Notes: a model not told the origin generated them from the letters alone. A stretch of 45,099 bases of DNA from an uncultured virus (IMG/VR IMGVR_UViG_2061766007_000929) (IMGVR_UViG_2061766007_000929), one strand, 5' to 3'; positions 1 through 45,099 are shown, counted from the first letter of the stretch. Numbers and translations: made by a program.

Positions 1-31
1 GCAACCATCAAAAAGAAAGGAAATTGAGACG

Positions 32-880
32 ATGGCAGACGAAGCAGTGAAGAAGACGCGGACGCGGAAGACCACGGCTGTGAAGACGGAAGAGAAGGAA
101 ACGGAACAGACCGCCGCTCCCGTCGAAGAGAAGGACGCTGTTGCGGAACTGAAAGCCCAGTACGAAGCGCAGCTCGCCGCAATGCGGGAAGAAATGGCCG
201 CGCAGATGGCGGCGATGAAGGAAGCGATGTCGGCGGCGCAGAAGCCCCAGGTCGTTCAGGTGACGGCCAGCACGGANNNNNNNNNNCAGCTCGCCGCAAT
301 GCGGGAAGAGATGACCGCGCAGATGGCGGCGATGAAGGAAGCAATGTCGGCGGCGCAGAAGCCCCAGGTCGTTCAGGTGACGGCCAGCACGGAGCAGGTT
401 CACTTCCTGTGGATGGCGGACGTGGCAAACGACAACGTGCAGGACTTCGGCCCCGGCGGAATGTATGGGCGCATCATCGGAAAGACGGGCGAGTTCTTCG
501 TGCCGAAGAACGACCTGAGCCGGATTCTGGACAACATCACCAGAATGTGCCTCGACCGGCGCTGGCTCATCGTGGTGGACGGTCTCAGTGAGGACGAGCG
601 CGAAGCCCTTGGCGTGAACTACAGCGAAGGAGAACTGCTCGACCGGAAAGCCTTTGCCAAGATGATCGAACTGGGGGACAAGATGCTTGAAATCTTCCCC
701 AAGCTCTGCGAGGGCCACAAGGAGATGGTGGCGCGGCGCTACTACGAGGGGTGGATGGACAAGAATCCCTACGTCCACCGGGATATCGTGGCGGAACTGA
801 ACCGGATGGCGAAAGCCGCCGGGATGAAGGACAACGCTTTCAGCGCCATTATCGAGGGAATGAACGCCGAGCAGGTATAA
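32..880 (+). CDS. Hypothetical virion-module protein; contains an assembly-duplicated segment around the gap at 277-286
   Basis: SD AGAAAGGA upstream; K/T-rich N-terminus then coiled coil; 170-276 is repeated at 287-393 across the N gap; lies just before the neck genes. Confidence 0.6.
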   Translation: MADEAVKKTRTRKTTAVKTEEKETEQTAAPVEEKDAVAELKAQYEAQLAAMREEMAAQMAAMKEAMSAAQKPQVVQVTASTXXXXQLAAMREEMTAQMAAMKEAMSAAQKPQVVQVTASTEQVHFLWMADVANDNVQDFGPGGMYGRIIGKTGEFFVPKNDLSRILDNITRMCLDRRWLIVVDGLSEDEREALGVNYSEGELLDRKAFAKMIELGDKMLEIFPKLCEGHKEMVARRYYEGWMDKNPYVHRDIVAELNRMAKAAGMKDNAFSAIIEGMNAEQV

Positions 881-884
881 AAAC

Positions 885-1047
885 CCAAACCGAAAGCTTG
901 CCTTTCGGTTTGGAAAGGACGTTCCGCAGGAAACGAGATAAGCGAAAAACCAAATCGCAGCCCAGCAAAGCGGGTGCGATTTGGAGAGGAGGAGCCGGTG
1001 GAATCCTGGCGGTATTCGCGCTTGCGCGGATACTGCCCATTCCGCCG
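885..1047. repeat. Structured intergenic element, copy A (three hairpins)
   Basis: Perfect 12-bp stem 885-896/902-913; stem 950-984; long stem 996-1047; 946-990 matches 4876-4920 at 40/45 nt. Confidence 0.75.
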
Positions 1048-1073
1048 AGCGACGACGAAGGGGGTAAGCGCAA

Positions 1074-2147
1074 ATGGCTACGGCCTGGAGCGAAATCATA
1101 AATGCGGCTATGCAGGCGCTGGACGACGAACGGTGGCGGGAGCAGATCACCGTCAGTCCGGCACAGTTTTATAGGGCCAAGAGCGACAGCGTGCTGTTTG
1201 CGCTCCCCCTTTTGAATTCTCCGCCGGAACTGCTGGACTATCTGGAGCAGTACATGGTGACGCCGCAGTACGATGACTTCTCGTGGGAGAGCACGGAAGA
1301 AAGCGTTTCCGGGGAAACAGAGGTCGATACCGGGCTTCTGGGCTACGAACTCATGTCCTGCATCGTCTACGGCGAGGACGGAACCAGTGTTGCTCCCTAT
1401 CCGGGGGCGGTTTACGACAAAGAAACGGGCGTCGNNNNNNNNNNTGCGCAGATGGCTACGGGCTGGAGCGAAGTAATAAATGCGGCTATGCAGGCGCTGG
1501 ACGACGAACGGTGGCGGGAACAGATCACCGTCAGTCCCGCGCAATTCTATAGGGCCAAGAGCGACAGCGTACTGTTTGCGCTCCCCCTTCTTAACAGTCC
1601 GCCAGAACTGCTGGACTATCTGGAAAAGGACATGGTGCAGCCGGAGTACGGCGACTACTCGTGGGAAAGCACGGAGGAGAGCCTTGCCGGGGAAACAGAG
1701 GTCGATACCGGGCTTTTGGGCTATGAACTCATGTCCTGCATCGTCTACGGAGAGGACGGAACCAGCGTCACGCCCTATCCCGGTGCGGTCTACGACGCGG
1801 AGACGGGCATCGTTACTTTCCCCCAGCAAACGGCAGCGGGCGTCCATTACGAGCTGGACTTCTACACGGACGGCACGTTCAACGACCTGACCATCAGCCA
1901 GAAGCGGCTGTTTGGCTTGGCTGTATGCGTGGCTTGGGACGAGGATTTTAGCCGCAACTGGCTGAATCTCCAGCCCAAAATCCACGATTCCAGCTTCTCC
2001 ACGGTCAACGAAGCCAACTATATGGACAAACTTTCGCTCCGGCTGCGTGAAAACCGCCAGAGTTTCAACGACGAACTGCACAAGTACGAGCAGCTTTGCG
2101 CCTACAAGACGATGCGCTCGAACGGGCTGAACATCGTGCTTGCCTGA
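1074..2147 (+). CDS. Putative head-tail connector/neck protein; 5' part present twice as two alleles (intact copy about 1452..2147)
   Basis: MATxWSE start at 1074 and again at 1452 either side of the gap at 1435-1444; function inferred from synteny only. Confidence 0.5.
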   Translation: MATAWSEIINAAMQALDDERWREQITVSPAQFYRAKSDSVLFALPLLNSPPELLDYLEQYMVTPQYDDFSWESTEESVSGETEVDTGLLGYELMSCIVYGEDGTSVAPYPGAVYDKETGVXXXXAQMATGWSEVINAAMQALDDERWREQITVSPAQFYRAKSDSVLFALPLLNSPPELLDYLEKDMVQPEYGDYSWESTEESLAGETEVDTGLLGYELMSCIVYGEDGTSVTPYPGAVYDAETGIVTFPQQTAAGVHYELDFYTDGTFNDLTISQKRLFGLAVCVAWDEDFSRNWLNLQPKIHDSSFSTVNEANYMDKLSLRLRENRQSFNDELHKYEQLCAYKTMRSNGLNIVLA

Positions 2148-2160
2148 GAGGGGGAGGGAT

Positions 2161-3486
2161 ATGGCTACCCTCGATAAAACCGTAAAAAACGCCCTTCTGA
2201 GCTTCGGCGGGACGGTGAGTGACCCGGCTTGGAACGTGCCTGCGCAGTATTCCAGCCGGGAAAACCAGTATTACATGGCGGAAACCGACCGTTTTAAGAA
2301 GAGATACCTGAAATACGCCTCGGATTTCTTCAAGGGGGAAGCCCTTGGGTTCTACGGTCCTGACGAAGACGAGTGGGTTCCCTGCAAGTTCCGCCTTGCG
2401 GAAGTGGTACGCCCCAGCTCCGCCATCCAGCGCGAATTTGACGATTACAAACACCTGATGCTGGAGGAACCGGCGCTCCCCTATATCCCCCAAGGCACGA
2501 AATTCCGGGCAATGGGGGCCGTTTGGCTCATGATTAACCCGCTGGACATCTCCAACGGGGACGGCGGGGGCATCGTAAGGCGCTGCCGGGTGACATGGAA
2601 TCACCTGGACTACTACGGCAACGTGCTTCAGGAACCCTTTGTGGTGGAGACCGACCGGGCAAGCGCCAACTCCGACGACAGCCAGCAATGGGACAACATC
2701 ACCAAAGGATATTTCAACATCACCTGCGCGGCGAACCGCTGGACGAAGCAGCTCGGCACCAATTCCCGCATGATTTTCGGCTCCGGGGCTTACAGAATCA
2801 CCGGATTCACGGACTTTTTCGAGGAAATGACCGGGGATTTCGACTCCACACGGGTCATTCGCTTCACGGCGAGGTACGAAGAACCCAACGACGAGATCGA
2901 CGACATGGTGAACCGCGTAGCCGAAGGTCTCACTTTCACATGGGAAATCGAACTCTCCGGCGCACCGACCATGACCGTCGGTGGCACAGGGGCAATCGCC
3001 CCCACAAGCCGCAGGATGGGCCAGATCGTCGAGAATTCTGAGGAATATCCCATCACCTACCTGTGGGAAAGCAGCGACGAGAGCGTTGTCAGCGTGGACG
3101 AGGCGGGAAATGTGACCGCGAACGCCGAAGGAACGGCGACGATCACCTGTAAGCTGATGCAGAATGAGAACATTATGTCAACCTATACGGTGACGGTGGC
3201 GGGCGCTCAGAGCGGCGGACAGGTGGTATTTTTGCAGGACGTTCCCGCCCAGCTCCGCATGTATCAGAGCGTGACGCTGGAAGCGGAATACATGGAAGAC
3301 GGAGAAATGACCGGCGTTGCGGTGGAATATACCGTTTCCGGGGCAAATCCGTCGGCGTACACCGTGGAAGAAAGCGGAAACAGCCTGATTGTCACCTGCT
3401 GGGGCGGAAGCACGACGCCGCTGACGGTGACGGCAAGCTACGGAGATTACAGCGCCAGCGCGGAAATATACCTCAAGGGCATTTAA
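2161..3486 (+). CDS. Putative head-closure/neck protein with C-terminal Ig-like (Big_2-type) domains
   Basis: SD GAGAGGGGGAGG before ATG 2161; motif WESSDESVVSVDEAGNVTANAEGTATITC is typical of Big_2. Confidence 0.65.
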   Translation: MATLDKTVKNALLSFGGTVSDPAWNVPAQYSSRENQYYMAETDRFKKRYLKYASDFFKGEALGFYGPDEDEWVPCKFRLAEVVRPSSAIQREFDDYKHLMLEEPALPYIPQGTKFRAMGAVWLMINPLDISNGDGGGIVRRCRVTWNHLDYYGNVLQEPFVVETDRASANSDDSQQWDNITKGYFNITCAANRWTKQLGTNSRMIFGSGAYRITGFTDFFEEMTGDFDSTRVIRFTARYEEPNDEIDDMVNRVAEGLTFTWEIELSGAPTMTVGGTGAIAPTSRRMGQIVENSEEYPITYLWESSDESVVSVDEAGNVTANAEGTATITCKLMQNENIMSTYTVTVAGAQSGGQVVFLQDVPAQLRMYQSVTLEAEYMEDGEMTGVAVEYTVSGANPSAYTVEESGNSLIVTCWGGSTTPLTVTASYGDYSASAEIYLKGI

Positions 3487-3517
3487 TCACAGTTTTAGAT
3501 AAGGGAGTGTTTTAGAC

Positions 3518-3850
3518 ATGGCGGTTTTGGCAAATTTCGTGTTTCTGGACACGAGCAGCACGGGTACGACGAGCAGCACCTTCTACGTCCCCTATGGGGC
3601 GGACAGCGTGACGGTGCAGGCGACCGGAACAGGAACTCTGAACGTGACCATCAAGGGAAAAGCGGACACGGAGAACGGTAATTTCATCGCGCTGGCTTCC
3701 ATCAACCAGACGGATTACAGCGTGGCGGAAACCATTACCGCAGAGGGTATCTACAGCGTAGCGACCGCCGGAATCCGCGAGATGCAGGTGGTAAACGGCG
3801 GCAGCGCCGGAAGCGTGACCGTGTTCGGCGCGGCTGTGGGGGAGGGCTGA
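3518..3850 (+). CDS. Small beta-rich structural/decoration protein
   Basis: SD AAGGGAG; T/S/G/V-rich beta-strand pattern; in the structural operon. Confidence 0.55.
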   Translation: MAVLANFVFLDTSSTGTTSSTFYVPYGADSVTVQATGTGTLNVTIKGKADTENGNFIALASINQTDYSVAETITAEGIYSVATAGIREMQVVNGGSAGSVTVFGAAVGEG

Positions 3851-3853
3851 GAC

Positions 3854-4198
3854 ATGGCAGTTGACAATATCGCCCGTGGAATGGCTGCGTCCGCACAGGG
3901 AGGCGGAGGCGGCGGCGGGGGTGGAAGCGCAAAGGTATCCGTCGGCTCTATCACCGTCAGCACCACATGGAGCGGAAGCGACCCTTATTCCCAAACCGTT
4001 ACCGTGACCGGAGTAAGCACGGATTCCAAGAGCATCGTAGATCTTCAGCCCACGGCAGCGCAGCTTTCGTCCATGATGACGGACGGAGTTGAAGCCATGC
4101 TGGTGGAGAATAACTCCGGGACGCTGACGCTTTATGCGCTTGGCGGAACCCCCTCCGCTGAAATGACCTTACAGTGCATCGTCATGGAAAGTAAATAA
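3854..4198 (+). CDS. Small structural protein: short anchor, poly-Gly linker and beta domain paralogous to the C-terminus of 20773..21498
   Basis: Shared motif W.GS..PYSQTVTVTG...S.VDLQPTAAQ...DGV....ENN.GTLT.YA.G....AEM..QC. Confidence 0.65.
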   Translation: MAVDNIARGMAASAQGGGGGGGGGSAKVSVGSITVSTTWSGSDPYSQTVTVTGVSTDSKSIVDLQPTAAQLSSMMTDGVEAMLVENNSGTLTLYALGGTPSAEMTLQCIVMESK

Positions 4199-4276
4199 AT
4201 GGCACCAAAAATCCGAAGGAACGGAAAAAGATAAGGATAGAATCGCGGAATCCGTGAAAAAGAAAGGAAAAACTGC

Positions 4277-4852
4277 ATGGAAATCGTGAAGAACGTCTGC
4301 CTGACGGAAGAACATCTGCGGGATGTCGCCGTCAGTTACGTCTCCATGAGGGACAAGGAAGAATTCATCAAGGACGTCAGCCCCGGATGCTTCGACAAGA
4401 TGGAGATAGGGACGGAGAACGGAGACCCGCTGCCGCCCTTCTACAAGGAAAGCGCCGTGCGGAAGCACCGTTACATGACGGCGGCGCTGCTGAAGCTGTA
4501 TCTCCGCCTCGGCTATGACGCAGAGACGGAGGCAGACCCTTGGAGCATCACGGACGAGAGTTACGAGGCCGCGTCTCGCAGCTTCCTCATCAGCCAGCTT
4601 GAGCGCATCAAAAAGCGCACGGCGGACAAGGAACTTCAGGGCAAAATCTACGACCTGGTGGCGGACTACAAGCTGCTGGAAAAACTCCTGAACGCAGAGT
4701 GCTACGGTATGCTTCCCGCCATGAACGACACTCTGAGCAGGTTCCAGATGATGATGTCGGCGCAGACCACGCCGGAGGCGATGGAGGCGCTGCTGAAAGC
4801 CACGGAGGAAGCAAAGCGGGAGCTGGAAGAATACAAGGCGGCAAGGGGATAA
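4277..4852 (+). CDS. Hypothetical helical protein (possible tail assembly chaperone)
   Basis: SD AGAAAGGA; helical, charged; function inferred from position only. Confidence 0.5.
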   Translation: MEIVKNVCLTEEHLRDVAVSYVSMRDKEEFIKDVSPGCFDKMEIGTENGDPLPPFYKESAVRKHRYMTAALLKLYLRLGYDAETEADPWSITDESYEAASRSFLISQLERIKKRTADKELQGKIYDLVADYKLLEKLLNAECYGMLPAMNDTLSRFQMMMSAQTTPEAMEALLKATEEAKRELEEYKAARG

Positions 4853-4875
4853 CGCCCCACGGGGAGTTCCGGCAC

Positions 4876-4977
4876 AAAACCAAATCGAAACCCAGCGAAG
4901 CGGATTCGATTTGGAGAGGACGTTTCGGCGGAATCTTCAAGCGGCGACCGACGGAAGCCGTGCCGTATTCCGCCGAA
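4876..4977. repeat. Structured intergenic element, copy B
   Basis: Stem 4880-4914, AGAGGA linker, stem 4924-4934/4967-4977; same layout as 946-1047. Confidence 0.75.
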
Positions 4978-5001
4978 TAAGGACGAGGGAGGTGAAGTGA
5001 G

Positions 5002-5721
5002 ATGGACGACGAAAAAGAGATAAGCGTACTTAGTCCTACCTATCCGTATGAACGGGTGGCGGACTTCCCGGTAATGGAACCGGCCACAAAGATTCCCTTG
5101 CTCATTTGCCGCTATCTCATGGACCTGCCTATGCCGGGATATACGCCGCCGGACAACAACCGCTATCCCCGCTGCCGCCTGATGAAGCGTCTGTGGTACG
5201 ACGCGGATGACCCGCTTGCCTATCTTAACCCCACGCCGGAGCAGAAGCTGTCAATGCTTTTTGACGGCCACCATCCCACGCTGAATACGGACGAGGAGCA
5301 GGCGCAGCACCCGCAGGGATACAGACTGTACCCCCTTCAATGGTGGATGCCAAGCCAGATCGAGGCGCAGACGAGCCTGAAAGTCTACATGGGGCGTGAG
5401 ACGCCGCTGGACGATTTCCGCGTGGAGATCGGCGTTATCTTCGATATTTACGTGAACGCCAATCTGGAGACGACGATGGGCGTGGGCGGTCTCAGCAAAG
5501 CCTACGCAATGGAGAAAGACATCATCGACGCCCTGCACGGGGTCAACCTCGCCGGGGTAGGCGTGATGAACTACTCCCGCCACACCCACGGCGACGCCGG
5601 AAGCCAGAACTTTTACGACGAAAGCGGAACCAACGTGGGGCGTCGGCTCGTCATGAGCCTGACCTACATGGCAGGCGGCGGCGGCACCGTGGAGAACTGG
5701 GGCGTCAACCGATTCGCATAA
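5002..5721 (+). CDS. Putative tail completion/terminator protein
   Basis: SD GGAGGTGA; alpha/beta pattern (IFDIYV...IIDALHGVNLAGVG); upstream of the tail tube gene; function inferred. Confidence 0.5.
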   Translation: MDDEKEISVLSPTYPYERVADFPVMEPATKIPLLICRYLMDLPMPGYTPPDNNRYPRCRLMKRLWYDADDPLAYLNPTPEQKLSMLFDGHHPTLNTDEEQAQHPQGYRLYPLQWWMPSQIEAQTSLKVYMGRETPLDDFRVEIGVIFDIYVNANLETTMGVGGLSKAYAMEKDIIDALHGVNLAGVGVMNYSRHTHGDAGSQNFYDESGTNVGRRLVMSLTYMAGGGGTVENWGVNRFA

Positions 5722-5805
5722 GCAACCAAAAGGAAACAGCGGAACGGAGAGTTTCACACCGCTCGAAGGACCGTTGATTCATAGATTCGGGAGGAAAGCA
5801 GAAAC

Positions 5806-6639
5806 ATGAGCGATATCCCGACAAAGTATCTCAGGCAGATACGACGCTACGAACCCGTGGAAACGGAAGGGCTTACTTTCTATCCCATTCTCGTGGAGGA
5901 ATACGAGGAATACCTGACGGCGAAAGCGGCAATCGAGTTCATGCACCAGCGATTACCCCGCGTATTCCTCAATATGCCCCTCCTGCAAGCCTACTACGCT
6001 CTGGACAATCAGAGCGTAGCGGACGAGCAGCTACCCACCGGACTTATGGTACGGGCGGTGCTTTTCCTGGCTCTTAGCCTAAGACTTGGGCAGGGCCGCC
6101 CTGTGGAGAAGCGTATCGCGCTGTTCCGACCGAGGGTTGACGCGAATGGGAGGCTGAAAGCCCTGTTGTTCTCACCGGACGGAGAAGAAATCTGCGAGAT
6201 AACCCCGGCAAAATTCCAGCGCCTGCGGCCTATCCTTGCGGCACAGAACGGATTGGAGATACAGCCTGACGACGCCAACCCGGAACTGGTGGACACGGAG
6301 AAAGAGATCGCGGCGAAGAAAGCGCCGGAACTGGACGTGAAACTGGAAGACCTTGTTTCCGACTTGGCAACCTTAAGCGGGGCCGACGAAAAGGAAATAT
6401 ACGGATGGCCCATTGCAAAGCTGCAAAGCAGACAACGGGCGCTGCACCGCACCCTGGACTACATCATCTGCGGCGTGGCCGAAGCGCAGGGTACGAAATG
6501 GAAGAAGGGCAATCCGGTTCCGAACCCCTTTTTCGACCGGAAAAAGGAAGAAAGCGCGGCGAAAGTCGCACTTTCCGAATTCGCAAGCGGCGCGGCCCTG
6601 AACGCCGTGCGCGAGGGAATCGAGGAACAAGCGCAATAA
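5806..6639 (+). CDS. Hypothetical tail-module protein (possible tail assembly chaperone)
   Basis: SD GGGAGG; 277-aa ORF; function inferred from position. Confidence 0.5.
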   Translation: MSDIPTKYLRQIRRYEPVETEGLTFYPILVEEYEEYLTAKAAIEFMHQRLPRVFLNMPLLQAYYALDNQSVADEQLPTGLMVRAVLFLALSLRLGQGRPVEKRIALFRPRVDANGRLKALLFSPDGEEICEITPAKFQRLRPILAAQNGLEIQPDDANPELVDTEKEIAAKKAPELDVKLEDLVSDLATLSGADEKEIYGWPIAKLQSRQRALHRTLDYIICGVAEAQGTKWKKGNPVPNPFFDRKKEESAAKVALSEFASGAALNAVREGIEEQAQ

Positions 6640-6660
6640 TCGAAAAAGGGGGTGAGGACG

Positions 6661-8193
6661 ACGGCAGTTACTTCGGCGCAGACACCGACCATCACAACGC
6701 AGCCGGTCTCGGCGGCGTATAACGCAGGCGATCTGGCGGCACCGCTGACGGTGGAAGCAACCGTATCGGACGGCGGGACACTGTTTTATCAGTGGCAGGA
6801 AAGCTCCGACGGAGTGAACTGGCTGGATATCCTCGGAGCCGTGGGGGACAGCTACACGCCGACCACGGAACTGAATACCGGGATGATCCGGCAGATCGTT
6901 TACTACCGCGCCGTGGCAACGAACTGGGTGGGCGGGCTTTACCCCGCCGACGACCTTTATCCCAGCGACACGCTCTACCCGGCAAGCAACGGATACACGG
7001 CCTCCGCAAACTCCGGGGCTGCGCAGATCACCATCTATCCTCAATACAGAGTAAGGAGTGACAATCCTATGATTACCTTTACCGATAAGAGCCTGTTCCT
7101 GAAGGGCGTCGGCAACGTCATCCTGACCGACCCCGACTCCGGGGACATCCTCTATCAGTCCAAAAGCTTCAACACCGGCAGCGTCAGCACCAGCGTGAAC
7201 CTCAACGAGATTCGTGCCGGTCTCGGCAACCCCGTTGTGGCGACCCTGCCCTCCGACGCCAGCCTGACCGTCGAGTTCACCGCCGTGGACTTCTCCTTCT
7301 GGGAGAAAGCGGCTCAGGTGGGCGCGACTCTCACTTACGGCGCTCCCGTGCCCGTGGCTCAGGTCATCAAGGCCACCAGCACCAGCCTGACCATCGACGT
7401 TTCTGACGGTGCTCCTACGGCGCAGCTCGGCTTCGACGAGGCCGTGTGCTACATCCAGCCCGTCGGCGCGGCCAGCCCCATCCTCCGGGACGGCACCGCC
7501 TATCCCATCAGCTCCAGCGGCGTGATCTCCGGCTTCACCGCTGTGGTGAATCAGGAGTACAAAGTGTGGTACTTCATCCAGAAAGCCACCGCTCGCAAGG
7601 CGGTCATCGGCTCCCTCATGGACCCGAAGATCGTGCATTTCAGCGCATCTTTCGCGGTGTACTCCAACGTGGGCGGCAGCGCCAACTCCGGCACCCGCGT
7701 GGGTTGGCTGTATGTCACGGTTCCCGTGCTCAAGCTGCAGGCCAATGCCAACATCTCCGGCGACCAGACCAACGCAGATACCACCGTCATCACCGGCATG
7801 GCGCTGAGCGAGGACGACGCCGTGGTTTCCAGCACCACCGACCTGTGCGGCGACGTGAGCAACCCGCTTGCCTACTACGTCTACAGCCCCTGCTCCGACG
7901 CTGAGATCGTGCAGGGTCTTGCCGTCGTCGGCGGTCTTGTGAGCCTGCCCATCAGCACCACGAAGCAGATCCCCGTGTATCTGGTGATGCCCGACAACAC
8001 CCTCGTCAAGCCCACCAGCTACTCCACCGGCTTCACCTACACCGGCTCCGGCCTGCCCACCGGCACCTCCGTGAGCGCGGGCGGCGTCATCTCCGCAGGT
8101 TCGACTGCGGGAGACGGCGAGGTGGAGATCGAGTTCACGGACGGTGAAGCGACGTATTCCACCGTCATCAATGTGGAAGTGACCTCCGAGTAA
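6661..8193 (+). CDS. Putative long isoform of the major tail protein with an N-terminal Ig-like domain, initiated at ACG
   Basis: SD AAAGGGGGTGA (6645-6655), 5-nt spacer, then ACG GCA GTT ACT; Ig motif PTITTQP...LTVEATVSDGGTLFYQWQES...YYRAVATN; no stop before 7069. Confidence 0.6.
   Translation, partial: TAVTSAQTPTITTQPVSAAYNAGDLAAPLTVEATVSDGGTLFYQWQESSDGVNWLDILGAVGDSYTPTTELNTGMIRQIVYYRAVATNWVGGLYPADDLYPSDTLYPASNGYTASANSGAAQITIYPQYRVRSDNPMITFTDKSLFLKGVGNVILTDPDSGDILYQSKSFNTGSVSTSVNLNEIRAGLGNPVVATLPSDASLTVEFTAVDFSFWEKAAQVGATLTYGAPVPVAQVIKATSTSLTIDVSDGAPTAQLGFDEAVCYIQPVGAASPILRDGTAYPISSSGVISGFTAVVNQEYKVWYFIQKATARKAVIGSLMDPKIVHFSASFAVYSNVGGSANSGTRVGWLYVTVPVLKLQANANISGDQTNADTTVITGMALSEDDAVVSSTTDLCGDVSNPLAYYVYSPCSDAEIVQGLAVVGGLVSLPISTTKQIPVYLVMPDNTLVKPTSYSTGFTYTGSGLPTGTSVSAGGVISAGSTAGDGEVEIEFTDGEATYSTVINVEVTSE
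7069..8193 (+). CDS. Major tail (tube) protein
   Basis: Own SD AAGGAGTGA (7053-7061) before ATG 7069; strong C-ending codon bias typical of highly expressed genes; followed by a terminator; upstream of the tape measure gene. Confidence 0.75.
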   Translation: MITFTDKSLFLKGVGNVILTDPDSGDILYQSKSFNTGSVSTSVNLNEIRAGLGNPVVATLPSDASLTVEFTAVDFSFWEKAAQVGATLTYGAPVPVAQVIKATSTSLTIDVSDGAPTAQLGFDEAVCYIQPVGAASPILRDGTAYPISSSGVISGFTAVVNQEYKVWYFIQKATARKAVIGSLMDPKIVHFSASFAVYSNVGGSANSGTRVGWLYVTVPVLKLQANANISGDQTNADTTVITGMALSEDDAVVSSTTDLCGDVSNPLAYYVYSPCSDAEIVQGLAVVGGLVSLPISTTKQIPVYLVMPDNTLVKPTSYSTGFTYTGSGLPTGTSVSAGGVISAGSTAGDGEVEIEFTDGEATYSTVINVEVTSE

Positions 8194-8204
8194 AACACAG
8201 CAAA

Positions 8205-8238
8205 ACAAATCCCCCGGCTTTCGGGCCGGGGGATTTGT
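8205..8238 (+). terminator. Strong stem-loop after the major tail gene (probable terminator or stabiliser)
   Basis: ACAAATCCCCCGGC-tttcgg-GCCGGGGGATTTGT 14-bp stem; U tract is short. Confidence 0.7.
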
Positions 8239-8310
8239 AGAAACAGGGGATAAATCAAAGACTGTGCGGGGCGCAGGTTTTGATTTGTGCCTTGGACGGG
8301 GGTGAACGGA

Positions 8311-8901
8311 ATGGCGGATATAGGGGTAAAAATCGAAGCGTCCGGGTTCGAGACGATAGAGAAAGAAGCAAAGCTGATACTCAACGCGAAAGTCGGCGAA
8401 GAAATATCGAACGCCGTCTACGCGGATATGAAAGACGCTTTGGAAGAGCACATCCGTGACGACGTATACTCTCACGCCATATACGAACCAAAAACGTATT
8501 TGAGAAGAAGCGAACACCGAGGCATGGGCGTGTCCCTCAGAAAAGCCGTGACAAAAAAAGAATATACGCAACAGATAGGCCCCTTCGACTATGCTACGAT
8601 GGAATGGGTTGCCGGTCTTTCCTACGAGCCAACAGGCAAACACGAAAACCTGGATTGGTACGGCGTAGACGGAGACCTGCTTATCGGGAGAATTGAAAAG
8701 AAAGAACCCCCTTACCAATATGAACCCAGAAAGGGAAAGGGAATTCCGGAACGTCCTTTCTGGCAGAACTTTATAGAAGAACTGATCGAGGGCGGCAGAC
8801 TGGAAAGAACCGTAGAAGCGGAACTGAAAAGGCGGGGAATAGCAGAACCCGGCGACCACATTACCGGCGTTATAAGAGATGACGCGGACGGGAACTACTG
8901 A
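8311..8901 (+). CDS. Putative tail component (HK97 gp10-like tail completion protein)
   Basis: SD GGGGGTGA; YEPKTYLRR and C-terminal PERPFW motifs resemble gp10-like proteins. Confidence 0.5.
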   Translation: MADIGVKIEASGFETIEKEAKLILNAKVGEEISNAVYADMKDALEEHIRDDVYSHAIYEPKTYLRRSEHRGMGVSLRKAVTKKEYTQQIGPFDYATMEWVAGLSYEPTGKHENLDWYGVDGDLLIGRIEKKEPPYQYEPRKGKGIPERPFWQNFIEELIEGGRLERTVEAELKRRGIAEPGDHITGVIRDDADGNY

Positions 8902-8924
8902 CGGAAACGAGGCGGTAGAACGAA

Positions 8925-11900
8925 ATGGCAGAGATTAAACTGGTATTCAAGCCGGATTACAGCGAAGTAAGCAAAGCTATCGCAGCGATAAAGAATGACA
9001 TTTCAAAAAGCATCGGGAATGTCAAAATCACCATTGACAGCAGCGGCGCTCAGGCGGCGAAGAAGCTGGCGACAGATCTTCGGGACGTTGCTACACAGGC
9101 GGGACGGCTGGACAAAGAATACGGAACGCTCATGCGGTCTACAACAACCGTGGACAAAGCGACCGGAGACCTTATCCAAAAAACCAGAGAATATCAGAAA
9201 ACGGCACTTACCGCATTCAAAACCGTCGAAGACGCGCAGGGGAACGTCACCGAGTCCGAAATCAAAAACTACAAAGAGCTTGACAAGATCGCGCAGAAGC
9301 AGGCGGATGATTTTGTCAAGCTGAAACGCTATGTCTTTGAGCAGTATAGGAAGTGGGACGAGGAAGACGCCAGAGAAGCTGAAGAAAAGCGGCAGAAAGA
9401 ACTGGAAGCCGAGCGGAAAGCCACCGAAGAAAAGAACAAGCTCAAGCTGCAAATGTCCCGATTCAATCGGGAACAGGACGAGAAGGATGCTGCCGAAGCT
9501 GAAAAGCAGGCCCAGCGTCAGGCGGCGGCACAGAAGAAAGCTGAAGATCAGGTAGTTTCCCTTCGCCGGGAATACGCAAACTTCATTCGGCAGATTGAGG
9601 TACTCAAAGCGCAATACCCGGAAGGAACCTTCGACGAAATCGAAAAAGAAGCACGGGAGGCACAGAGAGAACTTCAGAATCTTGACAGCACCAGCAAGAC
9701 TTTTGTAGGTGACGTTGATCGCCTGAGTTCCGGGCTTAAAAAGGAGAAAGCGCAGCTCGCAGAGGTCAGAGAAGAAACCAATAAACTCGACAAGGTGACG
9801 GAATCCTTCTGGATGAACATTCAGAAGTTCGCCCGCTGGTACATTGGCGGCAACATCGTCACAAAGGTCATCGGAAGCCTGCGGGAAGCCCTTGCCACCA
9901 TGAAAGAGGTGGACACGGAGCTTGCCAATATCCAGAAGGTCACGGACCGTACCGACCAGCAAATGCAGAGAACAGCGGAGGCCGCATACAAGGTGGCGTC
10001 CGCTTACGGCGTTGCCGCGCAGGACTATCTGGAGAGCGTGGCGGAATTTGCCAAGGCCGGTTTCGGAGATCAGTCCGAACAGCTTGCGGAAATTGCCACA
10101 AAGACGCAGCTCGTCGGTGACGTTACCAGCAGCGTAGCCAACAAATTCCTGATTGCTTCCAACGCGGCGTGGAAAATGAACGGCGACATCGCCACTCTGA
10201 ACAAGACGCTGGACGCCGCAAACATCATCGAGAATAACTACGCTACCAGCATCGAAAAGCTGGCAGCAGGTATGCCTATTGTTTCCAGCATTGCAGCGCA
10301 GGCTGGCATGACGTTTGAAGAAACCATAGCCGCCCTTGGAACAATCACAAGCGTCACGCAGGAGACCGGCACCAAGGCAGCCACCGCCCTCCGCGCATTG
10401 ATACTGAACATCCTTGGAGCCGTCGGCGAGTATGAGGACGGAATCGAAATCACGGAAGAATCCGTGAAGTCTTTGGACGGCATCCTCCAGGTCTACGCGA
10501 AAGACGCGCTGGCGGCAGCGAAAGCAGCCGGGACCGTCATCAACCCGATGGAAGCTATCGCCGCGCTTGCCAAGGCCAGCGAGGAAGGTCTCGTCAATCA
10601 GGCGGAACTTTTTGAAGTCCTTTCCAGCTTGGGCGGCAAGCTCCGTACCAACCAACTGACCGCTCTAGTCCAGAACTTCGACATGATGCAGGAGATGCTG
10701 GACAAGACTACGCAGAGCGCCGGAAGCGCAGACAAAGAAATCGGCGTCATGCTGGACACTTGGGAAGCCAAGACCAACATCCTCAAGAACACCTGGACGG
10801 AGTTTATCGCCAATACCATTAACTCCGACTTTATCAAAGGTATTCTGGACATTTCCACGGCAGTCGTAGACTTTGCAGACAATGCCGGTCTTGCCGCTAC
10901 CGCAGCAGCGGGTCTGTTTACCATCTTTAAGGGCAAAGAGGTCATAGGCGCACTCAAAGACGTGCGAGATACCTTTAAGAACCTTGGGGACGTGCTGAAA
11001 GGCACAACCTCCAACATGACGGCTGCGACCACTTCCATTGGCCTCATGATTACGGCCGTCAGCGCCTTTATCATGATTTACCGTCAGGTAGAACAGGCGA
11101 GGCGGGAGTCGCTAGAAAAAGCGGCCACGGAAGCGGCAAGCATTCAGAACCTGACCGACAAATACGATGACCTTACCGAAAAACTCGGAAGCGAAAACCT
11201 GAGCCGGGACGAACTGATTGATCTCCTTAAAAAAACTACGGATAAGTATAACGAAGAATGGGAGAGCATCAACGATGTAAACGAACTGCGTAAAATCGCA
11301 ATCGGCCTCATCGATGATGAAACAAAAGCCAAGGCCCGTCAGTACACCATAGACAACCAGGCAGCCTACCGCATGTCTCAGAACATCCTGTCCGGGGACA
11401 GGAAAGTAAACATGGACTACGGCGGTATCAATCAGCAGTTTTCCTATGAGGAAGCCATAGCGTTTTACGAAAAAGCCATCGACGACGCCATGAAAGCGGA
11501 GAGCATGACCAACGCGCAGGCTCGTGCTCTCGGCGTTCTGACGGACGAGTACAAACGGCTGAAAAAAGAATACGAAGAAGCGACGACCACCGTAGACGCT
11601 TACGAGACTGCGCTTTCCATTCTGGACGGTACTTACCAGCGAGTTGAAGAAAGCGGAAGCGGCGTTGCGGGTCACACACGCGACCTTGGGAATGCGCAGG
11701 ACGGCACATCGAAATACACAAAATCCCTGACGGAAAGGCTTGCGGAAGCCAGCGACGCGGCGACCAAGTACGACACCGCCATCGGAGAAGTCATCACCGC
11801 CATGACGGACTTCGGTGCGGGAAGTATCGAAGTCTACAACGCCATGGTCAAGCTGGAGGCGGAAATCCCCGGCAGCACGGATAAGCTGTATGACTTCGAC

Positions 11901-14498
11901 ACGGCGACTTTGCTTACCAAAGAAAGCGTATTGGGAAGTAAGGACGCCCTTCTGGACTTCATCGACACGCAGAAACAGTTGGAATTCTCCAGCGCCATCA
12001 GCGAATTGGAAGCAGTAGCCGCCGCCTACTGGGACATTGCCGGTGCTGCGGTAGCAGCTATGACGAACCAGCAGGCACAGGCACAGATGGCAGGCGTTCT
12101 GGCATTTACCGGCGCAGGGGCGTCGCAATCTCATTATGATATCGCACAATCTCAGCTTGCAGGGGTCAAGGCACAAAAAGCCGAGTGGGACTCCTATATC
12201 GCCACGCTGCGGGCGCGGAGCAGCTATAAGCCGGACACGAGCAGCGGCGGACGGGGCAGCTATACCCCAGTATCCACTGCACCGGAGAGCACCAAAGACC
12301 CTGAACTGGAACGGCTGAAAGCCATCGTCAGTCTGGAAAAGGCGGAACTCAGTTTCTTGCAGGCCAGCGGGAAAAGCCTGGACGAGATCAACGCCAAGCG
12401 CAAGGTCATTCAGGCGGCGCTCCACGACGAAGCGGAATATCTGCGCGGCCAGCTCGAAATCCTCAAGGCGGAGGAAGTCGCGGAAGAGGACAAGGCGGAG
12501 CATGAAGCCAAGATAAAGGCGCTGGAAGAAGAAATCCTCGGTCTGAGTACCGAGTGGTGGAACATCCAGAAGAACATCAACGACGACCTCGCCAAAGCGG
12601 AGGAAGAGCGCCTCAAGAAGCTGGAAGAAGAAAAGAAACTGCTGGAAGAACAGAAGAAACTCCAGCAGGAGATGTTCGATACCCTCAAGAAGCAGGTTGA
12701 CGAATACTACGACAAGCTCGTTGCCGACAAGGAAAAGGAGCTGACCCTCGAAGAGAGAATCCTTGCGGTACAGCAGGCGGAAGCCGCCCTTGCCAACGCA
12801 CAGAAAGAGCGCACTGTTCGGTACTACAACGCGGAGACGGGTCAGTGGGAGTGGCAGGCCAACGCAAAGAACGTCAAGAGCGCACAGGACGCGCTGAAAA
12901 AGGCGCAGGATGATCTGAACAAGTACCAGCGGGAGCAGGCTTGGAAGGAATTCAAGAGCGCGTGGGAGTACGTCACCGAGCAGATAAAGGCCGGGGCTAT
13001 GACCTTCAAGGAAGCCTACGACTATATGTACGATGCCATGACGCGGATTCAGGACACCTACGGGGTAGACCTGGGTTACGTCCTCGAAGACAGCATCGGC
13101 GGCTTCAAAGACCTGAACTACGGCATCGACGGTCTGACGCAGGAGGTAGCGAACAGCCTGGGGGCCAGCGTGGGCGTACTCAATGAGAAGCTGAAGCAGT
13201 ACGAGACCGCCGTCGGCGCTTTCAAGGATGCCTTTGACGAGGCTTCCGAGAAGATAAAGAACGGCGAGTGGACGATGGAGGACGCCTACTCGTACCTCCG
13301 CGACCGGGCAAAAGAGATAGCCGACAAGTACGGCATCGACATGACCGGGGCGCTGGAAGAAGCCATCGCCGGGATGGACAAGACCAACATGAGCATCGAC
13401 GAGCTGTGGAAAGCCGTCATCATCAATCTCATGAAGGTGAACTCCGCCCGGTGGTTCGACGCCAACGACGAAGAAAAGGCAATGCTCCACGCGCAGAACG
13501 AATATCTCGGAAAGCTGATCGGCGCGACCTACGACCCCAGCGGCTACTGGTATCTCAACGGAAGCCAGCTCTACGGCAGCCAGAAAGGCGTGGACTACAG
13601 CGCCAAGACCTCCGGCTGGGGGAACTTTACCGGACGCGGAGGGGGCTACGGAAGCGCCGGAGGCTCCGGCGGAGGGAGTGTAAGCGGCGGCGGAAGCGGT
13701 GGAACTGGTTCCGGAAACGTCGGGGTCATTACGGCGGTCACGGGATCTAACGGGAAACCCAAATACCGGCTTTACGACGGGAGCGAATACGACACCCTTC
13801 AGGATGCGGTAGAGGCCAACGCTGCCAAGAGCATGGCCGAAGTCAGAAAGGGAATATACGGCGCTCCAATGAACGCCTATACAAACCCGCTGCGATGGAC
13901 GGACCCCGAAGCTTGGGCGCAATACTCCAATCTCATGGAAGCCGACCCTGAATACGCGGCAAAATTGCTGCAACTGGAAGACATGGTGGCCTCCGGTGCT
14001 CCGCAGGAGGAAATCACAGCCCTGATAAACTCCCTGCATTCCGGCGAGGGAGGCACTTTCGGAAGCATCCGGGGAGATACGACGACCGGCTGGGTGCGGG
14101 CGGTAGACGGAAACGCCAACGGAGAACACCTGCTGATCCTGAACGGACAACTGTACCAGACCGGCGTGAATGCCGGAAGCACGATACAGGACCTTTGGGG
14201 AAACCGCTGGGCAGTAGGAGAAGACGGGAAAACGCTGACCCCCGTAGAATCCGCGTGGGGCAACGGGATGATGGACCTTGCCAACAGCGACTTGGGAATG
14301 ATGGACTCCGGCGGATTTGAAACGGCGGACATCCCCGTAAGCGCGGGGGCGGTCACGACCACCAACACGAACACCACCAGCGGAGATACTTACAACATCA
14401 ACGGAATCAGAATCGGCGAAAGCGATGCCAAAAGCATGACCGTGGCAGACCTGGCGAGGTTGGCGGGCGGCCTTGGGCAATACAAAGGCGCGGTCTGA
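8925..14498 (+). CDS. Tail tape measure protein (TP901-family core)
   Basis: 1857 aa, coiled-coil and Ala-rich; DTELANIQKVT...AEFAKAG...ENNYATS...TFEETIAAL...ATALRAL core; hydrophobic segments. Confidence 0.92.
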   Translation: MAEIKLVFKPDYSEVSKAIAAIKNDISKSIGNVKITIDSSGAQAAKKLATDLRDVATQAGRLDKEYGTLMRSTTTVDKATGDLIQKTREYQKTALTAFKTVEDAQGNVTESEIKNYKELDKIAQKQADDFVKLKRYVFEQYRKWDEEDAREAEEKRQKELEAERKATEEKNKLKLQMSRFNREQDEKDAAEAEKQAQRQAAAQKKAEDQVVSLRREYANFIRQIEVLKAQYPEGTFDEIEKEAREAQRELQNLDSTSKTFVGDVDRLSSGLKKEKAQLAEVREETNKLDKVTESFWMNIQKFARWYIGGNIVTKVIGSLREALATMKEVDTELANIQKVTDRTDQQMQRTAEAAYKVASAYGVAAQDYLESVAEFAKAGFGDQSEQLAEIATKTQLVGDVTSSVANKFLIASNAAWKMNGDIATLNKTLDAANIIENNYATSIEKLAAGMPIVSSIAAQAGMTFEETIAALGTITSVTQETGTKAATALRALILNILGAVGEYEDGIEITEESVKSLDGILQVYAKDALAAAKAAGTVINPMEAIAALAKASEEGLVNQAELFEVLSSLGGKLRTNQLTALVQNFDMMQEMLDKTTQSAGSADKEIGVMLDTWEAKTNILKNTWTEFIANTINSDFIKGILDISTAVVDFADNAGLAATAAAGLFTIFKGKEVIGALKDVRDTFKNLGDVLKGTTSNMTAATTSIGLMITAVSAFIMIYRQVEQARRESLEKAATEAASIQNLTDKYDDLTEKLGSENLSRDELIDLLKKTTDKYNEEWESINDVNELRKIAIGLIDDETKAKARQYTIDNQAAYRMSQNILSGDRKVNMDYGGINQQFSYEEAIAFYEKAIDDAMKAESMTNAQARALGVLTDEYKRLKKEYEEATTTVDAYETALSILDGTYQRVEESGSGVAGHTRDLGNAQDGTSKYTKSLTERLAEASDAATKYDTAIGEVITAMTDFGAGSIEVYNAMVKLEAEIPGSTDKLYDFDTATLLTKESVLGSKDALLDFIDTQKQLEFSSAISELEAVAAAYWDIAGAAVAAMTNQQAQAQMAGVLAFTGAGASQSHYDIAQSQLAGVKAQKAEWDSYIATLRARSSYKPDTSSGGRGSYTPVSTAPESTKDPELERLKAIVSLEKAELSFLQASGKSLDEINAKRKVIQAALHDEAEYLRGQLEILKAEEVAEEDKAEHEAKIKALEEEILGLSTEWWNIQKNINDDLAKAEEERLKKLEEEKKLLEEQKKLQQEMFDTLKKQVDEYYDKLVADKEKELTLEERILAVQQAEAALANAQKERTVRYYNAETGQWEWQANAKNVKSAQDALKKAQDDLNKYQREQAWKEFKSAWEYVTEQIKAGAMTFKEAYDYMYDAMTRIQDTYGVDLGYVLEDSIGGFKDLNYGIDGLTQEVANSLGASVGVLNEKLKQYETAVGAFKDAFDEASEKIKNGEWTMEDAYSYLRDRAKEIADKYGIDMTGALEEAIAGMDKTNMSIDELWKAVIINLMKVNSARWFDANDEEKAMLHAQNEYLGKLIGATYDPSGYWYLNGSQLYGSQKGVDYSAKTSGWGNFTGRGGGYGSAGGSGGGSVSGGGSGGTGSGNVGVITAVTGSNGKPKYRLYDGSEYDTLQDAVEANAAKSMAEVRKGIYGAPMNAYTNPLRWTDPEAWAQYSNLMEADPEYAAKLLQLEDMVASGAPQEEITALINSLHSGEGGTFGSIRGDTTTGWVRAVDGNANGEHLLILNGQLYQTGVNAGSTIQDLWGNRWAVGEDGKTLTPVESAWGNGMMDLANSDLGMMDSGGFETADIPVSAGAVTTTNTNTTSGDTYNINGIRIGESDAKSMTVADLARLAGGLGQYKGAV

Positions 14499-14521
14499 TA
14501 AACGAAGGGGGAAAATAAGCC

Positions 14522-15955
14522 ATGCTATTTCAAGCCACCAACGTAATCCCCGATTTGAAAAGTGGTATCGGGCTTGGCGTCATCGACGCGACGCTGCCCA
14601 TGAAGGTCTCGTGGCAGGTGAACGGAGATTACCCGGTCATGACGGGCATGAAGATAACCATATACCTGAATAACGAGGCCAGTACGCAGAAGTACACGAC
14701 GGGGAAGGTCACGTTTTCAACACCGTTCTACGGAGCAGACGCACTGGGAGAACTGCAATACTACAGCTATACCATCAGCGCCTCCGCCCTGAGCGGCGCT
14801 GGGGTCACCAACGGGAACGAATACAAGATGGTGATTACCCAGTATTACGACGACAACGGGGAGGAGGCCAGCGTGACGCAGAGCAGCGCAAGTGTTTTCA
14901 TCACGCGGAGCAACCCCAGCTTCAATCTGGCTTCCGTCCCCGCCACGGTGACGAGCAGCGCCTATACTTTCACGCTTACCTATTCACAGGCGCAGGGGGA
15001 CACCCTGGACTGGGTGCGGTACGAGATCGCGCAGGGAAGCAACACGGAAAACCCCATCTACGACAGCGGCAACATCTACGGCGCGGCGGTATATACCTGC
15101 ACCTACCGTGGCTTCCGCAGCGGATTCAATTACAGCTTCCGGGCCACCGGACAGACCAGCAGCGGCGTTCTTCTCAGCACGGGCTGGCAGACATTTACCG
15201 TCAGCTACAGCGTGACGCCTACCACGGGGACCGTGACGGTCGGGGTGCAGAAGGACGTGAACGGCGTCATCATCGACTGGACCGGACTAAGTACGGCCAG
15301 CGGTCAAAGCAGATGGGCTATATTCAGAGAACAGGATGGAAGCGGCGTTCTGGTGAAAGTCGCGGATGTGGGCGTAGGCGTCAGAAGCATTACGGACTAC
15401 GGCTGCGCCAGCGGACAAGGCCCCTACGACTATCTCGTAGCTGCGACAAACAGCGCCGGTTCCATCATCGGAAGCCCGGTTCAGAGCACCGCCATAAGCC
15501 CCGTCTTTTACCGCTGGACGCTGCTGACCACAAGCCAAAACGGGGACGGGAGTTTTACGGTCAGTACGCAATTCCACTTCAAATACAACATGGAACCGGG
15601 AAGCATCTCCAACAACAACGCCCCCAACGTACTGCAAAACTTCACTGCGAACCCAACGGTGCAGCCTGCACCGCAGAACTACCGCAGCGGAGTGCTGAAG
15701 GCCCTTGTGGGGACGGTGACGAACGGAAGGTATACAGACAGCCTGACGATCAGAAACGCGCTGACGGCGCTCAGCGTCACGCAGGAGCCGTTGTTCCTCA
15801 AGAGCAGCAAGGGAGACGTGATGCGCGTCCGCTTCAACGGAGCTGTGACGACTGCGACCAACGAAAAAACTGAGTCTCTTGCGCAGACGGTGTCGGTTCC
15901 GTGGATCGCGCTCGAAGACGCGGCAGAGACCGGGATTTGGGGTATCCCCTCTTAA
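14522..15955 (+). CDS. Putative distal tail/baseplate protein with FN3/Ig-like domains
   Basis: Directly after the tape measure gene; beta-rich S/T/Y composition. Confidence 0.6.
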   Translation: MLFQATNVIPDLKSGIGLGVIDATLPMKVSWQVNGDYPVMTGMKITIYLNNEASTQKYTTGKVTFSTPFYGADALGELQYYSYTISASALSGAGVTNGNEYKMVITQYYDDNGEEASVTQSSASVFITRSNPSFNLASVPATVTSSAYTFTLTYSQAQGDTLDWVRYEIAQGSNTENPIYDSGNIYGAAVYTCTYRGFRSGFNYSFRATGQTSSGVLLSTGWQTFTVSYSVTPTTGTVTVGVQKDVNGVIIDWTGLSTASGQSRWAIFREQDGSGVLVKVADVGVGVRSITDYGCASGQGPYDYLVAATNSAGSIIGSPVQSTAISPVFYRWTLLTTSQNGDGSFTVSTQFHFKYNMEPGSISNNNAPNVLQNFTANPTVQPAPQNYRSGVLKALVGTVTNGRYTDSLTIRNALTALSVTQEPLFLKSSKGDVMRVRFNGAVTTATNEKTESLAQTVSVPWIALEDAAETGIWGIPS

Positions 15956-15975
15956 AATACGGGGAGGTGGAACGA

Positions 15976-18900
15976 ATGGCAACATACAATCTTTGGGACG
16001 GTATTCCGGACAAGCTGCTGACCGGCGATATCCTGAACTACACTTACCGCAATTCCGACGGACGGAGGGGCCAAAGCTTACAGATGGCGCTGCCGAAGGG
16101 GATATATCGGCTGGAAGCATGGGGCAGCGCCGCCGGTTACTTTGAAGAACGTCTCGGCGGATGGAGCGCCGGAACTGCGGACGGCTCTGGAGGATATGCG
16201 GCGGGTACACTGACGCTGAGCGCCAAAGCAACCGTTTTCCTTACTCCGGGAGGCGTGGGCTACAACGGAGGGCAAGCCAGACATTACAGCTACAGTACCA
16301 GAGATTACTACTTCGGCAGCGGCGGGGGAAGCGATATAAGGATCGGGCAAAACAGCCTGTATCACCGCGTCCTGACGGCAGGAGGAGGCGGGCAATCCGG
16401 ATATTACACGAATACGTGGAGCGGCGTCGGCGGAGACCTGAACGCCGGAGGCGGCGGAGGGGCTTCCGGACTGGCCGGTGGAAGCGGACGTTACGGACAG
16501 GGCGGTACGCAGACCGGAGGAGGCGCGACGGGCGCGGGCTACAACCTGCAAAATCACTGGTACAGCAACGGCATTTTCGGGGCCGGTGGATACTGGCAAA
16601 ACAGCAGCTTCACCGAGCAGGGAATGGGAGGCGGAGGCTGGTACGGCGGTGGGGCCGGTGGGACGCAGACTACGGGGACAGCCCCGAACGTGGTAGAGTA
16701 CGTCTATCCCGGAGGGGGCGGCAGCGGCTTTGTACTGACATCCTCCACGGCAGGAAGCGTTCCAAGCGGCTACGCGCTTGGGAGCAGCTATTGGCTGACG
16801 GACGCTTCTACTATCAGCGGGCAGGAAGGCAGCACCATCACGGAGCCGGACGGAACAACGGCGGCGGCAGGACATCGGGGTGAAGGCTATATTCGCATCA
16901 CCGTCATCCAGGGCCAGCTTGCAAGCCCAACGGTCACGGGAATCACCTATCCGACAGAGGGAACAGTGCAGATCGCCTTTACCGCCGTGACCAACGCCAG
17001 CGCATACAAGGTGTACGACGGCAGTGGGAATCTTCTGAGCACGATCTCCTCCTCGCCCTACACGGAGACTGGGATCGACGACGGCGAGGCTTATACGAGG
17101 CAGATAGCGGCGTGGTCCGCATCCTACGCGGAGAGCGAGCCGACGGTGGTGAACTACACCTCACAAGGCAAACTGGACACACCGACGAATCTGAGGGCGA
17201 GCTATACAAGCACATCCACGACGATACAATGGAATGCGGTGGCCGGAGCTTCCAGCTATACTGTCAAGAAAAACGGGACTACCGTCGCCAGCGTAAACAC
17301 GGAAAAGTACGTGGATTCCAGCGCCGGGGCCGGAGTCAGCGTCTTTTATACCGTCACCGCAAAGGCAAGCGGACGGTGGGACAGCGACGCGGCAAGCATC
17401 AGTACAGCCAACAAGCCCCAGCTTCCCAATGTGACGAACCTGAATTACACGCAGACGGTAAGCACCGTCAGCCTGACGTGGGCTGCGGCTTCTGGAGCGA
17501 CCGGATATGACGTTTACAGGGACGGAACCAAGGTGGGAAGCACCAGCGCGACCAGCTACACGGATATCGGCACGAACCCCGGAACCAACTACGTTTACAC
17601 GGTGTACGCAAAAGCAAACGGATATTACGACAGCACTGGGACCAGCATCACCGTGGCGGTCCGCCCGCAGATCGAAACGCCTGACCTGATCGAAGCCAGC
17701 CAGACTTCCACCGACGTCGTGCTTAATTGGACACTCAGAAACTACGGAACGACGGTGACATACACACTGAAGCGGGACGGGGTCACCATCTATCAGGGAC
17801 ACGCAAAGACCTACAGCGATACGGGACTTACCACTGGGCAGACCTATATTTATTCTCTGACGGCGGCAATCCCCGGAAGCGGCTACTACGACTCCAATCC
17901 TGCCGTTTTGTATGTCCTTGTCGGGCGTGATCTCAACACCATCGAGCGGCAAAAGGACTATCTGAAGCAGCTCCGAACTCCTTTTATAAAGCTCTGCCGT
18001 CTGCGCTTCCTGAATCCCAACGGAACTACTGCCTACGCGCTTGATAACAACCCGCGCAACAAGCGAAGCCACGCCTTTATCGCCAGCGGTACGGTGACTG
18101 CTAATCTTCAGAACGGGCAGAGGCTCAGCGCCACGGTGACGCTGGACAACGCGGACTTGGCCTTTGAAACCACCGTAAACAAGGTGTGGTTTGGACAGGA
18201 GATTGCGCTGGACGAAGGGCTTGTCCTCTCGGACGGGAGCGAATACTACCGGCAAACCGGGGTATTCGTTATCGACAACCCGCAGGAGAAAATAGACCCG
18301 AAGACAAAGAGCGTGACTTATCGCTTGCTGGACAAATGGGCGGAGCTGGACGGGACTTTGGGTGGGAAGCTGGAGGGCACATACGAAGTTCCAGTGGGCA
18401 CGAATATCTTTGAGCCCATCACGGAGCTTTTGGCAGAGGACCGGGGGAATGGACTTCCCCTGGACAATATGACCCCCGTTTACACGGAGTATTACAACGG
18501 GAAAACGCAGGAGCTGACGGACGGAACGGTAGCCTCCATGACGGACAGCCCCTACACGCTGACGGTGAACGGAGACGGAGGCACGAAAGCACAGATCATC
18601 ATCGGTCTGGCCGGAATGGTGAACGCATGGGTGGGCTACGACAACACCGGCAGGCTGCGCGTCGATCCAAGCCAGGATGACATCCTGGATATCAACAAGC
18701 CGGTGCTCTGGCGTTTTACCCCGGAGGAAGCACAACTCCTTGGAATGGCTTACACTGTCAAGAAAGAAGACGTTTACAACGACTATATCGTTGTGGGGGA
18801 AATGCTGGACGATTACTCGCAGCCCGGAGGACGGGCGACGAACTATGACCCGCGCAGCGATACCAACGTATATCTCATCGGGAGAAAGACAAAGTACGAA

Positions 18901-20040
18901 AGCGCAAGCGGCTACGCCACCTCGACGCAGTGCCGCGACCTGGCGGAATGGAGGCTGAAGCGAAGCAGCGTCTTGCAGAAAGCGGTGAGCATAAGCTGCA
19001 TCCAAATGATGCACATCGACCTCAACTCCCTTGTGGAAATCGTGCGGACGGACAAGCCGGGAAGCCCGGTGGAGCGGCATCTGATCCAGGGCTTTACAAG
19101 ACCGCTGGCGTACAACGGGGCTATGACAATATCTGCGGTGTCGGTAAATGACTATCCCGTGGCTACGGTGACGGAATGGCCCCCGGAGCCGGAGCCCACC
19201 GAAGGAGTATGGCTGCGGTTTTCTTCCAACGCTCCATTCAGTATTTACCCGGACGGACAGGTTGCTACATGGGACGGGACGATGGAGTACTCCACCGACG
19301 GAGAAAACTGGCAGGAATGGAACGGCATTTCCATTACCTCCGGAGCCGGAAACAATCTCTACCTTCGTGGGATCGGAAACACGGTCCTGACAGACTACAG
19401 AGACAATGCCGGGTGGCACATCATCGGAAGCGGCGTGTCCGCCTACGGGACGATAGAAGCCCTGCTGGACTGGGAAACGGTGCAAAACGGAGGGCACCCG
19501 GCGATGGCGGCGCAATGCTGCCGGTATATGTTCCGCAGTTGTGAGGCGCTGGTGAAAGCACCGGAACTCACGGCCATGACGCTCAGCGAAGACTGCTATA
19601 TGGCGAAGTTCGCATTGTCCGGAATCACGGAGCCTCCCGAACTTCCGGCGACCACGCTTGCTACTTACTGTTATAACTCAATGTTTTCCGGATGCGAAGC
19701 GCTGAAAAAGGCCGCCGCGATGCCCGCAACAACTCTTGCGCCAGGATGTTGTATTACCATGTATTCAGACTGCACGGCGTTGGAAGAACTTCCGGTACTC
19801 CCGTCGGAACAGTTGGAACCGTACTGCTACATGTCCATGTTCCAAAACTGCACACAGATCAAACTGTCTTCTGCTCAGACCGGAAGTTACACAACGCAAT
19901 ACAGGATTCCCAGCGGCGGAAACGGAACGGCGGCGACTCTGGCAACTTACAATATGTTCTCCGGCACCGGAGGTTCGTTTACCGGAGACCCGTCGGTAAA
20001 CACCACGTACTATACGAGCAACACTATAGTCACAACATGA
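15976..20040 (+). CDS. Large central tail protein: Gly-rich domain, four FN3 repeats, tail hub-like domain and C-terminal BspA/LRR-like repeats
   Basis: SD GGGGAGGTG before ATG 15976; GGGGWYGGG motifs (15976-16910); four P..L....W....GA..Y.V FN3 units (16915-17925); LPATTLA..CY..MF..C..L repeats (about 19510-19860). Confidence 0.8.
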   Translation: MATYNLWDGIPDKLLTGDILNYTYRNSDGRRGQSLQMALPKGIYRLEAWGSAAGYFEERLGGWSAGTADGSGGYAAGTLTLSAKATVFLTPGGVGYNGGQARHYSYSTRDYYFGSGGGSDIRIGQNSLYHRVLTAGGGGQSGYYTNTWSGVGGDLNAGGGGGASGLAGGSGRYGQGGTQTGGGATGAGYNLQNHWYSNGIFGAGGYWQNSSFTEQGMGGGGWYGGGAGGTQTTGTAPNVVEYVYPGGGGSGFVLTSSTAGSVPSGYALGSSYWLTDASTISGQEGSTITEPDGTTAAAGHRGEGYIRITVIQGQLASPTVTGITYPTEGTVQIAFTAVTNASAYKVYDGSGNLLSTISSSPYTETGIDDGEAYTRQIAAWSASYAESEPTVVNYTSQGKLDTPTNLRASYTSTSTTIQWNAVAGASSYTVKKNGTTVASVNTEKYVDSSAGAGVSVFYTVTAKASGRWDSDAASISTANKPQLPNVTNLNYTQTVSTVSLTWAAASGATGYDVYRDGTKVGSTSATSYTDIGTNPGTNYVYTVYAKANGYYDSTGTSITVAVRPQIETPDLIEASQTSTDVVLNWTLRNYGTTVTYTLKRDGVTIYQGHAKTYSDTGLTTGQTYIYSLTAAIPGSGYYDSNPAVLYVLVGRDLNTIERQKDYLKQLRTPFIKLCRLRFLNPNGTTAYALDNNPRNKRSHAFIASGTVTANLQNGQRLSATVTLDNADLAFETTVNKVWFGQEIALDEGLVLSDGSEYYRQTGVFVIDNPQEKIDPKTKSVTYRLLDKWAELDGTLGGKLEGTYEVPVGTNIFEPITELLAEDRGNGLPLDNMTPVYTEYYNGKTQELTDGTVASMTDSPYTLTVNGDGGTKAQIIIGLAGMVNAWVGYDNTGRLRVDPSQDDILDINKPVLWRFTPEEAQLLGMAYTVKKEDVYNDYIVVGEMLDDYSQPGGRATNYDPRSDTNVYLIGRKTKYESASGYATSTQCRDLAEWRLKRSSVLQKAVSISCIQMMHIDLNSLVEIVRTDKPGSPVERHLIQGFTRPLAYNGAMTISAVSVNDYPVATVTEWPPEPEPTEGVWLRFSSNAPFSIYPDGQVATWDGTMEYSTDGENWQEWNGISITSGAGNNLYLRGIGNTVLTDYRDNAGWHIIGSGVSAYGTIEALLDWETVQNGGHPAMAAQCCRYMFRSCEALVKAPELTAMTLSEDCYMAKFALSGITEPPELPATTLATYCYNSMFSGCEALKKAAAMPATTLAPGCCITMYSDCTALEELPVLPSEQLEPYCYMSMFQNCTQIKLSSAQTGSYTTQYRIPSGGNGTAATLATYNMFSGTGGSFTGDPSVNTTYYTSNTIVTT

Positions 20041-20109
20041 AAGCGCGAATCGGGCAAGGAAAAGATAGGTTGGCACCAAAAAGCCAAAGAAGGGAGCTAG
20101 AAAAATACT

Positions 20110-20328
20110 ATGAGGATTCTTGTTTTTCGGGACGGAAGCGCCAGAGAGATCACCGGGGAGCTGGGGAAATACTGGCTGACCGGGGAAGACCGTGTACGGA
20201 AGCTCAGCAAGCAGATCGCCGAAATCCGGGAAGTGCCGGAGCCGGTGGAGGTCAAGCCGAAGAAGAAGTCCACGCGCAAGAAAAAAGAGAGTACGGAGGA
20301 GAAGTGCGATGGAAAACGCGGCGAGTGA
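20110..20328 (+). CDS. Small basic hypothetical protein
   Basis: SD AAGGGAG; Lys-rich C-terminus. Confidence 0.5.
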   Translation: MRILVFRDGSAREITGELGKYWLTGEDRVRKLSKQIAEIREVPEPVEVKPKKKSTRKKKESTEEKCDGKRGE

Positions 20329-20758
20329 GGCCACAATCACCCTTTCAACGCTGCTGGGGACGGCGGGGATATCGGCAGTGGTGGTAGGCATCTTTGGCCT
20401 TATTACTCTGCTGCTGAACCGGCACTGGTCAAAGAAAGACGAGAAAAATGGTTGGCGGAAGACCATGCAGGACAGTATCACCGACATCAAGGGCGAACTG
20501 AAAGCCCACATCGAAGCCGACGACGAGCGGTATGCCGTCATGTGCCGGACAAGGATACTCCGGTTTGCGGATGAACTTATCAATGAACCGGACCACCTGC
20601 ACACCCAGGGGAACTTCGAGCAGTGTTTACAGGATATCACAGCCTACGACCAATACTGCGCGGAGCATCCGAAGTTCAAAAACGAGCTGACGCTTCGGAG
20701 CGCGGAAATCATACGCAAGATTTACGACAAGTGCGCAAGGGAGCATAAGTTCCTATGA
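20309..20758 (+). CDS. Single-TM phage membrane protein (type often found near lysis genes)
   Basis: SD GGAGGAG; N-terminal TM helix; RTRILRFADE...DITAYDQYC..HPKFKN motif. Confidence 0.6.
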   Translation: MENAASEATITLSTLLGTAGISAVVVGIFGLITLLLNRHWSKKDEKNGWRKTMQDSITDIKGELKAHIEADDERYAVMCRTRILRFADELINEPDHLHTQGNFEQCLQDITAYDQYCAEHPKFKNELTLRSAEIIRKIYDKCAREHKFL

Positions 20759-20772
20759 GGGGGTCGTCATAA

Positions 20773-21498
20773 ATGCCGATGTATAACGGGAACTACGTCG
20801 CTCCGGTGTGGATCGACGGGATGGCACCCGCCATCAACGACACGGAACTGATGGCAATCTCCGGTACTCTTCAGAACAGCCAAATCCTGACGGGAAACGG
20901 AGCCCCGACACAGTATACCTCCGGCGTAGCGGGGCAGCGGTACGCCGACACCAGCACCACCCCTCCCACGATCTACAAGCTGGTGACGGCAGCGGAGGAC
21001 GCGAACGTATGGGAAGCGGACGAGGACGCCAACGGGAACTTGGCTCTGGATTACGACGAGACGGCCACCTACGACGAAGGAGATTACTGCATTCGGCTTG
21101 GGCTGCTTTACAGAGCAAACCAGGATATCGACCCGGCGGAAGCGTGGACTTCGGCGCACTGGGACAGGGCTTATCTGGCGGCTGACGTGGCAAATTTGGC
21201 GGAAGCAGTCGCGGCAAAGGCAAACCCACCGGCAGTCGGAAGCGTCACGCTTTCCGACACATGGACGGGGAGCGCAAGCCCCTACTCGCAGACGGTGACG
21301 GTCACAGGAGCAACGGTGACGGCAAACAGCCGGGTCGATTTGCAGCCTACGGCAGCACAAATCGCAAGCCTTATCTCTGACGGAGTGACGGGCTTGGTGA
21401 TCGAAAACAACAACGGGACGCTGACGGCGTATGCGGTGGGAGCCGAAACGACGGCGGAAATGTCGGTGCAATGCACTGTTACGGAGGTAGACACATGA
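20773..21498 (+). CDS. Tail fibre/adaptor protein
   Basis: N-terminal Y..P.W.DG..PAIN motif; YDETATYDEGDYC...LYRA...W...HW (CBM5/12-like) module; C-terminal beta domain shared with 3854..4198. Confidence 0.6.
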   Translation: MPMYNGNYVAPVWIDGMAPAINDTELMAISGTLQNSQILTGNGAPTQYTSGVAGQRYADTSTTPPTIYKLVTAAEDANVWEADEDANGNLALDYDETATYDEGDYCIRLGLLYRANQDIDPAEAWTSAHWDRAYLAADVANLAEAVAAKANPPAVGSVTLSDTWTGSASPYSQTVTVTGATVTANSRVDLQPTAAQIASLISDGVTGLVIENNNGTLTAYAVGAETTAEMSVQCTVTEVDT

Positions 21499-22313
21499 GC
21501 ATTTGGGGAAACCCTGTGATGTTGGGTAGTTCTGGCGGCGGAGGCGGTGATGTGCCGCTGCTGACAAGAGCGCAATGGGATGCGTTAAGCACAGCACAAA
21601 AGCAGGCTTATGGGTTGCTTGCCATCCAAGACGCAAACAGTGGTTTTACGCGTGGCGAACTTGTGTACGGGGCAGATTATAATATCTACACCTTACTTAC
21701 GGCAAGTGCGACCAGTTCCATCCTTGCCGAAGCCATGTGTGAAGACTATGAGGTCGGAATAGAAACGTGGGGCAACTTAGCCCTTGTCGGTTCGTCTTTG
21801 ATGGAAATAGAGGCAGATGGGTCTGTGCATTTCAATGGTGACGGGATGAGTGCCTGTTATGACCTTGGTGCGGCAAATACACCTGTCACGAACTATATGG
21901 TTTTCAAAAGCCTGAGTTCCTCTGGTATCAGCAGACTTATATCGAACGTATATTCCAACAGTATTGGCGAGGCTCCGGGTTTATATAGAAACGGAACGAA
22001 TATAAATTACACTTACTATGGAGGAAATACAAATACTGGTGTAAGCGCTGTTGACGGATTCCATTGTATTGCCGTATCCGATGCCGGGGGTGGACAAGCC
22101 AGTACATTTTATGTTGATGCGGTCAAAAAAGGGGCTCTTGTCCCAAGCAAAACAGGCCGATATTCAGAGTTCTCCACAACCTTGCGGATGGGCGGTTACA
22201 CATACGGTGGCAATTATGACATCAAGTATATGGCTGTTGTTTCTGGTGCGGAACCTGAAGCAACGGTAATTGCCAATATGCAGAGCATCATGGCTCATTA
22301 CGGGATTTCGTGA
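21495..22313 (+). CDS. Putative receptor-binding protein with a concanavalin/LamG-like C-terminal domain
   Basis: ATGA overlap with SD GGAGGT; Gly linker; LTRAQWDALS.AQK motif; beta-rich tail (FHCIAVS...FYVDA); lower GC. Confidence 0.55.
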   Translation: MSIWGNPVMLGSSGGGGGDVPLLTRAQWDALSTAQKQAYGLLAIQDANSGFTRGELVYGADYNIYTLLTASATSSILAEAMCEDYEVGIETWGNLALVGSSLMEIEADGSVHFNGDGMSACYDLGAANTPVTNYMVFKSLSSSGISRLISNVYSNSIGEAPGLYRNGTNINYTYYGGNTNTGVSAVDGFHCIAVSDAGGGQASTFYVDAVKKGALVPSKTGRYSEFSTTLRMGGYTYGGNYDIKYMAVVSGAEPEATVIANMQSIMAHYGIS

Positions 22314-22322
22314 GGTGGCCCC

Positions 22323-22405
22323 ATGAGTCTGAGTAAAGTGATCGAGCTTGCCCGGGGTGAGCTGGGGAATACGGAGGAGCCAGCCGGGAGCAATCTCACG
22401 AAATA
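22323..22405 (+). CDS. 5' fragment of the CHAP endolysin (allele A), cut by a gap
   Basis: MSLSKVIELARGELGNTEEPAGSNLTK, near-identical to the gene starting at 30697. Confidence 0.75.
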
Positions 22406-22417
22406 NNNNNNNNNNCT

Positions 22418-22546
22418 TTCGTGGCGGCTAAGGCTTCTACTCCGCTTGGGAATGCCTATGTGAGAAATATCTACGCTGGAACGGCGGATATGACCCCAGG
22501 AACTTCTTCTCTGGCATACGGGACTATCTACCTTGTCTACGAGTGA
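22418..22546 (+). CDS. 3' fragment of a tail fibre-type gene (5' end lost in gap)
   Basis: Open frame ...VRNIYAGTADMTPGTSSLAYGTIYLVYE-stop, a fibre-like C-terminal motif. Confidence 0.55.
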   Translation, partial: FVAAKASTPLGNAYVRNIYAGTADMTPGTSSLAYGTIYLVYE

Positions 22547-22555
22547 GGATGTTAT

Positions 22556-23659
22556 ATGGCAACGTACAACCTGAGAGACGTAACACCTTCCCGGCTGTCG
22601 GCTGGGGATATCATCAACCTCCCGGCTAGAATCGGTGACCCCGGACGATGGGGTACGGACGGCAGGTACGGCGGAAGCTTTTCCGTGAATTTGCCTAAAG
22701 GCAGATATCTCTTGGAGTGCTGGGGTTCTTCCTCCAATACCTCCGGGGGCGGAACAGGCGGCTATGCGAAGGGTGTTCTGGATTTACAATCGCAAACTAC
22801 GGCGATTCTCACGGCTGGTGGATGGCCTTTCAACGGTGGGCATTTGGTAGGAACTTTCGAGCAGGATGGGTACAGCCAATGTTCGGGCGGCGCTTCGGAC
22901 ATTCGACTCATCAACAACGACCTGTTGAATAGGGTGATTGTCGCAGGCGGAGGAGGTTCTGGCGGTGAGTACCTGATAAGTTACAATCCGATTCGCCCGG
23001 ATGCTGCAACCTACGGTGTCCTGAATGGCGGGAATGGGGGAGGTCCGAGCGGGGGAGATACCAAAGACCCTAATGGGAGTGTTACTGAGTACACCGCAAA
23101 AGGCGGTACTCAAACTTCGGGGGGAAAAACCGGAAAAGGCTATACGACTAGCAATCATTGGTATTCTGATGGAAAGCTTGGCGAAGGTGGAGGCTGGTAT
23201 GGCAACTATCAGCTCAGGGAGCCGGGGCAAGGCGGAGGCGGCTGGTACGGTGGCGGAGGCGGCGGTACGGCAAGCGCAAGTATTCCGGGTACCTGGATGG
23301 GCGACGCAGCTATGGCAGGCGGCGGAGGTTCGGGGTTCGTATTTACTTCGAGTACGGCAAGGAATGTTCCTAGTGGCTATGCCCTTGGGAGCGCTTACTA
23401 TCTGAGTGATGCTGTGAATATATCCGGGCATGAAACTCCACTTACGAATCCTGACGGAACGGTATCTGCAGGGCATATCGGAGAGGGTTATGTGCGAATT
23501 ACCGTTATCAGCATCTTTAATGGAATCTATATCGGAAGCAATGCAGGAAAAGCTTTGGCGGTGAAGGGAATCTATATCGGAGATTCAAACGGCAAGGCGA
23601 GACGGGTAGTCAAAGGCTATATCGGAGATTCAAACGGCAAAGCAAAGAGATTCTTATAA
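22556..23659 (+). CDS. Stand-alone Gly-rich tail adhesin-like protein, paralogous to the N-terminal domain of 15976..20040
   Basis: Shared MATYNL, LPKG.Y.LE.WGS, SDIR, NHWYS.G, GGGGWYGGG, VPSGYALGS.Y.L.DA, GH.GEGY.RITVI; three C-terminal (G)YIG...GKA repeats. Confidence 0.75.
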   Translation: MATYNLRDVTPSRLSAGDIINLPARIGDPGRWGTDGRYGGSFSVNLPKGRYLLECWGSSSNTSGGGTGGYAKGVLDLQSQTTAILTAGGWPFNGGHLVGTFEQDGYSQCSGGASDIRLINNDLLNRVIVAGGGGSGGEYLISYNPIRPDAATYGVLNGGNGGGPSGGDTKDPNGSVTEYTAKGGTQTSGGKTGKGYTTSNHWYSDGKLGEGGGWYGNYQLREPGQGGGGWYGGGGGGTASASIPGTWMGDAAMAGGGGSGFVFTSSTARNVPSGYALGSAYYLSDAVNISGHETPLTNPDGTVSAGHIGEGYVRITVISIFNGIYIGSNAGKALAVKGIYIGDSNGKARRVVKGYIGDSNGKAKRFL

Positions 23660-23671
23660 GGGGGATTAAAG

Positions 23672-23905
23672 ATGGTAGATACTGTTTATTTGAACAACGC
23701 CCATGCGCTGACCGGGGACGGACTGTTCTACTTCGAGGGGCTGGCGGAAGAAAGAAGCGATATCGCTTCCTTTTCCACGGATTACGCAGTTGGGAGCAAA
23801 ATCCTCTGTGCTAAGGATTGGAGCGGGTGGATTCTTACCCGGAGCGGTAATGACAAGGTGTGGTCGGAGACTTCCGGGATTACGTGGAGCATTATGCTCC
23901 GCTGA
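23672..23905 (+). CDS. Small tail-associated hypothetical protein
   Basis: SD AAGGGGG; FEGL...VGS.......W motif. Confidence 0.5.
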   Translation: MVDTVYLNNAHALTGDGLFYFEGLAEERSDIASFSTDYAVGSKILCAKDWSGWILTRSGNDKVWSETSGITWSIMLR

Positions 23906-23920
23906 GAGGGGGATTCAGAT

Positions 23921-24175
23921 ATGCCGGATGCCGGTGATGTTTATAAGGTTCGGATATCCGATAATACCTATTGGGTGATAGACAGCGGCGCGAGAAACGC
24001 CATTGCGCAGGATTACGATTCAAGCCATGAGTACAGCGTTGGTGATGTGGTCTTTCACAGCAATGCTTTGTATCAATGTTCAAGCGAGACTACCGGAGAA
24101 TGGGACAGCTCTTGCTGGGCGGCGAAGACGATTTTCGAGATTGTTGCGGGGATGATTCAGGCCGGGGGTGAGTAA
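23921..24175 (+). CDS. Small fibre-associated protein with a CBM5/12-like module
   Basis: YDSSHEYSVGDVVFHSNALYQC...GEWDSSCW. Confidence 0.55.
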   Translation: MPDAGDVYKVRISDNTYWVIDSGARNAIAQDYDSSHEYSVGDVVFHSNALYQCSSETTGEWDSSCWAAKTIFEIVAGMIQAGGE

Positions 24176-24523
24176 ATGGGCGATTGTCCGAAAGAGTGGG
24201 GCAATACCTACGTCGGCTGGCGGCGAGGCACTACCCCGACAAATGTTTTCAATGTCAATGTGGACTTGCGAGGTTTCACAATCTATATCAGCTATGCGCA
24301 AAGGGGAAGAGTCGTTGTCGAGAAAACCGGCAGCGACCTTTATGTTACGGAGCAATCCATTGAAACAACGCTTACGCAGGAGGAAACCTTGAAGTTCAGG
24401 ACAGGAGAAGTCAGGGTTCAAATTCGGTACGTTACCCCGGACGGTATTGCGGACGCTTCAAATATCATCATAACGACGGCTGAAGAAATACTGAAAGATG
24501 GTGAGATAAGCTATGTCGTTTGA
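24176..24523 (+). CDS. Putative baseplate/fibre adaptor (BppU-N-like)
   Basis: SD GGGGGTGA; RRGTTPT...LTQEETL.F...VQIR...EILKDG pattern. Confidence 0.55.
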   Translation: MGDCPKEWGNTYVGWRRGTTPTNVFNVNVDLRGFTIYISYAQRGRVVVEKTGSDLYVTEQSIETTLTQEETLKFRTGEVRVQIRYVTPDGIADASNIIITTAEEILKDGEISYVV

Positions 24524-24941
24524 TATAACCTTTGATTCTGATAATCCGTTGAATATTGGGTTTCAGAATCCAAAATCATTGAACGTAACGTTTGGGGAAA
24601 CTAGCGGAAACGTATCAATATTCTACGACACAAAAGAGAACTGGGATAGACAGACGATGCTTATTGCTAGGCGCAAGGCAATCTACGTCTATTCTAATTA
24701 TACTTATCTTGAAGATGAAGTGGGAAACAGAACACCCGTACCTGCTATCAAAATCGGGGATGGAACTTCCTACCTTATTGATATGCCATTTGTTTCGGAT
24801 GATATCCGGCACATACTTATGGAGCATATCGCAGCGGATGGAATCCATGTAACGGAAGAAGACCGAAGAAGATGGGATAATAAAGTTACCGCGTACATCG
24901 ACTCTAATGTCCCTGAACGAATGATACTTTCTAAATTATAA
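24513..24941 (+). CDS. Fibre protein with a hyaluronidase-N/Mtd-N-like KIGDG domain
   Basis: DT.ENW...KIGDG.SYL.D.PF and HI.ADGIHVTEEDRRRWDNK motifs. Confidence 0.6.
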   Translation: MSFDITFDSDNPLNIGFQNPKSLNVTFGETSGNVSIFYDTKENWDRQTMLIARRKAIYVYSNYTYLEDEVGNRTPVPAIKIGDGTSYLIDMPFVSDDIRHILMEHIAADGIHVTEEDRRRWDNKVTAYIDSNVPERMILSKL

Positions 24942-24954
24942 GGAGGATGATAGC

Positions 24955-25986
24955 ATGTCAGAAACCCCGGTTTTGTCTCAAATTACGCTTCCGAATGGTA
25001 CCGTATACAATCTGAAAGACGCAAAGGCCCGCGCAGATATCGCGGACATTCAGGCAGCTATCTCTGGAGGCTTGAAGTTCATCGGAGAGACCACCACCCA
25101 GCTTACAGACGGTGCTACGACTAACCCCATCACCATAAATGGAAGTAGTGTCACGGCACACAGCGGGGATATCGTCGTATACGGAGAAAAGGAGTTCCTG
25201 TTTGACGGAACAAAGTGGATTGAAATGGGTGACCTGTCGCTGCTTGGTGCGCTCGCGTATAAAGATAGTGCTTCTGGTTCATACACACCTACCGGTACCG
25301 TTTCTCAGCCCACATTTACAGGAAGCAATTCAAATGTATCTGTCTCTACGGCGGACAGCGAAAGCGGGAACTATCAACCGAAAGGAACGGTATCGCAACC
25401 AACATTTACCGGAAGTTCATCTTCTTCCAGTGGTGTTTTCACACCCGCAGGAACAGTCAGCGTAAGTGCAAGCGCCACGGAAAACAAGACCACAACGGTC
25501 CAGCCTGCCGCTGAGGGCGCGGCGACGTATACCCCCGCAGGGAGCGTTTCAGCTCCTACCATAAGCGTTTCTTCTGCTGGGGGTACAACTACGGTGAATT
25601 CCATTACGGATGTAGGAACGCTTCCCTCATTCTCAGCTACTGTCAGTAACGAGAACCTTACCCTTGGATTCAGCGCTGGGACTCTGCCTACCAAAGGTTC
25701 GGATACAACTGTGAAGACTTCGGATGCTTCTTATGAGGCGAGTGTACCGGCCTTTACTGGCACCGGGGTTCGGCTGGTAACCGGGAATATCGCCGTTCCT
25801 AGCGCGTATTCTGCGTCGTTCTCAGGTACGGAGGGGAATGTTTCTGTCAGCGGTACTCCTAGCGGTACGGTGTCCCAGCCTACCTTTACCGGAACGAAGA
25901 CGCAAATCAGCGGCACGGTCACTCCCAGCGGGACCGTTTCTCAGCCTACTTTCAGCGGAACTACAGCCACTATAACGGTGGGCTAA
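24955..25986 (+). CDS. S/T/G/P-rich tail fibre with PxGTVSxPTFxG repeats
   Basis: SD AAGGAGG; ITLPNG..Y.LKD N-terminus; GTVSQPTF(T/S)G occurs four times plus degenerate copies. Confidence 0.7.
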   Translation: MSETPVLSQITLPNGTVYNLKDAKARADIADIQAAISGGLKFIGETTTQLTDGATTNPITINGSSVTAHSGDIVVYGEKEFLFDGTKWIEMGDLSLLGALAYKDSASGSYTPTGTVSQPTFTGSNSNVSVSTADSESGNYQPKGTVSQPTFTGSSSSSSGVFTPAGTVSVSASATENKTTTVQPAAEGAATYTPAGSVSAPTISVSSAGGTTTVNSITDVGTLPSFSATVSNENLTLGFSAGTLPTKGSDTTVKTSDASYEASVPAFTGTGVRLVTGNIAVPSAYSASFSGTEGNVSVSGTPSGTVSQPTFTGTKTQISGTVTPSGTVSQPTFSGTTATITVG

Positions 25987-26001
25987 TTAGGAGGTCGCCT
26001 T

Positions 26002-27906
26002 ATGGCTAAAATATCAAGCATTACTTTGCCAAATGGCGATAGTTATGACTTAAAAGATAAGGATGCACAAAGAAAAATAACTGTATCAGGAATCCTTAAG
26101 GGTGATGGTCAGGGTGGCGTGAGTGCCGCAACAGCCGGAGATGTTCCCTACGACAACGCCGATAGCGGCCTGACGGCAGAAGATGTGCAGGAGGCAATAG
26201 ACGAACTGGCGGCTGGTGCTGGAGGTGGAGGAGTTGACCCGGAAACGATTGCACCTGTGGAGGAAACCGCGACAGCAACGATAGTACATCCTCTTGGGTC
26301 AATCTTCTACTTCAACGACATTCTTTATCGTGCGATTGAAGATATCCCCGTTGGCGGTACTATCAACACTGCGACTGGCGGTAATGCCACGCAGACTACG
26401 ATAGCGCAGAACTTCAAGCGGACGGTCACATTGACTTCTGCCGAGTATGCTCAACTGAGTATCGCTGAAAAGACTGCTGATATTGTCTACATCATTACAG
26501 ATGACAATTCTATTCGTGCTAATGACGTTAATTATGACCACGAAACATCTGGGGCATCTACAACCAACGTGCAGGATGCTTTGGATGAAGTGTTCTCTGA
26601 GCTGGGCGGCAAGCAGCCCACCATCACCGCATCTGGCATCCTCAAGGGTGACGGGACCGGGGGTGTAACAGCCGCAACAGCCGGGACGGACTTTCAAGCT
26701 CCGCTGACCATTGATGCTACCCCCACGGCGAGCAGCACCAACCCTGTGCAGAGTGGCGGCGTGTATACGGATGTCAGGACGAGAGTGCCTGTGTATGGCA
26801 AAGGCGTGAACCTTCTGCGGAACTGGTATTTTGTCGGTGGGGGTACAGGTAGAGGCGTGTTTCCTGTCAATCAGAGGGGCGTAATTAGTTATGTGGCACC
26901 CTCTGCTCAATTTGGTCCTGACGCGTGGAAAGTTTATGCTGGGTCTACCTTGACCTTAACAGCGGCTGGAGCAACTCTTTCCAATGGTGGCGTAGTGGTT
27001 ACCAATATACAACGGAACGATTCCTTGTGGGGAAAAGAGGTAACACTGTCCGTATTAACAAGCGGAGGCATTTATACGGCAAGTGGAACTATGCCGAGTT
27101 CTGCTCCAGCATCCCAAACAACCATAATCACAATTAGCAACAGCGCACTACAGTTGGTATTCCGAGTATATGGAAATGATGGAATTACATCTCTTGCTTG
27201 GTGGTCATATGACCCCAACGTAGTTTATTACGCTTTTAAACTCGAACTCGGCTCTGAACAGACTCTTGCCCATCAGGAGAATGGTACGTGGGTGCTAAAT
27301 GAAGTGCCTGACTACGAGTATGAGCTTTACCGCTGCATCACCTCCACTGCAGACCCGTCTGACACCTATGCCAACAAATCCCTTGCCACGGGAGAGGAAC
27401 TTGCCTATGTGGAGAACGGCACTACGGCAAGCAGGAACTATAGTGCAGGACAGTATATCTCTTTGAACGGTCTGCTCTACACGGCAGACACGGCAATTGC
27501 CAGTGGAGCGACCTTCTACACCTCTGGCGGCAATAAAAATTTGACCGAGTGCGTGGGTGGGGGACTAAACTCACTCTCAACCGTAACGAGCGATAATGTA
27601 ACTTTTAGCAATAATGTAACAGGATATACTTATCAGAACGAGTATCACCTATCAAAATCAGGAAATGTAGTCGTTGCAAATATTGTTATGTCAGCGAGTA
27701 GTATTGCTGGCATGGGTACGGTGCTTTGTACAGTTCCTGCGGCATTTAGACCGAGTGTAAACAGGAGAATCGCGGCTTGGCTAACCTACAGCGGTGACTC
27801 AAAGGTAGAAACTGTTTATATTACCCCTGACGGGACAATAAGCACTGCATCTGGTGGGTATAACGTCACGGGTTTTATTCGAGTATTCGGAACGTATATT
27901 CTTTAA
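26002..27906 (+). CDS. Modular tail fibre/receptor-binding protein
   Basis: ITLPNG.SY.LKD start; duplicated ITxSGILKGDGxGGVxAATAG and YD..SG....VQ.A.DE motifs; NLL.NWYF...PVNQRG...KLELG.EQTL domain; C-terminal beta head. Confidence 0.7.
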   Translation: MAKISSITLPNGDSYDLKDKDAQRKITVSGILKGDGQGGVSAATAGDVPYDNADSGLTAEDVQEAIDELAAGAGGGGVDPETIAPVEETATATIVHPLGSIFYFNDILYRAIEDIPVGGTINTATGGNATQTTIAQNFKRTVTLTSAEYAQLSIAEKTADIVYIITDDNSIRANDVNYDHETSGASTTNVQDALDEVFSELGGKQPTITASGILKGDGTGGVTAATAGTDFQAPLTIDATPTASSTNPVQSGGVYTDVRTRVPVYGKGVNLLRNWYFVGGGTGRGVFPVNQRGVISYVAPSAQFGPDAWKVYAGSTLTLTAAGATLSNGGVVVTNIQRNDSLWGKEVTLSVLTSGGIYTASGTMPSSAPASQTTIITISNSALQLVFRVYGNDGITSLAWWSYDPNVVYYAFKLELGSEQTLAHQENGTWVLNEVPDYEYELYRCITSTADPSDTYANKSLATGEELAYVENGTTASRNYSAGQYISLNGLLYTADTAIASGATFYTSGGNKNLTECVGGGLNSLSTVTSDNVTFSNNVTGYTYQNEYHLSKSGNVVVANIVMSASSIAGMGTVLCTVPAAFRPSVNRRIAAWLTYSGDSKVETVYITPDGTISTASGGYNVTGFIRVFGTYIL

Positions 27907-27912
27907 GGAGGA

Positions 27913-28233
27913 ATGACCATGCAACGTCAAATCTTCATTGTCAACGCCTACATTGTTGACGCAAACGGCACTTTTAACAATCTGTCCGGCTACCCCAAGA
28001 CCTTTGATAGTCACCTCTATGGTGACGATATTGACAAGGCCCAGAGACGGGCAATCGGTGATGCGTCCGAGACTTTTGGTGCTATGTGCAAACGTGATGA
28101 CCGTCAGCTTCAGGCAGTCATGGTCACGACAGCAGACGGATTCCAAGTTGAAAAAAGAAGCATCGGTCAGATTTCCGATTTGCCCGACTCTGAACCTGTG
28201 GAGTCCGAGACGCCTAGCGAGGAAGAGGAATGA
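27913..28233 (+). CDS. Small fibre-associated protein (possible fibre assembly chaperone)
   Basis: SD AAGGAGG; follows a fibre gene; acidic tail; start at 27913 or 27919. Confidence 0.55.
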   Translation: MTMQRQIFIVNAYIVDANGTFNNLSGYPKTFDSHLYGDDIDKAQRRAIGDASETFGAMCKRDDRQLQAVMVTTADGFQVEKRSIGQISDLPDSEPVESETPSEEEE

Positions 28234-28433
28234 GCATCAAATACAACAACAGAAACGTGGGTTTGACGTTGCCAGGGAGTTCGGAGGCGGAAGATATTAC
28301 CTATGACCCAACAAACTCTGGTCTGACAGCAACAAACGTGCAGGATGCCATTGACGAGGTGGTATCTGATAGCATTGACTACCTGACCGTTGTAAACGGC
28401 AAAATCTGTGTGATTTATGAGGTGACACCATGA
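28230..28433 (+). CDS. Small fibre adaptor protein
   Basis: ATGA overlap; YDPTNSGLTATNVQDAIDEV motif shared with 26002..27906. Confidence 0.6.
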   Translation: MSIKYNNRNVGLTLPGSSEAEDITYDPTNSGLTATNVQDAIDEVVSDSIDYLTVVNGKICVIYEVTP

Positions 28434-29029
28434 GCGAAGTCACATCTCCGATTATTCTGGATACCACAGGGCAGGACATAGCCGATGCCCTGACCGATGT
28501 AGCCGATGCAATCAACGCTGGCAATGCCACAGCTGCTATGCTGGCTTATGTAGAGAACGGAAGTACGGCAAGTCAGAATTATGCCGTGGGGACTTATATC
28601 TGCTGGCAGAGTCTGCTTTACACCGCAGACACGACAATCAACAGTGGGGATGCTTTCAACTCCACAGGTGCAAATAAGAACCTGACGGCAGTTGGAGGAG
28701 GAGGGTTAAATGGAATTCTTGACCAACTTTGGAAACTTGGGAAACTTGTGACTAACGGTTCCGCAGAGATGGACAATTATACAGTATTTCAAGTGATTCT
28801 TACTGACCCGTGGGTGCAAGGAGCGGCGAGAATTTCGTGTGTATACGTCAAGGGTACAGAGGTATTTATGCCTTATATTACTTATACAGGGGCGCAGACC
28901 CAACTATACTATGCTGCATACCGAATCAATTATAACAGCCAGACTAGGAGTATCCAAATCATTTCTGCTTTGGCCTCTAATGGTTCAACCGCAATCCCGG
29001 CAATCTCCCAAATAGTCGGACTAATGTAA
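28430..29029 (+). CDS. Short receptor-binding/fibre protein (paralog 2)
   Basis: MSEVTSPIILDTTGQDI N-terminus; conserved AYVE.G.TAS.NY...GGLN module; unique C-terminus. Confidence 0.65.
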   Translation: MSEVTSPIILDTTGQDIADALTDVADAINAGNATAAMLAYVENGSTASQNYAVGTYICWQSLLYTADTTINSGDAFNSTGANKNLTAVGGGGLNGILDQLWKLGKLVTNGSAEMDNYTVFQVILTDPWVQGAARISCVYVKGTEVFMPYITYTGAQTQLYYAAYRINYNSQTRSIQIISALASNGSTAIPAISQIVGLM

Positions 29030-29040
29030 GGATGTATACC

Positions 29041-29112
29041 ATGCAGCGTCAAATCTTCATTGTTTCTGCATCCATCGTAGAAACAAGTTCTTCTAAGGAG
29101 GTGACCCCATGA
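29041..29112 (+). pseudogene. 23-codon relic joining the start of the 27913 gene to the end of the 28230 gene
   Basis: MQRQIFIVSASIVETSSSKEVTP-stop versus MQRQIFIVNAYIV (27919) and ...YEVTP-stop (28433). Confidence 0.7.
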
Positions 29113-30071
29113 GCCAAGTTACAGACCCTGTTCTCCTAGACAGCACAGGGCAGAATATCGTCACAGGCATATCGGCTGTGGTATCTGCCATCCAGAGCAG
29201 AGGAATGCCGTCACCATCCGCAAGTAATCCCCAGATGGACGGCGCGGCATCTCCTGGCACTTCCAACGATTATGCACGGGGTGACCATGTGCATCCTGTC
29301 GATACAAGCAGAGCGTCAGCAAGTGCTGTTACATCATTAAATAATCGATACACGGATAATACACTATGGATATCCAATAGTGATGCTAATGACTATAAAA
29401 CCTCCGGAATGTACGCAATGGCGACTGGAAATGCAAATATCCCCGCGACATGGGGAATCTTGTTCGTGATTGCACCGAGAAATGACACCATTGAACAAGA
29501 ATACAGATGCTCAGGTAATATCTGGAACAGGGAATTTCGAAGTAACACTTGGTCAACATGGACGCAAGCCGTGAAACAATCCCAGCTTGCCTATGTTGAA
29601 TCTGGCACTACGGCAAGCAGGAACTATGCCGAGGGGGAATACTTTTGCTGGAACGGTCTGTTGTACCGGGCAAAGACGGCAATCTCCAGCGGGGCATCGT
29701 TTACGCCGGGGACGAACTGCGAACAGGTGACAGAGGGCGGACTGAATAAGATACGCTCAACGGATATTCCAGATGAAATAAATAATAGATTCGGTTACTT
29801 GCGGTGTGTTTCGCAAACAAATAACACAAATTCCGGAGTGACCCTTACCTTTGACCTTAACGGCAATGGGGTGGGGATTATGATTGTTCAGGCCGCAGGT
29901 ACAGAGGGCGCGATTTATGGATTAACTGTGTTGGACTCCGTAACGGCAACAAGACTTGCCGGAAGTTATTCCCCCACGATGAATGGGGCGAATCCACGTA
30001 GTTTTTCCATAAATGTAGGCCCTTGGGCAAACGTCACGATTATTTGTACTCGAAGCGGTTGGACCGCATGA
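29109..30071 (+). CDS. Short receptor-binding/fibre protein (paralog 3)
   Basis: MSQVTDPVLLDSTGQNI N-terminus; P.MDG.AS.GTS..YAR.DHVHP.D motif; knob-like segment (DAN.YK.SG.Y...WSTW); AYVE.G.TAS.NY module. Confidence 0.7.
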   Translation: MSQVTDPVLLDSTGQNIVTGISAVVSAIQSRGMPSPSASNPQMDGAASPGTSNDYARGDHVHPVDTSRASASAVTSLNNRYTDNTLWISNSDANDYKTSGMYAMATGNANIPATWGILFVIAPRNDTIEQEYRCSGNIWNREFRSNTWSTWTQAVKQSQLAYVESGTTASRNYAEGEYFCWNGLLYRAKTAISSGASFTPGTNCEQVTEGGLNKIRSTDIPDEINNRFGYLRCVSQTNNTNSGVTLTFDLNGNGVGIMIVQAAGTEGAIYGLTVLDSVTATRLAGSYSPTMNGANPRSFSINVGPWANVTIICTRSGWTA

Positions 30072-30090
30072 TAATTTGGAGGGACTCATC

Positions 30091-30251
30091 ATGAAATACG
30101 CAATTATCAAAGTCATCAACGGCAACTACTCCGTCCATGCGGAAGGATTCACGGACATCAACAGCGCAAAGACTTCCTTCCACCAGCTTTGTGCCACCCT
30201 CTGGAACGCTCCCGATGTGGTGACGGCAATGGTGAAAATCATGGACGAGAA
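30091..30251 (+). CDS. Small fibre-associated protein, partial; its 3' end is probably 30654..30710
   Basis: SD GGAGG; MKYAIIKVINGNY...IMDE then gap; frame EGYRDFITHPVEETNESE-stop overlaps the lysin start. Confidence 0.55.
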
Positions 30252-30433
30252 NNNNNNNNNNNNNNNNNNNNNNNNNNNNNNNNNNNNNNNNNNNNNNNNN
30301 NNNNNNNNNNNNNNNNNNNNNNNNNNNNNNNNNNNNNNNNNNNNNNNNNNNNNNNNNNNNNNNNNNNNNNNNNNNNNNNNNNNNNNNNNNNNNNNNNNNN
30401 NNNNNNNNNNNNNNNNNNNNNNNNNNNNNNNNG

Positions 30434-30640
30434 ACGGCAAGCTGCTCCACCCTTCTGCGGTGGTACAGGGAACAGGGTCTGACGGTGCCTGTGAGTGAAG
30501 TCCAGCCGGGGGATATAGTTATCCTCAACTTCTCTGGGACGGTTGAACCACAACACTGTGGACTAGTGACCCATGTGGAGAGAAGTGGAGGGAGCATCCT
30601 CTACATCAAGACCATCGAGGGCAACACCACCAGCGGAGAC
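30434..30640 (+). CDS. Misplaced internal fragment of the CHAP endolysin
   Basis: Translates TASCSTLLRWY...QPGDIVILNF...HCGLV...TIEGNT, the His-containing half of a CHAP domain; not in the ORF track in this frame. Confidence 0.75.
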
Positions 30641-30696
30641 ACNNNNNNNNNNGGAAGGGTATAGGGATTTCATTACCCATCCTGTGGAGGAAACCA

Positions 30697-31156
30697 ATGA
30701 GTCTGAGTAAAGTCATCGAAATCGCCCGTGGTGAGCTGGGGAATACGGAGGAGCCAGCCGGGAGCAATCTCACGAAATACGGATTCTGGTACGGTGTAAA
30801 CGGTGTCCCGTGGTGCGTGATTTTCCTATGCTGGCTGTTCAATCAGGCCGGGGAGCGCATGGCATTNNNNNNNNNNCAGTCAAGACAATGGGGGCATGGT
30901 CTGCGAGAAGGTGCGTTATCCTCGTCAGGTTGTGGGCGTGTGCCGTCCGCAATATAAGGCGGAGGAACCAATATCGGATGAACCTGACTATATCGGTACA
31001 TGGTCGGAAAAGTTCTTTACGTGGGGCAGGAGAATAGGAATCATATCCGGCTACGAAGATGGCTCTTTCAGACCGAATGGAATTCCTACCCGTGCCGAAG
31101 TTTTGGCAATGCTCTACCGCTATGACGAGTACCGATTCGGGAATAGTGAAAAGTGA
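30697..31156 (+). CDS. Endolysin: CHAP amidase/endopeptidase with a C-terminal SLH domain (interrupted by gap 30867-30876)
   Basis: GSNLTKYG.WYG....PWC..F..W catalytic Cys motif; GIISGYEDGSFRPNG..TRAEVLAML SLH motif. Confidence 0.82.
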
Positions 31157-31169
31157 GGAGGATAGGAAA

Positions 31170-31400
31170 ATGAAAGATTGGATGGTGAGAGCACTTAAAA
31201 CTTTCGTGCAGGCTTTCTTCGCGGTACTTATCCCGGAGCTGGTTATTGTGCTGCAAAAAGGCTGGCCAGAAAGTTGGAGTGCTCTGTGGGCGGTTCTTTC
31301 GCCTGTGGTCTCCGCTGCCCTCGCGGCTGCGATTTGTGCTGTTTGGAACATATCGCTGGAAGCGCAAAAGAAGGAGGCGGAAATAAAGAATGGGAAATGA
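31170..31400 (+). CDS. Holin (r1t-holin-like)
   Basis: SD GAGGAGG; RALKTFVQA motif; two TM helices; charged C-terminus; next to the lysin. Confidence 0.75.
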   Translation: MKDWMVRALKTFVQAFFAVLIPELVIVLQKGWPESWSALWAVLSPVVSAALAAAICAVWNISLEAQKKEAEIKNGK

Positions 31401-31677
31401 AGATTTCCGAGTGGATAGCGTTACACGTACCGAGTATGAAGAGCTGAAAAAGCGAATATCCGATGCGGAAGAAAGACTCCATAGGGGCGATATCACACTT
31501 GCGCTCATTGATAACCACCTGAAGGATATTGATGGTAAATTGGGAGACCTTGCTGCCTCCATCGCCGTTCTAAAAGACAAGCCAGGGAAAAGATGGGAGC
31601 AGGTAGTTACGCAATGCCTGACCTGGGCACTGGCTCTTATCCTTGGCTATATCGCGCTAAAATTGAAAATAGGTTAA
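31390..31677 (+). CDS. XhlA-like/second holin-type protein
   Basis: Coiled coil then KPGKRWE and a single C-terminal TM helix. Confidence 0.6.
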   Translation: MGNEDFRVDSVTRTEYEELKKRISDAEERLHRGDITLALIDNHLKDIDGKLGDLAASIAVLKDKPGKRWEQVVTQCLTWALALILGYIALKLKIG

Positions 31678-31684
31678 GCGGTTC

Positions 31685-31762
31685 CGCAGGTTGACCTCCC
31701 CTGCGTTAAACGCCCGTCAGCCGGTGGGAATGCCCCCTCTTTCCCTCCGTCATGGTTGACGG
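31685..31762 (+). ncRNA. Candidate structured RNA with two C-rich anti-SD-like loops
   Basis: CGCAGG-ttgacctcc-CCTGCG; CCGTCAGCCG...TGGTTGACGG stem enclosing GGGAA-tgccccctct-TTCCC. Confidence 0.35.
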
Positions 31763-31768
31763 TATATG

Positions 31769-31810
31769 AAAATGCCCCCTGTCCTTTTGGATGGGGGGCA
31801 TTTTCTTTTT
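31769..31810 (+). terminator. Rho-independent terminator ending the late operon
   Basis: 16-bp stem AAAATGCCCCCTGTCC/GGATGGGGGGCATTTT (2 G-U pairs) followed by CTTTTT. Confidence 0.85.
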
Positions 31811-31900
31811 GCTTTTATCAAAAATACGCAGTGAGTATCACGCAAAATCACGATGATTTGGGGCATATTAAAAGCGGAAAAAACCGTGAAAAACATGGCT

Positions 31901-31957
31901 TTGTCATATTCTGATATGACAAGAAGCGTTGACAAGGTACTGCCATAAGTATATAAT
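31901..31957 (+). promoter_or_regulatory. Consensus sigma-A promoter with an adjacent palindromic operator
   Basis: TTGACA (31929-34), 17 nt, TATAAT (31952-57); inverted repeat TTGTCATAT-tctg-ATATGACAA at 31901-31922. Confidence 0.85.
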
Positions 31958-32007
31958 GGTCTTGTACAATCGGTAATTAAGGTGAAAAATCGGGAAGGAA
32001 AGGCTAG

Positions 32008-32202
32008 ATGAAGGTAGGAGACAGGGTAACGGAAAAGACAACTACGGACAGTGTAGAAATGGGCACTGTGGTCTACATACACCCCGAAGAAAGATTCTAT
32101 ACGGTGGAGTTCAAGGGGCTGTTTGGAGCCTATCGTGAGTCCTATTTTTTCCCCCTGAAACCCATAAATGAGCAGATGCCGAGCGGAAATCACTACTATT
32201 GA
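32008..32202 (+). CDS. Small hypothetical protein (SH3-like pattern)
   Basis: SD GGAAGG; MKVGDRV...GTVVYIHP..RFYTVEF. Confidence 0.6.
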   Translation: MKVGDRVTEKTTTDSVEMGTVVYIHPEERFYTVEFKGLFGAYRESYFFPLKPINEQMPSGNHYY

Positions 32203-32261
32203 CACAAAATGTTTGCAACAATACGAGATAAATTAAGGAACAATTCGGAAAGGCGGCAAAT

Positions 32262-32675
32262 ATGCTCAAAATTAGGGTTAAGACTGAAGGAGAAGCGCCG
32301 AAGAAGCTTGGAGATTGGATAGACCTCCAAACGGCGGAGGATGTGACACTTGCGGCGATGGAATTCAAGGTGATTTCCCTTGGAGTATGCATGGAGTTAC
32401 CGAAAGAATATGAGGCGCACATTGCGCCCAGAAGCTCCACCTACAAGAAGTGGGGAGTAATTCAGGCGAACTCTGTGGGGATTGTGGATTCGGACTACAA
32501 CGGCGACAATGACGTGTGGGGCTACCCTGTTATCGCACTGAGAGACACCTTCATTCCCAAGGGAACGAGGATTGCCCAATTCAGGCTTTACAAGGTGTGC
32601 GAGCCTGTTGAATTTGAGGTCGTTGAAACGCTTGGAAACGCCGACAGAGGCGGTTTTGGGAGTACGGGGTCATGA
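32262..32675 (+). CDS. dut: Trimeric dUTPase
   Basis: Motifs [30 protein letters not shown]. Confidence 0.95.
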
Positions 32676-32881
32676 CATTTAACGAATGTGTTGCTAAAAT
32701 TATCGAAATGGACGGAGAGGCGAAGGCGATACAGTTATTGTCCCAAACGCTTCTATCGAAGGAGAAGAAGGCGCAGGAAGAGCTTATGGAGTGCCATGCG
32801 GCTTTGAATGCCATAAAGAAGATAAGCACCAACAAGGCGATACAAGCTCTGTGCGATATGGACTTTGACGGTGGAAAGTAA
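32672..32881 (+). CDS. Hypothetical protein
   Basis: ATGA overlap with dut; helical. Confidence 0.55.
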
Positions 32882-34150
32882 GCTATTCAGACCATCACCG
32901 CATGACAATCTGGCGGAACAGTCTATCCTTGGGGCGATGATGATTGACCCTGATACCATCCCGAAGGTGATAACGTCAGTCAAAGCCGATGACTTCTACT
33001 CGGATACCAACAGAACCGTCTACGAAGCTATCTGCGGGATGTTTGCCAACGGAGAGGGTATCGACCCTGTTACAGTAGCAAGTGCGCTGAAGGGCGATAT
33101 CAAAGACGCTGAACAACTCATTATCGGTATAGTGTCCCTTACCCCAACGGCGAAGAACGTGGAACTGTACATAAAGGCGGTGACGAATTCTTCTACCCTC
33201 CGCTCCGTATTGTCCCTTGCCGATAATATCATTGATAACGCTAATAATAACCAAGATACCAACGTAATCCTCGACTCCATCGACAATACCCTCAGAACCC
33301 TCAGGGACAAAAGCGACTCCGGTTTGATGCGTGCTTCCCTCGCTATTCCCAGAGTGTTCAACGAGATTTCAGAATTGTCCAAGAATAAAACATTGCCAGG
33401 AATCAGTACCGGATTTAGTGAATTAGATGGTATGATTTCGGGGTTGAATAAGGGGGAACTGATACTCCTTGCATCAAGACCGGGGATGGGGAAGACAGCT
33501 CTGGCACTGAATATGGCTATGAGAGCGGCGAAGAAGGGATACCCTACAGCGGTGTTCTCATTGGAGATGTCTACAGGTCAACTGATAAGGAGACTCCTGA
33601 GCGGGGAGAGCTACGTGGACGCAAGCAAGCTGAGGACGGGGGGCCTGACGAAGGATGAATGGGCAAAGCTGAGTTCGGCGGTGGCGGCTATCAGTAAAGC
33701 GGAGCTGTATATAGACGATAACTCAATGGCGAGTGTAGCGGATATACACGCTCAGTGCAGGAAGATAAAGAACCTGGGATTGGTGGTCATAGACTACTTG
33801 CAGTTGATGGCATCGGGGAACGCAGAGAGCAGGCAGCAGGCGGTGTCGGAGATATCGAGGTCGCTGAAGGTGATGGCTAAAGAGCTGAATGTACCTGTGC
33901 TATGCCTGAGCCAACTAAGCCGCGAAAGTGCCAAGCGTTCGGATAAAAGACCTACCCTGTCGGATTTGAGAGAATCGGGGAGCTTGGAGCAGGATGCGGA
34001 TGTGGTATTGGGCATCTATAGGAAGGACTACTTCGACAGGGAAGCAGACGTGGGAGAGGCAGAACTATTAGTGATGAAGAATCGGAACGGAATGGTAGGA
34101 ACGGTAGGCATGATGTGGTTGCCGCAGTATACTACATATGTAGCCGCCGC
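32865..34150 (+). CDS. dnaB: Replicative DNA helicase (3' end runs into gap 34151-34166)
   Basis: AEQSILG, ASRPGMGKT (Walker A), FSLEMS, VIDYLQLM, LSQLSR, LSDLRESGSLEQDAD, KNRNG. Confidence 0.95.
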
Positions 34151-34167
34151 NNNNNNNNNNNNNNNNT

Positions 34168-34494
34168 GGGCGGATAACACTATATTGTGACGAAGAAGAA
34201 AAGCCCGACTTCGAGAAGGTTCTGGATACACTGTGCCGGGACTATAACTGCGAGTTGGTGCATCGGATGTACCGCATCGGGGACAGCGTACTACAGGACT
34301 TCCTCTGCCGCACCGATTGGAGACTATACACCCTAGAGTCACACCAAATTGAAAGTCTGCATGGCCGAGGAACAAGGATATTTGGGAGGCGAATATCGGT
34401 TCTGGCTATGAACTCAATGGGCTACAAAACCGACTCAGAATCACTGCGGGTCATGGGGGCTAAAGTCCGCAACACCTATGTTCATGGGAGATAG
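34168..34494 (+). CDS. Hypothetical protein, 5' end lost in gap
   Basis: Open frame from the gap edge (GRITLYCDEEEK...) to TAG 34494. Confidence 0.45.
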   Translation, partial: GRITLYCDEEEKPDFEKVLDTLCRDYNCELVHRMYRIGDSVLQDFLCRTDWRLYTLESHQIESLHGRGTRIFGRRISVLAMNSMGYKTDSESLRVMGAKVRNTYVHGR

Positions 34495-34496
34495 CT

Positions 34497-34949
34497 ATGC
34501 TCTGTGACAAGTATTGCGAGAAATGCTACTACAGTATCCTAGTGGCTGACCCAGACACCGAGGCACGGTTTGTCGCCTGCGGCTATATACTACGCACAGG
34601 AACTAAACGGCCTTCGCCACCAGGTAAGCGGTGCAGCGTCAGGAAGCCCCTGGAGCGTCCAAAAAACGCGAGCTATAAGTACGACCCTGAACAGGCTAAA
34701 CGCTACCATGCGCACGTGAGGTCTGTGCTACAGGGCAAACAGCGCAATACTATAACCGAGTTCATGAAGCGAACTGGTTACGACAGACGTGATATCGCCA
34801 GACAGATAGGGGTATCGCCAGAAACGGTCAGGAAATGGTTATCAGAACATCAATTCGCAAATTGGAAACTACTGGAGGTAATTGGTTTGCCAAAGCCTCC
34901 AGATATGCCAACTATAAAGACAAACCCACTAAATAGGGGAGCGGGATAA
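34497..34949 (+). CDS. Cys-rich and HTH putative transcriptional regulator
   Basis: N-terminal CxxC/CGYI; RDIARQIGVSPETVRKWL HTH. Confidence 0.65.
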   Translation: MLCDKYCEKCYYSILVADPDTEARFVACGYILRTGTKRPSPPGKRCSVRKPLERPKNASYKYDPEQAKRYHAHVRSVLQGKQRNTITEFMKRTGYDRRDIARQIGVSPETVRKWLSEHQFANWKLLEVIGLPKPPDMPTIKTNPLNRGAG

Positions 34950-34966
34950 CCGCTCCCCCTTTTTTT
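34936..34966. terminator. Terminator between the convergent HTH genes
   Basis: GGGGAGCGG-gataa-CCGCTCCCC followed by a T run. Confidence 0.8.
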
Positions 34967-34977
34967 GTTTTCCGATA

Positions 34978-35196
34978 TCAGATTTTCGTGCCATCGGGAA
35001 GCTCGAAGTAATACACGAACTTCACCCCCATAGCAGCGGCTACCTTCTCTAGTTCCTCAGAGGAATACCGTGCCTTCTTCATCCTGGAACTATAAAGCTG
35101 CGGGGTCATCCCTAGCCTCCGAGCTATCTCAGCATCAGTGATTCTCAGTGCGCTCGCCGCCATGCGAAGCTTCGCACCGAAATCTATGAACGCCAT
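34978..35196 (-). CDS. XRE/Cro-type HTH regulator (72 aa); the only credible minus-strand gene
   Basis: ITDAEIARRLGMTPQLYSSRMK...ELEKVAAAMG; SD AGAAAGGTAGG; own promoter. Confidence 0.85.
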   Translation of the reverse strand: MAFIDFGAKLRMAASALRITDAEIARRLGMTPQLYSSRMKKARYSSEELEKVAAAMGVKFVYYFELPDGTKI

Positions 35197-35221
35197 TTAT
35201 AACACCTACCTTTCTTTTTAT

Positions 35222-35250
35222 ATTATATAGTCTACCCCATAAGTTTTCAA
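35222..35250 (-). promoter_or_regulatory. Leftward sigma-A promoter for the HTH gene
   Basis: Minus strand TTGAAA (35250-45), 17 nt, TATAAT (35227-22). Confidence 0.75.
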
Positions 35251-35298
35251 GTACAATTTGAAGAAACAAAATGATTTTAGAAAAAATAAAGAAAACAC

Positions 35299-35327
35299 TT
35301 GACAATGTACAAGAAAAAGTTTACAAT
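35299..35327 (+). promoter_or_regulatory. Rightward sigma-A early promoter with an A-rich UP element
   Basis: TTGACA (35299-304), 17 nt, TACAAT (35322-27); A tract at 35281-35296. Confidence 0.82.
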
Positions 35328-35359
35328 GGGGTCAAGATGAAAGAACGGAGGGCGACGAG

Positions 35360-35770
35360 ATGAACATTTCTCTGGATATGAAGAAAGCTGAGGCTGTGCG
35401 CCGGATGAAGATGATGGATGTCTTCGGACGTGCGAGGGAAGCGTTCCGCAGGAGCAACAAGGTCATGGTCAGCGAGCCTCCCTTCGGTGGACTGTACGAC
35501 CTGAACGAGCGGCAGAAGGAAGTTGCCAAGCGGCTCCTTGACGAGAACGGCGCTCTGGTGTACATGGTGATTCGTTCCTTCTGTGAGGACATGGAGATGG
35601 AGTCTTACCTGTATGTGAGCGACCACGAAGAAGAGTGGGGCATGGACAGGGATGACATTCGGGAAGGTTACGCGGTGACGTGGACGGAGAACCTGACTTA
35701 CCCGGATTGTTCCGAGTTCGGTTCCATTGGCTTCAGGTCTTGCGGCGGCGGGCTGCTTCGCACGGCGTGA
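35360..35770 (+). CDS. Early hypothetical protein
   Basis: SD GGAGGG; first gene after the promoter; SEFGSIG...GGGLLR C-terminus. Confidence 0.7.
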   Translation: MNISLDMKKAEAVRRMKMMDVFGRAREAFRRSNKVMVSEPPFGGLYDLNERQKEVAKRLLDENGALVYMVIRSFCEDMEMESYLYVSDHEEEWGMDRDDIREGYAVTWTENLTYPDCSEFGSIGFRSCGGGLLRTA

Positions 35771-35781
35771 GGGGGATAACA

Positions 35782-36096
35782 ATGCATAAGATTCGCATTT
35801 ACCAGATTAACAATGAACACTTTCGGGAGTGGGGCTTCAAGAATTATGATTGGTTCTCGGACCACGGGCATGAGAAGATGGACCGGGATATGTACGACCT
35901 GGTATGGGAAGGAGAGACTGAAGCTCAGTTACTCAGCGATATATACGACGATTTCAACCTTTACCCACCAGAGGACTTCAAGGGGCGTCCCATGAGCACG
36001 AGTGATATTGTGGAGCGTGAAGACGGACTGTATTTCGTGGATTCCATCTGCTTCGTTCGGGTGGAATGGGACGATGGAGGTGAAGACCGTGGCTGA
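35782..36096 (+). CDS. YodL-like domain protein
   Basis: RIYQI...F..Y...YDLVWEG...IYDDFN..PPEDFKGRPMSTSDIV...YFVDSICF matches the YodL pattern. Confidence 0.75.
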   Translation: MHKIRIYQINNEHFREWGFKNYDWFSDHGHEKMDRDMYDLVWEGETEAQLLSDIYDDFNLYPPEDFKGRPMSTSDIVEREDGLYFVDSICFVRVEWDDGGEDRG

Positions 36097-36286
36097 AAAG
36101 AAAAGCCTTGTTAGGGCAATGGAAGAAGCCCAGCAAATGAGCATAAAGCAACCCGGCGTTGCGTTCCGCGTGATGGACAAGCCGAGTAAGAAAGCGGTTG
36201 TCAATTCTTCCGATTGGGTTTACCGGGAGCTGGTCTTGGAGGGCTGGCACAATTACTGTACGTTTCGTGACGGAAAGATGATTTGA
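36089..36286 (+). CDS. Hypothetical protein
   Basis: SD GGAGGTGA before GTG 36089. Confidence 0.6.
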   Translation: MAEKKSLVRAMEEAQQMSIKQPGVAFRVMDKPSKKAVVNSSDWVYRELVLEGWHNYCTFRDGKMI

Positions 36287-36300
36287 AAGGGGCGATGGGT

Positions 36301-36585
36301 ATGGTGCTGAACAACATTCACGATGTGGCGAAATGGTATGGGGTGGGAGACCCAGACCGGATTCCCAAGTCGATATACAAGGTGACTGAGTGCGGTGCTT
36401 GGATTCGGTGGGACACCGAATCCACCGTAACGATTGGTTCCATTGTGGAGGGCAGTGATGCGGAGTTCAGTAAAACCTTCACCTTCCCTGTCAGCTCTGA
36501 AACGATTGAGGACTGGATGGAGGAACTGGAAGGGCTGTGCGATGAAGCATGGCGAGAGGCGAATGAGGAGGAAGAAGATGCTTAG
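36301..36585 (+). CDS. Acidic hypothetical protein
   Basis: SD AAAGGGG; YK.TECGAW...IGSIVEGSDAE. Confidence 0.6.
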   Translation: MVLNNIHDVAKWYGVGDPDRIPKSIYKVTECGAWIRWDTESTVTIGSIVEGSDAEFSKTFTFPVSSETIEDWMEELEGLCDEAWREANEEEEDA

Positions 36586-36820
36586 TCTGCAAAAGATTCT
36601 CGACGAGAGCCTGTGGGTTGCCAAGATGCAGGGATACCGGAAGTGCGGTACCTACGCTGAGATTGGCGACCTTGCCGACAGCGAGGATTGCCGGGACTTC
36701 GACCTGGCCGCTACTCAGCCCGAGGACCTGATGGACTTCTACGACGGGTTCTTCAAGCACAGAGGGTTCATTACCATACAGGATTACTACCACAACTACT
36801 ATGTGAGGGGGGTGTCCTGA
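36578..36820 (+). CDS. Hypothetical protein
   Basis: SD GAGGAGG; overlaps neighbours. Confidence 0.55.
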   Translation: MLSLQKILDESLWVAKMQGYRKCGTYAEIGDLADSEDCRDFDLAATQPEDLMDFYDGFFKHRGFITIQDYYHNYYVRGVS

Positions 36821-37002
36821 TGAATGCGTTAGATAAGCTGTGTCCCATGAAGCGGTTGAATGGATACTGCATGGGGGAGTTGTGCGCATGGTGGTTGGAG
36901 TTTGCCAAGGAATGCGCGGTTCCTGTGGCGGCTGGGATTCTGGCAGACAGTACGATTTGCCAAAATGTATGGGAGGAGGAAGAACACGATGCTGAAGTGT
37001 GA
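36820..37002 (+). CDS. Small Cys-rich hypothetical protein
   Basis: TGATG overlap; CP...C..E.CAWW...CA. Confidence 0.55.
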   Translation: MNALDKLCPMKRLNGYCMGELCAWWLEFAKECAVPVAAGILADSTICQNVWEEEEHDAEV

Positions 37003-37222
37003 AGGATATAAGATGTTCCGGGGGATTGGTGAGGTTCGTAACGCCAAGACCGGTCAGCTCATGCGGACGGAAAGGGGCGATTGGCTCTATAAGCCTGAGT
37101 GGGACTGCTGGTATGTGAACGGGTCTAGCTACCCCGCCGAGTGTGTGGCTGTGGTGGGGGATGAAACCGAAGCTGGCTACCGGCCCGATGGTATGGCCGA
37201 CCTCGCCAAAATGGGTGCGTGA
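36989..37222 (+). CDS. Hypothetical protein
   Basis: SD GGAGGAGG before ATG 36989. Confidence 0.55.
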   Translation: MLKCEGYKMFRGIGEVRNAKTGQLMRTERGDWLYKPEWDCWYVNGSSYPAECVAVVGDETEAGYRPDGMADLAKMGA

Positions 37223-37569
37223 GCATGAAGTACATTGACCTGGCCGCTGCCGAGGCGCTTGTTCGGGAGCGGGGCATTCTCGGTGGCGGCTATTCGGGTT
37301 CCGAGCGGGAAGAGGATGTGTGCGATATGCTTGAGGGAGTGCCTGGGATTGAGCTGCCATGTAAGGTGGGGGATGTGCTATACAGGGTTTTCCCTGGCTT
37401 CCCCTCCGTTGGTATTATCCCGGTGACTGTGGAGCGTATTGTTCTCAGCGAATATGAAGGAGAGATTACCGCCAACGGAAACCGCACCTACTACTTCTCT
37501 GATGTTGGGAAGATTCTGTTCAAGACGCGAGATGAAGCTGAACGCTCGCTGATGGAGGGAAAGAAGTGA
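37219..37569 (+). CDS. Hypothetical protein (LPCKVGD...F.TR.EAE family)
   Basis: Motif partly shared with 38188..38499. Confidence 0.6.
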   Translation: MSMKYIDLAAAEALVRERGILGGGYSGSEREEDVCDMLEGVPGIELPCKVGDVLYRVFPGFPSVGIIPVTVERIVLSEYEGEITANGNRTYYFSDVGKILFKTRDEAERSLMEGKK

Positions 37570-37934
37570 CCATAAAGGATTTCACTGTCGGTCAGACAGC
37601 CTATGTCTACGACAATAATGACCGGAGAAACAATCCCGCCTGTGGCTATAGGGAAGTGGTTGTCGACAAGATTGGCCGCTCCTACGTCACCCTGGGCGAT
37701 GCATGGGGAAGCAAGTATGGGGTTGGCTATGGCGGCGGTAACTACCTTGTCGAAAAGGTGGATGCCGGGTCTCCCCGATACCTCTTCAGAACGAAGCAGG
37801 ACTTGGACGATTACCTTGAAGCAAAGGAACTGCGGGTAAAGATTCGCACCGCCTTGGACTGGTGGAACCTTCAGAACCTTCCCATCTCCAAGCTCAGGGC
37901 TATTAAGGAGATTCTGGATGGGGGTGAAGAATGA
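37566..37934 (+). CDS. Hypothetical beta-barrel-type protein
   Basis: GTGA overlap; VGQTAY...V.KIGR.Y. Confidence 0.6.
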   Translation: MTIKDFTVGQTAYVYDNNDRRNNPACGYREVVVDKIGRSYVTLGDAWGSKYGVGYGGGNYLVEKVDAGSPRYLFRTKQDLDDYLEAKELRVKIRTALDWWNLQNLPISKLRAIKEILDGGEE

Positions 37935-38191
37935 TGAGGTATCTACGTGATGAGGATATTGCTGATGCAGTGTGCAGTGTCAAAGTACATAAGGGGTGGA
38001 TGGTGGATTTAACTGAGGTAGCATCGGCTATTTCCGCAATCCCCGCCGCCGACGTTGTGGAGGCGGTCAGATGCCGTGACTGCGTTTACTGGCGTGGCGA
38101 AAATGACTATTGCAAAGGAATTGGCATAGACTTCAGCGAAAACGGCTATTGCTCATTCGGTGAGCGCAAGGACGGAGGGCAGGACGAATGA
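37931..38191 (+). CDS. Small Cys-rich hypothetical protein
   Basis: PAADVVEAVRCRDC..W...C...YCSFGER. Confidence 0.6.
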   Translation: MMRYLRDEDIADAVCSVKVHKGWMVDLTEVASAISAIPAADVVEAVRCRDCVYWRGENDYCKGIGIDFSENGYCSFGERKDGGQDE

Positions 38192-38499
38192 GACTGACGA
38201 AACGCTATCCTAACGGGGTGGTAACGACCGATGATGCCCAGCTTCGTGACATTATCGGAAAGCTCGCCGCCTACGAGGACGCAGAGGAAGAAGGGCGGCT
38301 GGTGGTGCTCCCCAAAAAACTGTATGGGTATTACGAATGGGATGTGACCGGAGTTCGGTACTATGACGGCAAAGTAACGGCCTATTACGTAAAGAATGAA
38401 CAGGTGGAATCCATCATCTTCGAAATCGAAATCGGGGATTCTGTATTCTTCACCCGCGAAGAAGCCGAGGCTGCGTGGAAGGGAGGGCGGGACAAATGA
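38188..38499 (+). CDS. Hypothetical protein
   Basis: RLT...KLAAYED.EEEGRLVVLP...FTREEAE. Confidence 0.6.
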   Translation: MRLTKRYPNGVVTTDDAQLRDIIGKLAAYEDAEEEGRLVVLPKKLYGYYEWDVTGVRYYDGKVTAYYVKNEQVESIIFEIEIGDSVFFTREEAEAAWKGGRDK

Positions 38500-38726
38500 T
38501 TTATGAGAACGTGGTGACTCGACTGAGAAAAGCGGCGGGGCCTGCCATTGACTTCCCGGATACCCTATATGATGAAGCCGCCGATGCCATAGAGGAACTG
38601 AACAAAAGAATCGACTTCTTGATGAACTGCATCTATGAAGCCGAAGATGCTCTCGACAGAGGCGCGGACAACGATTGGGCGAGGGCTGCGTTGGAAAAAG
38701 CGGAGAGGGGGCAGAAATATGTATGA
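38496..38726 (+). CDS. Hypothetical protein (EAADAIE module)
   Basis: ATGA overlap; EAADAIEEL. Confidence 0.55.
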   Translation: MIYENVVTRLRKAAGPAIDFPDTLYDEAADAIEELNKRIDFLMNCIYEAEDALDRGADNDWARAALEKAERGQKYV

Positions 38727-39267
38727 CGAACTGGAAAAGCAGCTGAGATACTGCGCCGATTCCGATAATTACTGCTCCGAGTGCAAGTATCGGGGCGGAA
38801 GCTCGGACGGGTCGAAAATATGCTTGGACTTATTGATGCTTGAAGCCGCCGATGCCATTGAGGAGCGCGACAGGTATGCACTTACCCTCCAGCACGAAAT
38901 GATGGCGGAGGCGGAATCCCACATCGCGTCCGTGGAAAGGTTGAACAAGCAGGTTGAGGAGTTGCAGAAGCAGGTAGCGCATTGGCAGAGAGAACTCGTC
39001 AAGTCTATGTGCGGGGAAACCCTTGCGGAGTTGGAAAAGCCTCGCTGGATTCCCGTGACGGAGCGGTTGCCGAGCGAGGAGCTTTGTTTCTATTCATGCT
39101 ACACAGACAAAGGAGTAATAGTTGAATGTCTTTGGACAAATAATAGAACTGGACTTGGCCCACTTGGCGAGTGGGGATGGAGATTTATGGATGTACCGTC
39201 GCATCAACGTATTACCCATTGGATGCCACTTCCGGAGCCTCCGGAGCCGCCAAAGGAGGAAACATGA
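38719..39267 (+). CDS. DUF551-like domain protein with Cys-rich and coiled-coil N-terminus
   Basis: WIPVTERLP...ITHWMPLPEPP. Confidence 0.7.
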   Translation: MYDELEKQLRYCADSDNYCSECKYRGGSSDGSKICLDLLMLEAADAIEERDRYALTLQHEMMAEAESHIASVERLNKQVEELQKQVAHWQRELVKSMCGETLAELEKPRWIPVTERLPSEELCFYSCYTDKGVIVECLWTNNRTGLGPLGEWGWRFMDVPSHQRITHWMPLPEPPEPPKEET

Positions 39268-39560
39268 GCATCTTAATCATGGGCATGGATATGCCGACAG
39301 ACCATCCGCTGTGGATTGTCGTTCACTCTGACGGAACGGTTGAGGCAAACGAGATAAGCCAGTCTCGCCCTGTCGGATGGCAAACACTACTCAATGCCGC
39401 CGTCCCCGTCCCGCCGCATGGGGATTTGATAGAGCGGGATAAGTTCCGCGAGACCATGTTTATCGGTGAGCAATGCCTTTATTCATGGGACGAAATCGAG
39501 GATGCGATTGATTACGCTCCCACCATTATCCCGGCAGAGCCGCCGGAGGAGGAAGCATGA
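39264..39560 (+). CDS. Hypothetical protein (GMxMP...PPHGDLI...APTIIPAE family)
   Basis: Junction motif start; paralog of the 40619 and 40834 genes. Confidence 0.6.
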   Translation: MSILIMGMDMPTDHPLWIVVHSDGTVEANEISQSRPVGWQTLLNAAVPVPPHGDLIERDKFRETMFIGEQCLYSWDEIEDAIDYAPTIIPAEPPEEEA

Positions 39561-39718
39561 GCATAGAAGACGCTATCGAACTGATTCGCTCCAAGTATGA
39601 GGACAACAAGGACAAGAAGTGGGTGAAGAATCCCGTGGCGTACACGCTGTATGAGGTATGGAAAATCGTAGATAGTAAGGTTGTGTATAACCCATCTGAA
39701 CCGGAGAAAGAAGCATGA
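39557..39718 (+). CDS. 53-aa hypothetical protein (not in ORF track)
   Basis: MSIEDAIELIRSKYE...NPVAYTLYEVWK...EKEA; ATGA overlaps at both ends. Confidence 0.6.
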   Translation: MSIEDAIELIRSKYEDNKDKKWVKNPVAYTLYEVWKIVDSKVVYNPSEPEKEA

Positions 39719-39900
39719 GCGAATCCCGATGCTGCTGTAACTGCCGCCGAAACATCCGTACCGGCAAGCCCGGTAAGGTAGCGTGTCATTGCGAGATAGA
39801 CGGTCACTACATAGGCTATGTGGAGTGCTTTGAAGGCTGGTGCAGACGGTGGGCGAGAGAAACGAAGTGGGATAATGACGGAGGGAAGCACGATGTATGA
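39715..39900 (+). CDS. Small Cys-rich hypothetical protein
   Basis: CCCNCRRN...CHC...C...WCRRW. Confidence 0.55.
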   Translation: MSESRCCCNCRRNIRTGKPGKVACHCEIDGHYIGYVECFEGWCRRWARETKWDNDGGKHDV

Positions 39901-40273
39901 CGATTTGGTGAAGCGGCTACACAACGCGCCGGAAGATATGAACGATGGATGGGCCGTTGTGCTGGTGATGGAAGCCGCCGATGCCATAGAGAAACTTATT
40001 GAAGTTATCCAAAATCATGACTTTCTTGAAAGTCTTATAAAGCCCCACTGGGTTCCGGTGACGGAGCGGTTGCCGGAGAGCGTTGACGATGATGTACTTG
40101 TTACCGATGGGGACGGTTATGCGGTGGGCTATTGGAGACCCGATGCGCAAGCGTGGGACAGCACGGACTTCGGATGGCTGGAGAACCGTAGTGAGCCTCC
40201 CTGCGGAATTCATACCGTCACTCACTGGATGCCACTTCCACCGTTGCCGGAGCAGACGAAGGAGGAAGCATGA
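39893..40273 (+). CDS. DUF551-like domain protein
   Basis: EAADAIE; WVPVTERLP...VTHWMPLP. Confidence 0.7.
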   Translation: MYDDLVKRLHNAPEDMNDGWAVVLVMEAADAIEKLIEVIQNHDFLESLIKPHWVPVTERLPESVDDDVLVTDGDGYAVGYWRPDAQAWDSTDFGWLENRSEPPCGIHTVTHWMPLPPLPEQTKEEA

Positions 40274-40440
40274 TAACCAAATGTCCGTTTCCTTGCATAG
40301 TAAAAAGCCCCTATGGAACCTGCGTAGCTGGACGTTGCATGAACTCTGAATATCGAAGTTTGTGGAACGGGGACAAGCTAGACCCGCGTAAAATGAGAGA
40401 ATACCAAGGTCAAACAAAGCCGCCGAAGGAGGAAACATGA
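40270..40440 (+). CDS. 56-aa Cys-containing hypothetical protein (not in ORF track)
   Basis: MITKCPFPC...KPPKEET; junction motif at both ends. Confidence 0.55.
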   Translation: MITKCPFPCIVKSPYGTCVAGRCMNSEYRSLWNGDKLDPRKMREYQGQTKPPKEET

Positions 40441-40622
40441 AAATCATCGTTGACAAGCTCCCCACAACACCGAAAGAATGTTTGTTTGCCAAACGGAATG
40501 TGGAACGAGGATATATCTGTCCATTACAGCATTGCTCTTGCAGTATAGAGCTTGGATTGAGCAAGTGTCCGTGCCTCTGGACAGACAATGCCGATGTGGA
40601 ACCGCCGAAGGAGGAAGCATGA
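40437..40622 (+). CDS. Small Cys-rich hypothetical protein
   Basis: MKIIVD.LP..P.EC.F...; junction motif at both ends. Confidence 0.55.
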   Translation: MKIIVDKLPTTPKECLFAKRNVERGYICPLQHCSCSIELGLSKCPCLWTDNADVEPPKEEA

Positions 40623-40846
40623 GCGTACTGATAAACATGGAGATGCCGACAAGCCCGGTTCTGTTCTGCATCCATCCAGACGGGAAGGTTTTTGCTGACC
40701 TTGAGGGCGGGTGGAGAGAGTACAAGGCCATCCCCGTCCCGCCGCATGGGGATTTGATAGACCGTGACGCATATCAATATTCCGGCGACCTCATGGACGA
40801 ACCGGTTATTATCCCAGCAGAGGAGGGGTATGAATGTCCGTACTGA
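40619..40846 (+). CDS. Hypothetical protein (PPHGDLI family)
   Basis: 31-nt identity with 39403-39433. Confidence 0.6.
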   Translation: MSVLINMEMPTSPVLFCIHPDGKVFADLEGGWREYKAIPVPPHGDLIDRDAYQYSGDLMDEPVIIPAEEGYECPY

Positions 40847-41124
40847 TTAAGGGCATGGAGATGCCGAAGAACTGTGCGCTTTGCAAATTCCGTGGCGCGG
40901 GTGAAACCTGGTGCCCGTTTACATTGCAAGAGGTTTCTGGAAATACAATCCCGGAGGATTGCCCTCTTGGCCCCGTCCCGGAGCATGGTAGGCTGATTGA
41001 AGCCGAGCCAATTATGAAATATATCGCAGACGGGCTAAACAGCGGAGAGTTTGGGTACGACCAAATCAAAGTGCTTTCGGAAATACAGTATGCGCCCACC
41101 ATCATTCCAGCGGATGACGCATGA
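40834..41124 (+). CDS. Hypothetical protein (GMEMPKNC..C, HGRLI family)
   Basis: SD GAGGGG; paralog of the 39264 gene. Confidence 0.6.
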   Translation: MSVLIKGMEMPKNCALCKFRGAGETWCPFTLQEVSGNTIPEDCPLGPVPEHGRLIEAEPIMKYIADGLNSGEFGYDQIKVLSEIQYAPTIIPADDA

Positions 41125-41174
41125 CCTGAATGGAGAACGCAAGTCCTTGGGATTCGACGGCAGGAGGAAGAGTG

Positions 41175-41378
41175 ATGCCGGAACACGAACACACGCGCAT
41201 CTTTCGCGGCCCCGGTTATACGGTGAAAGCGCACCCCAAGAGCTGCTTCTTCTGTCAGCACTTGACGGACATCTTCTACGACTATACCAACGGCCCCTAT
41301 GGATTCGTGTGCAACCTGGAGGGGGACATCGAAACGGGTATGCGCGGCGTGTGCCCGGATTTTAAGGAGGAAGCATGA
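41175..41378 (+). CDS. Small Cys-rich hypothetical protein
   Basis: SD AGGAGG before ATG 41175; CFFCQH.TDIFYDYTNGPY. Confidence 0.55.
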   Translation: MPEHEHTRIFRGPGYTVKAHPKSCFFCQHLTDIFYDYTNGPYGFVCNLEGDIETGMRGVCPDFKEEA

Positions 41379-41560
41379 CTACTTGTGTAAACCTTGATTG
41401 CCCCTTCATTTGCTACTGCAAGGAGTACAACTACCTTGTTGACCGGGGCGAAGGCTGCGAACACATGGAACAGATTATCAAGAAGGCAAAGCGGTTCGAC
41501 AGCCAGAGAAAAAAGAGAGCCAAAGAGGCCAAAACTACGGACTTAAAGGAGAGCAAATAA
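41375..41560 (+). CDS. Small Cys-rich basic protein
   Basis: Junction motif start; C.N..CPF. Confidence 0.5.
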   Translation: MTTCVNLDCPFICYCKEYNYLVDRGEGCEHMEQIIKKAKRFDSQRKKRAKEAKTTDLKESK

Positions 41561-42006
41561 TGGGCTACGATTCCAACGACTATGATGATGGCAGCATCGA
41601 ACGCTGCCCACACTGCGGCGGAAGCGCCGTTGTGATGGCCTATGGTCCTCCGTTCACCAAGGAAGTCTATTTCTACGTTGTCTGCGAGGACTGTGGCGCT
41701 ATGTCCAGCCCGACAGCAAATACATCGGAAGAAGCAATCCAGAAATGGAACAACCGCACAGAGGATTACCCTGGAAACCCGGACTACGACCCGCGTAAGG
41801 AAGACCACCGTGGAGGTTTGCAGCCAGCCAGTATTATTCGGCATATTCGGTTCTGCGCCGAAGGGAATTGCGACGAATGTTCTCTGAACCTTCTGCTCGG
41901 AAAGGGCAGCAGTACACCAATTCCGTTTTGCAGACATAGGCTAATGCTCGCGGCGGCGGACACCATTGAGCACCTTTTGGAGCGGGAAAGGAGAAGACAT
42001 GGCTAG
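41560..42006 (+). CDS. Lar-family (restriction alleviation)-like Zn-finger protein with a C-terminal Cys-rich module
   Basis: CPHCGG.A...YVVCEDCGA...EEAIQKWNNR. Confidence 0.7.
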   Translation: MGYDSNDYDDGSIERCPHCGGSAVVMAYGPPFTKEVYFYVVCEDCGAMSSPTANTSEEAIQKWNNRTEDYPGNPDYDPRKEDHRGGLQPASIIRHIRFCAEGNCDECSLNLLLGKGSSTPIPFCRHRLMLAAADTIEHLLERERRRHG

Positions 42007-42241
42007 TATGTTCTGCCAGAAGATATACGTCTGTAGAAATGCAGACTGGTGTGCAAGGGATTTCAACCCGAAGTCTGACAACCTAAATTGCTTCGAGGTC
42101 AAGACCCGCTCGGAAGACCTCCGCGCTATGGGCGATGAACAGCTTGCCGAATGGCTGAACCGAATGGAGACAGATGCCCGTTACTATGGGCCGAAGGGAA
42201 AAGCGGCTTGGCTTAAATGGTTGCAAGAGAAGGTGGAGTGA
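41999..42241 (+). CDS. Hypothetical protein (allele 1; allele 2 at 42401..42643)
   Basis: SD AAAGGAG; LRAM.DEQLAEWL...WL.WLQE. Confidence 0.6.
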   Translation: MASMFCQKIYVCRNADWCARDFNPKSDNLNCFEVKTRSEDLRAMGDEQLAEWLNRMETDARYYGPKGKAAWLKWLQEKVE

Positions 42242-42400
42242 TGGGCAGACCTACCGANNNNNNNNNNAAATTGTGACATATGCTCTTTGCAAGTGTTATT
42301 CGGAAGGAACAGTAGTACGCCCAAACCGTTTTGCCGGTATCGGTTGATGCTTGCGGCGGCGGACACCATTGAGCACCTTTGGAGCGGGAAAGGAGAAGAC

Positions 42401-42643
42401 ATGGCTAGTATGTTCTGCCAGAAGATATACGTCTGTAGAAATGCAGACTGGTGTGCAAGGGATTTCAACCCGAAATCCGACAACCCCGAATGCTTCGAGT
42501 TCAAGACCCGCTCGGAAGACCTCCGAGAAAAGAGCGATGAACAGCTTGCCGAGTGGCTGAACCGCATCGAGACAGATGCCCGTTTCTATGGGCCGAAGGG
42601 AAAAGCGGATTGGCTTAAATGGTTGCAAGAGAAGGTGGAGTGA
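42401..42643 (+). CDS. Allelic duplicate of 41999..42241 (assembly artefact likely)
   Basis: Near-identical copy following gap 42258-42267. Confidence 0.5.
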   Translation: MASMFCQKIYVCRNADWCARDFNPKSDNPECFEFKTRSEDLREKSDEQLAEWLNRIETDARFYGPKGKADWLKWLQEKVE

Positions 42644-42927
42644 TGGGCAGACCTACCGAGAAAATGATTCGCTTCGCACACAAAATCTGCTGGTGCCTTG
42701 GTATGGAGACCATCCCTGCCGAGGTTGATTCGGACTTCGATTCCTGCGCGAAGTTCATCAAGGAAAACAAAGGCGAGTTCTATAAGCGGAACCACGAACA
42801 CGACAAATGGCTGCGCGATATGGAAGCCAGCCACCGAACGGATAAATACGTCAGCGAATACAATGTGCCTTACGCTGAAGGTGTGGCGGCTTCGGACTAC
42901 GGGATATTTCCCTGGGGGAACAGCTAA
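42643..42927 (+). CDS. Hypothetical protein
   Basis: TGATG overlap; PTEKMI.FA.KI...F..C.KFI. Confidence 0.6.
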   Translation: MGRPTEKMIRFAHKICWCLGMETIPAEVDSDFDSCAKFIKENKGEFYKRNHEHDKWLRDMEASHRTDKYVSEYNVPYAEGVAASDYGIFPWGNS

Positions 42928-43025
42928 GGAGGAAGCATGAAGTCTGTCGATTACCCCTATAGTTCCGCTCGGAGCGCGATGCTGCGTGGAGAGATTCTAC
43001 AGTGGCTCAAACAGGAGGTGGAGCT

Positions 43026-43244
43026 GTGAAGGTTTCGGAATGTAAAGGCTGTCGCTATTGTGAACGTCGGGTATGGTCTAGCAGCTACAAGCCTGCCAAC
43101 TATCACGAGGTTGGTGTAAGTCACGCGTACCGCTATTGTACGCTTAATAAAGCGAGATGCCTGAAGGTGAAGTTCTGCGCCAGCTACACCAAGGACAACC
43201 CTACGGATGATGCTTACGCCGCCCACATGGACATTTATGGATAA
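43026..43244 (+). CDS. Small Cys-rich hypothetical protein
   Basis: SD GGAGGTGG before GTG; CKGCRYC; preceded by a 30-codon ORF at 42937..43029. Confidence 0.55.
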   Translation: MKVSECKGCRYCERRVWSSSYKPANYHEVGVSHAYRYCTLNKARCLKVKFCASYTKDNPTDDAYAAHMDIYG

Positions 43245-43257
43245 AGGGGGATTGCCA

Positions 43258-43470
43258 ATGAAGTATAGTGGAATGATTGCCTATCTCAGAGAGATTCAGA
43301 ACTATGGCAACAACTACGTTAGTCCTTCCTTCGCTGGTGAGGTTGCGGATGCGTTGGAGTCTATGAGCGGTAAGATGGAACTGTACACCTTCATCTGGAA
43401 CCACCTGCCTAAGGACACTTTGGACTACCTCCTGCATCTGTACCACGAACAGAAGGAATCGGAGGATTAA
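43258..43470 (+). CDS. Hypothetical protein
   Basis: SD AAAGGGGG before ATG 43258. Confidence 0.55.
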   Translation: MKYSGMIAYLREIQNYGNNYVSPSFAGEVADALESMSGKMELYTFIWNHLPKDTLDYLLHLYHEQKESED

Positions 43471-43483
43471 AGGAGGTCATATT

Positions 43484-43735
43484 ATGGTTATCCCTGCGAA
43501 GTGTGTGTGCGATTTCTGCGGTGCAGAGAACCCTAAGTTCAAAGGCGTTGTAATGCCGGTCATCACCTGCTGCGAGTGGACTGAAGGCCGGGGGACACAG
43601 CCACGCATTGAGGTGGAGAAGTACGACATATGCGAGGAGTGTATGCTTCTGGCTACCAACATTCACGCGGACTTCCAAGGCTCCAACCCCTGTATTGAGG
43701 TCAACGGAAAGAAAGTCCGGGGAGAATGGACGTAA
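43484..43735 (+). CDS. Zn-finger hypothetical protein
   Basis: SD AAGGAGGT; CDFCG...DICEEC. Confidence 0.6.
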   Translation: MVIPAKCVCDFCGAENPKFKGVVMPVITCCEWTEGRGTQPRIEVEKYDICEECMLLATNIHADFQGSNPCIEVNGKKVRGEWT

Positions 43736-44109
43736 TGTATTACCTTCAGGAAAACGACAAGTGTGGATGGCTGACTCCGAGCGGGCGTTTCATTCCTTCT
43801 CCTTGGGGCCACCACGAAGAAAGTGCCGAAGAGATAGTCTTTGAAAACGATTGGGAAGAGGACTACAGGAGATGGAGAGAACCCGGTGAAGACCATATCC
43901 TGATGCGGGACTATCTTGTAATGTCGCGTGGCTTTGTTCTGTTCCACAACCCAATGCTGGGGGATACTTATGTGGCGACCTATGCCGAAAAGCTGACGCG
44001 AAAGCAGAGAAACCGCCTATACGACCTCTTTCTGTCCGTTGGAGACCGGGATTCGGCAAACTCCTTGTATAACAGTTGGAACCCTAACGAGTATGGAGGA
44101 ATAGGTTAA
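43726..44109 (+). CDS. Hypothetical protein (GWL.P.G.F...H family)
   Basis: GWLTPSGRF...GHHEESA...LTRKQ. Confidence 0.6.
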   Translation: MDVMYYLQENDKCGWLTPSGRFIPSPWGHHEESAEEIVFENDWEEDYRRWREPGEDHILMRDYLVMSRGFVLFHNPMLGDTYVATYAEKLTRKQRNRLYDLFLSVGDRDSANSLYNSWNPNEYGGIG

Positions 44110-44426
44110 TGGAAGTAAAGCTAAAGATGGACTTCCCGGAGAACTGTGAAAGCTGCCGACTGAACTACGATAGTTGCTGCTGCTGCGTTACAGGGACAAA
44201 GTTCTACGACGGAAATGAGGCGCACTTTGACCCCTTCAAGGACAGGCTACCCGACTGCCCAGTTTCTCCTATGGACAAGAGGGACATTCCCGCTCGCGTC
44301 ACAGTAACTACCGCCACAAAGCGATGCCCCTCCTGCAATAAGCAGTTGAGTGGTAGAGGGAATATCCACAGTAACTACCGCTATTGCCGATGGTGTGGGC
44401 AAGCACTGGATTGGACGGAGGAATAA
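44109..44426 (+). CDS. Cys-rich double Zn-ribbon protein
   Basis: PENCESC...LPDCP; CPSC...YCRWCGQALDW. Confidence 0.6.
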   Translation: MEVKLKMDFPENCESCRLNYDSCCCCVTGTKFYDGNEAHFDPFKDRLPDCPVSPMDKRDIPARVTVTTATKRCPSCNKQLSGRGNIHSNYRYCRWCGQALDWTEE

Positions 44427-44427
44427 C

Positions 44428-44646
44428 ATGAGATACCGCTATTATTCAACTCAAAGACCTGTGGCACCGGGAACTTTTCCCAAGCCTAAAGACAATAAGC
44501 TGATGAGCATTCGGAACTACGACGAACGAAAATTTTTCAAAACCCTCGGCAAAAATGTGTGGGGCTATATAGAGTATTCAGACCCGCTCGACCCGAGAGT
44601 TGCCGAGGAGTACGAGCTGACCTATGGAGGATGCTATGACGATTGA
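44428..44646 (+). CDS. DarA-C-like (defence-against-restriction-related) small protein
   Basis: YYSTQRPVAPGTFPK...WGYIEY..PL......YEL pattern; SD GGAGG. Confidence 0.6.
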   Translation: MRYRYYSTQRPVAPGTFPKPKDNKLMSIRNYDERKFFKTLGKNVWGYIEYSDPLDPRVAEEYELTYGGCYDD

Positions 44647-45099
44647 ACAGATAAAAGAAATGGTGGCTGGGAAGGACTACGACTTCCTGAGAACCAACCC
44701 GCACCTTGAAGGGAAGATTATCTTCCTGACCCTCGGCGGGAGCCATGCCTACGGAACCAATGTGGAAACATCCGATGTGGATGTGAGGGGCTGCGCCCTC
44801 AACAGCAAGACCGACCTTCTCGGCCTTTCCAGTTTCGAGCAGGTGGTGAACGAAGCGACCGATACTACGGTCTATGCCTTCAACAAGCTCATTTCCCTCC
44901 TCCTGAGCTGCAACCCCAATACTATCGAGATGCTTGGCTGCAAGCCTGAACACTATATCGTCCTCACCGACATCGGCAGGGAATTCATTGCCAACGCACA
45001 CCTGTTCCTGTCTCAGAGGGCGGTTGCTTCCTTCGGAGGCTATGCCAACCAACAGCTCCGCCGCCTTGAGAACGCTATCGCAAGGGACGCTCTGCCCCA
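44636..45099 (+). CDS. DNA polymerase beta-superfamily nucleotidyltransferase (RlaP/YcgL-like), truncated by the window end; not in ORF track
   Basis: GGSHAYGTN...SDVDVRG (GS...DxD), NPNTIEML, FGGYA..QL. Confidence 0.85.
   Translation, partial: MTIEQIKEMVAGKDYDFLRTNPHLEGKIIFLTLGGSHAYGTNVETSDVDVRGCALNSKTDLLGLSSFEQVVNEATDTTVYAFNKLISLLLSCNPNTIEMLGCKPEHYIVLTDIGREFIANAHLFLSQRAVASFGGYANQQLRRLENAIARDALP

Follow-up and report, generated by a model that had tools for sequence, protein, structure and literature searches.

The tetranucleotide GATC disappears abruptly within a viral scaffold from a bovine gut metagenome. This step very likely marks the false join of two co-occurring, related phages, the second of which is GATC-free in all of its DNA covered by the scaffold, probably through avoidance of host restriction sites. 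The window, i.e., the whole stretch of DNA analysed, comprises 45,099 nucleotides of an uncultured virus (IMGVR_UViG_2061766007_000929) and is a scaffold with eight N runs. It is divided below into part A (1-22405, phage A) and part B (22416-45099, phage B).

Counting over the whole window yielded 52 GATC in 1-22405, the last of them at 22340, and none in 22416-45099. In the second half, 85.6 sites are expected from base composition and 78.6 from a maximal-order Markov model, and the Poisson chance of zero is about 1e-34 (hand arithmetic from 78.6). GATC is the most under-represented 4- to 6-mer of this half, with z = -12.9. Its larger gap-free pieces of 7836, 3274, 8091, and 2832 nt all contain no GATC, with 31.1, 12.4, 23.7, and 6.7 sites expected, respectively. 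The first half reaches an observed-to-expected ratio of 0.57, and its tally per 5 kb (7, 17, 7, 15, and 6) is without a gradient toward the boundary. These counts confirm that the disappearance is real in the sequence letters, as claimed in the initial annotation, which had described an abrupt loss after 22.4 kb, a last site at 22340, and none from 22416 on. It had also correctly reported that both alleles at 1074 and 1452 keep GATC, the sites lying at 1145 and 1523 in variant copies.

The purge in part B is achieved via synonymous codon choice at all three codon phases, not via amino acid composition. This was shown for 38 plus-strand ORFs of the second half, with codons shuffled within ORFs. 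The synonymous-codon shuffle gave a mean of 57.2 GATC (sd 6.1, minimum 40, 1000 shuffles) versus 0 observed, and 87.3 versus 49 observed in the first half. Within the 38 ORFs, isoleucine is encoded by ATC in 0 of 68 cases after a G-ending codon and in 95 of 217 cases elsewhere, which agrees with the earlier remark that avoidance is visible in isoleucine codons at this position. Aspartate is encoded by GAT in 0 of 43 cases before a C-starting codon (elsewhere 156 of 294), and serine by TCN in 0 of 17 cases after an xGA codon (elsewhere 225 of 384). Outside GATC-forming contexts, ATC, GAT, and TCN are used at 44-59% in these ORFs.

Pfam and PHROG matches identify part A as a structural module with an Ig-domain head protein. 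Its features, up to and including the gap, are:
1..22405, plus strand: part A, GATC-bearing phage (contigs 1-276, 287-1434, and 1445-22405; 52 GATC versus 91.0 expected; GC about 57%)
8925-14498, plus strand: tape measure (part A; Pfam/PHROG)
15901-20040, plus strand: glycine-rich tail protein (part A; likely true start MATYNL at 15976)
22320..22405, plus strand: lysin 5' end, allele A, with the last GATC (22340); end of the left contig, 93% identical to 30694-30779
22406..22415, no strand: 10-N scaffold gap, false join with the GATC step (N run; flank partner elsewhere)

The boundary coincides with this gap, as noticed at the outset, and across it GC drops from about 55% to about 49%. The left flank of the gap finds its copy not across the gap, but 8374 nt downstream (30694-30779). 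The lysin 5' ends of A and B contain a 50-nt identical core, and alignment verified the allelic difference that had been read by the initial annotation, namely GTG ATC at 22338 versus GTC ATC at 30712. Three 10-N gaps of the scaffold are flanked by diverged copies (170-276/287-393, 97%; 1068-1367/1446-1745, 89%; 41976-42257/42378-42659, 94%). The copies at 41976 and 42378 are located inside part B, and both are without GATC, whereas both copies inside part A (sites at 1145 and 1523) keep it. A real within-genome step present in two strains would give the same pattern.

Beyond the gap, the scaffold continues with part B, which has a GC content of about 50% compared with about 57% in A. It begins with a second tail-fibre module, B1, which also holds three tandem fibre-tip cassettes and the internal repeats D3 and D14:
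22416..30251, plus strand: part B1, second tail-fibre module (0 GATC versus 31.1 expected; syntenic to A 15976-22313 by tblastx)
start of B1, plus strand: 3' end of a fibre-like ORF (part B1)
22556-23659, plus strand: glycine-rich MATYNL protein (part B1)
26002-27906, plus strand: 634-aa protein (part B1)

The starts of the MATYNL glycine-rich tail proteins, A 15976-16908 and B 22556-23509, share 44% amino acid identity over 332 aa (E = 1e-46). In both A and B, a lysin start lies some kilobases downstream of the MATYNL gene.

Logan contigs of four re-assembled public runs (X1, X6, X7, and X8) were compared with the window, with one depth figure available per contig; X1 is a possible source sample of the scaffold. 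The comparison shows that the join at 22406-22415 is false. A contig of 19190 letters in X1 has 0 differences to the window over 14000-22355. One contig each of X1 and X7 joins 22355 to 30730 and skips the 8374-nt block. The X1 contig continues through the lysin, where it carries an allele of its own that differs at 7 of 137 letters, and the X7 contig extends into the middle piece of the lysin. On the other side of the gap, the start of B1 runs upstream into a fibre-like ORF outside the window. An X6 contig has 1013 letters upstream of 22416, fitting nothing in 14000-33999, and upstream of 22416 the X6 and X8 contigs carry an identical run of 30 loose letters that has no match in the window when up to 3 mismatches are allowed. 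A contig joining A to the start of B1 was found in none of the four runs. In X1, the depth, given as one figure per contig, is 48.2 for A, 10.7 for B1, and 16.7 for 30907-33999.

Between B1 and the downstream genes, the scaffold contains three pieces of the lysin gene of part B:
30433..30642, plus strand: lysin middle piece, TIEGNTTSGD region (misplaced in the scaffold; belongs after 30866)
30653..30866, plus strand: lysin upstream region and N-terminus, allele B (start codon 30697; endolysin PHROGs 21357 and 9589)
30877..31156, plus strand: C-terminal part of the lysin with SLH cell-wall-binding domain (PF00395 SLH, E = 4.9e-6)

The TIEGNTTSGD region is presumably typical of CHAP/NlpC-type lysins. 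In X8, a single contig of 5467 letters connects 30078-30251 with the lysin and 30877-33999, the pieces lying in the order 30078-30251, 30657-30866, 30455-30642, and 30877-33999. In 49 of 50 contiguous relatives, the N-terminal lysin piece is likewise directly followed by the middle piece. Since the X8 contig and these relatives show an order that differs from that of the window, the arrangement of the lysin pieces in the scaffold is wrong.

The X8 contig, which stems from an independent study, ties the end of B1 to the downstream genes. Two observations speak against the chimera. X1 contigs with a depth of about 50 resemble 29712-30251 (42 differences in 540 letters) and continue toward a lysin; therefore, the abundant population has a cassette resembling the end of B1. 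The depths of B1 and of the downstream region differ (10.7 versus 16.7), and tetranucleotide usage (GATC left out) correlates only at 0.58-0.61 between B1 and the rest of B. The tie of B1 to the downstream genes thus rests on contig links together with the shared absence of GATC. By the same measure, correlation within A is 0.64-0.83, and between A and B only 0.47-0.64. Part A correlates at 0.73-0.87 with the contiguous relatives L016 and L058, and at 0.68-0.81 with the stretch downstream of the lysin in L015, a relative whose tie to A-type tails is unsure. The word CTAG is avoided in A (3 versus 16.5 expected) and in L015, L016, and L058; with 21 versus 33.6 expected, it is not avoided in B as it is in A.

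Very likely, the scaffold combines contigs from two or more related siphovirus-like phages that occurred together in the bovine gut or rumen and whose lysin genes are similar. The tail module of A and the tail-fibre module of B would both be left-hand neighbours of the lysin gene. The scaffolder would have placed these two alternative branches in series and put the lysin start of the A contig beside the first base of the B block, giving rise to the apparent GATC step at 22406-22415. The features of a chimera that are present comprise the boundary at a gap, the depth contrast, the contradicting assemblies, and the MATYNL protein and lysin start each occurring twice. The consulted portions of PMC5610896, PMC10914622, and bioRxiv 10.1101/2024.03.29.587318 concern contigs and scaffolds that are chimeric, or in which branches were flattened, in assemblies of viral metagenomes from micro-diverse populations. 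The likeness to such chimeras extends to a near-identical lysin linking the assembly graphs, branches in series, diverged duplicates as gap flanks, and misordered pieces. There is no difference in kind, except that the chimera is visible here through a step in word frequency. The result is chiefly a warning. In a viral scaffold with many gaps, a striking change in composition can be the seam of two genomes, a question quickly settled by inspecting the gap flanks, the depth of the contigs, and re-assemblies of other runs.

A comparison with relatives was based on 55 lysin-bearing metagenome loci, 19 of which extend 3 kb or more beyond the lysin in both directions. None of these 19 contiguous relatives switches in GATC at the lysin; the values on the two sides track each other, e.g., 0.38/0.35, 0.63/0.55, and 1.10/1.20. 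This check shows that GATC density is uniform within each contiguous relative across the lysin. Judging from the relatives, phages A and B would each be uniform in GATC across their whole genomes. The initial annotation had offered a scaffold artefact or a real recombinant as one of its two explanations. The artefact is borne out by contigs, depth, and redundant synteny, while the 0 of 19 relatives with a switch speak against the recombinant.

Such a recombinant would be a real mosaic genome, in which recombination at the lysin hinge put an A-type module and part B on one molecule, the step being a young scar at least in a sub-population. This is unlikely. The 93% identical lysin 5' ends with their 50-nt core would permit homologous exchange, and the tail-fibre region is mosaic between samples, as seen from joints and substituted stretches in the X6 and X8 contigs. 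Since B is less deep (10.7-16.7) than A (48.2), B could be carried by a minority of the A-type molecules. However, the end of A continues into its own lysin allele and is joined to the B1 start in no contig of the four runs, the B1 start continues into a fibre-like ORF absent from the window, and the B-allele lysin in X8 is preceded by the end of B1 and not by the last gene of A. None of the 19 contiguous relatives shows the step. There are also relatives that carry duplicated lysins or lysin remnants next to fibre cassettes. In L013, two lysin genes are separated by 3.9 kb, and L057 and L058 have lysin N-terminal remnants of 24-28 aa about 600 nt upstream of the lysin. Lysin copies or 5' remnants can therefore truly flank fibre cassettes in contiguous relatives, and the order lysin, fibre block, lysin is thus not impossible in one genome. 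It is quite unlikely that the lysin 5' end serves as a natural recombination linker through which co-resident rumen phages swap tail-fibre and lysis cassettes, with some real molecules joining GATC-bearing and GATC-free parts. If it did, the step would record, as a scar that can be dated, an exchange between phages adapted to hosts with and without GATC restriction.

Returning to the false join, the GATC-free genes of part B downstream of the lysin include both late and early functions:
31390-31677, plus strand: holin-like gene (phrog_937; GATC-free)
32262-32675, plus strand: dUTPase (PF00692; GATC-free)
32865-34190, plus strand: DnaB-type helicase (PF03796/PF00772; GATC-free)
34167..45099, plus strand: early/accessory genes of part B (GATC-free; 0 versus 23.7 and 6.7 expected in two pieces)
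41560-42006, plus strand: Lar-like (PF14354, E = 3.2e-10)
44350-44646, plus strand: DarA_C-like (PF18789, E = 1.8e-22)
44624-45097, plus strand: RlaP-type nucleotidyltransferase, open end (Pfam/PHROG)

The region 30877-34150 contains 0 GATC versus 12.4 expected. A Logan contig of 8310 letters in X1 (depth 16.7), placed on 30907-33999, reaches about 39.2 kb by coordinate arithmetic and crosses the gap at 34151-34166. According to Pfam and PHROG, 34167..45099 also encodes YodL-like and ProQ_C-like proteins and two DUF551 paralogs. The presence of Lar-like and DarA-like genes in the GATC-free part had been noted before, and both are matched by Pfam.

These two genes are central to the other explanation of the initial annotation, for which the T7 and T5 entry models serve as a comparison. 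In a single genome, a GATC-free segment would enter first and express the Lar-like and DarA_C-like anti-restriction genes before the GATC-bearing remainder enters. A precedent is found in the consulted part of PMC12455610, where motif absence confined to the leading injected region decides the sensitivity of Murciavirus phages to a Type I system. The likeness consists of a motif-free stretch with anti-restriction genes beside a motif-bearing stretch. However, GATC is a Type II-type palindrome and not a Type I site, and an entry order of this kind needs A and B on one molecule, against which contigs and depths speak. The GATC-free stretch is also not confined to early genes, since tail-fibre genes account for about 8 kb of it and the lysin and the holin-like gene lie in it as well. 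Furthermore, the head, major tail, tape-measure, fibre, and lysin genes of the GATC-free relative L007 contain no GATC where 43.7 would be expected, and the relatives are uniform across the lysin. Entry of a protected segment is therefore extremely unlikely, and this part of the initial annotation was not supported.

With the step attributed to a false join, phage A would tolerate GATC. In phage B, every GATC would have been removed from the 22.5 kb seen, in late and early genes, and GATC-specific restriction in the host lineage would drive this purge. Avoidance of short palindromes in phage genomes is said to be the subject of older work by Sharp (1986) and Rocha (2001). In the consulted part of Rusinov et al. 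2018 (PMC6286503), sites of orthodox Type II systems are completely or near-completely eliminated in about a tenth of the genomes of viruses, and GATC is depleted in every one of the 46 phages with a host that encodes a corresponding enzyme. Phage B resembles known cases of restriction-site avoidance in dsDNA phages in that a 4-bp Type II palindrome is fully eliminated through synonymous changes in late and early genes alike, with other palindromes only mildly depleted. It differs in that it is known from 22.5 kb and carries Lar-like and DarA_C-like genes, so that avoidance is not the only likely counter-measure. Restriction is the inferred selective agent behind the purge, which would be a case of ordinary restriction-site avoidance.

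Within the same chimera, phage B could instead avoid GATC because of a GATC-cutting nuclease, encoded by itself or by a co-resident element, that attacks host DNA. The window shows part of the phage B genome only, which leaves room for such a gene. However, the GATC methyltransferase and nuclease families MutH, DpnII, DpnI, and Dam had no match among the 64 ORFs scanned (E <= 0.001), and the phage cases surveyed in the consulted part of PMC6286503 are explained by host Type II systems. A nuclease of this origin is very unlikely, and host restriction is the preferred cause.

GATC is completely missing from at least two rumen phage lineages (part B and L007), and lysin-sharing relatives range up to normal density. 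As GATC-free and normal-density relatives are each uniform along the contig, GATC-specific restriction seems to act in some rumen clostridial hosts but not in all. For these uncultured phages, GATC density could thus be an inexpensive indicator of the host lineage. Among ten Oscillospiraceae/Ruminococcus-type genomes, most of them labelled MAGs, DpnII was present in none and MutH/Sau3AI in one. The host of phage B is probably a clostridial (Oscillospirales-like) rumen bacterium; the nearest cellular relatives of its DnaB are from Oscillospiraceae and Ruminococcus, with 41-50% amino acid identity.

All recognisable genes of the window lie on the plus strand. The GC content is approximately 57% in the left part (1-22405, phage A) and 50% in the right part (22416-45099, phage B), and eight runs of N interrupt the sequence. 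The public runs containing window sequence are bovine gut metagenomes. The genes are arranged as follows:

1-22405, plus strand: structural module comprising an Ig-domain head protein, a tape measure (1857 aa) and a tail protein of 1379 aa that has a glycine-rich domain
22416-30251, plus strand: tail-fibre-type genes (block B1), the first encoding a 367-aa glycine-rich protein
right of 30251, plus strand: lysin fragments, a holin-like gene, dUTPase and DnaB helicase, then many small genes
among the small genes of the right part, plus strand: Lar-like, DarA_C-like and nucleotidyltransferase genes

Several repeats are found in these regions. Within B1, a fibre-tip segment is present in three tandem copies (27400-27509, 28541-28650 and 29586-29695; 71-74% identical), and the start of a small downstream gene in two (27916-27964 and 29038-29086). 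Judged from the sequence, the repeats of 27400-29695 resemble an array of cassettes for alternative fibre tips. Two DUF551 paralogs in the early region (38635-39267 and 39818-40273) have repeated flanks (39036/40039, 39214/40220 and 39399/40727), and 38635-40273 is most probably a local tandem duplication. The left part contains a 60-nt direct repeat with 83% identity (946-1005 and 4876-4935), in which an inverted AAATCG...CGATTT element is followed by GGAGAGGA. According to the ORF list, both copies are located just upstream of genes, and the repeat may represent a regulatory or terminator-plus-RBS element common to them.

The initial annotation had counted GATC by eye, and this count is exact, with 52 sites in 1-22405, of which 22340 is the last, and none in 22416-45099. 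For the second half, 85.6 sites are expected from base composition and 78.6 under a maximal-order Markov model. Each of its larger gap-free pieces is devoid of GATC, with 31.1, 12.4, 23.7, and 6.7 sites expected, and GATC is by far the most depleted 4- to 6-mer there (z = -12.9). In the first half, the same type of model predicts 91.0 sites for the 52 observed, a ratio of 0.57. For 38 ORFs on the plus strand of the second half, synonymous-codon shuffling yielded a mean of 57.2 GATC (sd 6.1, minimum 40, 1000 shuffles) versus none observed, while the first half gave 87.3 versus 49. Chance or base composition as the origin of the zero count is rejected by the Markov expectation and the synonymous shuffle. 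The proposed avoidance at codon level in the second half was confirmed in all three codon phases. Specifically, ATC is used in 0 of 68 cases after a G-ending codon (95 of 217 elsewhere), GAT in 0 of 43 before a C-starting codon (156 of 294 elsewhere), and TCN in 0 of 17 after an xGA codon (225 of 384 elsewhere). GATC has thus been purged through synonymous choice, in late and early genes alike.

The step in GATC content at 22406-22415 is a false join and hence a scaffolding artefact. At three 10-N gaps, the flanking sequences are divergent versions of one another (97%, 89%, and 94% identical) and resemble overlapping strain-variant contigs. The left flank of 22406-22415 is a lysin start (22320-22405), of which a 93% identical copy is located 8374 nt downstream at 30694-30779. 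A glycine-rich tail protein starting with MATYNL begins at 15976 and again at 22556 (44% identity over 332 aa), and the block between both lysin starts is syntenic with the left part's end. These syntenic duplicate modules indicate that two alternative left-hand neighbours of the lysin were placed in series. Of the explanations offered initially, a scaffold join is supported, as a false join at the gap; a real recombinant and a GATC-free early-entering part of a single genome are not supported.

Logan contigs of four public runs (X1, the possible source, X6, X7, and X8) were placed on 14000-33999. Absent cover was not counted as evidence; X6 and X8 have essentially none on 14000-22003, and X7 has none on 32676-33999. 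One contig each of X1 and X7 joins 22355 to 30730, leaving out the block, and reads on through a distinct lysin allele. In X1, the left part is represented at a contig depth of 48.2 with no differences, and the contigs over 22416-29617 and 30907-33999 have depths of 10.7 and 16.7, respectively. A contig of X6 continues upstream of 22416 for 1013 letters that match nothing on 14000-33999. The same 30 loose letters precede 22416 in X6 and X8; they were not found in the window and, by our own frame reading, would extend a fibre-like reading frame. A contig of X8 has the order 30078-30251, 30657-30866, 30455-30642, and 30877-33999, which, in an independent study, ties the end of B1 to the lysin and the genes downstream of it, and shows that the lysin pieces of the window are scrambled.

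The window places the middle piece of the lysin (30433-30642) ahead of the N-terminal piece (30653-30866), and this order is wrong. The true order of N-terminus, middle, and C-terminus is present in the X8 contig and in 49 of 50 contiguous relatives. In the exception, locus L013, the best N-terminal match fell on an upstream lysin copy; the other N-terminal match (8961-9134) has the middle piece after it, at 9153. The difference noted initially between the two lysin starts was also found, as the Val-Ile codon pair is GTG ATC in the left part and GTC ATC in the right part. The relatives L016 and L007 have GTG ATC and GTT ATC, respectively.

Some observations count against a chimera of two phages. 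Diverged copies agree with their own half in GATC, in both halves, and a genuine step shared by two strains would give the same picture. X1 contigs with a depth of about 50, approximately 92% like 29712-30251, lead toward a lysin, and the two right-hand contig depths, 10.7 and 16.7, are unequal. Tetranucleotide usage provides no tie of B1 (22416-30251) to the rest of phage B (correlation 0.58-0.61). The recovered sequence lies left of the lysin for phage A and is without structural genes for phage B. The contiguous locus L013 (4992-9620) contains two lysin genes 3.9 kb apart, and lysin N-terminal remnants of 24-28 aa precede the lysin by about 600 nt in L057 (388-459) and L058 (9343-9426), which makes the order lysin, fibre block, lysin possible in one genome. 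In these relatives, the lysin 5' end resembles a recombination scar or linker next to the fibre cassettes. Taken together, these points leave a real mosaic molecule as an unlikely origin of the step. It is more improbable still, to the point of being barely credible, that the GATC-free part is the leading segment of one genome, one of the two readings in the initial annotation. The leading-region model (PMC12455610) does not fit, since phages A and B as one molecule are unsupported and late genes lie in the motif-free part.

A metagenome scan with the lysin N-terminus yielded 55 loci, whose observed/expected GATC ranges from 0.00 to 1.28. Of these loci, 19 extend 3 kb or more to each side of the lysin; none of the 19 switches there, and the GATC density of their two sides tracks closely. 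GATC density thus behaves as a property of the whole contig and not of a module in this phage group. L007, a distant relative of the right part, has 0 GATC versus 43.7 expected, counted on 1-11154 of its 33,999-nt record; this GATC-free stretch includes genes for head, major tail, tape measure, fibre, and lysin. The left part has relatives in L016 and L058 (67-78% nucleotide identity in tape-measure and tail genes), which share its tetranucleotide usage and avoid CTAG as it does, an avoidance that the right part lacks. In the left part, CTAG occurs 3 times versus 16.5 expected. GC-rich 6-bp palindromes are also avoided there, with GCCGGC (14.1 expected), CAGCTG (13.5), CCGCGG (9.1), and GGCGCC (8.8) each found 0 times. 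L015 and L016 are lysin cassettes separated by about 90 kb on one 111,535-nt contig, which would be either an internal repeat of a large genome or an assembly join. They share approximately 5.1 kb around the lysin at 98.8% and differ upstream; for this reason, the stretch of L015 downstream of the lysin is not taken as the downstream region of an A-type phage. Neither window half matched any of 50,697 phage records by megablast. IMG/VR scans with the last protein of phage A, the glycine-rich protein of phage B, and the 35-nt lysin core gave no loci, and the scan with DnaB gave three (31-34%), none close.

Beneath the artefact lies whole-sequence avoidance of GATC by one of the two phages, a phenomenon of a known kind. 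We infer that the purge in phage B is restriction-site avoidance. In the survey by Rusinov et al. (PMC6286503), complete or near-complete site elimination is reported in roughly a tenth of viral genomes, chiefly for sites of orthodox Type II systems and in non-temperate phages, and GATC is under-represented in all 46 phages whose host encodes a matching enzyme. Among the 64 ORFs scanned in the window, there were no matches to GATC methyltransferase or nuclease families.

As to the host, clostridial rumen bacteria are suggested by the SLH domain of the lysin. The nearest cellular relatives of DnaB belong to Oscillospiraceae and Ruminococcus (41-50% identity), a weak hint in the same direction. 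Scanning bacterial-genome contigs with the glycine-rich protein of phage B gave no loci, and scanning with DnaB gave 80, which are taken to be chromosomal dnaB regions of Oscillospiraceae, Faecousia, Oscillibacter, and Ruminococcus. Compared with the window, these contained nothing else convincing, only eight weak tblastx pieces in six of the 80 loci (29-36 bits). GATC-targeting enzymes were searched in the genomes, mostly labelled MAGs and possibly incomplete, behind five GATC-poor and five GATC-normal dnaB loci. DpnII was found in none of either five of these possibly incomplete genomes, and MutH/Sau3AI in one GATC-poor genome, where the match is partial and lies at the end of a contig, and in no GATC-normal one. 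The observed/expected GATC at the 80 dnaB loci spans 0.0-1.23, indicating that GATC avoidance is lineage-variable in the candidate host clade. Several 21-kb dnaB loci are at or below 0.23 (L082, L077, L109, and L060).
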